A stretch of 48,488 nt of DNA from Synechococcales cyanobacterium (lineage in GTDB: Bacteria > Cyanobacteriota > Cyanobacteriia > Leptolyngbyales > Leptolyngbyaceae): NCBI GenBank assembly GCA_043739045.1, contig JAYUEW010000059.1, positions 1 through 48,488 on the forward strand. Direction: 5' to 3'. The position numbers and the translations under genes were made by a program. The notes below the pieces were generated by a model that did not search any database, had not been told where the DNA came from, and saw only the letters and a program-made list of their open reading frames with translations. Numbering within the stretch: position 1 is the stretch's first letter; every line of letters begins with the position of its first letter. Below are positions 1 to 48,488 of the stretch, piece by piece.

Positions 1-345
1 GCGGCTTGGTTTGCTTCTTGCCAGAGTTCGTCGATGACAACGGATTCTAGTAATGTATTTTGGCATTTCGGGTCTTGTTGTTCAATTCCGTCTAGACAAC
101 TGAGGATTTCAAATAGTGAAATTTGGCGAGGATCTTTAACTAAAATGTACCCGCCTTTTGCACCGCGCAACGCCCGAACTAATCCGGCACGGCGGAGAAT
201 GGCGAGAAGTTGTTCTAGGTAGCGATCGGGAATGTTTTTTCCAGAGGCAATTTTCCGAATTTGAATCGGTTCACCGCTCTGATAATGGGTCGCAAGTGCG
301 AGGAGTGCAAGAAGGGCATACTCGCTTTTAGAGGACAATTCCATG
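1..345 (-). CDS. Rrf2 family transcriptional regulator (C-terminal part runs off the window start)
   Basis: Reverse-strand translation from the ATG at 343-345 gives MELSSKSEYALLALLALATHYQSGEPIQIRKIASGKNIPDRYLEQLLAILRRAGLVRALRGAKGGYILV..., a typical Rrf2 winged-helix N-terminus. It is absent from the ORF track because it is open at the window edge. The 34..222 + ORF is its shadow. Confidence 0.8.
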
Positions 346-491
346 GCAACTTCTACGCAACATCCAATGCAGTACCTCTAGTATACCCCGGTTTTCCGAA
401 CGGAATTAAGTAGATTCAAATATTTTAAGATACTGGGTTGGAATTGGGGTGAGCGATTTTCACTGATTTCCCAATTCCAGCCCGAATCTCG

Positions 492-1244
492 TTACAGGGT
501 AGCGTTGGCCGAAACCTTTGCTGTTGCGATCGATTCCACCAAACTACGGACGACCGCAATCATGGCAATCTCGCTGTTGAGTTGATGAATGGCCGATCCA
601 ACCCCAACGCCTGCTGCACCCGATGCGATCGCTAAAGAAGCTGTGACGCTGGAAATTCCTGAGGCACAAAGCACAGGCACCGACACCGCACGGGAAATTT
701 CGTAAGCGGCGGCTAACGTTGGGGCAGCTTTTTCGATTAAGCCCAAAACACCGGCACTAGTTGGAGCCGAGGAGGTACCGCCTTCGGTTTGAATCACATC
801 TGCACCCGCCTCGACTAAGGCTTCCGCCAAAGCGACTTGCTCGGATAATGCCAAAACGTGAGGGACCGTCACCGATAGCATCACCGTTGGCAGCAATGCA
901 CGAGTTTTGCGGGTGAGTTCTAGGACTTCCGCTGCGCCAAAGGTCCGGCCTTGTGCATAGAAGCTATCGAAGTTGCCGATTTCAATCAAGTCTGCGCCCG
1001 CATCAACGGCCATGACAAAAAGTTCTGGGTCTACGGCGGAAACACAGACGGGGAGGCTGGTTGTTGCTTTAGCCATGCGAATTAAGTCCGCATCTGCGGC
1101 AATGTCCACAAAGGTTGCGCCACCGAGTTCTGCTGCTTTAACGACCGCTGCAACATTGGTCCGATCGAAGTTTTGCAGTCCGCTGATCACCTTGAGGGCT
1201 GTGCGATCGGTGAGGGCGCGGTGGAGTGAAGGAAGAAGGGTCAT
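492..1244 (-). CDS. DUF561 / Ycf23-like TIM-barrel protein
   Basis: 250-aa ORF. LKVISGLQNFD, FVDIAADADL and CASGIS...GAAGVGVGSAI resemble the cyanobacterial/plastid Ycf23 (DUF561) family as I remember it. Confidence 0.55.
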   Translation of the reverse strand: MTLLPSLHRALTDRTALKVISGLQNFDRTNVAAVVKAAELGGATFVDIAADADLIRMAKATTSLPVCVSAVDPELFVMAVDAGADLIEIGNFDSFYAQGRTFGAAEVLELTRKTRALLPTVMLSVTVPHVLALSEQVALAEALVEAGADVIQTEGGTSSAPTSAGVLGLIEKAAPTLAAAYEISRAVSVPVLCASGISSVTASLAIASGAAGVGVGSAIHQLNSEIAMIAVVRSLVESIATAKVSANATL

Positions 1245-1362
1245 AGGAAATCCATGGATATAACGGTCTAGCCATTTTAGAGCCTCAGGGCAACAGGCTG
1301 TAAACTCTGCCCAAAAGAAATTCAGATGTCTCTTCTTGCTTGCGATCGTAGCTCTCTTGTTA

Positions 1363-1516
1363 ATGTTCTACACACATTGATGTTCTACACACATTAAAGA
1401 TCCGCTAGATCCGCTATCCGAATCTTAGGCTCATCCGATCGGCAGAATTAAATTAGTGTTTCATGGCGAATCCTACTTAAATCCTACTTATCCTACTTAC
1501 TACTTATCCTACTTAA
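1363..1516. repeat. Cluster of short tandem direct repeats in an intergenic region
   Basis: ATGTTCTACACACATT x2 (1363-1378, 1380-1395), GATCCGCTA x2 (1399-1416), and TCCTACTTA x4 (1471-1479, 1482-1490, 1491-1499, 1507-1515). Confidence 0.85.
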
Positions 1517-1832
1517 GTGGGGCACGTTAAGCATTGGCAGAGCAACTTGCAACCTTGGCATCGCGATCGTTAGCCCGATATTGGCGGGTAAGTAATGGCA
1601 GGCAAAAAAAGAGTTCATTTAGAAATCCGCCTTATGAGTCAATATTTTGCATCCTAGGACAAATTTTTCTTAATTTCTTATGTAGAACTTCATGATTTCC
1701 TGAGGTATTTTAAGATTTATGTATGTTAAAGTACATTAAATCTTCTAGGAAGCTTAGTGAATATACTATGTAGCCGTCAAGATCGGATTATTTGCTTATT
1801 GAATTAGAGACATTACATTTAGGGATTTAGTT

Positions 1833-3197
1833 GTGCATGAACTTCAAGAGACACCGATCGTCCCATCGTCGATCGCACCTAAAAATTCATCGATTTACCA
1901 TCCTCCAGATCTAAGTAAATCAACACTGCTCGGACGATTGGTGATCGCGGGTGGATCATTAGCCTTTGGTGCATTAGTCTTGACGGCGAGCGGTTGGGCT
2001 GTGCAATCTCGAATGCGTTACTTTACGGTAGATAATGCCGTTGTCAATGCTAAAACCGTTGAATTACGATCGCCGCAAGAAGGTTCAATCGTTGAATTTA
2101 ATGTAGAGCCGGGTTCTGAGGTGGTGGCTGGCCAAGTAATGGCAAAAGTTAAACCTACAGAAGTTAAACCTACAATAGAAGCAGAAGTAGCGACTTTGAA
2201 GCTAAAAGCAGACCTTGATTTATTGAATGCTCAGAAAAGTCAAGTTCAACAAACGTTAGTGGTTTTGAATACTCAACTCAATGGTATTGCACAACAAGAA
2301 TTACAACTTACGTCCCAACAAAGCTACATCGACAACCATGGCCGATCGATCAATAATGCTAAAGTTAAAGCCGCAACCATTGGCCTCTCGCAATACCAAG
2401 CTGCAATTGATGCTGCCGTTATCAAGGCTAAAGCGGACGAGATAGAATACAATCGGTACGCAGCTCTGGCATCTGAAGGTGCAATTTCTCAACAAAAAGT
2501 ATCCCAAATCAAAGCCGTTTGGGATGGGACTCAGGCTGATGTAGTCAAAGCAAATGCTGCAAAAGTCTCGGCAAAAGCCTCCATAATAGCTCTCGAACAG
2601 GAAGCACCTATTGACAGTCTGGCGGAGACATCTGTCCTTCAAGGTCAACGTATTAGTGTCATGCAAAGCATTCAAGAACAAACGGTCAAAATCAGTACTC
2701 TCAGTACTGAAATCATTGGTAAACAAGCACAATTAAAAGTTCAACAAACTCAGACCCAAAACCAATTAGAAGAGACCCAAATTAAAACGCCTATTAATGG
2801 ACGGGTCTACCGAACAACCATCGATAAAGGTGAACATGTAAGCCGATCGTCACCCCTAATGAGCGTTATAGATTGTGAGTCTCGCTGGGTCGAAGTCTTC
2901 ATCCCTGCAAGTGAAGCGAATAGAATTGACCGATCGCAACCCGTTCACATCATACCAGTGGGTTTATCTCAGCAATTATCAGGCACGATTGAAAGTATAA
3001 ATGACATCAATCCCGATGAACTCAAACATCAGTCCCAGACAGTCTTTCCTATTGTTCCCAGCAATTCAAACGGTCAAGTGCCTGCTCGCGTGGTGATCAA
3101 ATTCAAGAACATTAAAGAGTTACCCAATGTTCAGAATATGTGTGGTGTTGGTCAATCTTTAAAAGTCACTTTTTCAACTCAGAGTCCATTCTTCTAG
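1833..3197 (+). CDS. HlyD-family membrane-fusion / Alg44-like co-polymerase protein lacking a PilZ domain
   Basis: 454-aa ORF with a GTG start. It has a short cytoplasmic N-terminus, one TM helix (LGRLVIAGGSLAFGALVLTASGWAV), a lipoyl-like hairpin, a long Q/A/K-rich coiled coil and a beta-barrel tail (INGRVYRTTIDKGEHV). It lies directly upstream of an Alg8-like GT2 gene. Confidence 0.7.
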   Translation: MHELQETPIVPSSIAPKNSSIYHPPDLSKSTLLGRLVIAGGSLAFGALVLTASGWAVQSRMRYFTVDNAVVNAKTVELRSPQEGSIVEFNVEPGSEVVAGQVMAKVKPTEVKPTIEAEVATLKLKADLDLLNAQKSQVQQTLVVLNTQLNGIAQQELQLTSQQSYIDNHGRSINNAKVKAATIGLSQYQAAIDAAVIKAKADEIEYNRYAALASEGAISQQKVSQIKAVWDGTQADVVKANAAKVSAKASIIALEQEAPIDSLAETSVLQGQRISVMQSIQEQTVKISTLSTEIIGKQAQLKVQQTQTQNQLEETQIKTPINGRVYRTTIDKGEHVSRSSPLMSVIDCESRWVEVFIPASEANRIDRSQPVHIIPVGLSQQLSGTIESINDINPDELKHQSQTVFPIVPSNSNGQVPARVVIKFKNIKELPNVQNMCGVGQSLKVTFSTQSPFF

Positions 3198-3249
3198 TTT
3201 AAGCTCTAATCTTTTTTTTACTTTGCACTAGGTTATTTGTAATAAAATT

Positions 3250-4815
3250 ATGCCGATTTTAATGAACTTGGTGTTGTGCTTTGCAATTGCATTAACCGGA
3301 TGGTTTGGTTTTACTGGATTACACTCAGGCCAGATCTTTGGACCTGTGAATATGCTCGAAATATTGAGCTTGGGAGCCATTGGAACTTGGCGTTGGGGTC
3401 TTTTTTTAATGAGGTTAATGCGATCGTGGTATTACCAGTTTTGGATATTTCCCCGTTGGCGTAAATTTGCAAATCAAGTTCCGACTGAAGCTATCCCAAA
3501 GGTCTGTTTGATTGTCCCAACCTATAAAGAACAAGCTTGGATTACTGAACGTGTTTTTCGGGCGATCGTGCTTGAAGCTTATACCCTTGAGCAGCCATTA
3601 ATGGTATTTGTAAGTAGTAGTAGTGATCAGGAAAATGAGGCAATTCAGGCGATCGTTAAGGCTAATGATCCAGACAATCGAGTGCAATTAATTTTGCGAA
3701 CACAACAACATGGAAAACGGAAAGCCTTAGCGGATAGTTTACGGGAATTAGCAACTATGGGGATTTCTGATAGTACTATTATTGCTCTGATGGATGGTGA
3801 TTCGGAACTTGCGCCGGGAGTTTTACAAAAAACATTGCCATTCTTTTTACTTTTTCCTAAGTTGGGTGCATTAACAACAGATGAAATTCCTGTGGTACAA
3901 GGGTCTTACCTTTTTTCAGAATGGTTTCACTTACGTTTTGTCCAACGACATTACCAAATGTGTTCCGATTCTTTATCTCGAAAAGTGATGTGTTTGACCG
4001 GACGATTTTCATTGTTTCGGGGCGATGCGGCGTTGCATCCTGGATTTGCGGACCAATTAGAATTTGATCAATTAGATGATTGGCTTTGGGGACGGTTTAA
4101 GTTCCTTTCAGGTGATGATAAAAGTACTTGGTTTTGGCTGTTGAAAAATAGCTATGAAATGCTTTATATTCCAGATGCTTTGGTGTATTCCCTCGAAACA
4201 GTATCTGGATCTGTACCACAAAGAGCGATCGCAAATATGCGGCGGTGGTTTGGCAATATGTTGCGCAACAATAGTCGGGCATTGGCGTTAGGTCCGAAGG
4301 TGACAGGATGGGGAATATGGTATGGCTTGCTGGACCAAAGAATCAGTATTTGGACATCCTTGGTTTCACCCAGCGTATTGCTACTGGCGGCAGTCCAAGG
4401 GAATTGGTTTATAGCGGGATTAGTGATTTTTTGGACTTTATTAACCCGGCCCATAATGTTAATGCTGATTTTTATTGGCCGTCAATCCCATTTAAAACCA
4501 ATTCATATTGGTTTACTTGTAATGATGCAATGGTTCTCTTCATTAATTAAAATTTGGGTACAAATGAACCTACCTAAACAAAAATGGACCAATCGTGGCA
4601 ATCAATCGATCGATATTGGTGGCAGTATTTTAAAGCGATTTTTAAAGCGATCGGCTTCTCAGTTCATGATTGTGATCCAAGTCTTGACCTTTGCCATGAG
4701 CATTTTGATGTTAGTGGGTCAATTTCGACCGTGGGAAGACTTTGCTGTACGTCAGTTTTATCAACAGGTCTCTAAGGAGAAGCTTGATTTCCCATTGAAG
4801 CGAATCAGACAATGA
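3250..4815 (+). CDS. Family-2 glycosyltransferase, Alg8-like (mannuronan-synthase-type) processive polysaccharide synthase
   Basis: 521-aa multi-TM ORF. The blocks MDGDSEL, LFPKLGALTTDE, SEWFHLRFVQRHYQMCSDSLSRKVMCLTGRFSLFR, GRFKFLSGDDKSTWF, RRWFGNMLRNNSRAL and LLDQRISIWTSL match my recollection of Pseudomonas Alg8. Confidence 0.7.
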   Translation: MPILMNLVLCFAIALTGWFGFTGLHSGQIFGPVNMLEILSLGAIGTWRWGLFLMRLMRSWYYQFWIFPRWRKFANQVPTEAIPKVCLIVPTYKEQAWITERVFRAIVLEAYTLEQPLMVFVSSSSDQENEAIQAIVKANDPDNRVQLILRTQQHGKRKALADSLRELATMGISDSTIIALMDGDSELAPGVLQKTLPFFLLFPKLGALTTDEIPVVQGSYLFSEWFHLRFVQRHYQMCSDSLSRKVMCLTGRFSLFRGDAALHPGFADQLEFDQLDDWLWGRFKFLSGDDKSTWFWLLKNSYEMLYIPDALVYSLETVSGSVPQRAIANMRRWFGNMLRNNSRALALGPKVTGWGIWYGLLDQRISIWTSLVSPSVLLLAAVQGNWFIAGLVIFWTLLTRPIMLMLIFIGRQSHLKPIHIGLLVMMQWFSSLIKIWVQMNLPKQKWTNRGNQSIDIGGSILKRFLKRSASQFMIVIQVLTFAMSILMLVGQFRPWEDFAVRQFYQQVSKEKLDFPLKRIRQ

Positions 4816-4874
4816 TGATCGTCCTCGACGTTCCCCAAATTATTACAATGCGACATCAAATTTCAGATTCAAGA

Positions 4875-5714
4875 TCATTTTGAATTAGGGACGATCGCAA
4901 ATTCTGCAAAATCAATATAAACATCTTTTGGCGTTGCCCAACTGGCATCTTGTCCTCCAAAGAATGTTGAGAAGAAGATACCATCAACTGTCAAGTTTGA
5001 GTCGGTACGCCACTTTAGTTTGGATTGATTCAACACTAATCTGTTATCAATCCAAACTTTGATCCAACCATTCGATTTAGTCGGGTCATTGAGTTTGATT
5101 TCTTGCTCAACCTGATACCAACTCCCAGGTTTAAAAGTCCACTGTCCACGCCCAATTGAGGTTCCATAGTCTTTGCTACTTGGTAAATAAGCATACACTT
5201 CACCGACACCTTTTTTGCGCCACATCAATCGCGACGAAAATCCATCACGCCCATTCGGAATATCACCACCGCTATTCCCAACTCCACCATAGAATCCGGG
5301 GAGTTTGCCGCCTTTGACAAAATCAAAATCATTACTAAACCGCAAAAAATATCGTAGTCGTAAGTGATTCTGAGACGATCGATCGTCATCTAAATTTAAT
5401 CGGCTATAGAACTGCGCACCTCCAGATGGGAGACCCTTTCTCATGACAGTGGGACTAGCCGAACCAGCCGGATAACGAACCCGCAATACTTGTTTAAATC
5501 GATTTGTTTGATCCGGAATAAGAGAAGTATTTTCTAGTCCCCGCTTTTGATTAGATAAATTCCAATTTTTCTGCCAATTTTGAGTCTCGAAACTACCGTT
5601 CCAAATTAGATTAGGTTTCACCTCACTTCCTTGTGCCAGCGGCTTAGGAAACATACCCACATTAGCTAAAATGAGTAGTCCAATCATTAGCCTCCATCTT
5701 AAAAATATTTTCAT
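4875..5714 (-). CDS. Secreted polysaccharide lyase-like protein (PL14-like)
   Basis: 279-aa ORF with an N-terminal signal peptide. The motifs VKGGKLPGFYGG, GFSSRLMWRKKGVGEVYAYLP, WIKVWIDNRLV and DGIFFSTFFGG resemble the PL14 / Polysacc_lyase jelly-roll family. Confidence 0.5.
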   Translation of the reverse strand: MKIFLRWRLMIGLLILANVGMFPKPLAQGSEVKPNLIWNGSFETQNWQKNWNLSNQKRGLENTSLIPDQTNRFKQVLRVRYPAGSASPTVMRKGLPSGGAQFYSRLNLDDDRSSQNHLRLRYFLRFSNDFDFVKGGKLPGFYGGVGNSGGDIPNGRDGFSSRLMWRKKGVGEVYAYLPSSKDYGTSIGRGQWTFKPGSWYQVEQEIKLNDPTKSNGWIKVWIDNRLVLNQSKLKWRTDSNLTVDGIFFSTFFGGQDASWATPKDVYIDFAEFAIVPNSK

Positions 5715-5770
5715 AGAAATATATAGAGTGTTAATTCATTACAATTTTAAAGTACTTAAATTGTACCGTG

Positions 5771-6991
5771 TTATCTAAGTAATGTTAACTGACTACTCGG
5801 CATATCAAACCCCAAATGCTTCCAAGCTGCTGCTGTGGCAACTCGTCCTCTTGGCGTTCGGGCTAAATAGCCAATCTGCATCAAATACGGTTCATACACT
5901 TCTTCAATGGTTTGTGCATCTTCACCCGTTGATGCCGCCATGGTTTCTAATCCCACAGGACCACCATTAAACCGTTCAATCATTACACTCAACATTCGCC
6001 GATCGGTCCAATCTAATCCACAGGGATCAACATTAAATAATTCCAAGGCTTCCGATGCGATCGTTTGATTGATTGAGCCGCTTTCTTTGACTTGAGCATA
6101 ATCCCGAACCCGCTTCAGTAGACGGTTTGCAATTCGAGGTGTGCCGCGTGCCCGACGAGCAATTTCTTCAGCTCCAGCCTGATCTATAGGTGTTTCTAAC
6201 AATGACGATGTTCGCAATACAATCTGTGTCAATTCATCTAATTCATAAAAACGCAACCGCTGAATCAATCCAAATCGATCGCGCAGGGGTGAACTCAATG
6301 CACCGACCCTCGTCGTTGCGCCAACCATAGTGAACTTGGGTAATGCCAACGATCGGGTTCGAGCCGTTTGACCTTTGCCAATGGTAATTTCAATTCTAAA
6401 ATCTTCCATCGCAGGATACAAAATTTCTTCTGTTATCCGGGGCAATCGATGAATCTCATCAATGAATAGAACATCACCTTCCTGCAAATTCATCAACAAT
6501 CCCACAATATCCCGAGGCCGCTCTAACGATGGGGCACTACTAATCTTGCAATTCACGCCCATTTCCCCGGCCAAAATGAGCGACATTGTGGTTTTTCCTA
6601 ATCCCGGCGGACCATAGAGCAACAAATGATCTAAACATTCTCCCCGCGCTTTTGCTGCCCGAATTGCAATATCAAGCACGTCCTTTAAATCTTTTTGCCC
6701 CACATATTCTTGAATCGTTTGAGGTCGAATTTTTTCTTCTTGCTTTTGCGTTTCCTCCACCGCCCGATCGCCCTTCAGGAGTTCATCTGGGGTCTTAAGT
6801 GGCAAAGATTCAACAGGCGCATCATCTTTTGCTTTGACCGATCGTCGTCCTTTCTTCGGTGTGTGGGCTTTTGTATCCAAGGGTAATTCAGCCTGAACTT
6901 CACCCACTTCAATCAGTGCATCAACCAACGCATCCATACCTGCTGCGGCAGATTTTTCAGGCGTGGGTTGCTTGGAAGAAATAATGGCCAT
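5771..6991 (-). CDS. ruvB: Holliday junction branch migration helicase RuvB, with an N-terminal charged extension
   Basis: 406 aa. Walker A is GPPGLGKTT and Walker B is [26 protein letters not shown] and the C-terminal winged helix are also present. About 70 extra K/E/A-rich residues precede the RuvB core. Confidence 0.93.
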
Positions 6992-7083
6992 AGCAAAGCA
7001 AAAACAAAAGTAGTTCTACTATACTAAACAATCGCTCTAGAAATAGTTGATTTTTAATCGGTTTTTAGTTGGTTCTTATCGGC

Positions 7084-8079
7084 CTATCCTCCAATCTGTG
7101 ACATCGATCGGGCATACCCTTGAGCATTTCCAGAGTCTCGTAATTTGTAATTAATTTCCGGCTTCCATTCCACCAACTTAATCACCCGATCGCGTAAGTT
7201 AGCTAAATCTACGCCCTGACGTAATTCTGTTTTTAAATCAATTTGTCCTGTTTCATTTAATAAACAAGGTCGCAACATTCCATCAGCAGAAAGTCTCATG
7301 CGATTACACCGATCGCAAAAGCATTCCGACATCTGACTAATAAATCCAAGTGTTCCCATTGCGCCAGGAATTTTAAAGATATCGGCTGGACCATTACCAG
7401 TAACACTACTTTCTTCAATGCCATAGCGTTGTCGAATCTGTTCTCGTAGTAATTCAGAACTTATCCATCCCGATTTTTCAAACAAGTCCCCATTTCCAAT
7501 GGGCATAAATTCAATAAACCGAATATGCCATTCCCGATCGATACTCAAGGCTGCTAGATCCAAAATCTCATTATCATTTACACCGGGCACCACGACCACA
7601 TTCAATTTAAGCGGGCTAAACCCAACGGCGTAGGCGGTTTGAATGCCAGACCATACTTTATCCCAATTGGTTTTGCTCCCAGACGATCGCCGCCCAATTA
7701 ATTGATCAAAGGTCGCCGCATCTAATGAATCCAAACTAATATTGACCCGTCGCAATCCTGCATCATACAAATCTTGTGCCTTGTCTGCTAACAAAAAACC
7801 ATTCGTCGTCATAGACAAATCTTGAGTTTCAGGCAGTGCTGCGATCGCCTTTACAATGTCAACAACATCACGCCGAATTAACGGCTCCCCTCCTGTCAAC
7901 CGAAACCGCGTAAAGCCCGCCGGAATAAAGACTTGACGCAATAACGTTAACAGTTCATCTTGGGTCAATAAATCCTGTTTTAATACATAATCAATTTCTG
8001 CATCCTCCGGCATACAATAAGTACAGCGGAAATTGCAGCGATCGATCAAACTAATGCGTAAATAGTCAATTTGATTCAT
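7084..8079 (-). CDS. moaA: GTP 3',8-cyclase (molybdenum cofactor biosynthesis protein A)
   Basis: 331 aa. It has the radical-SAM CNFRCTYC motif near the N-terminus, [12 protein letters not shown], a C-terminal CxxCNRxRL cluster ([15 protein letters not shown]) and ends in GG. Confidence 0.92.
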
Positions 8080-8129
8080 TTTAAAATGCCTGTAATTATC
8101 GGTTTTGCTTCCTATTATAAACTCCTGCC

Positions 8130-9548
8130 ATGAACTCTTTGGATCTCGCCTTCACTTCCGCCCTCGAACAAGCTCGACTGATTCGTAATAAAGAAATCTC
8201 ACCACTAGAACTCACCCAAGTCTATCTAGATCGCATCGAAATTCTCAACCCAACGATCGGTGCATTTTTTCATGTTGCCGCAGAACAAGCGATCGTTGAT
8301 GCATCTCAAAAAACCGAAGCTCTGGTCAATTTAGATATAATTCCATCCTTTTACGGAGTTCCGACAGCTATTAAAGACTTGAATCCTGTCGCCGGAATGC
8401 CTTGCTCCTATGGTATTAAATACGCTAAAAAACGGATTGCCTTGAGCGATGACCACATCACCAGCCGCATCAAACAAGCCGGATTCGTTATCCTCGGAAA
8501 AACCGCCACCTCTCAACTGGGTTCATTGCCTTACGTGGAACCTAGTGGATTTCCTCCGGCGCGTAATCCTTGGAACCTAGACTATCTCGCGGGCGGGTCA
8601 AGTGGTGGGGCAGCCTCGGCGGTTGCAACGGGATTGTGCGCGATCGCTCAAGCTTCTGATGGTGCTGGATCAATCCGAATTCCAGCCGCCTGTTGTGGAT
8701 TGGTTGGGTTGAAAGTATCACGGGGACGAGTCTCCCATGCGCCCGTAGATGAGCTGTTTTCGGGCTGTGTGGTGAGTGGCGGATTGGCCAGAACGGTGAC
8801 GGATTCGGCGGCATTTTTAGATACGATCGCAGGCTATGAACTTGGCGATCCCTATTGGTTAACCCCTCCGGAAGCAAGTTTTCTAGCGCTTTCCCAACGA
8901 GTTCCGCGTCCATTACGAATTGGATTTGCCACAGAAATTCCACCGATCGGGGAATGTGATGATGAATGTAAAGAAGCGGTTTTAAAAACAGCAGCGCAAT
9001 TGGAAGCTCTCGGACATAATGTTGAGCCGATCGAATTTAATGATTTTGACTTTAGTGAATTAATTGAACCCTTTTCAATCGCATGGCAAACCCAAACTGA
9101 TGTCGGCGTACCGGGTTTATTTCTCGATCGGATCAACCGCCAACTCTGGCTCAAAGCACAAGTCTACCGCGCTGGAAAATATGTGCAAGCGCGTCAAAAA
9201 CTATACCGATTTGCTCGCAAGGTGGTTGAACTCTGTCATCCCTATGATGTGATTTTATTACCGACTCTAATGCGTCCAGCGTTAAAGGTTGGTGAATTTC
9301 AGCGATTGGGGTTATCAACCTTACTCGATCGCATTATTGATTGGTTTGCACCCTGTCCAGCATTTAACGTCAGCGGCCAACCTGCGATCGCGCTTCCCTG
9401 TGGATTTGCTAGTTCTGGCGTTCCCTTGAGCATTCAACTTGTTGGCCGACCTGCGGATGAGGCAACACTATTGAGCCTTGCGTATCAATTAGAACAATCA
9501 AAATTATGGATTCAGACTATGCCTGCAATCGCACAGCCGCCCCAATAA
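8130..9548 (+). CDS. Amidase-signature family amidase
   Basis: 472 aa. It has the [14 protein letters not shown] signature and conserved K and S-cisS residues ([12 protein letters not shown]). Confidence 0.88.
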
Positions 9549-10668
9549 CCTCGATCGCCCGATCGATCTCCATTGTCGTCGTCCCGCGCCCTAAGCCGAA
9601 TCTCAACGATGAAAATGCTAACTCGGGCGATCGTCCAATTGCTTGCAACACATGAGACGGTTTACGGGATTTGGTCGCACAGGCCGAACCCGATGATAAT
9701 GCGATCGATTTCCCTAGTTCTAAGGCCAATCGACTTGGATCAATTTCTGGAATACTAATATTCAAATTTCTAGACAATCGATGATCCATAGTTCCATTCA
9801 CCAAACAACCCGTCGAACCCAATTCCATCAACAATCCCGACAACAATCGATCGCGTAATTTCGCCAATCGTTTTGATTCGTCCGACAGGTCTGCGATCGC
9901 CAACTCCACCGCCTTCGCAAACCCCACAATCTGCGGCGGATATAAGGTGCCCGATCGTAACCCTCGCTCCTGATCACCACCATGCAACTGCGGCGAAAGC
10001 TTAACTCGTGGATTCCGCCGCCGTACATACAATGCTCCGATGCCCTTTGGACCATACACTTTATGCGCCGTCATCGACATCAAATCAATATTCATCGCCT
10101 CCACGTCCAACGGTATGTATCCCAATGCTTGGGCCGCATCGGTATGAAATAAAATATTCTTATTGTGACAAAGTTGACCAATTTTTGCGATCGGTTGCAC
10201 GACCCCAATTTCATTATTCGCCACCATTACCGAAACCAAAATAGTATCGTCCCGTAATGCAGATTTTAATATCGCCAAATCAATCAAACCGTCGGATTGA
10301 ACAGGTAAGATCCTCAATTCAAACCCCAAGGATTGCAAATAGCGACAAGGTCCTAAAACAGCACTATGTTCAGTCGCTACAGTAATAATATGTTTGCCCT
10401 GACTCAAATACGATTCAGCAACGCCTTTAATAGCAAGATTGTTTGCTTCCGTTGCGCCACTGGTGAAAATGAGTTCATCGGCAGTCGCATTAATCGCAGA
10501 GGCGATCGTTTCCCGCGCCAGTTTAACCGCAGATTCCGCCGCCCAACCGTAGGCATGAGGACTACCCGGATTACCAAAATGCTCCGTAAAAAAAGGCATC
10601 ATCGCCGCCAACACCTCAGGTGCGATCGGAGTAGTAGCATGGTGGTCGAGATAAATTAGAGGATTCAT
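9517..10668 (-). CDS. Cysteine desulfurase (NifS/IscS class, PLP-dependent)
   Basis: 383 aa. It has IYLDHHATTP, the PLP lysine in SMTAHKVYGPKG and the active-site loop SSGSAC. Its 3' end overlaps the amidase 3' end by 32 bp. Confidence 0.9.
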   Translation of the reverse strand: MNPLIYLDHHATTPIAPEVLAAMMPFFTEHFGNPGSPHAYGWAAESAVKLARETIASAINATADELIFTSGATEANNLAIKGVAESYLSQGKHIITVATEHSAVLGPCRYLQSLGFELRILPVQSDGLIDLAILKSALRDDTILVSVMVANNEIGVVQPIAKIGQLCHNKNILFHTDAAQALGYIPLDVEAMNIDLMSMTAHKVYGPKGIGALYVRRRNPRVKLSPQLHGGDQERGLRSGTLYPPQIVGFAKAVELAIADLSDESKRLAKLRDRLLSGLLMELGSTGCLVNGTMDHRLSRNLNISIPEIDPSRLALELGKSIALSSGSACATKSRKPSHVLQAIGRSPELAFSSLRFGLGRGTTTMEIDRAIEVIGAAVRLQA

Positions 10669-10802
10669 TTTTGAATTTCTGCCACTCCCTGCCGAACAAC
10701 CTCCAAAACCCCATTGTGAGGAATGGCCTTGTCCTTAATATTTCCCTCCCCTTAATCAATTAACAAGATCAATTAACAAGAGAAGGGGTTAGCTTTAGGT
10801 CT

Positions 10803-11780
10803 CTACCGATTCATTAACTTCTGCACTGCTTCCACAATCTGCGGCGGTTGAACGATCGTCAGATTCTCCAGCGCGCCATTGTAAGGCGTTGGAATATCCT
10901 GCGAGGACAACCGAATCACTGGACCATCGAGTTCATCAAAGAACCGATCGTTAATCGAGGCAATTAGTTCAGCCCCGATGCCCCCTGTTTTCATCCCTTC
11001 TTCAACAATCAAAACGCGGTGGGTTTTCTTGATCGAAGCGCCGATCGTTTCAAAGTCCAAGGGCTTCAGCGAAATTAAATCAATCACTTCGGGATCAAAG
11101 CCTAAAGCCTCAATATCCTTCACCGCTTGCTGAACGTGATAGCGCATTCGCGAGTAGGTCAGAATCGTCACATCCTTGCCCGATCGGACAATTTCAGCCT
11201 TGTCTAGGGCGCAAATATAATCCTCTTCTGGTAAGTCTTCCTTCAGGTTATACAGCAGCACATGCTCAAAAAACAGCACTGGATTGTTATCACGAATCGC
11301 CGCTTTCAGTAAGCCTTTAGCATTGCGGGGAGTCGAACAAGCCACGATTTTTAGTCCAGGAACAGCCTGGAAATACGTCTCAAGCCGTTGGGAATGTTCG
11401 GCCCCAAGCTGACGACCCACGCCGCCCGGACCGCGAATTACCATAGGAATTTTGTAATTGCCGCCAGAGGTGTAACGCAACATCCCGGCGTTGTTGGCAA
11501 TTTGGTTGAAGGCCAGGAGCAAAAAGCCCATATTCATCCCTTCAATAATTGGGCGTAAGCCCGTCATAGCCGACCCGACGGCCATTCCCGTAAAGCTGTT
11601 TTCCGCGATCGGAGTATCCAGTAATCGAAATTCACCGTACTTGTCGTACAGATCCTTCGTCACTTTGTAGGATCCGCCATACTGACCAACATCCTCACCC
11701 AGGACATAAACGGTCTGATCCCGAGCCATTTCCTCGTCGATCGCTTCACGAAGTGCATTGAATAAAAGCGTCTCTGCCAT
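10803..11780 (-). CDS. pdhB: Pyruvate dehydrogenase E1 component beta subunit
   Basis: 325 aa. The N-terminus is [21 protein letters not shown], followed by GEDVG.YGG.YKVTKDL, DTPIAE and C-terminal transketolase-like domain motifs. Confidence 0.9.
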
Positions 11781-11929
11781 TTCGTCCTCTATCCCAATTA
11801 AGCTCTGCGGTTTGGATTGCTAAACATGTAGTTTAAAGGACGATGGGAAAATTAGAAAGCGCCTACTCTAGACCTTGTGGGATCTTTAGGCAGGCGCAAA
11901 CTATCGATCGGTGATTGAACTAATTGAAT

Positions 11930-12466
11930 TTAGTACTGAATACCAACCCCACCGCTGAGACCCAAGGAGGACGCAGAGCTACCTTGATAAGCGTTGATGC
12001 CCAGTTTTGCATCGGTATAGACAACGATGCCTTTTGCCACTTGAGTTTCTACGCCTGCATTCAATACAACTGAATTACGGGTGCCGATGGGAGAATTAAC
12101 CCCTTGGTTTTGCACGAAAGCACCGCCAACCCCAGCATAAACATTGGTTCCCGGAGCAACGGGCATATCGTAAGTGACAACGGGGACAATAGCGCTATTG
12201 TTGCCATTGAATAAGACGGTGCCGCGAACCGAAACGGGAGCATTTGGAATGGCTAAACGACCTTGAAGGTTGCCGCCAAAATTCAGATCGTCGCTGCCCG
12301 TGCCGCCGTTAGTAACGCTACCTGCAATACCCCCGCCAAGGTAACCCTTGTTCATGCCGTTGATGGGAGCAGCAGAAGCAGATCCAGCCAGTGTTGCACT
12401 GGACGCAATAAGAGCGCATAGGCTAGATAGGCCAAAGATACTGAATGTGGAAAGGATCGTTTTCAT
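11930..12466 (-). CDS. Secreted Gly/Ala/Asn-rich protein, possible small outer-membrane beta-barrel
   Basis: 178 aa. It has a signal peptide (…LAGSASA), alternating beta-strand-like pattern and a C-terminal aromatic residue (…GVGIQY). Confidence 0.45.
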   Translation of the reverse strand: MKTILSTFSIFGLSSLCALIASSATLAGSASAAPINGMNKGYLGGGIAGSVTNGGTGSDDLNFGGNLQGRLAIPNAPVSVRGTVLFNGNNSAIVPVVTYDMPVAPGTNVYAGVGGAFVQNQGVNSPIGTRNSVVLNAGVETQVAKGIVVYTDAKLGINAYQGSSASSLGLSGGVGIQY

Positions 12467-12713
12467 TAGATTGGAGCCTCAAAGGAATTGAATTACTTGG
12501 GTTTCCTTCTTTGTCGTTAGCGTGGCTACAAAAGTTCCATCTATAATGACTTCCATAAATGTGAGGGCTTCGGTTCAGGCTGCGATCGTTCGAGAACGAT
12601 TAGGACCAACGCCAAAAAGCATCTCTCAGCACAACCTATCAGCGGGTGACTCAGCAGACCAAGATAGCGAGAATACGTCCGATCGAATGGTTGGAGACTA
12701 AGATCATAGGGAC

Positions 12714-12750
12714 AATAAAAAAGAGGGAAACACTTTTAAGTCCCCTCTTG
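12714..12750 (-). terminator. Rho-independent terminator downstream of the fasciclin gene
   Basis: Stem AAGAGGG (12721-12727) pairs with CCCTCTT (12743-12749). On the minus strand the hairpin is followed by a T-run (complement of AATAAAAAA at 12714-12722). Confidence 0.5.
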
Positions 12751-12903
12751 CAATTTAGGTCTCTATTAATTTAGGCATCTATTAATTGATAGCGTTAAAA
12801 CCAATTACTTTGCCCTGAATCATTATTGAAGAACCGTTGTAGGCTATGATAGTCGGCCTATCGCTGGTCTGTAACTTTGTGACCGAAGAATGACTCTCGG
12901 TCA

Positions 12904-13539
12904 TTAATTGGACGGAGGCATCAACACCGTATCAATGACGTGAATCACCCCATTACTTGCTTTTACATCTGCTGCTTGCACGGTTGAGTTATTAACCATG
13001 ACTCCGCCACTACCGACCATGACTTTGATCGGACTTCCTTGAAGAGTATTGACCTCACCGGACTTAAGATCCGTGGAAAGAACATTACCGGAGACAACGT
13101 GATAGGTCAGGACTCTGACCAATGTAGCTTTATTCTCAGGCTTGAGCAGCATCTCGACGGTTCCGGCTGGCAGTTTTGCAAAGGCAGCATCCGTAGGTGC
13201 GAATACGGTAAAGGGTCCATCACCTTTTAAGATTTCCACTAGACCCGCCGCGTTCAGGGCTGCGGTGAGTGTTTTAAATGACCCGTTGGCAACGGCGACA
13301 TCTACAATAGTATCCTTTGCCATATTTGTCATAGGCATTGGAGCGGATGTCATCGGCTCTGGAGTAGATGTTGTATAGGTCGGCATCATACCCGCCTCAT
13401 CTTTCGGTGTAATGTACGGAAACTGATCTGGGGTAGGTACCGGAGCCGATAAAACTACAGCAGGAGCTGTTGCTAGTGCGCCGAGAGTCAGTAGACCTGC
13501 AAGGCTGAGCTTTTGAAATACGTTAGTTGTTAATTGCAT
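12904..13539 (-). CDS. Fasciclin (FAS1) domain-containing secreted protein
   Basis: 211 aa. A signal peptide is followed by a P/T/M-rich linker and a FAS1 domain with [11 protein letters not shown] and [11 protein letters not shown] motifs. Confidence 0.88.
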
Positions 13540-13892
13540 GGGGTTCTAATATACATAGTGTAAGATGAGCTTCGCGTAGGGTGCCAAGTGATCAAATCAC
13601 GAGGCACCAACCTCTACAGACGATCGTCCTTTCCTTCTGTTCCTGGTTATACAGTTAGTTGTTTAAATCAATACTTAAGTAGTGCAATGGGCACTTTTAT
13701 CGAGTACATTGCCCATGACTTTATCTTTCAAAAGGATGTTTTTTAGCGAGTGGACTTAGATTTTTGCGTAGATCAATGAGTTAGCTGTACTCAGACCTGC
13801 TTTATTGAATCGTCTCGACTCATTCAAAATTGAAATGACTGTTATCCGTCACAGCTTCACTAGTGCGGTAGAATCTAGAATAGACCAGACAG

Positions 13893-14582
13893 ATGGATTG
13901 CGATCGTATGATAGACCTCCGAATGATTGGGGAAAAGACAAAAAAAGAAAAGCTTTTGGTGCTCACTCCAGAAGACAGAATGCAACTTGCGAAATATCGA
14001 TCGAAATGGCAAAAAATAGCAAAATCGACTGAACGAATTAATCGACCCCGTGCAGAAAAAACGATTCAAGCCATCTACGCATACGCAAATAAACCCAAAC
14101 CTGAAATCATCTTTTTCGATAGTCCACATTTACAAGCGATCGCCCATTTTGCCAATCAAAAAACCCTATATACCCCTAGCTATCTGCTGCGGAAATTACG
14201 TCATAAAATCAATAAATCATTTCGAGTTGAAGTAGCCCGATCGCTACGAATTGAATTACATGATTACTTTATGGATTCGCCTCTCTGTGAATTTAGTAAT
14301 AGTCTTTATGAAGACTTATCGGAGAAAATGGGCGTAGAAACAATTCCTAAATTAGAAATGGGAGTCTATGCCTATTATGATTTTGCTCGTGGGCGATTGA
14401 TTGATGGCAAACCGTTTGATACTGAATGGAAACTACTACAAACTTGGGCTAAAGAAGGGCAATGGAGTTTTACCTTTGAAGGTCTCTGCTTGATTTGCGA
14501 TCGGCCTACCGAAATTGTCATTCCAAAACCAGGAAAACCTGGAACAGTGATGCTGAAATTTTCCGATGGCGTTTCATTCTAA
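13893..14582 (+). CDS. Conserved hypothetical protein (cyanobacterial family of unknown function)
   Basis: 229-aa ORF. LTPEDRMQLAKYRSKWQKIAKSTERINRPRAEKTIQAIYAYANKPKPEIIFFDSP resembles a recurrent cyanobacterial hypothetical family. The exact start is uncertain. Confidence 0.5.
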   Translation: MDCDRMIDLRMIGEKTKKEKLLVLTPEDRMQLAKYRSKWQKIAKSTERINRPRAEKTIQAIYAYANKPKPEIIFFDSPHLQAIAHFANQKTLYTPSYLLRKLRHKINKSFRVEVARSLRIELHDYFMDSPLCEFSNSLYEDLSEKMGVETIPKLEMGVYAYYDFARGRLIDGKPFDTEWKLLQTWAKEGQWSFTFEGLCLICDRPTEIVIPKPGKPGTVMLKFSDGVSF

Positions 14583-14890
14583 ACTCTAATTTCTATTCAA
14601 TTCCATTTTGTATTATGCCCACTACCTAGTGATCTATAAACTGGTGAGTTTTAGCTAAGCGATGAGGCAAATTCTAGGAATAGAGTGCTACTATCATTGA
14701 CCAACGAAAGTGATTTATACAACGTAAAACGTCTACTGTTTGTATATGTTAGCTTTTTATCTGAAACTAAGCATCTTCATTTAGAATGTTCGTCTTGCAA
14801 TACTTTAGATACACTACTAAACAAAATCTTCTTCCTATCATGTTTTATCAGATGGCTAACATCACAATTAAAACCTAGGAAATTATCACT

Positions 14891-15265
14891 ATGAGTATTC
14901 AAGACAAAGCCAAAGCTGCTGCCAAAAATGTAGAGGGCAAAATTCAAGAAACGATCGGTAAGGTCACGGGTGACTCAAAAGATCAACTTGAAGGTAAGGC
15001 CAAGCAAGTTGAGGCGACCGCCCGTGACAAGGCAGCAGATGTCGGTCAAGGAATTGACAATGCGACAGACGAGGCAACTAGTGGTGGGTCTACAGATAAG
15101 GTTAAAGCTGCGGCTAAAAATGTTGAGGGTAGAGTTCAAGACACTTTTGGTAGGCTAACCGATAGCCCTGAAGATCAACTTGCAGGTAAAGCCAAGCAAG
15201 CAGAGGCGGAAGTTCAGAACGCTGCTGGAGATGTGAAGAACAAGGTGAAAAAGATGACTGAGTAA
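14891..15265 (+). CDS. CsbD-family stress protein with two tandem CsbD repeats
   Basis: 124 aa. AKAAAKNVEGKIQETIGKVTGDSKDQLEGKAKQ and VKAAAKNVEGRVQDTFGRLTDSPEDQLAGKAKQ are an internal duplication of the CsbD motif. Confidence 0.85.
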   Translation: MSIQDKAKAAAKNVEGKIQETIGKVTGDSKDQLEGKAKQVEATARDKAADVGQGIDNATDEATSGGSTDKVKAAAKNVEGRVQDTFGRLTDSPEDQLAGKAKQAEAEVQNAAGDVKNKVKKMTE

Positions 15266-15310
15266 CTCGGAGAAATACCTTAATTCAGCAATCGCTTTAG
15301 GAGAATACGA

Positions 15311-15928
15311 ATGATTACTCACCCACAGCGGGCGATGGGGACTTTTGAAACCTACGCTTCTGCACAACACGCACTTCATCTTCTTGAAGATTCTGGATTC
15401 ACCATGAGTCAAGTTGCACTCGTTGTAAGAGAAGCTGTCCAGTCGAGTGGTGAGGGTTTTAATCAGGATGATACTCCTAGTAACAAGGCGGTTGCTGAAG
15501 GTATTGTTCAAACAACTCATGTGGAACAAGGCGCAAAAGTAGGGGCCACGACTGGCACGACGATCGGTGGAATCACAGGACTACTGGTTGGATTAGGAAC
15601 ATTAGTGATTCCCGGAGTTGGCCCAATTGTTCTAGCCGGGGCTGCTGCAACTGCGATCGCAACGGCATTTGTTGGTGGCACAGTCGGCGCTGCTACGGGG
15701 GGATTGTTAGGCGGATTGATTGGGGTAGGAATTCCAGAAGAAAACGCAAGGTTTTATGCGGACCATGTCGTGAATGGGGGATATTTAGTTATTGTGGATG
15801 GAACTGAGACGGAAATGCTGAAAATAGAAGAACTATTGGTTGGGAAGGGTATTGGAGAATTACAAATTTACAGGAATGATAATTCTGGAAAGTATGAGCT
15901 ACTCTCTAGGTCCGTTATTCGACCCTAA
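15311..15928 (+). CDS. General-stress membrane protein (YflT-like N-domain plus glycine-zipper segment)
   Basis: 205 aa. GTFETYASAQHALHLLEDSGFTMSQVALV is followed by a Gly-rich hydrophobic stretch (GGITGLLVGLGTLVIPGVGPIVLAGAAATA...GGLLGGLIGVGIPEE) and a C-terminal YLVIV repeat of the N-domain. Confidence 0.6.
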   Translation: MITHPQRAMGTFETYASAQHALHLLEDSGFTMSQVALVVREAVQSSGEGFNQDDTPSNKAVAEGIVQTTHVEQGAKVGATTGTTIGGITGLLVGLGTLVIPGVGPIVLAGAAATAIATAFVGGTVGAATGGLLGGLIGVGIPEENARFYADHVVNGGYLVIVDGTETEMLKIEELLVGKGIGELQIYRNDNSGKYELLSRSVIRP

Positions 15929-16260
15929 AGCCTATTGATCTACTATGAGCTTTAACTGGTTGCTTATTTACAGTCAAGCAAGCAGACAAATAATCGAAGC
16001 AATAAAACATATTGATACTTTTTGATACTTTTGTAAAAGTTGTATACTCCCATACCTAGTAAAAACAGGTAAAGATTTATGGCTAGATTATGTTAATCCG
16101 ATCGTGAGGAACGAGATTTAAAATGGGTTAATACGGTTTTTGCGCCTCAAATTAGATAGAATGATGGCGAGTTACAATACTCATCAAATTCTCATAATTG
16201 AAGGCTTTGGTTTTCAATCTAGCAATTCCAGTCCTTGATTCTAAAGGATTAAATAAAGGC

Positions 16261-16743
16261 ATGGGTATGTTCTCAAAAATTCTAGTAGCGATCGATGACT
16301 CGGCATTCAGTCGGTCTGTTTTTGAACAAGCACTGACACTCGCGAAACTCCATCAATCTCGGCTGATGGTCCTTCATGTTCTAGTGGTCGTCGATAATCT
16401 CTATCCGGGTGATCCCTACATTGGGATCACCCAAGTTGCAATGGAAGCTTATTGGGAGCGCTGGCAAAATCAGCAGCAACAAGGAATTAATCGGTTGAAA
16501 GCCCTAGAAGCCGAAGCGATCGCCGCTGGGGTTGAAATGGAATTTAGCCAAAGTGTGGGAGATCCCAGCAAGATGATTTGTGAATTAGCTGAGACTTGGG
16601 GAAGTGATTTGATCGTAGTGGGACGGCGGGGAGTCAGCGGGATCAGGGAGTTTTTTGGAGGGAGTGTCAGCAACAATGTTCTCCACCATGCGCCATGTAA
16701 TGTCTTAACGTTTCAAAATCAGCAGGTGACGGCGAAACAATAA
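16261..16743 (+). CDS. Universal stress protein (UspA family)
   Basis: ILVAIDDS, LHV and DLIVVGRRG.SG....GSVSNNVLHHAPCNVL are present. I place the start at the ATG at 16261 rather than the TTG at 16198. Confidence 0.85.
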   Translation: MGMFSKILVAIDDSAFSRSVFEQALTLAKLHQSRLMVLHVLVVVDNLYPGDPYIGITQVAMEAYWERWQNQQQQGINRLKALEAEAIAAGVEMEFSQSVGDPSKMICELAETWGSDLIVVGRRGVSGIREFFGGSVSNNVLHHAPCNVLTFQNQQVTAKQ

Positions 16744-16838
16744 GCGGCAGCGGCACTTTCAATCAGTGGTACGAGAGAATGAATTTTGTATTGTTTGGTA
16801 CATTGTTTAATTGACTTTAGGAAAGGAAATAACACTCC

Positions 16839-19274
16839 ATGACTATCATTTCAGAGCAGTCTACTTCAGAATTTTCAATCAGTGCCTACGGGAACGCCCG
16901 ATCGACGATTCAAGGAACTCCCCTCAGCCCAGAAGAACTCCGCAAAATCCATGCCTTCTGGTGCGCTTGTAACTACCTTGCGGTCGGAATGATCTACCTG
17001 CGGGACAATCCTCTACTAAAAGAACCGCTGAAATCTGAACATGTTAAAAATCGTCTCCTCGGGCATTGGGGCACTAGCCCTGGTTTAAGTTTTATCTATA
17101 CGCATTGCAATCGCCTGATCAAGAAATATGATTTAGACATGATCTACTTAGCCGGACCAGGACATGGCGCACCCGGCGTTCTGGCCCCCGTTTATTTAGA
17201 AGGAACCTATTCAGAAGTCTTCTCCGATAAAAGTGAAGATACAGACGGGGTACTCAAGTTTTTTAAACAGTTCTCTTTTCCGGGTGGAATCGGCAGCCAC
17301 TGTACCCCGGAAACCCCCGGATCGATTCATGAAGGGGGGGAGCTAGGCTACAGCCTTTCCCATGCTTACGGCACTGTTTTTGATAATCCAGACTTGATTA
17401 GTGTGGTGATGGTCGGGGATGGTGAATCGGAGACGGGACCATTGGCGACGGCTTGGCATTCTAATAAGTTTATCAATCCGGCGCGTGATGGTGCAGTGCT
17501 ACCCATTCTGCATTTGAATGGATATAAAATTAACAACCCCACCGTTCTGTCTCGCGTGAGTCATGAAGAACTCGAAGATCTATTTAAGGGCTATGGGTAT
17601 CAACCCTATTTTGTCGAAGGTAGTGATCCGGAAACAATGCATCAGGCAATCGCAGCCACATTAGAACATTGCATTCAAGAGATCCATCAAATTCAACGGG
17701 ATGCCCGTAGTGGCGAAGAGGTAAAACGATCGCGATTTCCGATGATTGTATTACGCACTCCTAAGGGTTGGACAGGGCCGAAGCAAGTCGATGGGCATCA
17801 AGTAGAAGGAACGTGGCGATCGCATCAAGTGCCCTTGACAAAGATTCAGGAGAATCCGGCCCATCTGCAACAGCTTGAAGCTTGGCTGAGAAGCTACAAA
17901 CCGGAAGAACTCTTTGGGCCGACTGGGAAACTTATTCCTGAACTTAAAGACCTCGCACCCATGGGAAACCGCCGTATGAGTGCTAATCCCCATGCTAATG
18001 GCGGAAAATTGCGACGAGCGTTAAAGATGCCAGATTTTCGTGACTATGGCATTGAGGTGAGCAAGCCGGGACAACAGGAAGCGGAGAATACCAAACCCTT
18101 GGGTCAGTTTCTTGCGGGCATCATGAAGCAGAATATGACCAACTTTCGAGTTTTTGGTCCGGATGAAACGACTTCTAATAAATTGAACGCGATTTACGAA
18201 GTGAGTCAAAAGTTCTGGATTGAAGAATACTTACCAGAAGATGAGGATGGCGGGGAACTCTCCAGAGATGGGCGAGTTATGGAAATGCTGAGTGAGCATA
18301 CGTTAGAAGGCTGGCTGGAAGGGTATTTGCTGACGGGTCGGCATGGCTTTTTCTCAACCTATGAAGCATTTGTGCATGTGATTGATTCAATGTTTAATCA
18401 ACATGCGAAATGGTTAGAAAGTTGTCGGAGTTTGTCGTGGCGTGAAGACATTTCATCACTCAATTTACTGATTACTTCTACTGTTTGGCGACAGGATCAC
18501 AATGGTTTTACCCATCAAGATCCGGGTTTTCTTGACTTAGTTGCAAATAAGAGTCCCTCTGTGACTCGGATTTATTTACCGCCAGACGTGAATTGTCTAT
18601 TGTCGGTCGCTGATCATTGCTTAAGGAGCAGTAACTATATTAACGTTATTGTCTGTGACAAACAGCTTCATTTGCAATTTATGGACATGGCTAGTGCAAT
18701 TGAACATTGTACAAAAGGAATTGGGATTTGGGATTGGGCGAGTAATGACCAAGGGGTTGAGCCAGACGTGGTGATGGCAACCGCCGGCGATGTCCCCACT
18801 CAAGAAGCATTAGCCGCAACCGCATTGCTCCGATCGGAATTTCCTGATCTTAAGATCAGATTTGTGAATGTAGTTGATTTGTATAAACTACAACCCGATA
18901 GTGAACATCCCCATGGGTTGAACGACCGTGATTTTGATAGTTTATTTACAATAGATAAGCCAATCATCTTTAATTTCCATGGCTATCCCTGGTTAATTCA
19001 TCGTCTTGCCTATCGCCGAACTAATCATCACAACCTGCATGTTCGCGGTTACAAAGAAAAAGGAAGTATCAATACTCCACTAGAATTAGCAATCAATAAC
19101 AATATCGATCGCTTTAGTCTGGCAATGGATGTAATTAATCGGGTTCCAAAATTGCAGGCGATCGGTGCCCATGCTAAGGAGAAGTTTAAAAATAAACAAA
19201 TTGAATGTCGTCAGTATGCCTATGAGCATGGGACTGATTTGCCGGATGTAATTAATTGGAGATGGGATTCTTAG
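16839..19274 (+). CDS. xfp: Xylulose-5-phosphate/fructose-6-phosphate phosphoketolase
   Basis: 811 aa. It has the hallmark [35 protein letters not shown] and HGYPWLIH motifs. Confidence 0.93.
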
Positions 19275-19300
19275 GTTCTAGGTCTATCATTTTGATTCTT

Positions 19301-19948
19301 ATGATCTCTCAGCAATTCATCACCTATACGATCGGCACCTTTGTCGCACTGTTTCCAATTACAAATCCCTTGGGAGCTGTTCCGATTTTCTATAGTTTGA
19401 CCGCTACAGACTCGCGTGCCGATCGCAACCATCAGGCAAAACAAATTTCCATCAATGTGATTGGGGTGTTGTCAGTTTTCTTGATTATGGGACGGTTTAT
19501 CTTAGAGTTCTTTGGATTATCTTTAGGTGTTCTCCGAATTGCTGGAGGATTGTTAGTGGCCCAAACCGCTTGGGAAATGGTGACGGCTCATCAACGCTTG
19601 ACCCCATTAGAAAATGATGCTGCGTTGAATAAGAAAGATATTTCATTTACTCCGATGGCCATCCCTATCATCAGCGGTCCAGGGGCGATCGGAATTGTCA
19701 TGGGTATTTCGGCTCAGATTAGTAATCTAGTAGATTATCTGGGATGTTTACTAGGGATTTTTGGTTTGGGGCTTGTCTTATATTTTTGTCTTGCCTTGGG
19801 TGGTCCATTGATCAATGCTTTGGGTAAAAATGAAATTGGAGCCATGAATCGAATATTAGGTTTTTTTATTCTTGCGATCGCCGTTCAATTTATTACTGAC
19901 GGGGTGTTTGATTTAATTCGTCAATCAGCACCCAGATTGCTGCAATAG
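19301..19948 (+). CDS. MarC family (UPF0056) integral membrane protein
   Basis: MISQQFITYTIGTFVALFPITNPLGAVPIFYSL is the typical MarC N-terminus, followed by about 6 TM segments. The ORF-track start at 19256 is a TTG overlapping the xfp stop, so I prefer the ATG at 19301. Confidence 0.8.
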   Translation: MISQQFITYTIGTFVALFPITNPLGAVPIFYSLTATDSRADRNHQAKQISINVIGVLSVFLIMGRFILEFFGLSLGVLRIAGGLLVAQTAWEMVTAHQRLTPLENDAALNKKDISFTPMAIPIISGPGAIGIVMGISAQISNLVDYLGCLLGIFGLGLVLYFCLALGGPLINALGKNEIGAMNRILGFFILAIAVQFITDGVFDLIRQSAPRLLQ

Positions 19949-19958
19949 GAGCGTTCCC

Positions 19959-21182
19959 ATGAATATTTTAGTTCTAAATGCTGGGTCAAGTAGCCAAAAA
20001 ATAGCGCTTTATAATCTAACTAATCCTTTGCCCGATCGTCCCACTAATCCACTCTGGAAAGACTCTATAGATTGGGATCAATGTGAACTTAAGATCACGA
20101 ATCATAATGGTGTGAATATTCAAGAGACGATCGAAATCGCTGACAAACCAAGCCTTCTGGTTAAAGTTCTCGATCGTTTATGTTCTGGCTCTACACAAGT
20201 GATTCAAAACTTAGGCGAAATTGATATTGTGGGACATCGGGTGGTCCATGGAGGCCCGGATTATCGTGAAAGTATCATGATTGATCACCAAGTGAAAGCG
20301 GAGATTGATCGAATCAGCCGCTTTGCACCAGTTCATAATCCTGCCAATTTAGCTGGCATTGTTGCGATCGAGAAAAGATTGGATAACGTTCCACAAGTTG
20401 CCGTTTTTGATACTGCTTTTCATTCAAATCTACCGGATGTTGCCAAAGTTTATCCGTTGCCCTATGAATGGTATGAGAAAGGAATTCAACGCTATGGATT
20501 TCATGGAATTAGTCATGAGTATTGTGCAAATCGATCGGCCCAACTCTTAGATCACAATCTCCAAGATTTAAGATTGATTATTTGTCACTTGGGGAATGGG
20601 TGTTCATTATCTGCGGTTCGCAATGGCAAAAGTATTGACACCACCATGGGGTTTACGCCATTAGAGGGCTTAATGATGGGGAGCCGATCGGGTTCAGTTG
20701 ATCCTGGGATTTTGATTTACCTTTTACGGGAAGAACACTATACAGTAGAACAATTAGATCACCTACTGAATTATGAATCGGGGTTGCAAGGACTCTCTGG
20801 ACAATCTGGTGATATGCGACAAATTTTAGAGGCAATAGAGCAGCAAGATTTCCGTGCCAAATTAGCATTTGATGTCTATATTTATCGACTCCGCGCCCAG
20901 ATTGGTGCAATGCTCGCAAATTTAGGCGGATTGGATGCCTTGGTATTTACCGCAGGTGTGGGAGAACATCAGCCCTTAGTTCGATCGGCTGTTTGCGAGG
21001 GATTAGGATTTTTGGGCCTACAGATTGATCCCGATCGCAATCTTGCCCAGCCGATGGATCAAGTCATTTCGCCGGAACACCTCTCCATCAAAGTTCTTGT
21101 CGTAAAAACCCAAGAGGATTGGGCGATCGCATTGGAATGTTTTAAATTAGGGGGGCGAGTTCATTTGGGCCAAGTGAAGTAA
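19959..21182 (+). CDS. ackA: Acetate kinase
   Basis: 407 aa. It has ILVLNAGSSSQK, GHRVVHGG, FDTAFH, YGFHGISH, HLGNGCS and FTAGVGE motifs. Confidence 0.93.
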   Translation: MNILVLNAGSSSQKIALYNLTNPLPDRPTNPLWKDSIDWDQCELKITNHNGVNIQETIEIADKPSLLVKVLDRLCSGSTQVIQNLGEIDIVGHRVVHGGPDYRESIMIDHQVKAEIDRISRFAPVHNPANLAGIVAIEKRLDNVPQVAVFDTAFHSNLPDVAKVYPLPYEWYEKGIQRYGFHGISHEYCANRSAQLLDHNLQDLRLIICHLGNGCSLSAVRNGKSIDTTMGFTPLEGLMMGSRSGSVDPGILIYLLREEHYTVEQLDHLLNYESGLQGLSGQSGDMRQILEAIEQQDFRAKLAFDVYIYRLRAQIGAMLANLGGLDALVFTAGVGEHQPLVRSAVCEGLGFLGLQIDPDRNLAQPMDQVISPEHLSIKVLVVKTQEDWAIALECFKLGGRVHLGQVK

Positions 21183-24100
21183 AATAGCGTTCCCTGGCCA
21201 ACCTGCGACTCCAACCAAATCGTCCCGCCCTCGGTTTCCACAATTTTTTTGACAATTGCGAGGCCAACTCCCGTACTGTCTTGATGTTTTTTCGAGGATG
21301 CCGTGTGAAAAATAGTGAAAATCTTATTCTGATATTCCTGCCTAATTCCTGGCCCATCATCCGCTATCGTAAATTCATAGAAATTAGCCCGATCGGTAGC
21401 TGAAATGTGCACGGAACCATCAGCCCGATCGTGGTGCTTAGCAGCATTGCCAATTAGATTAGTGAATACCTGCAACAAGAGTAAACGTTTCGTCTCAAAG
21501 GTCGGTAGATTTGGGGCAAGGGTGACGGTAAATGTGGCGGGTAGACCCACGGTGTCGATAACCTCAAGCAACAGTTCTTCCACTGCCACCGTGTCAACGA
21601 CTGAATCGCTCCGGCCTATCCGGGCATAGTCGAGCAGCCCATTGATCATGGTTTCCATCCGGCGCACCCGGCTACGCAGCAGCGCCATTTGAGCCTGGAC
21701 CTCGGTTGACATTGTTCCTTGCAGGTCTTCTTCAATCCAGTGGGAGAGATTAGAAATCGCCCGTAGGGGAGCCTTTAAATCATGGGAAACAATGTAGGCA
21801 TATTGATCTAATTCCTGGTTGCGTTGAGTGACGATTTCTGTAGTTTCCATCAACTGCGTATTGATCTGGTTTAGTTCATCCGCGTAGCCTTGCAGCATCA
21901 CTTCTGCCTGCTTCTGAGCGGTGATGTCTTGCGCGGTCCCGATCATCCGAATAGGTTGGCTTTGATTATCATAAAACACTCGGCCTTGGGCCAAAATCCA
22001 ATGAATACTCCGATCGCTCCAAACCGTTCGATATTCCATTGTGTATGATGTTTTCTCGTTAATGGCCCGTTGGACAGCGGTATGGGTCCGATCGCGGTCA
22101 TCCGGATGAAGGGTAGCTAGAAACAGATCATAGGTTATCTCAGTGTCGGCATCAAGGCCAAATAATCGCTTACAGCACGCTGTCCAGATTAAGCGATCGT
22201 CACTTAAATGCCAGAACCAGAGACCCAGATCAACAGCTTCAGTTGCCAGACGCAATTGTTCTTCATTCAGATCTAGAGTCGCTTCAATCTCTTTGCGATC
22301 GGTGATGTCTTGCACTGTGCCAATCATGCGGTAAGGCTCCCCCTCATTGTTGAAGTAAAATCGGCCAAAACCTGACACCCACCGCAAAGTACCGTCGGCC
22401 CAAATCACTCGGTATTCTTCTAGGAAGTCAGTCTTTGCTTGCTTAGCCATATCGATCGCAGCTTCGACTCTGGGCAAATCGTCAGGGTGAACCCTACGGC
22501 TCCAGTCTTCATAGCGACGGTTATGGGTCCCCGGTTGATAGCCCCACAAAATTTCATAGTAGGAACTCCAAGTAATTTCTCCGGTGATTAAGTCCCAGTA
22601 CCACGATGCCATTTTGGCGGCATCCAATGCCAATGTCATCCGTTCTACATAGTCCTTGATCTGAGCCATTGAGTCTTCCAGTGCCGCCTCTGCCCGTTTA
22701 CGATCGGTTATGTCAATGCCGGACGGAACCAGAAATTCAACTTGCCCAGCCGCATCAAACAGGGGCATTAAGCCAAAATCAATGGTGATGAAGTGATCGG
22801 ACGCTAGGCGCACTAGCACATCGTAACGAACGGTGGCTCCGGCTGCTGCTTGGTGAATTGCCGTCCACAGTTGAGCTTGAATCGTGGCATCGTAAGACCA
22901 CCAATAAGTATCTGGGACTGGCTTACCCAGGACATCTTCTGGTGTCAGTCTAGCGGCTTCCAAAGCAGTACGGTTGGCTTCAATCAGCGTCCCGTCAGGG
23001 GTCATAATACCGACAAAACTAAACAACCCATTAAGAATGCGTCGAGTTTGGGATTCACTCTGGCGACTGGCTTCTTCGGTGCGTTTGCGATCGGTGACAT
23101 CGATCGCGGCTAAAACGGCATAAGTCGGACGAGAAATTGGACTGGATCGGTCGAAGAGGATTTGCTTATGCACTCTCAGCCAGTGAACTTCATGATTAGG
23201 CCAAACGACTCGATGATCACGGGCAAACCAACCCGTACTCTCTGGATTCAACACCTGTTCAAGACTTTCCAGCAGTTCAGCGCGTTCGTCAGGGTGAAAG
23301 GTTGCATAGACATCAGCGATCGATACGTGTTGGGTATCAGCAGTAAACCCAAACATTGCAGCAGCTTGTGGTGAAAGGGTGACCCGATCGGCATCATAAT
23401 CAAACCGCGCCAACCCGACCCCGGCGACCTGTATCCCAACATTTAAGTGATTTTGCGCCTCCCGTGCTTGTTGATGGGCTAGCTGTAAGTCAAGTTCGGC
23501 TTGTTTACGATCCGTGACATCCCGCCAAGTGCCGACAATGCCATCCTCTAATTTATTAACCCGCATGTCATAAGCGTCCTTTAAACGTCTCGCCCCCACT
23601 CTATTGGAGAAAATCAAGTTTTCTTTAATCAGCGGTTCTCCGGTCTCTACTACTCGACAACACTCATCAAATAACCCTATTTCTCGGCTGGCGGGTAACA
23701 CTTCACACATTGTTCGCCCCACTTCGGCATCAACCATTTGCTCGGTTGCTAAGGCGCTTGGGTTGAGGTAGTCAAAGCGGAAGTCAACTATTTTTCCCGT
23801 CGCATTGCGGATCGCAGAGCAAATAGCAACGCAATCCAGCATGTTGTCAATATAAGTTTGAAAGCGATCGCGTTTGGCTTGCCACTGTGGTCGGGCGGTT
23901 TCAGCGGTTTGAATTGCGCGTTGCACGGCTGCCTGCAATCGTTCGGGCGTTACAGGCTGAACTAAATAATCTTCTGCTCCTAGTTTAATAGCGCTCACCG
24001 CAACGCTAGCATCGACCGTGGCGGCGATCATGACAACATTATTGGGACGACCCACGGGACTGCGATCGGACCACGTCTCTAGAAAGGTCAATCCATTAAT

Positions 24101-24292
24101 GTTACTGAAAGACTCCCCTAATAAGACCGCATCAATAGCACGGGTTCGACATAACGCCACTCCTGCTGCGATCGATGTTGCTGCCAACCACTGATAATTA
24201 CAGCTTGAATTAACTTGCAGGTCACGTTTATATTGCTCTTGGATTGCTAGAGACTGCTCAACAATTAAAAGAGAGTAGGTTGGGGGAGTCAT
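21161..24292 (-). CDS. Multi-PAS sensor histidine kinase with an N-terminal receiver (REC) domain
   Basis: 1043 aa. An N-terminal CheY-like domain is followed by at least 5 PAS/PAC repeats (recurrent ...DITDRK... boundaries), HisKA (SHDLKAPLR) and HATPase_c (NLIGNAAKH, DDGPGI, GVGLAIVKKIVE). Its 3' end overlaps ackA by 22 bp. Confidence 0.9.
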   Translation of the reverse strand: MTPPTYSLLIVEQSLAIQEQYKRDLQVNSSCNYQWLAATSIAAGVALCRTRAIDAVLLGESFSNINGLTFLETWSDRSPVGRPNNVVMIAATVDASVAVSAIKLGAEDYLVQPVTPERLQAAVQRAIQTAETARPQWQAKRDRFQTYIDNMLDCVAICSAIRNATGKIVDFRFDYLNPSALATEQMVDAEVGRTMCEVLPASREIGLFDECCRVVETGEPLIKENLIFSNRVGARRLKDAYDMRVNKLEDGIVGTWRDVTDRKQAELDLQLAHQQAREAQNHLNVGIQVAGVGLARFDYDADRVTLSPQAAAMFGFTADTQHVSIADVYATFHPDERAELLESLEQVLNPESTGWFARDHRVVWPNHEVHWLRVHKQILFDRSSPISRPTYAVLAAIDVTDRKRTEEASRQSESQTRRILNGLFSFVGIMTPDGTLIEANRTALEAARLTPEDVLGKPVPDTYWWSYDATIQAQLWTAIHQAAAGATVRYDVLVRLASDHFITIDFGLMPLFDAAGQVEFLVPSGIDITDRKRAEAALEDSMAQIKDYVERMTLALDAAKMASWYWDLITGEITWSSYYEILWGYQPGTHNRRYEDWSRRVHPDDLPRVEAAIDMAKQAKTDFLEEYRVIWADGTLRWVSGFGRFYFNNEGEPYRMIGTVQDITDRKEIEATLDLNEEQLRLATEAVDLGLWFWHLSDDRLIWTACCKRLFGLDADTEITYDLFLATLHPDDRDRTHTAVQRAINEKTSYTMEYRTVWSDRSIHWILAQGRVFYDNQSQPIRMIGTAQDITAQKQAEVMLQGYADELNQINTQLMETTEIVTQRNQELDQYAYIVSHDLKAPLRAISNLSHWIEEDLQGTMSTEVQAQMALLRSRVRRMETMINGLLDYARIGRSDSVVDTVAVEELLLEVIDTVGLPATFTVTLAPNLPTFETKRLLLLQVFTNLIGNAAKHHDRADGSVHISATDRANFYEFTIADDGPGIRQEYQNKIFTIFHTASSKKHQDSTGVGLAIVKKIVETEGGTIWLESQVGQGTLFYFTWPK

Positions 24293-24669
24293 AAATCCTT
24301 TTTCACATTAGGAAGAAAGTAGATACATATTTCTTGTTTTGAAACTTTATTACTCGCGATCGTATCACTAATTTAGGACAATTAAACTTCCTCCAGGAAA
24401 TATAAGTCGGGGGTTGCAATATATTGATTATATTGATTGCGAATATCATCTAATTTATCATTGTCTAAAGTTGTCTAAAGTTGTCAAATCTCTGCCATCT
24501 AAACCACATAGTCCGCTTGGGACCGATCGAAACATCCAATGATATTTATAAAGCGTTTTGGTTTGAATCTCTCACGTTAATAAATAAGGCTGAAAGGCCG
24601 AAAAGAGCAGGTCATAGTAGAGTATCAAAGTAGGCTTGAGTTGTGCCCCTGATTACCCCTAGGACAAAT

Positions 24670-27195
24670 ATGGATATCTCAGAGAGAGTAAGTTGGTTAC
24701 AAAACAACACCGTATTTAACCAGATTCCTGAGGCGGCCTTAAGGTCGATCGCTACAACCCTTCAAGAAACCTCCATCCTTGCAAACCGTCGCCTTGTCCT
24801 AGAAGACACCATTCCTGAGTCGCTACTGATTCTCCACAGCGGCCACATCGAAAGTTATCGCACCAGCCTGAACGGTATCGCGCGAGCCGTCAGTATCCTC
24901 CCCGGTTCAGTGCTGTATTTAAAAGAACTCCTACTGGATCAAGCCGCAGACGAAACGAGTATCAGCTTAGATGACTGTGTTCTATGGCAAATTCCCCGTG
25001 TCGAGTTCTTAACCATCACCCAGCAGCATCCTGGAATCACTCAAATTCTTTCCCAGCAACTGGCGATCGATCTTCAACGGGCGGAGTCAGAACTGGTTTA
25101 TGAACGCGATCGCGCCACCGCCTTGCGTCCCTATGTCGTGCCCAAGGCCAGTCGAGGCATTGTAGGCTCTAGTCGTTATGCCTTACGTCTACGACAAGAT
25201 ATTAAAAAAGCCATGCAGGAAACTGGCGCGGTTTTGATTTTAGGAGAACCCGGTCTGAATAAGGACAATATTGCTGCGTTAATTCATTTTGGCTCTGGAA
25301 CTCGTAAAGAACCACTAATCAAAGTAAATTGCAGTACCTTACAGACTAATGGAGCCGAATTGTTTGGACGGGGCAGCAAACCTGGTTTATTAGAATGGGT
25401 CGGGCGCGGCACCTTAATGCTGAATAATTTAGAAGATTTAGCCCCAGAACTTCTAGAAAGATTAAAACTTTTGTTGAACACTGGTGAATATGCTTCGCAG
25501 TCCCGAGAAGACGAAACAAGTCCATTGCTCAAACAGACCGAAGCACGCATTATTATGATTGCTGAAAAGGTCATTCCAAAACTGGCCCGGTGTAAGTTGG
25601 TCAAGCACAATATTAAAGTGCCGCCCTTGCGAGTTCGCAAAGCAGATATTAAAGTTCAGATTAATTATTACTTAGGATTGCTCTGTCGATCGCGTGGTCT
25701 GCCCCGGCCCACCGTTACTCCTGAGGCTTTACGCAAGCTACAAAGTTATGATTTTCCTAACAATTTAATTGAGTTAGAAAGTTTACTCACAAGAGCCTTG
25801 GTTCAGGCAGGCGGAGCCAAGGATTTGACCGAAGAAGTCTTCTGGGCGGAGGCCAAAAAGGAGCGTAGATTTCGGGTTAATTTACTTAATGTTTATCCAT
25901 GGCTACGACGATTTCTTCGCAGTGATTGGTATCCCGATCGGATTAACTATGGCATCACATTAGTCGGATTTGCATTTATTGTCGGTGTTTTGTTTCTGGG
26001 TCCGCAAACCCGCGATCGTAATTTTGTTTTAAATCTTTTTTGGGACTGGTGGTGGCTTGGGAGTTTGGTAATCTTTCCCTTTTTAGGCCGGATTTGGTGC
26101 GCCTTTTGTCCATTTATGATCTACGGTGAACTGATACAGAAGCTGTCCCTAAAATGGTTTCCAAGAACTCTACGATCGTGGCCACGCCAAGAAGCCGAAC
26201 GATTTGGCGGCTGGTTTCTATTTGGATTTTTCGCCCTCATTTTGCTATGGGAAGAACTATGGAATTTGGAGAATACGGCTTATCTTTCGGGTTGTTTATT
26301 GTTGCTGATTACGGCAGGTGCTGTGATCTTCTCGCTTTTATTTGAACGCCGATTTTGGTGTCGCTATCTCTGTCCGATCGGCGGCATGAATGGTATGTTT
26401 GCCAAACTCTCAATGATTGAACTGCGGGCACAGCAAGGAATTTGCTCGGCGACCTGTACGACGTATCAATGCTACAAAGGTGGACCGCAACTGGGGGAAG
26501 GCCAAGAAACCGGGGGCTGTCCTGTCTATTCCCACCCGGCACAGTTGCAAGATAATAAGGATTGCGTTCTGTGCATGACTTGTCTAAAAGCTTGTCCCCA
26601 CCGATCGGTAGAACTCAATTTGCGCCCACCGGGCATTGAGCTATGGACAACCCACAAGGCTAATTATCCAGAAGTCGCGTTGCTATTTTTATTGTTTGGT
26701 GCCACGTTTCTCCATCGGTTGCCTGAGATTGAGCAGGAAATGGGCTGGGATTTGCAATTAGAGAATTTTGGCATTCATGCCTTAGTTTCAGTGGCGGTTC
26801 TATTTATTCCAATGGCGATCGCATTCCCGAGCCATGGTTTGATTCGCCTGCTAGACCGGAAGTCTCGCCCCTTTGTTGAGCTAGCCTATGGTTATTTGCC
26901 CTTAGCCATGGGGGGACTACTGGCCCACTTTCTTCGACTAGGGCTTTCTGAAGGCGGTCGAATTATTCCCGTAACCTTTGCGACCTTTGGCTTAACTATG
27001 GCACATCCCCTTGTGTGGGTCGCCCATCCGGCAGTGGTCTCCTTTCTGCAATCCGTTGTGTTGTTCGCTTCGGGGCTAGCCACAGTTATATTGACGCAAA
27101 AAATTGCTCGGCAGTCATTTTGGAAGTTGTTACCTCAGCATTTAGCCGGGGTTACGATCGTGCTTTTAATGGGGAGCATAATCACGGGTTGGTAA
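24670..27195 (+). CDS. Fusion protein: cNMP-binding-like domain, degenerate sigma-54-activator-type AAA+ domain and NapH/MauN-like polytopic 4Fe-4S membrane domain
   Basis: The central region aligns with the NtrC-type AAA+ layout but is degenerate. It has GEPGLNKDNIA in place of GESGTGKE, GTLMLNNLEDL in place of GTLFLDEI, and no GAFTGA. VPPLRVRKADI and YDFPNNLIELES are retained. The C-terminal half has multiple TM helices plus CAFCPF, CRYLCPIGG and CVLCMTCLKACP cysteine motifs. The start is taken at the ATG at 24670 (the ORF opens at 24643). Confidence 0.7.
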   Translation: MDISERVSWLQNNTVFNQIPEAALRSIATTLQETSILANRRLVLEDTIPESLLILHSGHIESYRTSLNGIARAVSILPGSVLYLKELLLDQAADETSISLDDCVLWQIPRVEFLTITQQHPGITQILSQQLAIDLQRAESELVYERDRATALRPYVVPKASRGIVGSSRYALRLRQDIKKAMQETGAVLILGEPGLNKDNIAALIHFGSGTRKEPLIKVNCSTLQTNGAELFGRGSKPGLLEWVGRGTLMLNNLEDLAPELLERLKLLLNTGEYASQSREDETSPLLKQTEARIIMIAEKVIPKLARCKLVKHNIKVPPLRVRKADIKVQINYYLGLLCRSRGLPRPTVTPEALRKLQSYDFPNNLIELESLLTRALVQAGGAKDLTEEVFWAEAKKERRFRVNLLNVYPWLRRFLRSDWYPDRINYGITLVGFAFIVGVLFLGPQTRDRNFVLNLFWDWWWLGSLVIFPFLGRIWCAFCPFMIYGELIQKLSLKWFPRTLRSWPRQEAERFGGWFLFGFFALILLWEELWNLENTAYLSGCLLLLITAGAVIFSLLFERRFWCRYLCPIGGMNGMFAKLSMIELRAQQGICSATCTTYQCYKGGPQLGEGQETGGCPVYSHPAQLQDNKDCVLCMTCLKACPHRSVELNLRPPGIELWTTHKANYPEVALLFLLFGATFLHRLPEIEQEMGWDLQLENFGIHALVSVAVLFIPMAIAFPSHGLIRLLDRKSRPFVELAYGYLPLAMGGLLAHFLRLGLSEGGRIIPVTFATFGLTMAHPLVWVAHPAVVSFLQSVVLFASGLATVILTQKIARQSFWKLLPQHLAGVTIVLLMGSIITGW

Positions 27196-27280
27196 GCACG
27201 GTGATACAAGCCAAGCATTCATGAAGTCAGATGCTAATTTTGCTCACTTGAATAGCGGCTTAACGGCTCATTAATTTCGT

Positions 27281-27955
27281 TTAAGTTTGCCAATTGAAGA
27301 ATGCAATATTCATGATTAACCAAAGAAATCCGACACTATAGCCTGCTAAAATATCCGTGGGCCAGTGAACCCCCAAGTACAACCGACTTATGCCGATCGC
27401 TCCAATCACAACAGACACTACACTATAAAAAATACGCGACTTTTGAGGAAATAGTTTAGAAAGTAGAAAGGCCAAAGCTCCATAAAGAACCATTGAACCT
27501 AAGGCATGACCACTGGGAAAACTGAAAGATGTTTCTGGAATCAATCTTGGCCAAAGTTCTGGACGTGGTTTCGCAAAAATTAGTTTCATTCCTGTATTTA
27601 AAACGAATGCTCCAGTTAAGGCGATCGTAAACATCACGACTTCCGCATATCTTCGCTTTAAGCCAAACCAAACTAATGTTGCAATGACGACGGCTATCAC
27701 CCACTCTGGGTTTCCCAGCCGTGTCAATGCAATCATGAGATTGTCCAATTGAGGAGTTGCCCATTGGTGGATGCTAAGTAAAATTTGCCGATCAAATCCA
27801 AAAGACTCTTTTTCCAAGACTTCCTGACAAAGCCAACCGATCAACAGTAGTAATGTGAAGCAAAGGGCGAGACTGATCAAACTGAGTCCTATCATCTGAG
27901 AGGTTTTAGCGTTAATTTGAGATAGGGAAGCAGTGAGTTTTTTCATAGGGTCCAA
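27281..27955 (-). CDS. PAP2-family phosphatase (undecaprenyl-diphosphatase-like membrane protein)
   Basis: 224 aa and polytopic. It has the acid-phosphatase motifs KLIFAKPRP, PSGHA and SRLYLGVHWPTD. Confidence 0.85.
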   Translation of the reverse strand: MDPMKKLTASLSQINAKTSQMIGLSLISLALCFTLLLLIGWLCQEVLEKESFGFDRQILLSIHQWATPQLDNLMIALTRLGNPEWVIAVVIATLVWFGLKRRYAEVVMFTIALTGAFVLNTGMKLIFAKPRPELWPRLIPETSFSFPSGHALGSMVLYGALAFLLSKLFPQKSRIFYSVVSVVIGAIGISRLYLGVHWPTDILAGYSVGFLWLIMNIAFFNWQT

Positions 27956-28075
27956 TACAAAAAATCCATTGTGGTCTTATTTTCTCATTTTAATGGATGG
28001 TTGATTTTACGGTGGTTTTGTATTGGGGATTTATAGTGGTTCTATTGCTGCATTTTTGTGAGTGAGGATTGGGGA

Positions 28076-29119
28076 ATGGAGATTACTTTTTTGGGGACGA
28101 GTTCTGGGGTGCCGACGCGATCTCGGAATGTGTCGAGTGTGGCGTTAAGGTTGCCGCAGCGATCGGAGGTGTGGTTGTTTGATTGTGGGGAAGGGACGCA
28201 ACATCAGTTTTTACGGAGTGAGTTGCGATCGAGTCAGATTCGGCGAATTTTTATTACGCATATGCATGGAGACCATATTTTTGGGTTGATGGGGTTGTTG
28301 GCGAGCTGTGGGTTGGCGGGGGCGGTGTCGGAGATTGATATTTATGGTCCTCCTGAGTTGGGGGATTATTTGGCGGCAGCGAGACGGTTTTCACAGACGC
28401 ATTTGTCCTATCCGGTGCGGGTGCATGTGGTGAAGCCCGGATTTGTGATGGATGATGGTGAGTTTCGAGTGGATTGTGCGCTGTTGAAGCATCGGGTGAC
28501 GGCCCATGGGTTTAGGGTGACGGAGCGCGATAAGGTGGGAATTTTTGATGTGGAGAAGGCGAAGGCGTTGGGAATTCCGTTTGGTCCGGTTTACGGTGAG
28601 TTGAAGCGGGGCGGGCGGGTGACGTTGGCGGATGGTCGGGTGTTTGAGGGCGCGGATTTTGTGGGTCCGATGGAGCGGGGTCGAAGTGTTGTTTATTGTA
28701 CGGATACCGTTTTTTGCGATCGGGCGGTGGAATTGGCGCGGGGGGCGGATGTGTTGATTCATGAGGCGACCTATTCTCATGCGGATGCGGAGATGGCGAT
28801 CGCTCGGCAGCATTCAACGTCTACGATGGCGGCTCAGACGGCGCATTTGGCGGGGGTGGATACTCTTTTGATGACCCATTTTAGTCCGAGGTATGCGCCG
28901 GGGAATGGGGGGCTGGAGTGGAAGGATTTGTTGGCGGAGGCGCGATCGATTTTTCCGAATACGTTGATGGCGAAGGATTTCTGGTCGTTTGAGGTGCCGA
29001 GGCGACGGGAGGATGTTACGGAGTCTCAGAATGAGTTGCAAGTTAAGACTCAGGATGTGTCTCAGATTGAGATTGAGAATGTTGAGGTTAAGAAGCGGGT
29101 GATCGTGAAGAAGAAGTGA
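28076..29119 (+). CDS. rnz: Ribonuclease Z (tRNA 3' endonuclease) with a charged C-terminal tail
   Basis: [28 protein letters not shown], the HMHGDH metallo-beta-lactamase motif and a C-terminal HFSPRY are present. There are about 40 extra E/K/V-rich residues at the end. Codon third positions are almost all G or T. Confidence 0.9.
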
Positions 29120-29510
29120 GGCGGTGGCGGAGTTGGTGGAGGCGATCGATCGTGTTGACGGGGTGGTGGGGTTGAAGGGTGTCGCTGTTGGGCCAGGTGT
29201 CCATGTTTTGGCAGATGCAGTGGTTGCCGATGATGCCTGCGATTTTTAGGGGAACGGGCATTTCGCATCTTGCGCAGTCGATGATTTCCCAGGTTCCGGT
29301 GAGGAGTTGGGCGAGGTCTATTTCGCTGTCTTCGAGGTGGGCGAGGTGGGGGGTTGCGAGGATTTCCTGCCAGAGGGTTTCAAATTCGGGGCTGGGGCGA
29401 TCGGTGTTGAGAGTGGGGGTGATGGTGTGGGGGATGCCGTTGAGGATAAGGGGTTTGCCAAGTTGAAACCAGTGGGTGAGGTATTGGCGAATTTCTTTGT
29501 GAGTGGCCAT
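29088..29510 (-). CDS. Hypothetical protein (Cys-containing, possibly conserved in cyanobacteria)
   Basis: 140-aa ORF with coherent NNC/NNA codon usage. Its 3' end overlaps rnz by 32 bp. I recognise no family. Confidence 0.45.
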
Positions 29511-29737
29511 AATGCTTTGTGGGTGAAGAGGTATTGCTATGTTATCTGCTGTAGAGGGTTGATGGGGGGAAGAAAGTCTGTAGGTTTTTTAAGATTGAAG
29601 TATCGTTTAAGTCTTGATTTAGGACTTGTTGCGAGTCTTATTTAAGAAGATGATTTGAGTGCGATCGTTGACTGAGCATTTATTTATGCCATGCCTGCAC
29701 ATCACTTAACGGAATCCCAATTCGATCGTCCCGGAGG

Positions 29738-30400
29738 CTACACCAATGTTTTCATGAACCATTGGGCGGCGCTGATGTTGGATTCTTCGGTGAGGCGGTC
29801 GAGGGTTTGTTCGAGGAGTGCGATCGGGAGTCCGGTGAGATTGAGAGAAGTTTCGATCGGTTGGTATTTTCCGTTTTCTTGGAGACCGAAGGCGAGGACT
29901 TGCTGACCTTTGACGTTGATGACCCAATATTCAGGGATACCGAGGGCGGCGTAGAGTTGCTTCATTTCATCGAGGTCAACGGCGAGGGTTGTATCCGAGA
30001 CTTCTCCGACGAGGTCGGGAATACGCCATGTGTTGAGATCGATACGCCGAGATTGGCCTTCTTTCCAAGTTGGGGCACCATCACCAAGGTAGAGAACTAA
30101 GTCTGGTGCGGCGGCTTGGTATCCCGGTTTTTCCAAGAGGGCACCACCAAAGGTTTCTGCTTTTTGGTCTGGATGGAGAAGAAACCAGATCGTTAGAATT
30201 GCTGTGAATAAATCGTGAACTCTCGCATGACCAATGCCTTCCCAACCCATGTCGTTTACCCGTAAATATCCATTGTGAAAGTACAAGCGGTGACGATCGC
30301 TTGTCTCAGATTTGTCGCGTTGTCGTTCATAATCTGCCCAGCTTGCAGGTTGCCAGAGGGTGATTTTGGATGAGGTTGGAGTCAGGGATGTTGCGATCAT
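29738..30400 (-). CDS. Uma2 family (DUF820) PD-(D/E)XK endonuclease-like protein
   Basis: 220 aa. It has W..YE, a YF.NG.L.V motif, PDLV...GEVSDTT and IPEYWVINV, typical of Uma2. Confidence 0.8.
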   Translation of the reverse strand: MIATSLTPTSSKITLWQPASWADYERQRDKSETSDRHRLYFHNGYLRVNDMGWEGIGHARVHDLFTAILTIWFLLHPDQKAETFGGALLEKPGYQAAAPDLVLYLGDGAPTWKEGQSRRIDLNTWRIPDLVGEVSDTTLAVDLDEMKQLYAALGIPEYWVINVKGQQVLAFGLQENGKYQPIETSLNLTGLPIALLEQTLDRLTEESNISAAQWFMKTLV

Positions 30401-30552
30401 GGACTTCTTGAGGAGTTACAAAGATCTTGGATTTAGTATAACTCTAGCGGGTTGGAGGTGAGGGGAACGACTGCTGAAAGGCGATCGATTTGCGATCGGT
30501 TTTTCCCAATAAATCCTCAAAATTTTAATAGTACATTTAGACTATTTTCAGT

Positions 30553-30581
30553 CTTTGGACTTCTGTGTGTTCCGCAGTTAA
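30553..30581. repeat. Left copy of a perfect 29-bp direct repeat (putative attL core)
   Basis: CTTTGGACTTCTGTGTGTTCCGCAGTTAA is identical to 45837-45865. The 13 bp to the left are partly similar (8/13). Confidence 0.85.
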
Positions 30582-30603
30582 TCACCTGTACTACTTAGAC
30601 CAT

Positions 30604-30638
30604 AAAAACCGCTCAAAGCAACACTAAGAGCGGTTTTT
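30604..30638 (-). terminator. Rho-independent (bidirectional-looking) terminator ending the element's long minus-strand operon
   Basis: Stem AACCGCTC (30607-30614) pairs with GAGCGGTT (30628-30635). It is flanked by an A-run on one side and TTTTT on the other, 70 bp downstream of the last minus-strand gene. Confidence 0.7.
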
Positions 30639-30708
30639 ATATGTTTGAAAAATCTTTAGTTAGGTATAAATTGAGGCAATAGATAAACCTGGCAGCTACG
30701 TACATTTA

Positions 30709-31008
30709 TCATTCAGATCTAGCATCGTATCGCCCCTCTAGGTGGGACACTCTCTGACAAATTTCAGAGTGATTTTGTGCAGTTTTATCCACATGACTCT
30801 CCAGCGTATTTTGCAGTAAATCAACAGCGTTGGTAATCCGAGAAAAATCGCTTGCGGCGGCGTATTCGGCGGTTTTAGCCCTAATCCTACGCCTCGTAAA
30901 ATCGACAAATAAAGCGCTCCCTGATCCAACAGTGCCTGCGATCGTTGCCATTAAAGAAGCCATCTGTACTAAATCGTCTAGTTTTATTTCAATCATTTTC
31001 TTGTTCAT
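30709..31008 (-). CDS. Small membrane / coiled-coil protein (holin-like position, unknown function)
   Basis: The start is taken at MNKKMIEIK, 4 nt after the stop of the upstream gene. The longer ORF to 31086 overlaps that gene. It has one hydrophobic helix (MASLMATIAGTVGSGSALFV) and then a charged helical tail. Confidence 0.5.
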   Translation of the reverse strand: MNKKMIEIKLDDLVQMASLMATIAGTVGSGSALFVDFTRRRIRAKTAEYAAASDFSRITNAVDLLQNTLESHVDKTAQNHSEICQRVSHLEGRYDARSE

Positions 31009-31012
31009 CGGG

Positions 31013-31561
31013 TTATGTGAGTTTTTCGATCGTGAGGGTGTTGAAAATCTCAGCGCCAGCAAGAACAGAATCAGTACTGTAACCAACCCCGATAAGGGTT
31101 TTAATGCTGTACGGTAATGCCGTTGTTAGTTGCAAATCAACAAATCCACCACATATTCCATCTGTGTTGTCTACGCTTTCGTACAAATCTGATATTTTTG
31201 TAATGCCTTGATAAATCATGATTTTACGGCGTGTATTATATGGGTTTGTTGCCCATACTTTTATGCTAATTCTGTAAAGCGCTGTACTGTTTGGAGTAAA
31301 AACTCCATTAGTAAAGAGGTTTTGAGAATCAATAATTTCCGTGCTAAACGGGATAAGCACTTCAAGGCCCGCAGACAATACATTTGCATCTTGTCTTGCG
31401 TAAACCAATACACGAGATGTTGCTGCCCCGATCGTGGTATTCAGGACCACTTCACCTGAAGCGTTAGGAGGAAAAGTTATAGTATTATTCCCCGTAGGTG
31501 CCCATTTTAAAAGCCCGGTGAAAGCACCGTTAATCCATCGAGCACCGTTTACAAAACTCAT
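31013..31561 (-). CDS. Putative receptor-binding tip protein with a C1q/TNF-like jelly-roll signature
   Basis: 182 aa, immediately downstream of the tail-fibre gene. NGVFTPNSTALYRISIKVWA resembles the G.F.aP..G.Y.F core of C1q-like domains. Confidence 0.4.
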   Translation of the reverse strand: MSFVNGARWINGAFTGLLKWAPTGNNTITFPPNASGEVVLNTTIGAATSRVLVYARQDANVLSAGLEVLIPFSTEIIDSQNLFTNGVFTPNSTALYRISIKVWATNPYNTRRKIMIYQGITKISDLYESVDNTDGICGGFVDLQLTTALPYSIKTLIGVGYSTDSVLAGAEIFNTLTIEKLT

Positions 31562-31565
31562 ACGA

Positions 31566-32885
31566 TTAACCTGTTAGTCCCACTCTGTACTGGTTTGTGG
31601 TAGGAGCTACTGCAAAAGTGAACGTAGTAGTATTCGCGGTTGAGAATGCCACGGACGGGACCACAGAATTAAATGGGCTAGCTGCTTGAACACATACCCA
31701 ATTGGGGACAGCATTATTTAGGTTGTGCGTAACCGTAATGACGGTACTAGCTCCATCCCCAATCAATTGCGCAAATTTACGTGCGACAACAGCCGTATTA
31801 ATTGCAATGTCATCAGCATTGACGGTGATGCCAATCCCCGCCCCAGCATTTAAGACATTACCTGTCTTGGTTAGACCTAACCCCGCTGTAATTTGACCCG
31901 CGCCCGATGTCTGAATGAAAGTTAGTGCAGTTGTTCCTAAAACGATCGGGTTTGGAGTCGTTAGCGTGTAGCCATTGGATATGTTGTTGACGGAACCTTC
32001 CGATACGAAAACAAACATTCCGGGCTTGACTTCAGCCGTGGTATCAGAACTAGTGGCGCGAGTTAACGGAATTGCGGCCCCGTTAAAAACATACAGGCCA
32101 TTTTCCGCCGCCGTAGTCTGACCGATTAAGAGTATTTGATTTCCATTAACCAGGGTTACACCGTCAATCGCCGTACCGGGTGTTGCGATCGCAATGTTTC
32201 CCGTAGCAACGACTCGCGCTTCTCCTTTGTTGTTTCCCGTGGAAATCAAAGCGTCAGCGTAGTCTTTATTTACTGCGTCAGACCCAAGTGTGGGAGTTGC
32301 AACTGCTGTTATTCTTTGGTTGTTTAGTGAGACTGCGCTAGTTGGAGATGCTAATTGGTCTAGGCGAGATGCACGAACCTGTGTATCAAAATCGCTGATC
32401 GAGCTACTGGGTTGTGTTCCTGTATGGTTGGCTCGTGTCAGATAAAATAGTGCGGCCTGACTGTTTAGGGTTGTGGCATTTGAGGCCGTACCCGTGAGGT
32501 TCCCTGTTACAGTCCCAACTGCAATATTCCCACTAGCATCTCGCTGTACAAGGGCGTTTGGGGTGTTCGCGGCTGTAGACGCACCGAGTTTAATGAAATC
32601 CGAAATGGACATTGACCCCGCTAAACTTCCACTAGCAGGAGAAATGCTAATTGTGGGAGTTGTCCCACCAGTGGAGACGAGTGGGGCTGTAACAGCGACA
32701 GACACTACGGCACTAGTTGTAAAGTATTCCCAAGATACGCCGTTAAAAGACCCGGCTTTAAGAAGCGTAGTGTCAAAATATCTTTGACCACGTACAGGGT
32801 TGGACGGTGGGGCGGCTAAGTTTTGGCTAACAAGATTACGCGCCTCAACCCCCGCGAAGTCTAGATGATCGACGAGAAATGGCAT
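31566..32885 (-). CDS. Phage tail fibre protein
   Basis: 439 aa. It has PSNPVRGQRYFDT, LVQRDASGNIAVGTVTGNLTGTASNATTL, HTGTQPSSSISDFD and LNNQRITAVATPTLGSDAVNKDYAD. It also has IDGVTLVNGNQILLIGQTTAAENGLYVFNG...RATSSD and a C-terminal THNLNN...F.F beta-sandwich. All are motifs recurrent in phage tail fibres. Confidence 0.8.
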   Translation of the reverse strand: MPFLVDHLDFAGVEARNLVSQNLAAPPSNPVRGQRYFDTTLLKAGSFNGVSWEYFTTSAVVSVAVTAPLVSTGGTTPTISISPASGSLAGSMSISDFIKLGASTAANTPNALVQRDASGNIAVGTVTGNLTGTASNATTLNSQAALFYLTRANHTGTQPSSSISDFDTQVRASRLDQLASPTSAVSLNNQRITAVATPTLGSDAVNKDYADALISTGNNKGEARVVATGNIAIATPGTAIDGVTLVNGNQILLIGQTTAAENGLYVFNGAAIPLTRATSSDTTAEVKPGMFVFVSEGSVNNISNGYTLTTPNPIVLGTTALTFIQTSGAGQITAGLGLTKTGNVLNAGAGIGITVNADDIAINTAVVARKFAQLIGDGASTVITVTHNLNNAVPNWVCVQAASPFNSVVPSVAFSTANTTTFTFAVAPTTNQYRVGLTG

Positions 32886-32894
32886 GAGAAAGTC

Positions 32895-33200
32895 CTATAT
32901 ACAGTAAGCGATTCCGGCGAAAACAGAAGCAAAAGTGATGGTTGATTTATTTAGTCCATCGCTCAAAATAGAACCGTCAACCTTCATTCCATTGGTTGAA
33001 AATGTTGTAATTGATACGGGTTTATTTAAGTTATGGTTTATCGTCCATACGGTAGACGGGGCGGTTTGATCGTGAATATAAAAAGAGGCTTTGTTATTCA
33101 GATCTTGTCTAAGCTCATTTTTTGCAGTAGCTAGAGTATCCGCGATCGTCTGTTTCATAGCCCGGATAGTTTCACTGGGGACAGAGTTGAATACAGGCAT
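32895..33200 (-). CDS. Small structural-module protein with a tail-fibre-type beta-sandwich motif
   Basis: 101 aa. STVWTINHNLNKPVSITTFSTNG...STITFAS repeats the motif at the C-terminus of the 439-aa fibre (ITVTHNLNNAVPNWVCV...TTTFTFA). Confidence 0.5.
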   Translation of the reverse strand: MPVFNSVPSETIRAMKQTIADTLATAKNELRQDLNNKASFYIHDQTAPSTVWTINHNLNKPVSITTFSTNGMKVDGSILSDGLNKSTITFASVFAGIAYCI

Positions 33201-33203
33201 AAG

Positions 33204-33887
33204 TCAAGTCTGTGCATATTCGACAATTTGTAATGTCGTGGGGCTGAACGAGTCTGAAACCATCCATATATTTCCAATATCACCGCCATCTGAAATCCAT
33301 TGCCCACCGGGATACAGAGTTTCAGGGGCGTTATTTTTGGATATGTTGGGTTCAAACCCGATATAGATAGTTGAGCCTGATGAGTTGTACATTGTCGCAG
33401 AGCTACGATCGCGCCGCGATTCAAGAATCTGTACGGGAGTTGGCGAGGGATTGTATGTATAAAACCGACGTATTCGGCCTCGTATAAACTCCCCTGTATC
33501 TTCCTCGGGGCCGATATAACTCCACAAATCCAACTCAAAAGACGGGAACCACTTAGGAGGCGAGATCTTTAGCCGATACTCTCCTAAATCTTCTAAAAAA
33601 ATCAGCTTAGTGTCATTCAGGGTGAGACGTTCGGGCTTTATTAGAGCTTCTGAGAAATGGCTGTTAGAGCATTGCAGAAGCGGCCTTAGCAATCCCCCAT
33701 ATTTCCAGGTCGGAGAACCTGATAGAGAGGTCGTTTTAGCCGCCAGAATACGCCTATCAAGCAATAAAGGGACAACCTGTTCAGGAATAGCCTTCTGTAA
33801 GCTATAAATCATTCCAGCCGACAACCTGAAGGACCATAACGGAATCCAGTGTTGAGGATTACTAAGCTCTAATAAAAGCCGTCCCAT
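33204..33887 (-). CDS. Hypothetical structural-module protein
   Basis: 227-aa ORF, tightly packed (a 3-nt gap to each of its two neighbours). I recognise no family. Confidence 0.5.
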   Translation of the reverse strand: MGRLLLELSNPQHWIPLWSFRLSAGMIYSLQKAIPEQVVPLLLDRRILAAKTTSLSGSPTWKYGGLLRPLLQCSNSHFSEALIKPERLTLNDTKLIFLEDLGEYRLKISPPKWFPSFELDLWSYIGPEEDTGEFIRGRIRRFYTYNPSPTPVQILESRRDRSSATMYNSSGSTIYIGFEPNISKNNAPETLYPGGQWISDGGDIGNIWMVSDSFSPTTLQIVEYAQT

Positions 33888-33889
33888 AG

Positions 33890-34090
33890 TTAGCCTAAGG
33901 AGACAGAAATAGAGGCAGAAACCTTGGAAACTTCCGATTGAATGAATTGAGATTGGAAGACGCCTTGAAGGTATCGAGCGTCTTGGATACTTCCAATAAG
34001 TTTAGCTTCGGATGGATCTGCGACGAAAACAGAACCGTTGTAGAACGAGATTTCACCCGCTTCATTGACTTGCTTAATTACAAAATTCAT
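33890..34090 (-). CDS. Hypothetical small protein
   Basis: 66-aa ORF in operon register, 2 nt from the next gene. Confidence 0.4.
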   Translation of the reverse strand: MNFVIKQVNEAGEISFYNGSVFVADPSEAKLIGSIQDARYLQGVFQSQFIQSEVSKVSASISVSLG

Positions 34091-34155
34091 GATGATTTAA
34101 TGAGGTTGAAAGTGAACAAAACTCGGTAATCGAATTGACTAGGCAATCGAATTGA

Positions 34156-34743
34156 CTAGAACGTATAAATGCGACGGCGGGGGACCCGGACTTTAACAAT
34201 GTCATTTCCCGCGTATTTCAGTCCTACAAGCGTCTTGAACAAATTAGGCCCAAGTTTGGTAGGACTGCAAAGAACCTTGGCGGTTTGGAGTTTATTTCCT
34301 TTTTTGTAGACTAGATTAATAGCCACACAACCAGCCTCTAAAGCGTCGCTTTTACCGCTTCCTGCTAGTGTTTTTCCCGTTGGGACTTCTCCGCCTGCAG
34401 CACCTTTAGTAATCCCGAGCGTGGTGAGCAGACCTGACATGGCAGTAGCAACCATCTGAGTCTGGACAACAGTGTCATTTGTAATAGCAATAAAATGGGG
34501 GTCTCTTGCAGGCATGTTGTTTATTTGTGAGTGAACACCTGCATTCTTGCCAATGAGTACCAGCATCGTCAATATGTTTAACGATCGGGTCAATTGACCC
34601 GATAGAAACTTAGATGAACATCCGCTTTTTATTGTTCTCCAGTGGCAGCAATCGCCATTTACCCTTAAATTTTCGGGCAACGATGTAACCATGTGAGATG
34701 CCGTAATAAACGGAGGAAATAGAGTAGCTATAACGCTTGGCAT
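34156..34743 (-). CDS. Hypothetical protein (start uncertain; may begin at an internal Met, MPARDPHF...)
   Basis: 195-aa ORF. The C-terminal ~119 aa (MPARDPHFIAITNDTVVQTQ...VRVPRRRIYTF) look like a globular beta-rich protein. The N-terminal part is Cys/Ser-rich and may be non-coding. Confidence 0.4.
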   Translation of the reverse strand: MPSVIATLFPPFITASHMVTSLPENLRVNGDCCHWRTIKSGCSSKFLSGQLTRSLNILTMLVLIGKNAGVHSQINNMPARDPHFIAITNDTVVQTQMVATAMSGLLTTLGITKGAAGGEVPTGKTLAGSGKSDALEAGCVAINLVYKKGNKLQTAKVLCSPTKLGPNLFKTLVGLKYAGNDIVKVRVPRRRIYTF

Positions 34744-34817
34744 ACATAGCTACAGATATCATTGATGATTGTTGTTTGATTGATAACTTTATCGTCCTGA
34801 GATTTCCGCCATAGATT

Positions 34818-37256
34818 CTAAGCCGCTCCATCTTTAATCCCCCTAAAATCGACTGACCATACAGGTGTAAGGTCCTCATTCCCTTTCAGGAAGTAACGAG
34901 CCTCAACAGGATGCAGGGTTATTTCTGCAATCTTTTTCCCTCCTCTTAAACCAGGCTCAGGAACAACAGAATTCTTATATTCGGGTTCTAATCCTTGAAT
35001 GATTTTCGTCATTGCGTCCTTAGCATCTTTCACGGATTTAGCATTAAGCGTTATTTTTGAACCATCCTTGAATTCTAAAATGCATTGATATTGACCCTTA
35101 TTAAGGATTGGGAAGTCTGGCTTTTTAGTTGTTTTTTCATTCTTTCCCCAATGTGGAATAGTGATTGAGTATTTAGCAGATTTATACTTACCTTTGTCGT
35201 CTTTTTCTGCATACAGAACTACCAGCTTTGACATGTTTGCCCATTTAGCGGGCATCCAATCAGGGAGCACTAATAAAGGCTCTTTTTGCTCACATTGCAA
35301 CGCCAAAATATCAGCCTCATTCTCAAGCATCATTTTCCACGCAGCGGAAGACCCTGCAAGCACTGATACTGATACCTCTCCGAATACTATTTTGCCGTCT
35401 TTATCCCTAGAGCATCCGGTGAACTGCTTCACTTTGATAGTCTCTGGCCTAGTTTGGTTTCCGGTCCGCTTTGCACACGGATCGGCATCCTTGCACGGGT
35501 CAGTGCCGGGGATTGGTTGAGGCTGTGGTTGAGGCTGTGGGGCGGGGACGCCTCCACCCGATGGATCAAAAAACGGTTTATCTCTTTCCCTTGGGTCTGT
35601 TTTTGGATCGCTTCCTGGATTAATGCCCGGTTTTGGGCTTGGTGCCCCTGTTGCTATGGGGTCGTACCTAATAATGGTCTTTGAACCCGCTGCACTGCCG
35701 CTTGACGATCCACCCGGCGATCCACCCGGCGATCCACCCGGCTTGAAACCAGGCGATCGATCGGGTTCGGGTTGTTGCTCCCTTTTTGGTTTTATCTCGT
35801 TCTCCGGCTTCAATTCAGGCCGTGGGGCACGATCGCCACCCGGTGACGGCATAAGGCCGCCGAATGGGTTTCCGTTGGGGGTAGGGTTTCCGTCCGGTCC
35901 GGGTGATGGTGATGGATCTCTACCCGGCGCTGGCCTATTGTTAGGGTCAAGTCCAGGCGAGGGTGGGGCTGATGGGTCTGTTAGATTTCCAGGGGCGTTG
36001 CGTGGTCCTAATCCAGGATCGGGGCCGCCGTCTGGGACAAATTTTACTCCTGCAACATCAGCTCCATCGCTTTTATCCTCATATCCAGAATGAACCTGGA
36101 TCCAATCGCTGTACGGCTCTTTAAATTGCCAAACATAAAAACTTACACCAGGGAGGAACGTAGGCTCTAATACTCCTAGTTTCCAAATTCTGTCGGATGT
36201 GCCGATGTCGGCTTGCGGGAATGAATTCTCACCCTGGATTTGATTCCAGGACCACAGCCCCGGCGTTCCAGGCGCATAAATAGGTGCGAAAGGGTTGTCG
36301 GGTTCGGTATTCGGTCTATTCGGATCTCTGAATGGGGCATTGGGGTCCGGGGCCGGCTCACCCTTTTTTCTGCGTTTGAATGGGTCGTCTGCCAGGGGGT
36401 CTTGAAATTTTGGGCCGCCTGCCCATTCGGGAAGTAATCCCCTCAGCGCCTTTCCTGGATCTTTTGCAAACTCAGGAGACAGAATAATAGGCAAGAGCGC
36501 ACCCCCGATCGCACCAAGCGCTCCTGCACCCGCACCTCCGCCCCTCATCGCGGGTGCCCGGTTTGGACTGAATGGGGCTGGTCTAGTAGGGGTCCCAGAC
36601 GGTGCCGATGTCGGAGGGTTTCCCCTCGCTGCTTGTCCCGATGATGTGCCCCCACTACCCCATGGGGAGTTAGACATTGGGCGATTATTTTCGATTACGG
36701 GTGAAGATTTAGACGGGGAACCTCCACTAGGGCGAGAACTTCCGCCCCCGTTTCCTGAGTTGCTGCCCCCTGTACCGGATGGGGTGTTCCCTCTAGAGGA
36801 TTGTCCTGAGATTGTGTCCGCCGATCGCGGGTTGCTCTGGCCAGTCGGTGCGCTTGAACTGCCAGAAGAAGGCTGTCTAGCCATTTCTTGATATCTTCGT
36901 TCTGTTTGAATTCTGGCCTCTTGTTGCTCCGCCGCGATTCTTCTTGATTCTTGTCTCACTCTGGCCTCACGATCGGCTTCAGCTTGCCTAGCGCGTTCTG
37001 GAGCGTCAGCCTCATATCGCTGTCTAGCCGCCTCAGCCTCATTACGTTGGTCCTCAAGCCGTGAAGCCGCTTTTCTTGCGTCAGCTAAATCCGAAATTCT
37101 TTTGTTTTCAGCCTGAAGAGAATCCCAATTCCTATCAATTCGAGTGCGGTTTTGAGCATCAAGAAAACGGGCTTGCTCCGGTGTTATGTTCCCAGCTCTA
37201 ACCTCATTAGTTAGACGCTCATGGTATTGGACTGGATCGACAACGGTATAAGGCAT
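34818..37256 (-). CDS. Large Pro/Gly/Ser-rich protein with an N-terminal charged coiled coil and an internal TM segment
   Basis: I place the start at ATG 37254-37256 (MPYTVVDP), because the ORF-track start at 37277 lies inside a terminator hairpin. An R/E/A/Q coiled coil is followed by an S/G/P low-complexity region and a TM helix (GAGALGAIGGALLPIIL). Long P-rich linkers follow (PQPQPQPQP, GGSPGGSPGGSSSGS), then a ~230-aa globular C-terminal domain. Confidence 0.65.
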   Translation of the reverse strand: MPYTVVDPVQYHERLTNEVRAGNITPEQARFLDAQNRTRIDRNWDSLQAENKRISDLADARKAASRLEDQRNEAEAARQRYEADAPERARQAEADREARVRQESRRIAAEQQEARIQTERRYQEMARQPSSGSSSAPTGQSNPRSADTISGQSSRGNTPSGTGGSNSGNGGGSSRPSGGSPSKSSPVIENNRPMSNSPWGSGGTSSGQAARGNPPTSAPSGTPTRPAPFSPNRAPAMRGGGAGAGALGAIGGALLPIILSPEFAKDPGKALRGLLPEWAGGPKFQDPLADDPFKRRKKGEPAPDPNAPFRDPNRPNTEPDNPFAPIYAPGTPGLWSWNQIQGENSFPQADIGTSDRIWKLGVLEPTFLPGVSFYVWQFKEPYSDWIQVHSGYEDKSDGADVAGVKFVPDGGPDPGLGPRNAPGNLTDPSAPPSPGLDPNNRPAPGRDPSPSPGPDGNPTPNGNPFGGLMPSPGGDRAPRPELKPENEIKPKREQQPEPDRSPGFKPGGSPGGSPGGSSSGSAAGSKTIIRYDPIATGAPSPKPGINPGSDPKTDPRERDKPFFDPSGGGVPAPQPQPQPQPIPGTDPCKDADPCAKRTGNQTRPETIKVKQFTGCSRDKDGKIVFGEVSVSVLAGSSAAWKMMLENEADILALQCEQKEPLLVLPDWMPAKWANMSKLVVLYAEKDDKGKYKSAKYSITIPHWGKNEKTTKKPDFPILNKGQYQCILEFKDGSKITLNAKSVKDAKDAMTKIIQGLEPEYKNSVVPEPGLRGGKKIAEITLHPVEARYFLKGNEDLTPVWSVDFRGIKDGAA

Positions 37257-37290
37257 GAAAAATAAAAAAGCACCCAAATACGGGTGCTGT
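37257..37290 (-). terminator. Rho-independent terminator between the small 100-aa gene and the 812-aa gene
   Basis: On the minus strand the hairpin AGCACCC-GTATTT-GGGTGCT (37269-37288) is followed by TTTTTTATTTTTC and then directly by the ATG of the next gene. Confidence 0.7.
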
Positions 37291-37307
37291 GAGTGTGAGT
37301 TTTTGGA

Positions 37308-37610
37308 TTAAGCGACTTTGAATGATGCAGGAACATCCGTGGAGACCACAACCCCTGCAAACTGCCAAAACTTCTTACTCCGATCGGAATAAACCGCACG
37401 GTCTAGAGGGATTGAAAGCCGCACGGCAACTCGTAGATTATTGTTAGCATCAACAAAGATAGGGGCTTGAGCGACACGTTCAGGTCGAGCGCCCTCCACC
37501 TCAAGAACCTCACGAGTACCCGCCGATTGTTCAAAAATGGTTCCAATCCATACAGCTAGTTTTTCGTAAGTATTGATATCGGGCGGAATATCAGAGGAAG
37601 TAAATATCAT
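37308..37610 (-). CDS. Small protein (about 100 aa), candidate abundant structural protein
   Basis: The ORF opens at a TTG (37631) and the ATG at 37610 gives MIFTSSDIPPDINTYEKLAVWIG... It is followed by a strong terminator. I recognise no family. Confidence 0.5.
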   Translation of the reverse strand: MIFTSSDIPPDINTYEKLAVWIGTIFEQSAGTREVLEVEGARPERVAQAPIFVDANNNLRVAVRLSIPLDRAVYSDRSKKFWQFAGVVVSTDVPASFKVA

Positions 37611-37678
37611 GATGAGTCTCAAATGGGACAACTCAAGTATACAGCCTGGTATAAAATATCACCTGCACTTTTCCCAGA

Positions 37679-37945
37679 TCAGGACCGATCGCGCTCTAGT
37701 CTGTATATCGCTCTTTTCCATCGCTGTTCCTCAGTGTCTGCGAACTCTAAACCAACCATCCTGTGTGCAAGGTCAATATCACCCGCACACATTCGATATA
37801 GGAGTTCTCTCGTTTCCTGACTAGGACCATATTCAGTCCTGGTTGTCTGTGTGCGCGGCGGATGAACTTTTGCTCTACTTGACTGCAACAAGGTCCTAGC
37901 CAGGACGTAAAAGAGGAAGCAACACAGGAAAAAGAGAGAGGCCAT
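37679..37945 (-). CDS. Small membrane-anchored protein
   Basis: 88 aa. It has an N-terminal hydrophobic helix (MASLFFLCCFLFYVLARTLL), then a basic region and a helical C-terminus. Confidence 0.4.
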   Translation of the reverse strand: MASLFFLCCFLFYVLARTLLQSSRAKVHPPRTQTTRTEYGPSQETRELLYRMCAGDIDLAHRMVGLEFADTEEQRWKRAIYRLERDRS

Positions 37946-38143
37946 ATTCTTAGATTTTCTAATGATTCTAGTATTATTCCCAGTCCAAGAACTAACCAGA
38001 ACTTCTGTCCAAAAACGCAGAAGTCCAAACCAAACAACAGGCTTTGTGACGATCGCCGCCGCTTATTGCGAGTGATGAATGAAGGGTTTCAAATATCGCT
38101 TTTTGGTGATGTAGTCCGTTTTTAGTCCAGTGGGTCATTCTCA

Positions 38144-38190
38144 ATAAAAAAACCCCGATCGCCATGAGTTTCGATCGGGGTTTTGTTTTC
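38144..38190 (-). terminator. Bidirectional rho-independent terminator after the ATPase module
   Basis: Stem CCCCGATCG (38153-38161) pairs with CGATCGGGG (38172-38180). An A-run lies upstream and TTTTGTTTT downstream, so it is readable on both strands. Confidence 0.7.
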
Positions 38191-38195
38191 AATTT

Positions 38196-38299
38196 GGTAA
38201 CGGTAATCGGTAACGGTAATCGGTAACGGTAACAGAGGCAGTAACGGCGTTACTGATACCTTTTTTTGCTGTTACTGCGTTACGTTGCTGGCCTGTTAC
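38196..38299. repeat. Array of GTAAC / GTTAC pentamers in convergent orientation (iteron-like protein-binding array)
   Basis: GGTAACGGTAATC x2 plus GGTAACGGTAACA (38196-38234) are followed by the palindrome GTAACGGCGTTAC (38241-38253). GTTAC then occurs at 38271, 38279 and 38295. Confidence 0.85.
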
Positions 38300-38323
38300 T
38301 GGAACCGAGAAAATCAGTTATTG

Positions 38324-39955
38324 TTAGGAAATAAGGCTTTGTAGCACATCCCAAATCTCATCCCGATTATCCCTTAAATACTCAGATTTCCTATCATTCT
38401 TAGCCCGATTCATGAAGTCGTTCTTGGTGATGCCGCCTGCGCTTTCACGCCTAGCAATCGACCACTGATAAGCAATCATGAGCGCTTCCCGTTTATTAAT
38501 ATCCGGGACCGATTCAATGAGGCCGATCGCCGGGTCTGCGAACGTTTCCAGGTAAGCACGGGTGAAAACTTCGGTTGCTGTTGCTGTGCCCCATTGGACC
38601 GACTCACCCGCAGGAACCGGAATCTCTCCCCATATTTTTAGCTTGGGGGTTGAGGCCGATCGCTTAGCCAGTTCGTCCGGCGGAACCGTGGGAATTGGTA
38701 GCCAAGATTGAGAATCGTGGGAGTAGGCGATCGTTTGGTATTGGTTGAACAGTGGGAAATCTGCACCAATCTTAGGAGCCTCAAAACTTCCATTCCCGCC
38801 GTTAGCAAATTTGAGGTTTTCCCGGCTTGCGAGGGTGTAATTTTTCAAACTCTTTAAGGCAGAACTTGAAACCCCGGTGCCATCGACCGTAGCGAGGGGT
38901 GTCATGACCCAAACAAATCGATCGACTGACTGACGCATTGAAGCTTCATGAACCAAGAAATCCATTAACCAGACTGAGAATGAGCGATTATCGTTGTTAA
39001 ATAGCTCGTCATCCAATTCAGACATTTTGACGGGTTTCAAACGAGATAGAGTACTAGATAATTCATCCAGGATGAACAGGATGGGAGCCGCTGGAGAGCT
39101 GGGCAGGCTCTGCCAGTGGCGAATCATTGAATAGAGGGATTGTGCCGCGCGGGTGGGATTTTGGTCTAGGTCAGGATTGAAGAATTGGTCGCAGGTCTCC
39201 CAATACCAATGCTCTTTTGGATCTTGTTTGGGCGTGTAGCCGTAAAGGATTCCGGTTGGATATTTCTGCTTGTAGGCAATCATGGCGATCGTAATCATGA
39301 TGCCTTTCCCTGTTCGCGGCGGCGCTGCGACATAGGACGATCGCACTGGATTGACCATGGAATCAATAGCCGTTGGAATCTTGCAAGTTCCGCCCGCGCT
39401 TGTGGGTGCGACTGCCTGTAATGCAATAGTTCCAGGCAATGCAGCCGATTCATGGGGAAGGTCTTTGAGTTGCTGAATCTCTTCCATGAATGCCGAAATC
39501 GTCCGACGCTTGGGCTTTTTGTTCATGGCCAGACAGAGCCTGCGAGCGGCGGCGGTGATGGTCTGCCCGTCTTGGTAGGCTTGCAAGACTTCAGAGACAG
39601 CCGCGTCAGGTCCAACGATTTCGGCATAACGGACAAGTTCAGGCTCTTTCAACGCATGGGCCAGAACTCCCACATCTTTGATATATTCGGCATCCTTGCC
39701 CTTTTGAATGGCTCCATCTACAGCGTTGTAGATGAAATAAAGTCCGGCGATGGCACCAATTATAGGGATTCCTGAAATTGAAGACATTCCGAATCCAATG
39801 GCTAAGCCTGACACTAGGGGAAAGGCAGAACTTGACACCACGCCGTTTAAGGCTTCATCGGCAATGTCTTCGATTTGGTCTAGTTTCTCGTTGGATAGTT
39901 TGGAATATTTCTGTAATAGCCGGGGAATACGATCGGTGGAGATGCTTGATAACAT
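38324..39955 (-). CDS. Membrane-anchored P-loop NTPase resembling the FtsK/HerA and type IV coupling protein (VirD4/TraG) families
   Basis: 543 aa. Hydrophobic Gly-rich helices lie at about residues 43-78. Walker A is AAPPRTGKG (about residues 210-218; compare APTRSGKG of VirD4/TraG-type proteins) and Walker B is ILFILDELS. Confidence 0.65.
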   Translation of the reverse strand: MLSSISTDRIPRLLQKYSKLSNEKLDQIEDIADEALNGVVSSSAFPLVSGLAIGFGMSSISGIPIIGAIAGLYFIYNAVDGAIQKGKDAEYIKDVGVLAHALKEPELVRYAEIVGPDAAVSEVLQAYQDGQTITAAARRLCLAMNKKPKRRTISAFMEEIQQLKDLPHESAALPGTIALQAVAPTSAGGTCKIPTAIDSMVNPVRSSYVAAPPRTGKGIMITIAMIAYKQKYPTGILYGYTPKQDPKEHWYWETCDQFFNPDLDQNPTRAAQSLYSMIRHWQSLPSSPAAPILFILDELSSTLSRLKPVKMSELDDELFNNDNRSFSVWLMDFLVHEASMRQSVDRFVWVMTPLATVDGTGVSSSALKSLKNYTLASRENLKFANGGNGSFEAPKIGADFPLFNQYQTIAYSHDSQSWLPIPTVPPDELAKRSASTPKLKIWGEIPVPAGESVQWGTATATEVFTRAYLETFADPAIGLIESVPDINKREALMIAYQWSIARRESAGGITKNDFMNRAKNDRKSEYLRDNRDEIWDVLQSLIS

Positions 39956-40638
39956 TAGGCTTCCTCATTGCGGTAGAAGAGCCATTGACCGACGACGATG
40001 ACCAGGAGCAACATGACTTCAAAGCTGAAAAGCATAATGGCCAAGTCACGGGCGTTGTCTCCATTTATCCAGATTGGATTCATTGATTTCATCCAAAATC
40101 CGAAATCACTCCAATTCTTCCAAACTGGATAGGCTTTCAGTCCTACGGCTAGGTCAAAGGCATAGGCCGCTAGGCTTAGAGCGGCGGCATACCTCATAAA
40201 GAAGAATGGAATTCTACTGATTCGCTTGACGGCGCGGCGGGTGTCTGAATTTTTACTGTCACTGTGTTTGTCCAGGTCATCAGTCAGGGCGATCGATGTT
40301 CTAACGGCGTTCTTTTGCGCTTTGGCATCCATAGAAATGACAATCCAGAGGCATTCCAGAATCTGAACAGGTGCCCAAATTAGGATGGCTCCGATCGTGG
40401 CGACTCCCATTGATAAACGGTTAAACAATGGGCCTATTAAGGGAATATCTAAGACCCATGAAGCATTCCCCCCAGCGCTTGATAGCAGCATTGCATAGGG
40501 CTTGATATTGATTAGGGCGATCGTAAATAGGCCAAACAACAAACCCAGAAATAAGACCCAGATGAGCGCTTGGAGAATCCAAGAATCTTCGACATCACGG
40601 GCGGCTCGGCTATTTTTGAAGCGATTGAATACAGTCAT
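39955..40638 (-). CDS. Polytopic integral membrane protein
   Basis: 227 aa with about 5 predicted TM helices. Its stop overlaps the start of the ATPase gene, suggesting translational coupling. Confidence 0.6.
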   Translation of the reverse strand: MTVFNRFKNSRAARDVEDSWILQALIWVLFLGLLFGLFTIALINIKPYAMLLSSAGGNASWVLDIPLIGPLFNRLSMGVATIGAILIWAPVQILECLWIVISMDAKAQKNAVRTSIALTDDLDKHSDSKNSDTRRAVKRISRIPFFFMRYAAALSLAAYAFDLAVGLKAYPVWKNWSDFGFWMKSMNPIWINGDNARDLAIMLFSFEVMLLLVIVVGQWLFYRNEEA

Positions 40639-40639
40639 C

Positions 40640-41161
40640 TTATGAACCTACTTGTGGACGGTTTGCGGTGGGGTAGCGTTTCATCATGGTGGTGATGCGC
40701 TTTTGGTCTGGAGTGTTCAATAGGTCGGTGACGACGGCGTAGGGTTTGGCTTGTTTGGCCAAAGTTCCGACATTTCCGTAGGCATCACAGACCGTTGTTC
40801 CGGCTGGCAGATAGTCGGTCTGATTGGGTTTAAGATTCCTGTTTTTGTTCCAACGCATCCAGAAATCTCCGCTTAAAACGCCTACACCCTCGGTTAGGGG
40901 CTGATAGATGTTTTCACCAGGTTTCATATAAAAGACCCCTTCACAGCCTGCGTCGAATCGCTCATTAGCCAGGGCGATCGATTGCTTCTGTAAGGCGTGA
41001 TTCTGTTGCTTTGATTCAAGTCGTAATTGCATAGGGTCGGGGTTGAATGCCCCTCGTTGCAGGCCGATCGTCAATCCACCCAAGATAGCGAGGCAACTGA
41101 TACAGCCGATCACTGTTCCCTTGGGGTCGTCAGCTAGTTGCTCCAAAATTAGATTCATCAT
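40640..41161 (-). CDS. Membrane-anchored (single N-terminal TM) exported-domain protein
   Basis: 173 aa with an N-terminal TM helix (GTVIGCISCLAILGGLTIGL). It overlaps the upstream gene by 4 nt (ATGA). Confidence 0.55.
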   Translation of the reverse strand: MMNLILEQLADDPKGTVIGCISCLAILGGLTIGLQRGAFNPDPMQLRLESKQQNHALQKQSIALANERFDAGCEGVFYMKPGENIYQPLTEGVGVLSGDFWMRWNKNRNLKPNQTDYLPAGTTVCDAYGNVGTLAKQAKPYAVVTDLLNTPDQKRITTMMKRYPTANRPQVGS

Positions 41162-41526
41162 GCTGTTATCTCTGCTTCGATTGTGGACATTAAGGCGAGG
41201 TTGTTTGAGTGGGGTAGTTCTGCCCCATCGCCGAAAAAACTTAGGTCTATTGCTCCAATTCGTTGCCTAGCTTTGATGTAGGAGCTTTGGAGTCCCAAGC
41301 GAACAATGCTTTCAGCGCGAGTTGCAAAGTCGTCTGAGAGTTCGTCGATTTTGGCTTGAAGGTCTGCTAGTTCCTTTTCCTGGCGGTCTCTTGCTGCTTT
41401 CAGGAGAGTTAGGCGATCGGTGGTAGGTTCGATCGGCTCAGTCGGTTCTAGGGACCGTTCTTCGGTATTTTTTAAGGCCATGGCTTTGGCGGCTCCGGGG
41501 TTAAAGCGTTTTGAACTGGTAGGCAT
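41158..41526 (-). CDS. Coiled-coil protein
   Basis: The start is taken at the ATG (MPTSSKRF), which is preceded by a strong GGGAGGA Shine-Dalgarno sequence. The central helix is LTLLKAARDRQEKELADLQAKIDELSDDF. Confidence 0.55.
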   Translation of the reverse strand: MPTSSKRFNPGAAKAMALKNTEERSLEPTEPIEPTTDRLTLLKAARDRQEKELADLQAKIDELSDDFATRAESIVRLGLQSSYIKARQRIGAIDLSFFGDGAELPHSNNLALMSTIEAEITA

Positions 41527-41560
41527 TTTATTGGTCCTCCCGATGGGTTTAAACAATGAC

Positions 41561-41836
41561 CTAAATAGCCGCGAAGAACTCTGATGATTCGTCTCTCAGT
41601 GCATCCATGGCCGCATCTTCAGGGTCGGGCATGTCATCAAGAGTTTCCCGGATTGATTGCTTGACGGCGGAAAGCTCCAACATCTCCAGAAGGGAATCAG
41701 CCTGATCGATCGCCATCTTTGAAGCTGAATCAAACTGGAGTGCAGGGAAATCAGGGTTCGCATACATTCCACCCAAAATTAGGGCGGCGAAATGTTCTCG
41801 CTTGGTCATGCCGATCTGGTTTGGTGTGCTGTTCAT
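41561..41836 (-). CDS. Small phage-type protein (REHFAA..L.GM motif)
   Basis: The ORF is open to 41965, and I prefer the ATG at 41836 (MNSTPNQIGMTKREHFAALILGGMYANPD). The R(D/E)(Y/H)FAA...G motif recurs in small prophage proteins. This is the first gene of the minus-strand arm. Confidence 0.45.
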   Translation of the reverse strand: MNSTPNQIGMTKREHFAALILGGMYANPDFPALQFDSASKMAIDQADSLLEMLELSAVKQSIRETLDDMPDPEDAAMDALRDESSEFFAAI

Positions 41837-42167
41837 AAGTTGGTGAAGTTGGTGAATTTGGTGGGCAGATGACAGGTGAGAACAATTACCTAATTCGCCT
41901 GAGTGGTAGGGGCGATCGGTGAACAGAGCGATGGGCCGAGAATAAACGCACCGGAAAAGCCACAAACCCCGCCATAGACGAGCAGTAAGAGCAGGAACGC
42001 GGGTGCTTTGATTGCAACGTAGTTTGTCATTGTTAATCCTGGTAGTGAGGGGGGGAAAGGACCGATCGTCCTACCACGGCGATCGGCCCGGTTGTCCTTT
42101 TAACTGACCACTTTGCATTTCCCAGGGCTAAACCTGCTAGAGACGACGCTGTAGGCTGCTACGTGTT

Positions 42168-42310
42168 TCAAAGTTCTGAACTTCGACTCAATCAATCTAG
42201 CATCAAACCAACGCAAAAATCCGAACTTTGATTATGCCAATAACTTATGAATAAAGGCTTTAATGATAGTACTTATTAATCAAAGTTCTGAACTATAAAT
42301 CAAAGTTCTG
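42168..42310. promoter_or_regulatory. Divergent control region with four operator-like repeats (CAAAGTTC core)
   Basis: TCAAAGTTCTGAAC lies at 42168-42181 and an inverted copy, CCGAACTTTGATT, at 42221-42233. AATCAAAGTTCTGAAC lies at 42278-42293 and AATCAAAGTTCTG at 42298-42310. The region sits between the divergent arms, ending 41 bp before the RHH gene. Confidence 0.7.
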
Positions 42311-42351
42311 GGGTAAGATGCCTGAAACACGGTTTAATAAGGGGACTGAAA

Positions 42352-42612
42352 ATGATGGCCACAATTGTTCGGATGCCAACAAAATTAAAGAAAATTACGG
42401 TGGTTCTAGATCCTGAACTGGAACAGGCTCTAGAGAGATATGCGATGCGCTGTCAGCGGAGTTTGTCGCAGAGTGCGTCTATCCTGCTTGAACAGTCCTT
42501 GATGGTGACTGGTGATTTGAAGTGCGCCATTGATAGAAGAGAGAAGCGCGGCGGTAAGAGACAAGGTTCTGGACGCAAGCCGGAAGACAATATCTCTGAA
42601 GAATCGGCGTAA
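42352..42612 (+). CDS. Ribbon-helix-helix (CopG/Arc-like) transcriptional regulator
   Basis: 86 aa. KKITVVLDPELEQALERYAMRCQRSLSQSASILLEQSL has the beta-strand, helix, helix RHH pattern, followed by a basic tail. Confidence 0.7.
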   Translation: MMATIVRMPTKLKKITVVLDPELEQALERYAMRCQRSLSQSASILLEQSLMVTGDLKCAIDRREKRGGKRQGSGRKPEDNISEESA

Positions 42613-42682
42613 AAGCCATCATCCAGGCAAAAAAAACGATCGCCCTTGTGAGCCGATCGCCTAACAAACTTTAAGGAATTTT

Positions 42683-42886
42683 ATGACTAGAAATACGGTT
42701 GGGTCAGCTCTCTATGGGCTGATATTTCACGATGGAAAAATGTATGTCATTTACGCAGTTGCTTTGATACAGGCAATAAGCTATTGCACTGAGAAGCCCC
42801 GTAGAGTCATCGTTTTTGAGGGAGATGTAGCAACCTGCATTGACGAGGCAACCCTAGAAACATGCTGGAACAGACTGAACTACTAA
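42683..42886 (+). CDS. Hypothetical small protein
   Basis: 67-aa ORF between the regulator and primase genes, on the same strand. Confidence 0.4.
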   Translation: MTRNTVGSALYGLIFHDGKMYVIYAVALIQAISYCTEKPRRVIVFEGDVATCIDEATLETCWNRLNY

Positions 42887-42916
42887 CCCATCTACTAAAG
42901 ACAAGAGAGCCGATCG

Positions 42917-45034
42917 ATGAACATGGCAGGCAGCAACAACGGGACAGCACAAACGCTACCCAAATTTGACATTCTCAAGCATTTAGACAAACTCACCACA
43001 GACGGCGGCAGTACCAGCAGTAAAAACGAGATTTCCTACCATTGCCCGGTCTGTGGTTCTGGTAACTTCAAAATTCACGTAGACGGCAAGAGCAGAGGCA
43101 AATATCAGACATGGGGCTGTGACTGTGCCAAATCCGAGAGAGGCAAGCAGGCAATTAAAGACAAACTGGCCCCGCTGACATGGGACAAGCCTTTGAGAGA
43201 AAAGGGCACCGCCACTTATACCTATCAAGCCCTGTATGAAGGAAGGCCGATCGACATCGCTCAGGTTAGGAGGGCCGACGACGGTGACGGGAAGCGCAGG
43301 TTCAACCAGTGGCATAAAGACGGGAATAGATGGGTTTCAGGCGTACCGGATGAAGTGAAGGCCCTAATTCACCTCTATCAAATTTTTAACGAGATAAATC
43401 AGAGTGCGATCGCTAACGGTCAAACCATCCTGATTGTTGAGGGGGAAGGGAAGGTTGATTTACTTTTGTCGTTAGGCATTGCAGCAACCTGTTCGATCGG
43501 CGGCGGTGGAAAGTGGACACAGTACGGCTATCCCAACTACTTGCAGGATTTGGACGGCGCGGCGGTTGTGATTTGTCCCGATCGGGACCAGCCAGGAATC
43601 AAACATGCTGACGAAGTAGCCCTAGACTTCCCGGACGCAAAATGGCTATATCCGGCACCAACGTCCTATCTATGGGAACGCCTAATCCAACCAAACAAAG
43701 GATTCGACATAAAAGATTGGATCAACGACGACGGCGCGACAAAGGCCGACATATTGAACGCGATCGGCGATCGGCGCGAACTCATCCTCTCAATACCGAA
43801 GCCATCGGAGCCACCGAAATTACAACTTGGGCCACCAATGGGGACGATCGCCGCGAGTAATTCAGACGTTCCCCCACCCGTAGCGAGTCGTAAGGCAAAT
43901 CGCGGCATGACGACCCTACAGCAAGACGCTGAGATGATAGAAAACGAGGTTGGGCACTTGCTGACCTTTGACACAGCTACCCAAAACTTCTACCTAGAAG
44001 GCAAACGGCTAACCCTTGGGCGAGAACGGCTCCTCCTTTCCACTAAATACGGGCTGCCCATAAAAGCGGGGAAGGAGGACGTAATGGACATTTGTGTGCA
44101 ACTCGCCCTAGGAAACAGCTTCAACTCAGTAAGGGACTACCTGAACAAATGCCGGAATACGACCGGTATAAAACTACTTGATATCTGTCAAAAGTTTTTC
44201 AACAATCCAGACCCATTACAAGCTGTATTCCTCAAAAAGTGGTTAATTTCGGCAGTCGCAAGGGCATATGACCCAGGGTGTCAAGCGGATGAGGTCATGA
44301 TTCTACAAGGAGGACAAGGTCAGCGAAAATCCAGCTTCTTCCTTGAACTCGCCCCCCAGAAGGAATGGGTCAACGGGAATGGTTTACAAGGCGGGAAAAT
44401 TAATGATGAAGAGATTCGGAAAGCTCAAAGAACTTGGTTAATCGAAGTTCCAGAGATAGATAAGACCTTCAAGAAGTCGTGCTCAAGTGAGCTAAAAGCA
44501 TTCATGACACAGCGTGGAGATTGGCTTAGGCAGTTGTACGAAAAGATGCCCGAACTCTATCTACGCAACTCTGTAATGGGGGGAACCACGAACGAACCCG
44601 AACTTTTCACAGACGACACAGGAAATAGGCGTTTCACCGTGGTGAAGGTATGCGTAGACCTTCTCGATAGCTCATGGCTAAGGGCGAATCGTGACAGCAT
44701 ATGGAGTGAGGCTCGGGATGCGTATCTTGCTGGAGAAATATGGCACCTCACCCCCGAGGAAAAACTTCTCCATGCACGGCAGAACATGCAATGGAAAATC
44801 GAACACCCATGGCACGGCACGATCGAGCATTACCTCAGGTATGAGACAGAGGTTACTATCCCGGAAATCCTTCATGTCGTTATCAAGTTGAGCCTCTCAG
44901 AACTTAAAGGAAAGTCAGAACAGATGCAGGTTTCAGGAATTTTAAAAGCTCTGGGATTCACAAAGACGAATCGGCGTGGTTCCTACATGGAGGCAAATTC
45001 ACCAATTTGGATAAGGACTGCTGATAATTTCTAA
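42917..45034 (+). CDS. Bifunctional primase / VirE-D5-type P-loop helicase replication protein
   Basis: 705 aa. An N-terminal Zn finger (CPVCGSGNFKIH...WGCDC) is followed by a TOPRIM domain (ILIVEGEGKVD, ICPDRDQPG). The C-terminal VirE-like NTPase has Walker A (QGGQGQRKSSFF) and Walker B (WLIEVPEID). Confidence 0.8.
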   Translation: MNMAGSNNGTAQTLPKFDILKHLDKLTTDGGSTSSKNEISYHCPVCGSGNFKIHVDGKSRGKYQTWGCDCAKSERGKQAIKDKLAPLTWDKPLREKGTATYTYQALYEGRPIDIAQVRRADDGDGKRRFNQWHKDGNRWVSGVPDEVKALIHLYQIFNEINQSAIANGQTILIVEGEGKVDLLLSLGIAATCSIGGGGKWTQYGYPNYLQDLDGAAVVICPDRDQPGIKHADEVALDFPDAKWLYPAPTSYLWERLIQPNKGFDIKDWINDDGATKADILNAIGDRRELILSIPKPSEPPKLQLGPPMGTIAASNSDVPPPVASRKANRGMTTLQQDAEMIENEVGHLLTFDTATQNFYLEGKRLTLGRERLLLSTKYGLPIKAGKEDVMDICVQLALGNSFNSVRDYLNKCRNTTGIKLLDICQKFFNNPDPLQAVFLKKWLISAVARAYDPGCQADEVMILQGGQGQRKSSFFLELAPQKEWVNGNGLQGGKINDEEIRKAQRTWLIEVPEIDKTFKKSCSSELKAFMTQRGDWLRQLYEKMPELYLRNSVMGGTTNEPELFTDDTGNRRFTVVKVCVDLLDSSWLRANRDSIWSEARDAYLAGEIWHLTPEEKLLHARQNMQWKIEHPWHGTIEHYLRYETEVTIPEILHVVIKLSLSELKGKSEQMQVSGILKALGFTKTNRRGSYMEANSPIWIRTADNF

Positions 45035-45036
45035 AA

Positions 45037-45266
45037 AGGTGTGTAAGGTGTGTGTTTATATATTTATTTAAGAAAAAAGGTATGTATAGAGAGGGTTTCA
45101 GCCTTTACACACCTTGCACACACCCCATACACACCTCAATGTAGGTGTGTGATTACACACCTTTAGCCACACACACACCTCTATACACACCTTTTAGCAG
45201 AGGTGTGTAAGACCTAAATCCAATCTGTGCAAGGGTTTCAGAGATTTCATACACACCCGCACACCT
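45037..45266. repeat. Iteron field (AGGTGTGT / ACACACCT), candidate origin of replication
   Basis: Exact AGGTGTGT occurs at 45037, 45046, 45143 and 45201. Exact ACACACCT occurs at 45107, 45129, 45155, 45173 and 45185. Variants lie at 45118, 45251 and 45260. A flanking AGGGTTTCAG repeat lies at 45092 and 45232, and an AT-rich stretch at 45055-45090. Confidence 0.8.
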
Positions 45267-45307
45267 CTCACAGCTTTTTCACAGCAAACTATATCTGAGG
45301 TTTCGTT

Positions 45308-45700
45308 ATGCCGATGAACCGATCGCTCTATCCCGAAAACTGGGAAGAAATAGCCCTGAAAATCAAGCGCAAGGCGAATTGGACTTGTCAGAAATGCCGA
45401 CGACCATGCCGAAGACCGGGAGAGTCGATCGACGCTTTGGCTAGTCGTGTTAGAGAGTGGCCAGATGCGTTTGAAGGGGTCCATTCTGGTTTGGATTCTA
45501 GGGACTGGGTGGTGTTTAAACGCGGTAGGTTTTTGCTTACCGTGGCCCATCTTGACCACCGCCCTAGTAATTGCAAGCCGCGTAATTTACGAGCATGGTG
45601 CGCACCATGTCATTGTCGCTACGACCTCTCTCAGATGGAGCGTAAAAAACTGATAAAACTTGAGTTAGCTGGTCAGCTCAGTCTGTTTTCTTTGACGTAA
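45308..45700 (+). CDS. HNH endonuclease
   Basis: 130 aa. It has WTCQKCRRPC ... LTVAHLDHRPSNCKPRNLRAWCAPCHCRYD, the HNH/CxxC zinc-finger layout. Confidence 0.8.
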   Translation: MPMNRSLYPENWEEIALKIKRKANWTCQKCRRPCRRPGESIDALASRVREWPDAFEGVHSGLDSRDWVVFKRGRFLLTVAHLDHRPSNCKPRNLRAWCAPCHCRYDLSQMERKKLIKLELAGQLSLFSLT

Positions 45701-45722
45701 AAAACAGCATGGTGCGCACCAT
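45593..45722. repeat. Two copies of a 16-bp repeat containing the perfect palindrome ATGGTGCGCACCAT
   Basis: GCATGGTGCGCACCAT lies at 45593-45608 and 45707-45722. The second copy is nested between the inverted CGTAAAAAA (45696-45704) and TTTTTTACG (45732-45740). Confidence 0.8.
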
Positions 45723-45836
45723 TTCCGCTCATTTTTTACGCTGTTGTACTAGGAATAAACGCCATGGCCTAAATGTGGATCACGATATTCCGCGTTTTCT
45801 GGTTTTGGCAAAATTGCACGATCGCCTATTTCTGGC

Positions 45837-45865
45837 CTTTGGACTTCTGTGTGTTCCGCAGTTAA
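45837..45865. repeat. Right copy of the perfect 29-bp direct repeat (putative attR core)
   Basis: CTTTGGACTTCTGTGTGTTCCGCAGTTAA is identical to 30553-30581. Confidence 0.85.
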
Positions 45866-46291
45866 CCCAAAACATCTAGGTAGCCTGAAACTCTATTGTA
45901 TCAAGGCTTTCCGATCGTACTTTTTAGACTACTCAAATCCCTGGACTAAAATTGGACTAAATTTTTACCCCTGTTTAGCTCCATTCTGTCGTGGTGCAGC
46001 CTGTAGCGATCGGCCTTCCACAACTCTCATTTAGCCCCTAACTCCCCTCAGTTTGCACCAATATAAACCATAAAATCAAAATCAAAACATCCTAAAATCT
46101 GTCCGTCAATCTCAGGCAAGACTTGACTTAAATCTTGATTTAAACAGGTTTCAAGAAACTGAGACTCCGCGATTTCATCGAAATAATGGCATCACTAACC
46201 ATCCTCAAAATTCCTCATCCGCTCGATCGATTAACGTAGAATGTCATTGAATTCGTTATAATCTAAAGTAATTCCTCGCTAGGATTTAGGG

Positions 46292-46614
46292 ATGCGTCAT
46301 CCTCAGCTTGATGAAATTTTAGGTAAATTACGGTCGCACTTGGAAGATAGCTACGGCGATCGGCTTGCACAGATTGTCTTATATGGGTCTCAAGCGCGTG
46401 GAGATGCAACTCTAGATTCAGATATTGATGTGTTGATTGTCTTGGCAGATGAATGTGATCCACGATCGGAGATCGATCGAACAACCATATTTTTTCAGAC
46501 TTATGTATGGATTATGGCGTTTTAGTTTCCCAGGTTTGTGCACATCGTGATTGGGTTGAATGTAAGCCTAATCCTTTCTATCTGAATCTCAAGCGGGAAG
46601 GAATTTCAGTATGA
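46292..46614 (+). pseudogene. MNT-type nucleotidyltransferase antitoxin gene disrupted by a frameshift in a T6 run
   Basis: Frame 1 gives ...LYGSQARGDATLDSDIDVLIVL...EIDRTTIFF and then stops early. The reading frame starting one nucleotide earlier (-1) continues from the T-run (46490-46495) as SDLCMDYGVLVSQVCAHRDWVECKPNPFYLNLKREGISV*, the expected MNT C-terminus. The stop overlaps an ATG (GTATGA) that opens only a 12-codon stub. Confidence 0.7.
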
Positions 46615-46625
46615 GGGCACAGCAA

Positions 46626-46898
46626 TTAGCCTTGATAGTAAGACCTTGAAATATGGTCAGCACTCCAAGTGATGCGAGGTCTAATAATTTGACGACGTGC
46701 TTTCCACTCCGAAAAAGCACCTCTCTTCTTCAAATCCCGCTTCACCGCCTCGATCGCCCCATCACAACTCAAATCTGACTTCTGAGGGATACGAATAATC
46801 TCCGGCTCTTTTGAATGAGCGATCGTCGCCAAAAGTGACACAGAAATTACTGAGAGCAAAACCCTAGAAAGAATACGCATAACTACCCAAAATGACAC
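46626..46898 (-). CDS. Small secreted hypothetical protein
   Basis: 90-aa ORF with a signal-peptide-like N-terminus (RILSRVLLSVISVSLLATIAHS). Confidence 0.4.
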   Translation of the reverse strand: MSFWVVMRILSRVLLSVISVSLLATIAHSKEPEIIRIPQKSDLSCDGAIEAVKRDLKKRGAFSEWKARRQIIRPRITWSADHISRSYYQG

Positions 46899-46973
46899 AC
46901 CATCTATCCCTAATTTTTCCCATCAATTAAATCAAAATCCGAACTCTAATCAAAATCTCAAACAAGACTAATT

Positions 46974-47042
46974 TCAAGTCTTAATGTAAGACTTGTTTAA
47001 TACAACCTCCACATCCAAATACAACTCCTCGATCGTTAAACC
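46974..47042 (-). pseudogene. 3'-terminal fragment of a Uma2-family gene
   Basis: The minus strand reads *GLTIEELYLDVEVVLNKSYIKT*. The DNA CCACATCCAAATACAA(C/T)TCCTCGATCG is shared with the 3' end of the intact Uma2 gene (47912-47940, ...IEELYLDVEIV). Confidence 0.6.
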
Positions 47043-47259
47043 CTAAAATCCAGTCTGCCGATCGGGCGGGGGCACGATCGGAACTGTATACATAAAATCA
47101 ACATCAAACAATTATTTTTGGAACATTTAAATGTAGATTTTTGAAAAAGACCTAGGGCATTTACATGAAGATTTAGGCATTTTTCTTTGCTAATGTTTCA
47201 ATCTATTTAATAGTCGCCCAAAATTAGTTTTAGAAATTTCTTACCCGTGTATTCTACCA

Positions 47260-47775
47260 ATGCAACCCTTCAAAAAATTCCCTCATTTTTATTTCATAGC
47301 TTCAATCCTTTCGACCCTAGCGCTCAACGTCCCGATCGCATCTGCCAACACCACAATCATACGGACCCATAATCCTTTCTCTAACAGCAGTAGTTCAGGA
47401 ATGGTTGGTCCCAGGAACTATACCTACGGAGGAGGAGGCTCCCCATACCCATACCGCTGGATGAATCCAAACATTGTCCCCTATCGCCTCTCACCCACCC
47501 CACAAGGAAGCCCATACTTCACCTACCCACAAACCAACACCCGACCCTATTTCACAACAGAACCTCGCCAACCCCGACAAACAATGGGTCTAACCTACAC
47601 TAGTGAAGGAGGACTCGACCACTTCAGCATGTACATGGAATGGGGAAATATTGCGATCCAACAGAATCAACCGCAGGTCGCTCTGAACTGGTATCAAAAA
47701 GCCTTAGCCATGCGTCCCACCGATAAAAACGTAATCCGCGCAATTCAATCCCTGCAAACTTCCACTCGGAAATAA
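47260..47775 (+). CDS. Secreted Pro/Tyr-rich protein with a C-terminal TPR-like motif
   Basis: 171 aa. A signal peptide is followed by a P/Y/T-rich region, then WGNIAIQQNQPQVALNWYQKALAMRPTDKNVIRAIQSL (TPR-like). Confidence 0.5.
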   Translation: MQPFKKFPHFYFIASILSTLALNVPIASANTTIIRTHNPFSNSSSSGMVGPRNYTYGGGGSPYPYRWMNPNIVPYRLSPTPQGSPYFTYPQTNTRPYFTTEPRQPRQTMGLTYTSEGGLDHFSMYMEWGNIAIQQNQPQVALNWYQKALAMRPTDKNVIRAIQSLQTSTRK

Positions 47776-47879
47776 CGCATAGCCCATCAGTAAAATATAA
47801 ATAATTTCACTCCTACCCATTGTAAAAACAGCAAATTTTTAGAACGGGTAGGAGCTTAAAATCTTATATAAGACTAGTT

Positions 47880-48482
47880 CTAAGTCTCATCAAAAGACTC
47901 ATCTAACACAATTTCCACATCCAAATACAATTCCTCGATCGCAAACCTCGCACCAACACTCACCAACTCCACCACATCACCCGCACCATACCCCTCCAAC
48001 TCCCATCGCCCCGCAGCATTCAACCGAAACACATCCACACTCATGCGATCCTGAGCAATCAACACATACTCCTCAAGCGACTCCGATCGGCGATAATCCT
48101 CAAACTTCCGCCCCCGATCAAACGCCTCCGTCGAATCCGACAACACCTCCACAATCAACTTATAGTGCCGCTTCACATACCGATCGCCCTTATCCCGCTC
48201 ATCACAAGTCACCATCAAATCCGGATAATAATACCGAGACAACCCCTTAGGCCGAGCCTTCACGTCCTGTGGAAACAGCCGACAACCGTACTTCCTCACA
48301 AAAGGAATCAACGCCATAAACGTATTACCTACGATCGCAGCATGATCATCACTAGACCCTGCCATCGAAAACACCTCACCATCAATAAACTCATGCCGAA
48401 CCTCACTCCGCTCCTCCCACTCCAAATACTCCTCAGGAGAAAGCAACAAAACTCGATTCGCCACCATAACCATCACCCTCAA
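47880..48482 (-). CDS. Uma2 family (DUF820) PD-(D/E)XK endonuclease-like protein
   Basis: 200 aa. It has SPEEYLEWEE, EFIDGEVF.M, PDLMV...VEVLSDST and EEYVLI. The exact start among the N-terminal Met codons is uncertain. Codon third positions are almost all G or T. Confidence 0.8.
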   Translation of the reverse strand: MRVMVMVANRVLLLSPEEYLEWEERSEVRHEFIDGEVFSMAGSSDDHAAIVGNTFMALIPFVRKYGCRLFPQDVKARPKGLSRYYYPDLMVTCDERDKGDRYVKRHYKLIVEVLSDSTEAFDRGRKFEDYRRSESLEEYVLIAQDRMSVDVFRLNAAGRWELEGYGAGDVVELVSVGARFAIEELYLDVEIVLDESFDET

Positions 48483-48488
48483 TAAAAC

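What the first reader, a model, noticed from the sequence alone, without database searches (positions are those of the whole stretch)
30553..30581. Perfect 29-bp direct repeats 15,284 bp apart, at a strand-skew polarity switch, bounding an element with no recognisable integrase
Seen:
- CTTTGGACTTCTGTGTGTTCCGCAGTTAA occurs at 30553-30581 and 45837-45865, with partial similarity (8/13) just to the left of each copy.
- I can fold no tRNA or tmRNA 3' end over it.
- None of the ORFs between the repeats shows tyrosine- or serine-recombinase or DDE motifs by eye.
- The chromosome left of the element is G+T-rich on the plus strand. The chromosome right of it is A+C-rich.

Established: chromosomal dif sites sit at the skew switch of the terminus. 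Integrative mobile elements exploiting Xer (IMEX; for example CTX-phi and the gonococcal island) carry no integrase and end up flanked by dif-like repeats.

Inference: the element may integrate through a host Xer-type or another host-encoded recombinase at a dif-like site.

Caveats: the 29-mer has no obvious 11-6-11 dyad symmetry. Other skew flips exist in the window, for example inside xfp.
Basis: partly seen in the sequence, partly recalled or inferred. Interest (0 to 1): 0.7.

Follow-up and report, generated by a model that had tools for sequence, protein, structure and literature searches.

The report
Integrase-less mobile element in a cyanobacterium
The two 29-bp repeats are the junctions of a 15.3-kb mobile element inserted at a precise chromosomal site in a cyanobacterium. 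The element has replication and DNA-pumping genes but no integrase, so another enzyme must insert it, and the host DNA beside the site has an extreme, unexplained strand bias.

Summary
The repeat is real: two perfect copies, none expected by chance. A related genome has one copy between the same flanks, so 30582-45836 is a precise insertion. It belongs to an undescribed family of 12-17 kb cyanobacterial integrative episomes. These share a membrane FtsK/HerA-like ATPase module and swap replication/integration modules. Relatives carry a tyrosine integrase beside the replication gene and target tRNA genes. This element has an HNH nuclease there, and no recombinase was found by Pfam, NCBIfam, PHROGs or tblastn. 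A sibling without integrase or HNH sits at the same site and places the crossover in core bases 1-21. Two Logan contigs abut through a k-mer expected only from a circular or tandem form. The recombinase most likely acts in trans.

The dif/Xer reading is neither shown nor excluded:
- The site has no dyad symmetry above chance.
- It does not resemble known dif sites, and no cyanobacterial dif is known.
- The window shows no replichore-scale skew.

The local skew switch is real and extreme. Plus-strand third-codon-position G+T excess (keto3) is +0.33 to +0.77 left of the site and -0.35 to -0.83 right of it. It is independent of gene strand and also present at the empty site. Verdict: new variant of a known kind.

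The parts
30553..30581 (+). attL core (29-bp direct repeat, left copy)
   Evidence: Exact repeat. The left side continues into host flank that is also found at the empty site in L002.
45837..45865 (+). attR core (29-bp direct repeat, right copy)
   Evidence: Exact repeat. The right side continues into host flank shared with L002 and L019.
30582..45836 (.). Body of the integrated element (15,255 bp between the cores)
   Evidence: Absent from the empty site in L002. The same genes, at 100% protein identity, occur on contigs from other samples.
30602..30640 (.). Perfect 13-bp inverted repeat (terminator-like hairpin) in the P' arm, just inside attL
   Evidence: I1; conserved in sibling L019.
30709..34743 (-). 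Left-end cassette. ORFs 125 aa (TM plus coiled coil), 182 aa, 439 aa fibre-like, 101 aa, 227 aa, 66 aa, and 195 aa (gene callers give 136 aa, 34156-34566).
   Evidence: The 439-aa protein matches phrog_2647 (E 1e-87) and tail-fibre PHROGs. The 101-aa protein matches phage C-terminal domains. The rest have no family. The cassette is partly shared with siblings L007 and L019.
34818..37277 (-). 819-aa protein: coiled-coil N-terminus, long Pro/Gly/Ser-rich low-complexity middle, globular C-terminus
   Evidence: No Pfam or PHROG family. A weak TolA-like match is due to low complexity only.
38196..38300 (-). GTAAC/GTTAC repeat array directly downstream of the ATPase gene, followed by a terminator hairpin
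   Evidence: Arrays of the same motif occur at the same position in siblings L019, L016 and L004. Its role as a cis site for the ATPase is inferred.
38324..41965 (-). Conserved family core: 134 aa, 132 aa, 173 aa (TM), 227 aa (polytopic membrane), and 543 aa (N-terminal TM helices plus P-loop ATPase)
   Evidence: - 82 homologues of the 543-aa protein, all unnamed and without Pfam domains.
- The 132/173/227/543-aa genes recur in every sibling that holds that region; the 134-aa ORF matches only some.
- AF2 model pLDDT 73.5.
- Foldseek hits: RecA/Rho/TcpA/VirB4/STIV2 B204 in PDB, and FtsK-like and A32-like packaging ATPases in BFVD.
42168..42310 (.). Operator-like TCAAAGTTCTGA repeats in the divergent promoter region (41966-42351)
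   Evidence: D1, D2, I1, I3, I4.
42352..45034 (+). Regulation and replication genes: 86-aa ribbon-helix-helix protein, 67-aa protein, 705-aa Zn-finger/Toprim primase fused to a VapE-type helicase
   Evidence: - Weak TraY/Arc/RelB-like matches for the 86-aa protein.
- VapE domain E 5e-55.
- Primase/helicase PHROGs.
- PDB 7pds, E 3e-21.
45033..45279 (.). Iteron cluster (AAGGTGTGT / ACACACCTT, at least 12 copies in both orientations); candidate replication origin
   Evidence: conserved in L019/L018. Its function as an origin is inferred.
45308..45700 (+). 130-aa HNH endonuclease, in the position where sibling elements carry their integrase
   Evidence: phrog_1571, E 2e-21. Deleted in sibling L018/L019, which is integrated at the same site.
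45701..45836 (.). P arm: 136 nt between HNH and the core, containing the palindrome CATGGTGCGCACCAT (45707-45722)
   Evidence: about 95% identical in L018/L019.
27900..30552 (.). Host block with extreme G+T excess on the + strand (RNase Z, 140-aa ORF, Uma2)
   Evidence: Plus-strand third-position keto skew is +0.77, +0.65 and +0.33, regardless of gene strand. The same holds in the empty-site relative L002.
45866..48488 (.). Host block with extreme A+C excess on the + strand. The unskewed 46090-46804 cassette interrupts it.
   Evidence: Third-position keto skew is -0.45, -0.35 and -0.83. The same holds in L002 to the right of the core.

Best explanation
The repeats are attL and attR of an intact 15.3-kb integrative episome of a filamentous-type cyanobacterium.

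The element has:
- its own regulator;
- a primase-helicase and an iteron origin;
- a conserved membrane FtsK/HerA-like ATPase module with an adjacent repeat array;
- a fibre-like cassette;
- no integrase.

Mechanism: it enters and leaves the chromosome by conservative site-specific recombination. Recombination is between a core on the circular element (attP) and the identical chromosomal core (attB), with strand exchange inside the first 21 bp of the 29-mer. The recombinase is supplied in trans. I commit to a chromosomally encoded tyrosine recombinase of the host (Xer-like or another resident one) as the single most likely source.

Shown: the insertion, the empty site, the absence of a recognisable recombinase, a sibling at the same site, and the bounds on the crossover.
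Inferred: activity, the trans requirement, and the identity of the enzyme.
For: - Empty site. A single 29-mer lies between homologues of both flanks in the MAG contig JANXWB010000043.1.
- No recombinase. Nothing by Pfam, PHROGs or NCBIfam at strict and lax cut-offs, nor by tblastn with sibling integrases. No open frame longer than 72 codons spans the circularised junction, so there is no split SSV-type integrase. No integrase lies in the 30 kb to the left or the 2.6 kb to the right.
- Siblings keep an integrase exactly where this element has HNH, and they use tRNA-type sites.
- Sibling L019. Its primase is 84% identical and its backbone 94-96% identical. It is integrated at the same attB, also has no integrase hit, and has lost the HNH gene.
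- Crossover bounds from L019. Its attL and attR differ at core positions 22 and 28 and at -1 to -5. This bounds the exchange to positions 1-21 and shows that the element carries its own copy of the core.
- Circular or tandem form. Logan contig L011 ends at '...ggc+29-mer'. Contig L013 starts 'c+29-mer+tcacc...'. They overlap by 30 nt, which is k-1. The window has 't' before attL, so the 31-mer c-29mer-t fits only a circular or tandem junction.
- Sibling L007 is assembled in circular permutation, with attP between the cassette end and the integrase gene.
- All genes shared with L019 are intact.
Against: - No recombinase was identified anywhere, so the trans requirement is an argument from absence.
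- The attP evidence rests on one distinguishing base plus my knowledge of how Logan's k=31 contigs end. A tandem copy would look the same.
- Host flanks of the window and L019 are 94.9% identical, about the same as the element backbone. One old integration followed by vertical descent is therefore possible.
- The core has no dyad symmetry above chance, which is unusual for a tyrosine-recombinase core.
- About 130 nt of each arm is conserved. This would suit an arm-binding phage-type integrase better than Xer, although each arm also holds a hairpin or palindrome that could act as a terminator.
Confidence: 0.4

Rival explanations
1. Helper-dependent element, like a cis-mobilizable element (CIME) or a satellite. 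The integrase belongs to a co-resident related element that has the same attP. This element kept only the att site.
For: - The family is highly modular, and integrase-bearing members occur in the same sample series (BUSI22-1 scaffolds L003 and L004, and fragment L015 of this element).
- Integrase genes sit directly beside attP in siblings, so a small deletion or module swap would produce this architecture.
- The conserved arms of about 130 nt fit an arm-binding integrase.
Against: - No element with an integrase and this core was found. The core is absent from all fetched sibling loci and from IMG/VR.
- There is no integrase remnant in the 136 nt or 127 nt beside the core.
- Two diverged siblings both lack the gene.
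Confidence: 0.25
2. Fossil. The element integrated once through an integrase that was later lost, and it is now inherited vertically. The attP-like k-mer comes from a tandem duplication, a strain variant or a chimera.
For: - Flank identity (94.9%) is close to backbone identity (94%) between the window and L019.
- L019 has suffered a deletion of HNH.
- The circular junction rests on a single base.
Against: - All ORFs are intact, and they are identical in contigs from at least three assemblies.
- The window element and L019 differ by whole-module replacements, which require exchange with other elements.
- attL positions 20-33 differ at 6 of 14 bases between the two elements, whereas attR differs at 1 base in the core.
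- Under unitig rules, L011 ending with the full 'gc+29-mer' argues against a simple SNP variant of attL (inference).
Confidence: 0.12
3. The element encodes its own unrecognised recombination function. One version is that the HNH nuclease cuts empty attB copies in a polyploid cell and the element is copied in (homing). Another is that one of the unannotated ORFs is a new recombinase.
For: - HNH sits exactly where siblings carry the integrase.
- Most ORFs have no family.
- Resection from recurrent breaks at attB would expose the + strand on the left and the - strand on the right. This is the polarity of the observed deamination-type skew (inference).
Against: - L019 sits at the same site with HNH deleted.
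- Homing explains neither a 29-bp direct repeat nor an attP junction.
- Apart from the family core, also present in integrase-bearing siblings (L003, L005, L007), the window element and L019 share only the 134-aa and TM/coiled-coil 125-aa ORFs, the 67-aa protein and the primase-helicase.
- The skew is also present at the empty site and is too strong for rare events.
Confidence: 0.08
4. RecA-mediated Campbell-type recombination between an autonomously replicating plasmid and a chance 29-42 bp homology in the chromosome.
For: - The element has an origin and a primase, and relatives exist as plasmids.
- A single crossover in a shared segment would give exactly this structure.
Against: - The homology is only 21-29 bp.
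- Two siblings keep the same site and conserved arms.
- Every other family member whose ends were seen uses dedicated att sites with integrases.
Confidence: 0.05

Closest known systems
IMEX (integrative mobile elements exploiting Xer): CTX-phi, VGJ-phi, TLC-phi, the gonococcal genetic island
   Same: - No self-encoded integrase.
- Precise integration, flanked by direct repeats of a site about 28 bp long.
- The element carries its own imperfect copy of the chromosomal site.
- In L019 the differences between attP and attB lie in one end of the core, like a degenerate arm.
- The site sits at a local strand-polarity switch.
   Different: - The core shows no XerC-arm/spacer/XerD-arm dyad and no resemblance to known dif sites.
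- About 130-nt conserved arms flank the core.
- The element is not a filamentous phage.
- Neither a terminus location nor Xer dependence has been shown.
- No dif is known in cyanobacteria (PMC3025954, PMC6416890).
CIMEs (cis-mobilizable elements) and other att-flanked, integrase-less derivatives of integrative elements
   Same: An att-flanked element without an integrase, whose close relatives encode integrases at the syntenic position.
   Different: - No helper with the same att site was found.
- The element keeps full replication and transfer-like modules, rather than being a decayed remnant.
Actinomycete integrative and conjugative elements (AICEs, such as pSAM2 and SLP1), which use an FtsK-like TraB and clt repeats
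   Same: - Size of 9-24 kb.
- The same dual lifestyle as integrated element and plasmid.
- Its own replication module.
- One membrane-anchored FtsK/HerA-type ATPase with small membrane proteins.
- A short-repeat array next to the ATPase gene.
- A multicellular, filamentous host type.
   Different: - No sequence homology to TraB.
- No integrase here.
- A phage-like fibre cassette is present.
- Transfer has not been shown.
Tycheposons and PICI-like satellites of marine picocyanobacteria (bioRxiv 10.1101/2020.12.28.424599)
   Same: Small cyanobacterial integrative elements with modular gene content. That their replication genes are of the primase/VapE type is from my own recollection, not from the abstract read.
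   Different: - Those are defined by their own tyrosine recombinase and by tRNA targets.
- The ATPase module found here is not part of them.
- This comparison rests on the abstract and my own knowledge; the paper was not read in full.
Membrane-containing small dsDNA viruses with an FtsK/HerA (A32-like) packaging ATPase and exchangeable replication modules, such as pleolipoviruses and PRD1-like viruses
   Same: - A conserved block of membrane proteins plus an NTPase.
- Variable replication modules.
- Both integrated and plasmid forms.
- BFVD fold hits to packaging ATPases.
   Different: - No capsid, spike or other virion protein was recognised apart from the fibre-like cassette.
- The family is absent from IMG/VR.

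Membership tests
IMEX (Xer-exploiting integrative element) | The element encodes no integrase of its own | tested here: met
   Pfam, PHROGs and NCBIfam at strict and lax cut-offs, plus tblastn with sibling integrases: nothing found. No split ORF across attP.
IMEX (Xer-exploiting integrative element) | attP and the target are dif-like: two inverted arms of about 11 bp around a 6-8 bp centre, resembling the host dif | tested here: not met
   The best dyad is 7/11 for attB and 6/11 for attP, reached by 57% and 92% of shuffles. At most 15/28 positions match the E. coli, B. subtilis or V. cholerae dif sites. Caveat: the host lineage's own dif is unknown (PMC3025954, PMC6416890).
IMEX (Xer-exploiting integrative element) | The target is the single chromosomal dif at the replication terminus | tested here: inconclusive
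   There is a sharp local polarity switch at the site, but no replichore-scale skew in the other 27 kb. Only a contig is available. Most cyanobacteria have irregular skew (PMC7198777).
IMEX (Xer-exploiting integrative element) | Integration depends on host XerC/XerD | not testable with these tools
   This needs the host genome and genetics or biochemistry.
Site-specifically integrated mobile element (att-flanked) | An empty site with a single core copy exists in a relative, and the element is precisely bounded by the repeats | tested here: met
   L002 has one 29-mer between both flanks.
Site-specifically integrated mobile element (att-flanked) | The free form carries one core copy joining the two element ends (attP) | tested here: inconclusive
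   Logan contigs L011 and L013 abut through c+29-mer+t, with a 30-nt overlap. This rests on one diagnostic base, and no spanning contig was found.
Tailed temperate prophage | Terminase, portal, major capsid and tail genes | tested here: not met
   Only fibre-like proteins match PHROGs. None of the hallmark genes appears in the element or in sibling L019. The ATPase has no hit in INPHARED.
Target-site duplication of a transposon or casposon | The repeat is created from the target at insertion, the element does not carry its own copy, and a transposase or casposase is present | tested here: not met
   No DDE, Cas1 or HUH protein. The L019 attL and attR cores differ in the P'-side half, which shows an element-borne copy. 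The sibling uses the same site.
AICE-like conjugative integrating plasmid | An FtsK-like TraB translocase with a cognate clt repeat locus, plus an integrase | tested here: inconclusive
   A membrane-anchored FtsK/HerA-like fold and an adjacent GTAAC array are present. There is no sequence homology to TraB and no integrase.
Integration into the 3' end of a tRNA, tmRNA or small RNA gene | The core overlaps an RNA gene | tested here: not met
   ARAGORN finds none. Rfam finds none in the window at gathering score, and none in the intact attB locus at E<=1.

The most novel reading that the evidence does not exclude
The 29-mer, or the roughly 100-nt conserved block around it, could be the long-sought chromosome dimer-resolution or fork-fusion site of this cyanobacterial lineage.

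On this reading, forks converge or stall there every cycle. One strand would then be left single-stranded for about 2-3 kb on each side, which would explain the extreme, opposite, deamination-type synonymous-site skew.

The element would be the first cyanobacterial IMEX, using a host Xer-like recombinase.
Probability: 0.2. Interest if true: 0.85.

Novelty: new variant of a known kind. Interest (0 to 1): 0.6.

Why it matters
- It defines an uncharacterised family of small cyanobacterial integrative episomes. The family has 82 ATPase homologues, no Pfam domains, and is absent from IMG/VR. One lineage of this family has dispensed with its integrase yet still appears mobile.
- Finding its recombinase would reveal either the first Xer-type hijacking in cyanobacteria or a helper-satellite relationship between episomes.
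- The attachment site also marks a chromosomal point with an unusually strong, strand-switching mutational signature.
- No dif site has been predicted in cyanobacteria (Kono 2011, PMC3025954; restated in 2019, PMC6416890). This locus gives a concrete candidate that marker-frequency analysis and recombination assays can test directly.

Tried and rejected
Tried and rejected:
- tRNA, tmRNA or small-RNA target. ARAGORN and Rfam were negative, including at the intact attB.
- Split SSV-type integrase across attP. The longest spanning frame is 72 codons.
- Transposon target-site duplication. There is no transposase, the sibling uses the same site, and the element carries its own variant of the core.
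- HNH as the integrase. It is deleted in a sibling at the same site. The deletion could post-date integration, so this is not absolute.
- Outward in situ replication from the element's origin as the cause of the flank skew. The predicted polarity is the opposite, and the skew is also present at the empty site.
- A KOPS-like polar octamer in the skewed blocks. None was found.
- The third copy of TTTGGACTTCTG, at 38018-38029, as a functional site. It is not conserved in L019.

Searches that gave nothing:
- The exact 29-mer in metagenome contigs and viral contigs, and a 21-mer core in viral contigs.
- The ATPase in IMG/VR, as a single sequence and as a profile.
- The ATPase profile against PDB sequences.
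- PDB sequence searches with the fibre-like 439-aa protein, the HNH protein and the 227-aa left-cassette protein.
- PHROGs on the alternative module of L019.
- Literature searches for IMEX or dif in cyanobacteria. They returned only statements that none is known.

The metagenome scan with the ATPase profile returned only two loci.

Full report
**1. Observation**

The 29-mer CTTTGGACTTCTGTGTGTTCCGCAGTTAA occurs exactly twice in the window, at 30553-30581 and 45837-45865 on the + strand.
- No further copy appears with up to three mismatches, and none appears in 100 shuffles.
- No tRNA or tmRNA is found, and no Rfam family matches.

**2. The repeats bound a true insertion**

The one genome-collection scan found the 29-mer in one other genome, a Synechococcales MAG contig (JANXWB010000043.1 = L002).
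- That contig holds a single copy of the 29-mer.
- On one side lies a homologue of the window's left flank, with 94% DNA identity across the Uma2 gene and its upstream region up to the core.
- On the other side lies a homologue of the right flank, about 79% identical, followed by the homologue of the 171-aa ORF.

This is the empty site. The element is therefore 30582-45836 plus one core copy.

**3. Content of the element**

Minus strand, 41965 down to 30709:
- A conserved block of small proteins, comprising two membrane proteins and a 543-aa protein with N-terminal transmembrane helices and a P-loop.
- A second operon holding an 819-aa low-complexity protein, several ORFs without any family, a 439-aa fibre-like protein (phrog_2647, E 1e-87), and a small membrane/coiled-coil protein.

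Plus strand, 42352 to 45700:
- A ribbon-helix-helix protein and a 67-aa protein.
- A 705-aa Zn-finger/Toprim primase fused to a VapE helicase (Pfam E 5e-55).
- An iteron cluster at 45033-45279.
- A 130-aa HNH endonuclease (phrog_1571, E 2e-21).

The AF2 model of the 543-aa protein has pLDDT 73.5. It shows a RecA-fold ATPase behind the membrane helices. Foldseek hits are RecA, Rho, the TcpA coupling protein, VirB4 and STIV2 B204 in PDB. In BFVD they are FtsK-like and A32-like packaging ATPases. A GTAAC/GTTAC repeat array follows the ATPase gene here and in siblings. No terminase, portal or capsid gene is recognisable.

**4. Family context**

The 543-aa protein has 82 homologues. All are unnamed and without Pfam domains. 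None is in IMG/VR or in INPHARED. Contigs carrying these homologues show a modular family.

| Locus | Size or form | Replication / integration module | Attachment site |
|---|---|---|---|
| L003, L005 | about 12 kb | Tyrosine integrase next to an 891-aa protein whose N-terminal primase domain is 57-59% identical to the window's primase | L005: 62-nt tRNA 3'-end repeats; L003: a direct repeat of about 330 nt, not tested for a tRNA |
| L007 | Assembled in circular permutation; ATPase 97% identical | 291-aa integrase and a 1125-aa protein | A tRNA-3'-end-like attP lies between the cassette end and the integrase gene |
| L004, L010 | Integrated; one boundary seen | DUF3854 / DUF6788 | Not determined |
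| L009 | Plasmid-like | ParA / ParB | None seen |

Two more distant comparisons:
- A distant ATPase relative lies on a 17.3-kb circular Scytonema plasmid that carries an integrase.
- A distant VapE-primase element, L021, has a XisA/C-type recombinase beside the primase gene.

In the relatives with an integrase (L003, L005, L007, L021), it sits next to the replication gene, by the element end or attP. In the window, that position holds the origin and the HNH gene.

**5. No integrase in the window**

- Pfam, PHROGs and NCBIfam at strict and lax thresholds give no recombinase.
- tblastn with three sibling integrases finds nothing anywhere in the window.
- The flanks encode ordinary chromosomal genes.
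- In the circularised element, no frame longer than 72 codons crosses the core. This excludes a split SSV-type integrase gene.

**6. A sibling at the same site**

The closest relative of the primase (84% identity, P0084) lies on a 17.3-kb JGI contig, L018/L019.
- It has the same iterons and P arm, and the same chromosomal right flank (94.9% identical).
- Its core variants sit at both ends. attL is CTTTGGACTTCTGTGTGTTACACAGTTGA and attR is CTTTGGACTTCTGTGTGTTACGCAGTTAA, 16,989 bp apart.
- None of its 25 genes has a recombinase hit.
- The HNH gene is deleted except for about 25 nt.
- Its ATPase module is 94-96% identical to the window's, but its other modules are replaced.

What this shows:
- attL and attR differ at core positions 22 and 28 and at -1 to -5, so the element carries its own copy of the core.
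- The strand exchange lay within positions 1-21.
- HNH is not needed to remain at this site. It may not be needed to reach the site either, but the deletion could be secondary.

**7. Evidence for a free form**

- Logan contig L011 carries the RHH, 67-aa, primase and HNH genes. It ends exactly at the end of the 29-mer, reading '...ggc+29-mer'.
- Logan contig L013 comes from the same run and carries the cassette genes. In window orientation it starts 'c+29-mer+tcacctg...'.
- The two contigs overlap by 30 nt, which is k-1 for Logan's k=31 graphs (my own knowledge of the assembler).
- The window has 't' before attL. The 31-mer c-29mer-t therefore belongs only to a circular or tandem junction.

This is suggestive rather than conclusive, because one base carries the argument.

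**8. Testing the dif/Xer reading**

Sequence:
- The best 11-N(6-8)-11 dyad is 7/11 in attB and 6/11 in attP. These values are reached by 57% and 92% of shuffles.
- Matches to the E. coli, B. subtilis and V. cholerae dif sites are at most 15 of 28.

Literature:
- dif prediction failed in all cyanobacteria (PMC3025954). In 2019 there was still none (PMC6416890).
- Most cyanobacteria have irregular GC skew and may replicate from several origins (PMC7198777).
- No paper on IMEX in cyanobacteria was found.

Conservation:
- The core lies in a roughly 100-nt conserved noncoding block.
- A 5-6-nt patch directly to its left is hypervariable.
- Six same-strand T[AG]GACT motifs cluster around the site, against a window density of 0.36 per kb per strand.

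Genome-wide copy number and the position of the terminus cannot be tested from a contig.

**9. The skew**

Replichore-scale skew is absent. In 1-27.9 kb, skew follows gene orientation with an intercept near zero.

Next to attB, however, the host DNA is extremely asymmetric, and the asymmetry does not depend on gene strand.

| Gene | Coordinates | Strand | Side of attB | Plus-strand third-position keto skew |
|---|---|---|---|---|
| RNase Z | 28058-29119 | + | left | +0.77 |
| 140-aa ORF | 29088-29510 | - | left | +0.65 |
| Uma2 | 29738-30400 | - | left | +0.33 |
| 90-aa ORF | 46626-46898 | - | right | -0.45 |
| 171-aa ORF | 47260-47775 | + | right | -0.35 |
| Uma2 | 47880-48482 | - | right | -0.83 |

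- The other 20 host genes (1-27.9 kb) lie between -0.31 and +0.19, and the element's genes between -0.14 and +0.22. The NTase fragment in the inserted cassette is at +0.28.
- 88-91% of third positions in RNase Z and the right-hand Uma2 gene are G or T.
- The same pattern, with the flip at the core, is present in the empty-site genome L002.
- At the 300-nt whole-sequence level, recent insertions are unskewed: the element, a 1.5-kb HicAB-like cassette in L002, and a 0.7-kb nucleotidyltransferase cassette at 46090-46804.
- Flanks of other family members show nothing similar.

Interpretation (inference):
- The signature is depletion of C and A, that is C>T and A>G, on the + strand at the left and on the - strand at the right.
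- That polarity fits lagging-strand templates of forks converging on the site. It also fits the 3' tails left by resection of breaks at the site.
- It is opposite to the polarity expected from outward replication from the element.
- It remains unexplained.

**10. Mechanism and rivals**

| Explanation | Confidence |
|---|---|
| Conservative site-specific recombination within core bases 1-21, by a recombinase encoded in the host chromosome | 0.40 |
| Same reaction, with the recombinase from a helper element that has the same attP | 0.25 |
| Fossil insertion, inherited vertically | 0.12 |
| Unrecognised self-encoded function, including HNH homing | 0.08 |
| RecA-mediated Campbell-type recombination | 0.05 |

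The first two rows together give about 0.65 for a recombinase that the element does not encode. A specifically Xer/dif mechanism is part of the first row, and I put it at about 0.2.

**11. Comparison and novelty**

- It works like an IMEX or a cis-mobilizable element. It cannot be filed as an IMEX, because the dif-like site criterion was tested and not met, and Xer dependence is untested.
- Its backbone resembles AICE-type integrating plasmids and small membrane viruses in logic, but not in sequence.
- I found no description of this family in the searches I ran.
- I rate it a new variant of a known kind. The upside is that the locus may mark a cyanobacterial dif or termination site.

Noticed in passing
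window 27900-30552 and 45866-48488; L002 (reverse complement) 1-300 and 2700-4260: Host DNA on both sides of attB has extreme strand asymmetry of opposite sign. Third-codon positions are 88-91% G/T in RNase Z and in the right-hand Uma2 gene. The asymmetry is independent of gene orientation and is also present at the empty site. At the 300-nt whole-sequence level it is absent from recent insertions, and it is absent from the flanks of other family members. The cause is unknown.
   Followed up: partly
window 38196-38300 (- strand); L019 9219-9304; L016 10863-10910; L004 11731-11773: An array of GTAAC/GTTAC repeats lies directly downstream of the FtsK/HerA-like ATPase gene, at the same position in several siblings. 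It is a candidate cis site for DNA translocation, comparable to clt or pac.
   Followed up: partly
window 45308-45700 compared with L018 12380-12500: The HNH endonuclease gene is cleanly deleted in the closest sibling, where only about 25 nt of its start remain. ENA contig L012 ends at the deletion boundary, which suggests that both variants coexist in one community.
   Followed up: partly
window 30400-30581 and 45866-45960 (the reconstructed attB region): Six same-strand T[AG]GACT motifs lie within about 280 nt, where about 0.1 would be expected. Most are conserved in L002 and L019. This may be a protein-binding array at the attachment site.
   Followed up: partly
window 30547-30552, and the equivalent positions in L002, L019 and attP (45831-45836): The 5-6 nt immediately left of the core differ in every host and in attP (TCAGT, CTCTAG, TTGAG, CTGGC, CCGGC). 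The sequences on both sides of this patch are conserved.
   Followed up: no
window 46090-46804; L002 (reverse complement) 389-1876: Small cassettes come and go next to attB. The window has a nucleotidyltransferase (MNT-like) fragment plus a 90-aa ORF. L002 has a HicA/HicB-like pair. The locus is a hotspot for small insertions.
   Followed up: partly
window 38018-38029 (- strand): A third copy of TTTGGACTTCTG (core bases 2-13) lies inside a hairpin, GGACTTCTG-N10-CAGAAGTTC. It is not conserved in L019, so it is probably a chance match.
   Followed up: yes
window 45594-45609 and 45707-45722: There are two copies of the palindrome CATGGTGCGCACCAT(G). One lies inside the HNH gene and one lies just after it in the P arm.
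   Followed up: no
L020 (AP018200.1, Scytonema sp. HK-05 plasmid6, 17,328 bp): A cultured cyanobacterium carries a small circular plasmid with a distant homologue of the ATPase (25% identity) and an integrase gene. This would be a tractable relative of the family.
   Followed up: partly
L019 3149-8219: The sibling carries a different six-gene plus-strand module (475, 142, 106, 320, 225 and 411 aa) in place of the window's 819-aa region. None of the six has a PHROG or Pfam family.
   Followed up: partly
This is ordinary host metabolism and unrelated to the finding.
   Followed up: no

What the first reader, a model, noticed from the sequence alone, without database searches (positions are those of the whole stretch)
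30553..45865. 15.3-kb resident virus-like element with a tail fibre and primase-helicase but no recognisable capsid, portal, terminase or integrase
Seen, on the plus-strand replication/regulation arm:
- An RHH regulator, a 67-aa ORF, a Zn-finger/TOPRIM/VirE-type primase-helicase, an iteron field and an HNH nuclease.

Seen, on the minus-strand arm, in two terminator-delimited modules:
- Module 1 (41836 to 38324): two small soluble proteins, a single-TM protein, a polytopic membrane protein and a membrane-anchored P-loop ATPase.
- Module 2 (37945 to 30709): small TM and 100-aa proteins, an 812-aa Pro/Gly-rich protein, several unknown proteins, a clear phage tail-fibre protein, a C1q-like protein and a small TM protein.

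I recognise no HK97-type capsid, portal, large terminase, tail tube or tape-measure set, or endolysin.

Inference, giving three competing readings:
- (a) A temperate non-tailed, membrane-containing or pleomorphic virus. Its size and its ATPase-plus-membrane-protein module recall PRD1, PM2, sphaerolipovirus or plasmavirus-type genomes, and its fibre-like spikes would be new for cyanobacteria.
- (b) A phage satellite that supplies its own replication functions and host-recognition fibres and borrows a helper capsid.
- (c) A decayed prophage remnant.

Intact-looking, tightly coupled ORFs and preserved terminators argue against (c).
Basis: partly seen in the sequence, partly recalled or inferred. 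Interest (0 to 1): 0.85.

Follow-up and report, generated by a model that had tools for sequence, protein, structure and literature searches.

The report
Modular virus-like cyanobacterial mobile element
A 15.3-kb insert in a cyanobacterial chromosome is an intact member of an undescribed family of small mobile elements that combine a replication unit, a membrane ATPase unit and a phage-fibre-bearing unit, with no recognisable capsid; it may be a new kind of virus or virus-plasmid hybrid.

Summary
A 15,324-bp insert (30542-45865) lies between 40-nt direct repeats, 29 nt of them exact, inside ordinary host genes. It carries an RHH regulator, a TOPRIM/VapE primase-helicase, 11 iterons and an HNH nuclease. 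It also carries a membrane-ATPase operon (module 1) and a fibre-bearing operon (module 2). Pfam, PHROGs, NCBIfam, PADLOC and PDB sequence searches find no capsid, portal, terminase, Zot, relaxase or integrase.

Relatives show a modular family in Synechococcales-type cyanobacteria.
- Module 1 occurs alone on a circular ~15.6-kb CyRepA/ParA plasmid and on an 11.8-kb tRNA-Val element.
- The module 2 core occurs alone on a circular 10,319-bp element that has its own integrase.
- Both modules co-occur in a close relative and in a deeply diverged one.

Relatives carry a tyrosine integrase beside a tRNA att site exactly where the window has the HNH gene. Genes are under purifying selection (dN/dS 0.07-0.3).

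The ATPase folds as a generic RecA/Rho-like motor, not FtsK/HerA. The 227-aa protein g5 folds as two beta-sandwiches that weakly resemble vertex or spike proteins.

Best reading (0.4): an integrase-less copy of a new non-tailed, particle-forming temperate element. Satellite and plasmid-like readings remain open. All three marker families are absent from IMG/VR and INPHARED.

The parts
30542..30581 (.). Left direct repeat (attL-like). The exact core is 30553-30581.
   Evidence: (D5)
30604..30639 (.). Hairpin AAAAACCGCTC...GAGCGGTTTTT, a terminator downstream of module 2 that could work in both directions.
   Evidence: Read directly from the sequence.
30709..31086 (-). g1, a small hydrophobic plus coiled-coil protein that ends module 2. 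Its likely start is the ATG at 31008. Proteins of similar build (N-terminal hydrophobic segment then coiled coil) end the module in relatives (L017 104 aa, L030 118 aa, L037 108 aa).
31013..31561 (-). g2, a 182-aa distal protein seen only in this copy. The 'C1q-like' label is not verified.
31566..32885 (-). g3, a 439-aa phage fibre or decoration-type protein.
   Evidence: phrog_2647 1e-87 plus tail-fibre PHROGs; 345 phage records; N-terminus similar to tail fibres.
32895..33200 (-). g4, 101 aa. The N-terminus MPVFNS is shared with the 235-275-aa proteins that follow g5 in relatives. The C-terminus is a small fibre-type domain.
33204..33887 (-). g5, 227 aa, two beta-sandwich domains. The N-terminal domain belongs to a family of 434 cluster representatives.
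33890..34090 (-). g6, a 66-aa conserved core protein.
34156..34515 (-). g7, a 119-aa highly conserved core protein with an invariant C-terminal VRVPRRRxYxF. Its fold is unknown.
34610..34879 (-). Small conserved ORF between g8 and g7. The sequence pattern looks like a helix-turn-helix or excisionase protein, but this is judged by eye only.
   Evidence: no Pfam hit.
34818..37277 (-). g8, 819 aa (812 from the ATG). It has a charged helical N-terminus, a Gly-zipper transmembrane segment at aa 248-266, Pro/Gly/Ser-rich linkers and a conserved C-terminal domain (aa ~600-819).
37308..37631 (-). g9, a ~100-aa protein. Counterparts at the same position in relatives are only weakly similar.
37679..37945 (-). 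g10, 88 aa, with an N-terminal transmembrane segment. It is the first gene of module 2.
37946..38323 (.). Region between the modules. It holds an inverted att-core copy (38012-38029), inverted GGACT motifs (38109-38130), a terminator hairpin (38146-38187) and a 13-nt tandem repeat (38196-38232).
38324..39955 (-). g11, a 543-aa membrane-anchored P-loop ATPase. Its core is RecA-like and its helical C-terminal domain varies between relatives.
39955..40638 (-). g12, a 227-aa polytopic membrane protein.
40640..41161 (-). g13, a 173-aa bitopic membrane protein with an extracytoplasmic domain.
41158..41556 (-). g14, a 132-aa coiled-coil protein conserved upstream of the membrane trio.
41561..41965 (-). 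g15, a small soluble protein and the first gene of module 1. Its likely start is at 41836.
42168..42310 (.). Divergent control region with four TCAAAGTTC boxes, putative operators for the RHH regulator.
   Evidence: (D18)
42352..42612 (+). g16, ribbon-helix-helix regulator.
42683..42886 (+). g17, a 67-aa protein conserved upstream of the primase in relatives.
42917..45034 (+). g18, a primase-helicase with a zinc finger, a TOPRIM domain and a VapE domain.
45036..45260 (.). Iteron field, the putative origin of replication. It holds 11 ACACACC/GGTGTGT copies.
45308..45700 (+). g19, an HNH nuclease. It occupies the position where relatives carry a tyrosine integrase.
45826..45865 (.). Right direct repeat (attR-like).

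Best explanation
The insert is an intact but integrase-less member of an undescribed family of small (10-20 kb) temperate, non-tailed, virus-like elements of Synechococcales/Leptolyngbya-type cyanobacteria. The family is built from three exchangeable units.

(1) Control and replication unit. The RHH protein binds the four TCAAAGTTC boxes in the divergent region and holds both arms silent. After derepression the TOPRIM/VapE primase-helicase fires the ACACACC iteron origin. Domains, boxes and iterons are shown; binding and firing are inferred.

(2) Module 1. The bitopic g13, the polytopic g12 and the membrane-anchored RecA-type ATPase g11, with its variable helical C-terminal domain, form a membrane complex that moves the element's DNA across or into a membrane. 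The fold, the transmembrane segments and the conserved gene order are shown. The DNA-pump role is inferred.

(3) Module 2. This unit builds the extracellular, cell-binding part of a particle.
- g8 is an envelope-spanning, TolA/TonB-like Pro-rich protein.
- g7, g6 and g5 form a conserved core.
- g4, g3 and g2 are interchangeable distal fibres that set host range.
- g1 is a terminal membrane protein. In relatives a cell-wall hydrolase follows it for exit or entry.
Fibre homology, the g5 beta-sandwich fold and the pattern of a conserved N-terminus with a variable C-terminus are shown. Particle formation and the identity of the capsid are not shown.

This copy sits between 29/40-nt att-like repeats but carries an HNH nuclease where its relatives carry a tyrosine integrase. 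It therefore most likely depends on an integrase supplied in trans by a sibling element, or it is currently locked in place.
For: - The insert is discrete, lies between significant direct repeats and is flanked by host genes.
- All three units recur in relatives. L017 (ATPase 97% identical) carries module 1, the module 2 core genes g7-g6-g5, a primase-helicase, and a tyrosine integrase beside a tRNA 3' fragment.
- The deeply diverged L037 also carries both modules and a DUF3854+VapE primase-helicase. Identities are g11 22-24%, g12 24%, g13 30-35% and g7 55%. The combination is therefore old or recurrent, not a one-off chimera.
- The module 2 core sits on a circular 10,319-bp replicon. It was assembled independently from two sources as circular permutations at 99.98% identity.
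- The distal genes after g5 are swapped between relatives, while the N-terminus MPVFN(S/P) is kept. This pattern is typical of receptor-binding proteins.
- g3 and g4 share domains with tailed-phage fibres.
- g5 folds as two beta-sandwiches at pLDDT 85. The best solved matches are XepA, the PM2 spike P1 and STIV vertex proteins. Viral-library matches include uncharacterised phage proteins.
- Relatives end module 2 with a cell-wall enzyme: Peptidase_M15_3 in L036, and a 156-aa protein in L037 whose YkuD-like motif was judged by eye.
- Selection is purifying, with dN/dS 0.07-0.3.
- The host's CGATCG signature is shared by the element, at 3.3 per kb against 4.6 per kb in the flank.
Against: - No capsid protein has been identified. 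Only g5 and g11 could be folded.
- Pfam, PHROGs, NCBIfam and PDB sequence searches are silent for g1, g2 and g5-g15.
- The g5 structural matches have low TM-scores (0.2-0.3) and the beta-sandwich fold is generic.
- The ATPase is not FtsK/HerA-like.
- Modules 1 and 2 each occur without the other. The proposed co-operation between them is therefore not obligatory.
- The ATPase, g5 and g7 families are absent from IMG/VR and INPHARED. There is no evidence that the DNA is ever encapsidated.
- This copy has no integrase.
Confidence: 0.4

Rival explanations
1. Phage satellite or hitch-hiker. The element replicates by itself, using its primase-helicase and iteron origin. It supplies its own adsorption or tail-tip proteins (module 2). 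It is packaged into capsids of an unknown helper tailed cyanophage, and the HNH nuclease beside the genome end acts as a cofactor for cos-type cutting by the helper's terminase.
For: - The 10-15 kb size, the integrase with tRNA att sites in relatives, the VapE/TOPRIM primase-helicase and the small regulators are all typical of P4- and PICI-type satellites.
- No capsid, portal or terminase genes are present.
- The HNH gene (phrog_1571) lies next to the att site. From general knowledge, HNH genes of this type sit beside terminase genes and cos sites in HK97-like phages.
- g3 and g4 share domains with tailed-phage fibres.
- Relatives have a long coiled-coil, collagen-repeat protein at the g8 position, followed by a 275-aa protein. 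This arrangement recalls a tape-measure protein followed by a distal tail protein.
Against: - No known satellite marker (Sid/Psu, CpmAB, Ppi, TerS) was found.
- The conserved module 2 core proteins g7, g6 and g5N have no homologue in 50,697 phage genomes or in IMG/VR. They are therefore not borrowed from, or matched to, any known helper.
- No tube or sheath protein is recognised.
- Module 1, a membrane ATPase trio, has no role in known satellites.
- The HNH gene is present in this copy only. Relatives carry an integrase at that position.
Confidence: 0.2
2. A non-viral integrative or plasmid-like element that spreads by cell contact. Module 1 is a minimal DNA translocase, analogous in function to TraB of Streptomyces AICEs. 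It pumps double-stranded DNA between neighbouring cells of a filament. Module 2 encodes surface adhesins or fibres that mediate contact with recipient cells.
For: - Module 1 is the most widespread unit, with 82 protein clusters. Several copies occur per MAG.
- Module 1 sits on a circular ~15.6-kb plasmid with a CyRepA (DUF3854) Rep and ParA, and on an 11.8-kb tRNA-Val element. Neither has any structural genes (CyRepA described in PMC10079941).
- The ATPase has a membrane anchor, a RecA-type motor and a variable helical C-terminal domain.
- A distant homologue on the Leptolyngbya BL0902 plasmid lies in an operon of small genes that ends with an M23 peptidase.
Against: - There is no relaxase, T4SS component or FtsK_SpoIIIE domain. 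Fold matches are generic RecA/Rho and not FtsK/TrwB.
- The module 2 core travels on a 10.3-kb circular element that has no membrane ATPase at all. Module 2 therefore does not depend on such a pump.
- Fibre genes with swapped distal domains, and lysin genes in relatives, are viral traits.
Confidence: 0.2
3. This particular copy is an immobilised, domesticated or decaying remnant. It lost its integrase, can no longer excise, and its genes persist only transiently or for a function that benefits the host.
For: - There is no integrase and no remnant of one.
- The att repeats have diverged: 4 mismatches in 40 nt, with a 29-nt exact core.
- The att core was not found in JGI metagenome contigs, either as an empty site or as a circular junction.
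- Clusters similar to module 2 but without replication or integrase genes lie in large chromosomal contigs (L026, L028).
Against: - All 20 ORFs are intact and tightly packed.
- The iterons, operator boxes and terminators are preserved.
- dN/dS is 0.07-0.3. Note that this measures selection along the whole lineage, not recent decay in this copy.
- Sibling elements in the same kind of genome could supply an integrase in trans.
Confidence: 0.1

Closest known systems
PM2-like corticoviruses, autolykiviruses and PRD1-type tectiviruses (membrane-containing tail-less dsDNA phages)
   Same: Genome size of 10-15 kb. Temperate integrated forms exist. They have a block of small membrane proteins plus a P-loop ATPase, and vertex spikes built from beta-sandwich domains. 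g5's solved-structure matches include the PM2 spike P1.
   Different: No double jelly-roll capsid protein was detected. The ATPase is membrane-anchored, 543 aa and RecA/Rho-like rather than FtsK/HerA (A32)-type. Replication uses a primase-helicase with iterons. Module 1 and module 2 can each exist alone.
P4- and PICI-type phage satellites
   Same: Size of 10-15 kb. Relatives have a tyrosine integrase at tRNA genes. They carry a primase-helicase replicon and small repressors, and they lack capsid and terminase genes.
   Different: The element has eight to ten conserved structural-looking genes of its own and a membrane ATPase trio. It has no Sid/Psu/Cpm/TerS-type genes. No helper is known.
Actinomycete integrative conjugative elements (pSAM2-type AICEs) with the single translocase TraB
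   Same: Small integrative or plasmid forms. Relatives have a tyrosine integrase at tRNA genes. They rely on one membrane-bound motor ATPase with a C-terminal helical domain, and their hosts are filamentous.
   Different: The ATPase is not an FtsK-family protein by sequence or by fold. The element has a fibre module. No clt-like site has been defined.
Cyanobacterial CyRepA (DUF3854) plasmids
   Same: Relatives of module 1 sit on a circular ~15.6-kb contig with a CyRepA-type Rep, ParA and an RHH protein (PMC10079941).
   Different: The window element uses a VapE-type primase-helicase, is integrated and carries module 2.
Pleolipoviruses, plasmavirus L2 and plasmid-vesicle systems (pleomorphic, capsid-less membrane particles)
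   Same: Small circular genomes related to plasmids. Spike and membrane proteins stand in for a capsid, and a P-loop NTPase is present. Compared from general knowledge only.
   Different: No sequence or fold link was tested or found. The host is a walled, diderm cyanobacterium. The fibres are of tailed-phage type.

Membership tests
Caudoviricetes prophage | HK97-fold major capsid protein, portal and large terminase | tested here: not met
   No Pfam, PHROG or NCBIfam hit for any ORF. Remote folds were checked for only two proteins.
Tectiliviricetes (PRD1/PM2/autolykivirus type) | [quoted passage not shown] | tested here: inconclusive
   No profile hit. Only g5 was folded: two beta-sandwiches in 227 aa, whose best matches are spike or vertex proteins and XepA rather than capsid proteins, with TM-scores of 0.2-0.3. 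g7, g8, g9 and g2 were not folded.
Tectiliviricetes (PRD1/PM2/autolykivirus type) | FtsK/HerA-superfamily (A32-like) packaging ATPase | tested here: not met
   The AF2 model of g11 (pLDDT 75; ATPase core 80-93) matches RecA, Rho, RAD51 paralogues, FlaH and F1/V1. No FtsK, HerA or TrwB is in the top 50. There is no Pfam hit.
Inoviridae | Zot/pI-type morphogenesis ATPase and a small hydrophobic coat protein | tested here: not met
   No Zot hit in Pfam or PHROGs. The ATPase topology is transmembrane segment first, then P-loop at aa 214.
Phage satellites (P4, PICI, cfPICI, PLE) | Integrase with an att site | tested here: not met
   No integrase in the window. Relatives have a tyrosine integrase beside tRNA-Arg, tRNA-Phe or tRNA-Val.
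Phage satellites (P4, PICI, cfPICI, PLE) | Own primase-helicase replicon | tested here: met
   VapE at 5e-55, TOPRIM-type primase PHROGs and 11 iterons.
Phage satellites (P4, PICI, cfPICI, PLE) | Genes that hijack helper packaging or capsid assembly (Sid/Psu, CpmAB, TerS, Ppi) | tested here: not met
   None found in Pfam or PHROGs. Only an HNH nuclease is present.
Phage satellites (P4, PICI, cfPICI, PLE) | Dependence on a helper phage for particles | not testable with these tools
   Needs culture work.
Conjugative or mobilisable elements (T4SS ICEs, AICEs) | Relaxase, VirB4/T4CP or an FtsK-like TraB | tested here: not met
   No such Pfam domain. The PDB profile search is empty. The fold is generic RecA-like. 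The three PLSDB plasmids with distant ATPase hits are typed non-mobilisable.
CyRepA plasmids | DUF3854 + DEXDc Rep protein | tested here: not met
   The window's Rep is a TOPRIM/VapE protein. DUF3854 Reps occur in relatives L001-L003, L019, L024 and L037.
Anti-phage defence system | Match to a known defence protein set | tested here: not met
   PADLOC hits only the HNH motif (ZorE-like, partial). It finds nothing for module 1.

The most novel reading that the evidence does not exclude
These elements are a new lineage of cyanobacterial viruses, or virus-plasmid hybrids, whose particle is not built on any known capsid fold. A membrane-anchored RecA-type DNA pump (module 1) loads or transfers the genome. 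A small set of unique proteins (g7, g6, g5, g8), tipped with exchangeable phage-type fibres, mediates delivery to new cells. The units can also live apart, as a plasmid and as a 10-kb mini-virus, and may complement each other within one host.
Probability: 0.25. Interest if true: 0.9.

Novelty: new variant of a known kind. Interest (0 to 1): 0.72.

Why it matters
Described cyanophages are, from general knowledge, almost all tailed. Standard virus-detection pipelines rest on hallmark genes. This family has about 82 ATPase clusters and 36 g7 clusters, and 434 cluster representatives of the g5 N-domain. It has circular 10-16 kb forms and tRNA-integrated forms, carries fibre genes, and is under strong purifying selection. 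Yet it is invisible to Pfam, PHROGs, PADLOC, IMG/VR and INPHARED.

If it forms particles, it adds a non-tailed virus lineage for cyanobacteria and perhaps a new capsid or packaging solution. If it does not, it reveals either a new class of satellite with its own adsorption apparatus, or a minimal DNA-transfer system in filamentous cyanobacteria, where natural plasmid transfer is poorly understood.

The modular pattern (module 1 alone, module 2 alone, both together) also gives a clear natural experiment on how plasmids and viruses exchange functional units.

Tried and rejected
- Pfam, PHROGs, NCBIfam and PADLOC on all element ORFs. Informative only for g3, g4, g16, g18 and g19.
- PDB sequence and profile searches for g2, g3, g8, the ATPase family, the g7 family and the g5N family. 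All empty or chance-level.
- Foldseek of the ATPase model. Only generic RecA/Rho matches, so the FtsK/HerA packaging-ATPase idea was dropped.
- IMG/VR scans with the ATPase, g5 and g7 profiles and with a degenerate DNA motif for the g5 N-domain. No relatives.
- tblastn of g5 and of two g5N-family members against 50,697 phage genomes. No match.
- tblastn of g7 against PLSDB. No match. The ATPase gave only three distant plasmid hits.
- Search for the att core in the fetched loci and in JGI metagenome contigs, looking for an empty site or a circular junction. Nothing found.
- Second metagenome scan with the ATPase profile. It added only two loci.
- tRNA and Rfam scans of the window, to see whether the att site lies in an RNA gene. 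None found.
- XerCD/dif-type integration was considered because no integrase is present. It was not pursued, because the repeat has no dif-like dyad symmetry when read by eye and relatives use tyrosine integrases at tRNA genes.
- hhalign of the g8 C-domain against the 275-aa protein that follows the long protein in relatives. Probability 1.8%, so the fusion idea is unsupported.
- Pfam on the small ORF at 34610-34879 and its homologues. No hit, so the helix-turn-helix label rests on the sequence pattern only.
- Literature searches for non-tailed cyanobacterial prophages, for satellites in cyanobacteria and for the sample accessions. Nothing describes this family.

Full report

Yes. The window holds a 40-nt direct repeat at 30542-30581 and 45826-45865 (90% identical). 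Its 28-nt core occurs exactly twice in the window, against zero expected by chance. Outside the repeats are ordinary host genes: Uma2 nucleases, an MBL-fold hydrolase, PAP2, a PAS histidine kinase, and phosphoketolase with acetate kinase. The window has no tRNA gene and no Rfam match.

The plus-strand arm is well supported.
- An RHH protein.
- A 67-aa gene that is conserved next to the primase in relatives.
- A 705-aa protein with a zinc finger, a TOPRIM-type primase region and a VapE helicase domain (PF05272 5e-55; PDB 7pds).
- Eleven ACACACC/GGTGTGT iterons within 215 bp, against two in the other 48 kb.
- An HNH nuclease.

The divergent control region carries four TCAAAGTTC boxes.

On the minus strand, simple hydropathy confirms the membrane features. 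These are the bitopic g13, the polytopic g12, the transmembrane segment of the ATPase g11, a Gly-zipper segment in g8, and the N-terminal segment of g10. The 439-aa g3 is a true phage fibre or decoration-type protein (phrog_2647 1e-87; 345 phage records). Hairpins followed by T-runs close both operons.

Nothing resembling a capsid, portal, terminase, tube, tape measure, lysin, Zot protein, relaxase or integrase appears in Pfam, PHROGs, NCBIfam or PADLOC.

There are minor corrections.
- The C1q label for g2 is unverified.
- g7 is 119 aa.
- A small conserved ORF lies at 34610-34879.

**2. What relatives show**

*Module 1 family.* The ATPase defines a family of 82 protein clusters. All are annotated as hypothetical and none has a Pfam domain. 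In GTDB species-representative genomes it occurs only in Synechococcales-labelled cyanobacterial MAGs. Three of these MAGs each carry it on three contigs. The trio g13-g12-g11 is syntenic in every locus.

Module 1 appears in three settings.
- (i) A circular plasmid-like contig of about 15.6 kb, with a CyRepA-type (DUF3854) Rep, ParA, an RHH protein and Uma2, and no module 2. CyRepA is described in PMC10079941.
- (ii) Integrated elements with the backbone integrase / primase-helicase / 67-aa gene / RHH, transcribed divergently from module 1. The integrase sits beside tRNA-Arg (L015), tRNA-Phe (L016) or tRNA-Val (L011). L011 is bracketed by the tRNA and a 52-nt copy of its 3' end. That defines an 11.8-kb element with no module 2.
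- (iii) Elements that also have module 2.

*Closest relative.* L017 (ATPase 97% identical) carries g7-g6-g5. After g5 come different distal genes (275 and 104 aa), then a tyrosine integrase next to a tRNA 3' fragment, then a 1125-aa primase-helicase, the 68-aa gene, an RHH protein and module 1. The integrase occupies exactly the position where the window has the HNH gene. tblastn finds no integrase remnant in the window.

*Module 2 family.* The core of module 2 consists of the g8 C-domain, the small ORF, g7, g6, g5 and the N-terminus of the next gene. g5 has only 14 full-length relatives among 5.8 billion cluster-representative proteins. g7 has 36. The core also occurs without module 1. Contigs L022 (JGI) and L023 (Logan) are circular permutations of one sequence at 99.98% identity. 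Their terminal overlaps are 127 and 30 nt, and both give a circle of 10,319 bp. That circle also has a 206-aa integrase, a 401-aa P-loop protein and a Holliday-junction-resolvase-like protein. L020 and L021 are similar.

*More distant elements.* These keep the same gene order with other parts.
- L030 has a long Pro-rich protein with a helical region, then proteins of 274, 169 and 100 aa, a g5N-type protein, fibres and a weak GH39 match. A transmembrane coiled-coil protein follows, then an integrase and an AAA_25 replication protein.
- L026 and L028 are chromosomal clusters without replication genes.
- L037 matters most. It carries distant but significant homologues of g13, g12 and g11, together with g7, g6, a g5N-type protein and a DUF3854+VapE primase-helicase. 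The pairing of the two modules is therefore old or recurrent.

**3. Structure**

*ATPase g11.* The model has mean pLDDT 75, with 80-93 in the ATPase core. It shows two long N-terminal helices, a RecA-like alpha/beta core and a helical C-terminal domain. That C-terminal domain comes in at least two unrelated versions among relatives. Foldseek against PDB returns RecA, Rho, RAD51 paralogues, DnaB-type helicase, FlaH and F1/V1 at E about 1e-3. No FtsK, HerA or TrwB is in the top 50. It is therefore a membrane-tethered RecA-type motor, but not demonstrably a viral packaging ATPase or a coupling protein.

*g5.* The model (pLDDT 85) has two beta-sandwich domains. The best solved matches are XepA of PBSX, the PM2 spike P1, and STIV entries 3j31 chain P and 4ind (the latter titled 'The Triple Jelly Roll Fold and Turret Assembly'). 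All have low TM-scores. The best viral-library matches are uncharacterised phage proteins.

A profile search shows that the g5 N-domain is a protein family in its own right. It has 434 cluster representatives, typically 150-160 aa long. Sixty members were scanned. None has a Pfam domain, and one hits a PHROG annotated as 'virion structural protein'. The pattern of a conserved N-domain with a variable C-part is the usual signature of an anchored receptor-binding or vertex protein.

**4. Integrity**

dN/dS between the window genes and their orthologues is 0.07-0.3 for g5-g7 and g11-g13. The exception is g5 against L017, L020 and L023, where synonymous sites are saturated. The element also shares the host's CGATCG over-representation. 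The genes are functional in this lineage. Whether this integrase-less copy can still move is open.

**5. Interpretation**

The data fit a family of modular mobile elements with three units: control and replication, a membrane motor, and a fibre-bearing extracellular unit.

I rank an autonomous, non-tailed, particle-forming temperate element first, at 0.4. The reasons are as follows.
- The module 2 core is unique to these elements and is not found in any tailed phage collection.
- Its distal genes swap in the way receptor-binding proteins do.
- Relatives add cell-wall enzymes.
- The minimal 10.3-kb form is a circular replicon with its own integrase.

A satellite reading stands at 0.2. The size, the primase-helicase, the HNH gene at the genome end, the phage-type fibre domains and the tape-measure-like proteins in relatives keep it alive.

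A contact-dependent transfer reading also stands at 0.2. Module 1 is the most widespread unit and lives on plasmids that have no structural genes.

A locked-in remnant reading stands at 0.1. It applies only to this copy.

On the capsid it remains untested.

**6. Novelty**

I found no description of these families in the searched literature or in the curated libraries. The general kind is familiar: a small temperate integrative or plasmid element with a primase-helicase replicon. The two large functional modules are not. I therefore file it as a new variant of a known kind. There is a substantial chance (about 0.25) that it represents something categorically new.

Noticed in passing
window 29738-30400 and 47880-48482; repeats at 46952-47035 and 47858-47941: Uma2-family nuclease genes lie on both sides of the element. 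An 84-nt sequence is repeated (79% identical) 906 bp apart near the right-hand one. Uma2 genes also ride on the related plasmids and elements (L001, L011, L019).
   Followed up: partly
window 28000-30000: GC skew is very strong here (+0.41 to +0.45), over and beyond an MBL-fold hydrolase gene (28058-29119). No other part of the window shows this.
   Followed up: no
window 38196-38232: A perfect 13-nt tandem repeat, GGTAACGGTAATC x2.8, lies between the ATPase terminator hairpin and the start of module 2. Contigs of several relatives break just downstream of the ATPase gene.
   Followed up: partly
window 30557, 38021, 38112, 38123, 45841, 45943, 45954: GGACT[AT] motifs cluster at both att repeats and in the right flank. 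Inverted copies cluster in the gap between the modules, next to an 18-nt inverted copy of the att core (38012-38029). They may be recombinase arm sites or a relic junction of a co-integrate.
   Followed up: partly
whole window: CGATCG is hyper-abundant, at 4.6 per kb in the host flank and 3.3 per kb in the element. The full HIP1 octamer GCGATCGC is rarer in the element (0.13 per kb against 0.52 per kb).
   Followed up: yes
L022 / L023 (JGI 3300046777; Logan SRR32618897): A complete circular 10,319-bp element carries the module 2 core, a 206-aa integrase, a 401-aa P-loop protein and a resolvase-like nuclease. It was recovered at 99.98% identity from two independent sources.
   Followed up: yes
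L001 vs L002/L003: Near-identical (99.9%) copies of the ~15.6-kb CyRepA/ParA plasmid differ by different transposases (Transposase_mut or DDE_Tnp_1) inserted at the same spot downstream of the ATPase operon.
   Followed up: partly
L036 3527-4174; L037 4207-4677; L028 1258-2526; L034 9871-11067: Cell-wall enzymes sit next to related modules: Peptidase_M15_3, a motif that looks YkuD-like by eye, and M23 peptidases. The window element has none that can be recognised.
   Followed up: partly
L026 6747-9068: In distant relatives the g8 position is taken by a 773-aa protein. It has heptad-like repeats, a long collagen (G-X-Y) tract and a hydrophobic helical C-terminal region shared with L030 and L037.
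   Followed up: partly

Follow-up and report, generated by a model that had tools for sequence, protein, structure and literature searches.

Five tightly packed genes in a cyanobacterial chromosome end in one for a membrane-anchored P-loop ATPase, and they raise the question of what such a machine moves and to what end. The window, that is, the whole stretch of DNA analyzed here, comprises 48,488 bp. For this locus, the original prediction was a five-gene module encoding a membrane DNA translocation machine, with an ATPase like the coupling proteins of type IV secretion systems (T4CPs). We propose that the ATPase is a site-addressed translocase of double-stranded DNA that serves transfer in the manner of TraB and clt, a reading to which we give roughly even odds.

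The operon and the 15.3-kb insertion that carries it

All five genes lie on the minus strand, with the open reading frames (ORFs), sizes, and overlaps that had been predicted. The first, p91 (41561-41836), encodes 91 aa from an ATG that is residue 44 of a 134-aa TTG ORF. It is followed by cc122 (41158-41526), for a probable coiled-coil protein of 122 aa, whose ATG is residue 11 of a 132-aa ORF; the spacing between the two genes is 34 nt with this ATG start and 4 nt with the TTG start. Next come fam1 (40640-41161; 173 aa), fam2 (39955-40638; 227 aa), and the ATPase gene (38324-39955; 543 aa). A 4-nt overlap (41158-41161) joins cc122 to fam1, a 1-nt gap at 40639 separates fam1 from fam2, and a 1-nt overlap at 39955 joins fam2 to the ATPase gene. 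The operon ends in an intrinsic-terminator-like hairpin with a T run (38146-38187, minus strand), identified by an inverted repeat search and by reading the sequence, directly beyond the repeat array discussed below; with a loop of 10, this hairpin is beyond the limit of the terminator scan, which omits it. At the other end, the divergent intergenic region holds 3 direct and inverted copies of TCAAAGTTCTGA (42168-42310), which are probable operator sites.

The four smaller products had all been described as membrane proteins, a description that fits just two of them. Kyte-Doolittle scans predict no transmembrane (TM) segment in p91, which weakly matches PHROG 2201 (E 2e-4), or in cc122, whose Pfam matches are to coiled-coil families and all sub-threshold. 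Moreover, when the neighborhoods of ATPase relatives were compared, a p91 relative was present in locus L010 only and cc122 relatives were present in L002, L008, and L010 only.

The module resides in a 15.3-kb insertion with a perfect 29-bp direct repeat at both ends (30553-30581 and 45837-45865), an exact 29-mer located by script that marks att-like insertion ends. Four congeners (G746, G748, G751, and G749) have empty sites, in which both flanks abut on a single 29-bp copy. This att-bounded insertion of the module is a new observation, as is the repeat array that follows the ATPase's tail domain. Divergent from the operon, the insertion encodes an 86-aa ribbon-helix-helix-like protein (42352-42612, plus strand; weak TraY/RHH Pfam matches, E 1.4e-3) and a 705-aa primase/VapE-type helicase (42917-45034, plus strand; Pfam VapE-like, E 5e-55, and PHROG primase and helicase families), which is the probable replication protein of the element. 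On the minus strand, an 819-aa protein (34818-37277) starts with a charged region of 247 aa, has one TM at about residue 248, and continues through about 350 Pro/Gly-rich aa to a globular C-terminal portion, a layout that by analogy may be TonB/TolA/VirB10-like. This protein matches no family and is absent beside the ATPase in other loci.

A 439-aa protein (31566-32885, minus strand), also within the insertion, carries a domain common to phage "head decoration/tail fiber" proteins (PHROG 2647, E 1e-87) and matches 345 phage records, the best at 46% identity over 59% of the query. A 101-aa element protein has C-terminal PHROG families in common with it. Phage-fiber-like genes also occur in the neighborhood of one relative, L021, where a collagen-repeat/GDSL protein and a relative of the window's other 227-aa protein (33204-33887) adjoin the ATPase module. 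Neither an integrase nor any other recombinase or partition gene was found in the window's element, and the module is present nonetheless. Family searches of the element's proteins recognized no relaxase, VirB4, or T4CP family, and searches that included Pfam and PHROG recognized no capsid, portal, or terminase family.

A conserved trio and the fold of its ATPase

The conserved unit consists of fam1, fam2, and the ATPase gene. Directly upstream of the ATPase gene, fam2 is found in 37 of 41 loci, and fam1 is upstream of fam2 in 35 of those 37, the contig ending first in the other 2; the exceptions are L012, L044 (fam1 only), L051, and L052. The expected co-occurrence of five genes therefore stands for the last three and falls away for p91 and cc122, whose relatives are confined to close relatives. 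The fam1 product is bitopic, with one TM by Kyte-Doolittle at its N terminus, a long helix, and a small domain in which C73 and C125 are invariant; this two-Cys domain is probably periplasmic. The fam2 product is a polytopic membrane protein with 3 to 5 TM, of which Kyte-Doolittle finds three or more. No outer-membrane or peptidoglycan-crossing component is kept with the trio, though the hosts are diderm.

The ATPase has a single Kyte-Doolittle hydrophobic stretch, Gly-rich and roughly 45 aa long from about residue 48, in agreement with the N-terminal membrane anchor of the original prediction; it probably forms a membrane hairpin (about residues 45 to 90). After it come a helical linker (about 100 to 165), an ASCE P-loop core (about 190 to 440), and a helical, swappable C-terminal domain (about 460 to 543). 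Both predicted motifs, AAPPRTGKG and ILFILDELS, are in place, with Walker A at 208 to 218 and Walker B at 292 to 298. Five residues, R214, G216, K217, D297, and E298, do not vary across 34 aligned sequences, and alignment A1 contains no invariant Arg outside the P-loop that would be a candidate arginine finger.

By sequence, the ATPase has no family match in Pfam, NCBIfam, PHROG, PADLOC, or PDB sequences; in Pfam, no family matches at an E value of ≤0.1, FtsK_SpoIIIE, DUF87, T4CP, and Zot included. When 89 relatives were compared with Pfam, AAA_22 or ATPase_2 alone appeared, sub-threshold. Alignment with E. coli FtsK by hhalign gave a probability of 0.3%, and kinship to FtsK or TraB was not detected at the sequence level. 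Inovirus pI/Zot was rejected as a candidate, there being no Zot Pfam match and the domain order being reversed, with the membrane hairpin first.

The core is modeled by AF2 with a pLDDT of 80 to 93 across residues 190 to 440. In VIA-align, the best rows each aligned about 190 to 210 residues at an rmsd of 3.4 to 4.2 (model residues about 188 to 440). Domains of EccC and EssC lead (Z 12.6 to 13.1; EccC D2, 13.1), level with TcpA, the pCW3 coupling protein (Z 13.1, rmsd 3.4, 196 residues), and are followed by VirB4 (12.6), the E. coli FtsK motor (12.3, 209 residues aligned), HerA (11.9), STIV2 B204 (11.5), and TrwB (10.6, rmsd 7.1). The predicted kinship with the FtsK/HerA superfamily is supported in that the core fold superposes on solved members (EccC, TcpA, VirB4, FtsK, HerA, and B204). 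Foldseek searches of the PDB with the model returned RecA/Rad51, Rho, FtsK, and HerA at E values of about 1e-4, and the BFVD hits included A32-like, mavirus, adintovirus, and Sputnik V3 proteins (E about 1e-5 to 1e-4, target TM 0.47 to 0.50). Protein-language-model neighbors with a family name belong to DUF87/HerA (0.92) and FtsK_SpoIIIE (0.86 to 0.90), and in one neighbor cluster at 0.86, 53% of members have TrwB_AAD_bind. The model supports a core that folds as an FtsK/HerA-type pumping ATPase; because Rho (Z 12.8) and RecA-type proteins come within 1 Z of the FtsK-type rows, the ASCE RecA-like class is firmer than the exact superfamily.

A repeat array that tracks the C-terminal domain

Just past the ATPase gene lies an array of 9 GTAAC/GTTAC copies in 103 bp (38197-38299). 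In gene orientation, 4 GTAAC copies are followed by 5 GTTAC copies, around the palindrome AGTAACGCCGTTACT; the entire window has 44 GTAAC sites, 9 of which are in the array. Such arrays are common among relatives. Within the first 200 nt after the stop codon, a 6-mer is repeated far beyond shuffles (P ≤ 0.01) in 26 of the 38 loci that have at least 120 nt downstream. The remaining 12 have no array in that interval, and they include a whole C-terminal class, that ending in ...KF... (L025, L026, L043, L044, L046, L049, and L050). In 16 of the 26 arrays, every forward copy comes before the first inverted one, and in 23 of 38 loci no other two-orientation repeat window in the entire locus is as strong as the post-stop array.

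The motif of the array tracks the swappable C-terminal domain of the ATPase, not its core. Among the 325 pairs that can be formed from the 26 array loci, an enriched 5-mer is held in common by 31/37 pairs with similar C-terminal domains versus 39/288 with dissimilar ones. Pairs with a similar C-terminal domain on a dissimilar core have a 5-mer in common in 12 of 14 cases; pairs with a similar core and dissimilar C-terminal domains do so in 4 of 43, mostly as trivial words. For instance, L010 and L022 have cores only 23 to 30% identical to that of the window's ATPase and C-terminal domains 53 to 54% identical, and GTAAC is kept; in L001, L002, L007, and L008, the cores are 70 to 76% identical, the C-terminal domains are unalignable, and the motif is GAGGAC or GTAGGAC. 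The motif is independent of the Rep type and of the upstream small genes. Part of this covariation may reflect linkage rather than function, because <100 bp lies between the array and the codons for the C-terminal domain, and the two recombine as a block.

The tail itself is modeled as a confident helical domain (pLDDT 80 to 91) that swaps between close relatives, and a search for DNA-binding families recognized none in it. We propose that the array is a clt-like, cis-acting recognition site to which the C-terminal domain would bind. The presence of a cognate array beside the gene argues that the substrate of the ATPase is DNA.

Transfer and its alternatives

Relatives of the ATPase occur on plasmids and integrative elements, with genes for primase-helicase Rep proteins, tyrosine integrases, and ParM-like ALP_N or ParA/ParB nearby. 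One is carried by a complete circular Scytonema plasmid of 17.3 kb, typed non-mobilizable, as are all three PLSDB plasmid records that hold a relative. The module often shares an operon with a gene for a ParM-like actin (L011, L022, L023, and L024), and other modules adjoin ParA/ParB, with tyrosine recombinases close by. Most relatives, that on the Scytonema plasmid included, are accompanied by partition genes (ParM-like or ParAB) and by no fiber-like genes. A set of 50,697 phage records contained no ATPase relative, and of 13 pattern matches in IMG/VR, 0 were confirmed as relatives. Transfer is favored over packaging because relatives sit on plasmids with such partition genes and none was found in the viral collections; the viral reading is kept alive by the phage-fiber-like genes within the window's element, which fit a virion better than a mating apparatus and so count against transfer. 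Other points against the TraB-like reading are the missing sequence-level kinship to FtsK or TraB, the near tie of Rho and RecA-type proteins in the fold search, the tail with no recognized DNA-binding family, the possible linkage of tail and array, the 12 loci with no array in the interval searched, the diderm hosts with no envelope-crossing component kept with the trio, and the element in which no integrase was found.

Streptomyces TraB is among the closest known systems. TraB is described as an FtsK-like translocase whose C terminus recognizes direct 8-bp repeats in clt and which works with plasmid-encoded membrane Spd proteins (PMC4447253, PMC5365140). The likeness extends to a membrane-anchored FtsK-type motor with a C-terminal domain (for which a recognition role is predicted here), cis repeats beside the gene, and small plasmid-encoded membrane partners. 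The carriers, too, are alike: small plasmids or integrative elements that encode Rep and integrase and have neither a relaxase nor a type IV secretion system (T4SS). Nevertheless, the two have no detectable sequence similarity. The hosts are diderm cyanobacteria rather than actinomycetes, no named family is related to fam1 or fam2, the motif usually occurs in both orientations around a center within an array, and both tail domain and motif exist in many variants that can be exchanged. TdtA of Thermus thermophilus ICEth1, a HerA-like "DNA pushing" ATPase, is comparable in its FtsK/HerA-like motor, its integrated element of roughly 14 to 15 kb with direct-repeat flanks, and a T4SS-free donation of DNA, used or proposed; in the account cited, however, a DNA-binding domain was not detected in it and a cis site is not known (PMC5365140), whereas the ATPase described here has a variable tail domain, an adjacent array, and two conserved membrane partners.

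It is unlikely, in our estimate, that the ATPase instead packages DNA or assists assembly for a non-tailed virus, membrane-containing or pleomorphic, or for a plasmid-virus hybrid. The array would then be a pac site, the small membrane proteins would belong to the virion or its assembly site, and the 439-aa fiber-like protein would be a host-recognition spike. The broad fold class and the association with small membrane proteins recall PRD1 P9, STIV2 B204, and A32-like ATPases, the structural matches include packaging ATPases (STIV2 B204 and the BFVD proteins named above), and the 439-aa protein with its widespread phage structural domain, the 101-aa protein, and the neighbors of the L021 module point the same way. 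Against it stand the lack of a recognized capsid, portal, or terminase family in the element, the failure to find relatives in the viral collections, the partition genes of most relatives, and protein size: to our knowledge, the packaging ATPases of this FtsK/HerA-type lineage are about 200 to 250 aa, with no N-terminal membrane hairpin or site-specific tail domain, and the ATPase here is much longer and has both a hairpin and a tail. Slightly more doubtful is an intracellular plasmid-handling motor, an FtsK-like translocase that oppositely oriented motifs would guide in the way that KOPS converging on dif guide FtsK. Its task would be the clearance, segregation, or resolution of plasmid copies as septa close, perhaps with delivery to a tyrosine recombinase. 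KOPS are arranged around dif as forward copies, a center, and inverted copies, the pattern that is strict in 16 of 26 arrays, and the operons with ParM-like actin, the adjacent ParA/ParB, and the nearby recombinases suit such a role. FtsK/SpoIIIE with KOPS/SRS also resembles the ATPase in motor fold, N-terminal anchor, and the notion that short motifs with polarity are read by a C-terminal domain. It differs from FtsK in being element encoded rather than housekeeping, in lacking a match to Pfam FtsK_SpoIIIE (with the hhalign result given above), and in having its motifs clustered in one array of roughly 100 bp rather than spread chromosome-wide. Against this role, the host would already have its own FtsK, the window's element keeps the module without recombinase or partition genes, and the invariant Cys pair of fam1 suggests a periplasmic domain that an intracellular job would not need.

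Two further readings are very improbable. An EccC/EssC-like (type VII-like) ATPase for protein export, secreting the upstream small helical or the downstream Pro/Gly-rich protein, would agree with the top structural rows, with bitopic and polytopic partners, and with upstream genes for helical proteins of roughly 100 aa; yet EccC and EssC have three tandem FtsK-like domains and the ATPase has one, no WXG100 or Ecc/Ess family is recognized, the upstream small genes are not kept with the trio, and an array that follows the tail domain speaks for DNA as the substrate. We give equally little credence to a VirD4/TraG/TcpA-like T4CP that would serve a T4SS with genes elsewhere in the host. TcpA shares the top structural score and likewise has two N-terminal membrane helices, T4CPs too have an N-terminal anchor and then an ATPase, and TrwB (Z 10.6) and the TrwB_AAD_bind cluster lend some support. 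Nevertheless, the coupling-protein identity that had been read from Walker A is not upheld: no T4CP Pfam family matches at an E value of ≤0.1, no VirB4, relaxase, or other T4SS component is recognized beside the ATPase or in the element, and the PLSDB plasmid records with a relative are typed non-mobilizable. We also know of no T4CP with its own repeat-specific DNA-recognition tail. The broader prediction of a membrane DNA translocation machine does gain from the FtsK/HerA-like fold, the anchor, the two membrane partners, and the cognate array.

Taken as a TraB-like system, the operon would encode a DNA pump that is embedded in the membrane, addressed by sequence, and carried by a mobile element. 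The N-terminal hairpin would anchor the 543-aa protein, whose anchor, motor, and tail would correspond to the layout of TraB, in the inner membrane, with the FtsK/HerA-type core in the cytoplasm, presumably as a hexamer. The small helical C-terminal domain would read the short two-orientation motif 3' of the gene (GTAAC here), so that the ATPase would load at the array and propel the double-stranded DNA of the element through an assembly in the membrane built with the 227-aa polytopic and 173-aa bitopic proteins, which would contact it and each other; the disulfide-bearing domain of the latter would face the periplasm. The module appears to be a new motor for DNA transfer, akin to Streptomyces TraB, and its purpose may be cell-to-cell transfer without a relaxase or T4SS, as with TraB on clt.

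The ATPase, its family, and its membrane partners

The original prediction of five genes on the minus strand is borne out at every position: two small genes, p91 (41561-41836) and cc122 (41158-41526), are followed by genes for a 173-aa protein (40640-41161), a 227-aa protein (39955-40638), and a 543-aa ATPase (38324-39955). The last four genes are tightly joined: the first two of them overlap by 4 nt, a gap of 1 nt follows, and the final two overlap by 1 nt. Both predicted Walker motifs of the ATPase, AAPPRTGKG and ILFILDELS, are present, and an alignment of 34 relatives shows R214, G216, K217, D297, and E298 to be invariant. A hydropathy scan also locates the anticipated Gly-rich hydrophobic N-terminal stretch, which begins at about residue 48. 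According to the same scan, the description of the upstream products as small membrane proteins holds for the 173-aa protein, with one transmembrane (TM) helix, and for the 227-aa protein, with at least three, whereas p91 and cc122 have none. Nor does the module stand as a unit of five. Because relatives of p91 and cc122 were seen solely in close kin, the conserved unit is three genes (the trio), namely, those of the 173-aa bitopic family (fam1), the 227-aa polytopic family (fam2), and the ATPase.

Profile searches and tblastn were used to score the trio in 41 loci, which comprise the window, 10 Synechococcales MAG loci, 2 plasmid records, 2 metagenome contigs, and 26 cyanobacterial genome regions, 20 of which were chosen from 137 listed places and spread over genera and scores. 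In 37 of the 41 loci, the gene just before that of the ATPase is fam2, and fam1 precedes fam2 in 35 of those 37, the contig ending first in the remaining two. The exceptions are L012, L044 (fam1 only), and L051 and L052, which carry a longer, 650- to 670-aa subfamily. This subfamily, found at about 30 further places (frames of 605 to 714 aa), matches in the P-loop core only and occurs without both membrane partners; L052 keeps a two-orientation repeat array 3′ of the gene (GGTCAG, 9 copies). L012, a plasmid of Leptolyngbya sp. BL0902 (NZ_CP046156.1), encodes a 436-aa distant ATPase relative amid very small genes, with a CyRepA1-family Rep nearby and an M23 peptidase downstream, and fam1 and fam2 are not recognizable there.

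Both membrane families are unnamed, with nothing found for either in Pfam, NCBIfam, PHROGs, or PADLOC. Two invariant cysteines past the TM helix of fam1 suggest that it may carry a periplasmic domain. The structural model of fam1 (pLDDT 80) has no fold match, and its best fold-search Z score, 3.1, is owed to a long helix; the model thus speaks neither for nor against a VirB8-like fold. For fam2, the best score against the ESM Atlas (0.85) was uninformative, and a complex prediction of ATPase residues 1 to 175 with fam1 and fam2 scored 0.01 and gave no usable answer.

The ATPase likewise has no family in Pfam, NCBIfam, PHROGs, or PADLOC. Searches of the PDB by sequence, with the single sequence and with a profile, returned nothing relevant (the sole row was a lectin, E of 0.14), and each of 82 relatives in a word-indexed database is unnamed. 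Of 568 cluster representatives that the ATPase profile gathered at E ≤ 0.001, 89 were scanned; none matched a specific Pfam family above threshold, and a few gave subthreshold matches to AAA_22 or ATPase_2. The proposed kinship with FtsK found no footing in an HMM-HMM comparison with the Escherichia coli protein (hhalign), where the probability of 0.3% was not significant and the P-loops alone aligned. At the level of fold, the proposal fared better, as Foldseek matched the ATPase to FtsK and HerA, and also to RecA/Rad51 and Rho, with E values of about 1e-4. In the AlphaFold model (mean pLDDT of 72.5; 80 to 93 for residues 190 to 440 and 470 to 543), the core superposes on EccC D2 and TcpA (Z of 13.1 for each), Rho (12.8), VirB4 (12.6), FtsK (12.3), HerA (11.9), STIV2 B204 (11.5), and TrwB (10.6). 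Matches in a viral structure library (BFVD) included the A32-like, mavirus, adintovirus, and Sputnik packaging ATPases. The top BFVD rows, unnamed proteins and a Nodularia phage protein, were distrusted, with some 570 to 615 columns at an rmsd of 28 to 31 Å; a profile search of a related Nodularia phage record found nothing. Outside the ATPase's own cyanobacterial clusters, those of its protein-language-model neighbors that have a family name carry DUF87/HerA or FtsK_SpoIIIE. On its modeled fold, the protein belongs with ASCE P-loop ATPases of the FtsK/HerA type, and by sequence comparison it forms a separate family.

A repeat array that tracks the C-terminal domain

Past the ATPase stop codon in the window lie four copies of GTAAC, the palindrome AGTAACGCCGTTACT, repeats of GTTACC and GATTACC, and finally a hairpin resembling a terminator, with its run of T's; 9 of the window's 44 GTAAC sites fall within 103 bp (38197-38299). 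This layout recurs in other loci with different motifs (e.g., GTAGGAC in L002; GAGGAC in L001, L007, and L008; TGTAGC in L023; GACAGA in L021 and L033; and GGTGTG in L011). Among the 38 loci with enough sequence downstream of the ATPase gene, 26 have, within the first 200 nt, a top 6-mer whose count is higher than in nearly all shuffles (P ≤ 0.01), and all forward copies precede all inverted copies in 16 of these 26 arrays. The array is the strongest two-orientation repeat of the whole locus in 23 of the 38, while in three more loci the strongest window reaches the stop codon or comes after a frameshifted end.

The last ~75 residues of the ATPase, its tail, occur as unrelated variants even where the cores are 70 to 76% identical. 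Ten tail variants, along with the window's own tail and linker, matched no Pfam family (best, SgrR_N; E of 0.033). The array motif tracks this tail domain, not the core. Across all 325 pairs of 26 array-bearing loci, in which related loci are not independent, an enriched 5-mer is shared by 31 of 37 pairs with similar tails and by 39 of 288 pairs with dissimilar tails. Among pairs in which tail and core disagree, an enriched 5-mer is shared by 12 of 14 with similar tails and dissimilar cores and by 4 of 43 with similar cores and dissimilar tails, the latter mostly through trivial words (e.g., AAAAA). For instance, L010 and L022 retain GTAAC with cores only 23 to 30% identical to that of the window and tails 53 to 54% identical, and that GTAAC was kept while the tails drifted to ~53% identity speaks for selection acting on the motif. 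The motif tracks neither the Rep type (the Rep of the window is nearest that of L002, yet the L002 motif differs) nor the upstream small genes. A caveat to the covariation is that the tail-coding DNA and the array, being adjacent, move as one block.

Five loci (L025, L026, L043, L049, and L050) have an extra single-TM gene of ~100 to 136 aa between fam2 and the ATPase gene; they share the ...KF... tail class and have no array in the 200 nt past the gene. Elsewhere in the window, right after the primase-helicase gene, is a second two-orientation cluster, AGGTGTG/CACACCT (45021-45270), in which nine copies of AGGTGT in 200 bp make the strongest such window of the entire contig. This cluster is a candidate replication origin, and a similar word is found in the ATPase-adjacent arrays of L045 and L011. 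In the region that separates the operon from the divergent RHH gene (42168-42310), three direct copies of TCAAAGTTCTGA with inverted partners are probably operator sites.

The insertion, its genes, and its relatives

From nt 1 to ~29,000, the window, a complete 48.5-kb contig of an 82%-complete genome, holds ordinary cyanobacterial genes (RuvB, MoaA, phosphoketolase, acetate kinase, and Uma2). A 29-bp perfect, att-like direct repeat occurs at 30553-30581 and 45837-45865. Since both flanks meet on a single repeat copy in four same-genus genomes (G746, G748, G751, and G749), the 15.3 kb between the repeats are an insertion. In G746:C411, the left flank extends to 10630 and the right flank begins at 10602, an overlap of 29 bp that recurs in G748:C7 and G751:C111; in G749:C174 the overlap is 27 bp. 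The repeat sequence (29 to 31 bp) also matches by itself in another congener (G747:C68). The 29-bp repeats and the array are breakpoints for the contigs of four DNA sequencing runs; no contig bridges both element ends and none omits the element, and depth is not interpretable.

The minus strand of the insertion is one long gene series that runs from p91 through the ATPase and, past a gap, continues with proteins of 107, 819, 195, 66, 227, 101, 439, and 182 aa. The plus strand encodes a small RHH-like protein, a 67-aa protein, and a 705-aa primase/VapE helicase. Although relatives have tyrosine integrases beside Rep, none was detected in the window by tblastn with the integrases of five relatives (nothing below an E of 0.4). 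No tRNA was found in the window, and no Rfam match was found within the element, including the stretch of ~500 bp that separates the operon terminator from the 107-aa gene (37632-38145), which holds weak ORFs only, one of them (37679-37945; 88 aa) with a hydrophobic N terminus.

Within 31566-33200 (minus strand), the 439-aa protein has a ~270-residue domain common to "head decoration/tail fiber" proteins of Gordonia, Rhodococcus, Mycobacterium, Ralstonia, and Synechococcus phages, and the adjoining 101-aa protein matches C-terminal ends of the same PHROG families. Beside its distant trio copy, L021 (13840-17248) encodes a 666-aa protein that combines collagen repeats with a GDSL/SGNH hydrolase domain, as well as a relative of the window's other 227-aa protein (33204-33887). 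The ATPase module is thus accompanied by a fiber-like module in two distant elements. The 819-aa protein (34818-37277, minus strand) has a charged N-terminal part with a weak TolA match, a single TM helix at ~248, ~350 Pro/Gly-rich residues, and a C-terminal globular part, a layout that resembles the envelope-spanning one of TonB, TolA, and VirB10. No family matched this protein, and in none of the other loci did it turn up next to the ATPase; the PDB holds no useful relatives of it or of the 439-aa protein.

The carriers of the trio are plasmids and integrative plasmid-like elements. Its neighbors include primase-helicase Rep proteins (the window, L002, L010, L011, L021, and L024), tyrosine integrases (L002, L010, L011, L024, and L026), and ParA/ParB (L004, L009, and L027), and a ParM-like actin is encoded within its operon in L011, L022, L023, and L024. 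L011 is a complete, circular 17.3-kb Scytonema plasmid typed as nonmobilizable in PLSDB. A search for att repeats around L021 found none. Nameless in every library searched, the ATPase family is yet common: an even sample of 401 cyanobacterial genomes has it in 6, but in one cyanobacterial family, that holding genome G164, it is present in 107 of 389 genomes, spread over 24 of 68 genera.

A possible site-addressed DNA transfer motor

By analogy, the trio and its array may constitute a TraB-like, site-addressed motor for the transfer of double-stranded DNA (dsDNA), a reading that we place first, with a probability of roughly 0.5, because an anchored FtsK-type motor with a variable tail and an adjacent cognate array on Rep/Int elements repeats the TraB/clt pattern. 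Publications on Streptomyces TraB describe a C terminus that recognizes the direct 8-bp repeats of clt and a protein that acts together with plasmid-encoded membrane proteins (PMC4447253, PMC5365140). The likeness lies in the anchored FtsK-type motor, the C-terminal tail, the repeats adjoining the gene, and the lack of a recognized relaxase or type IV secretion system (T4SS), neither of which was recognized in the small Rep/Int elements bearing the trio.

A viral nature of the element, for which the phage-fiber-like 439-aa protein inside the insertion and the collagen/GDSL protein near the L021 ATPase module would speak, is unlikely, given that partition genes accompany the relatives, that plasmid relatives are without fiber genes, and that ATPase relatives are missing from viral collections (13 pattern matches in IMG/VR, none confirmed, and no match in phage records). 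Slightly less probable than the viral reading is an intracellular job guided in the manner of KOPS/dif, and we give very little credence to protein export or to a coupling protein (T4CP) role.

More tentatively than the TraB-like motor itself, we propose that diderm cyanobacteria might possess an independent kind of conjugation that dispenses with relaxase and T4SS. In this scheme, the dsDNA of the element would be moved by an FtsK/HerA-like pump together with its two unnamed membrane partners, exchangeable tail-array cassettes would supply the address, and some elements would couple the pump to phage-like fibers for cell attachment. Such a system would explain the spread of many cyanobacterial plasmids scored as immobile; one survey classed 88% of 424 cyanobacterial plasmids as likely immobile under the relaxase/T4SS model (PMC8600333). 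The module is undescribed in the literature searched, which left subscription journals outside its coverage. If the trio is a TraB-like motor, FtsK-type DNA transfer would extend beyond actinomycetes into a diderm phylum, and the arrays would be the predicted transfer origin of each element. The natural tail/motif swaps would then amount to a ready-made specificity experiment and may offer parts for cyanobacterial genetics.
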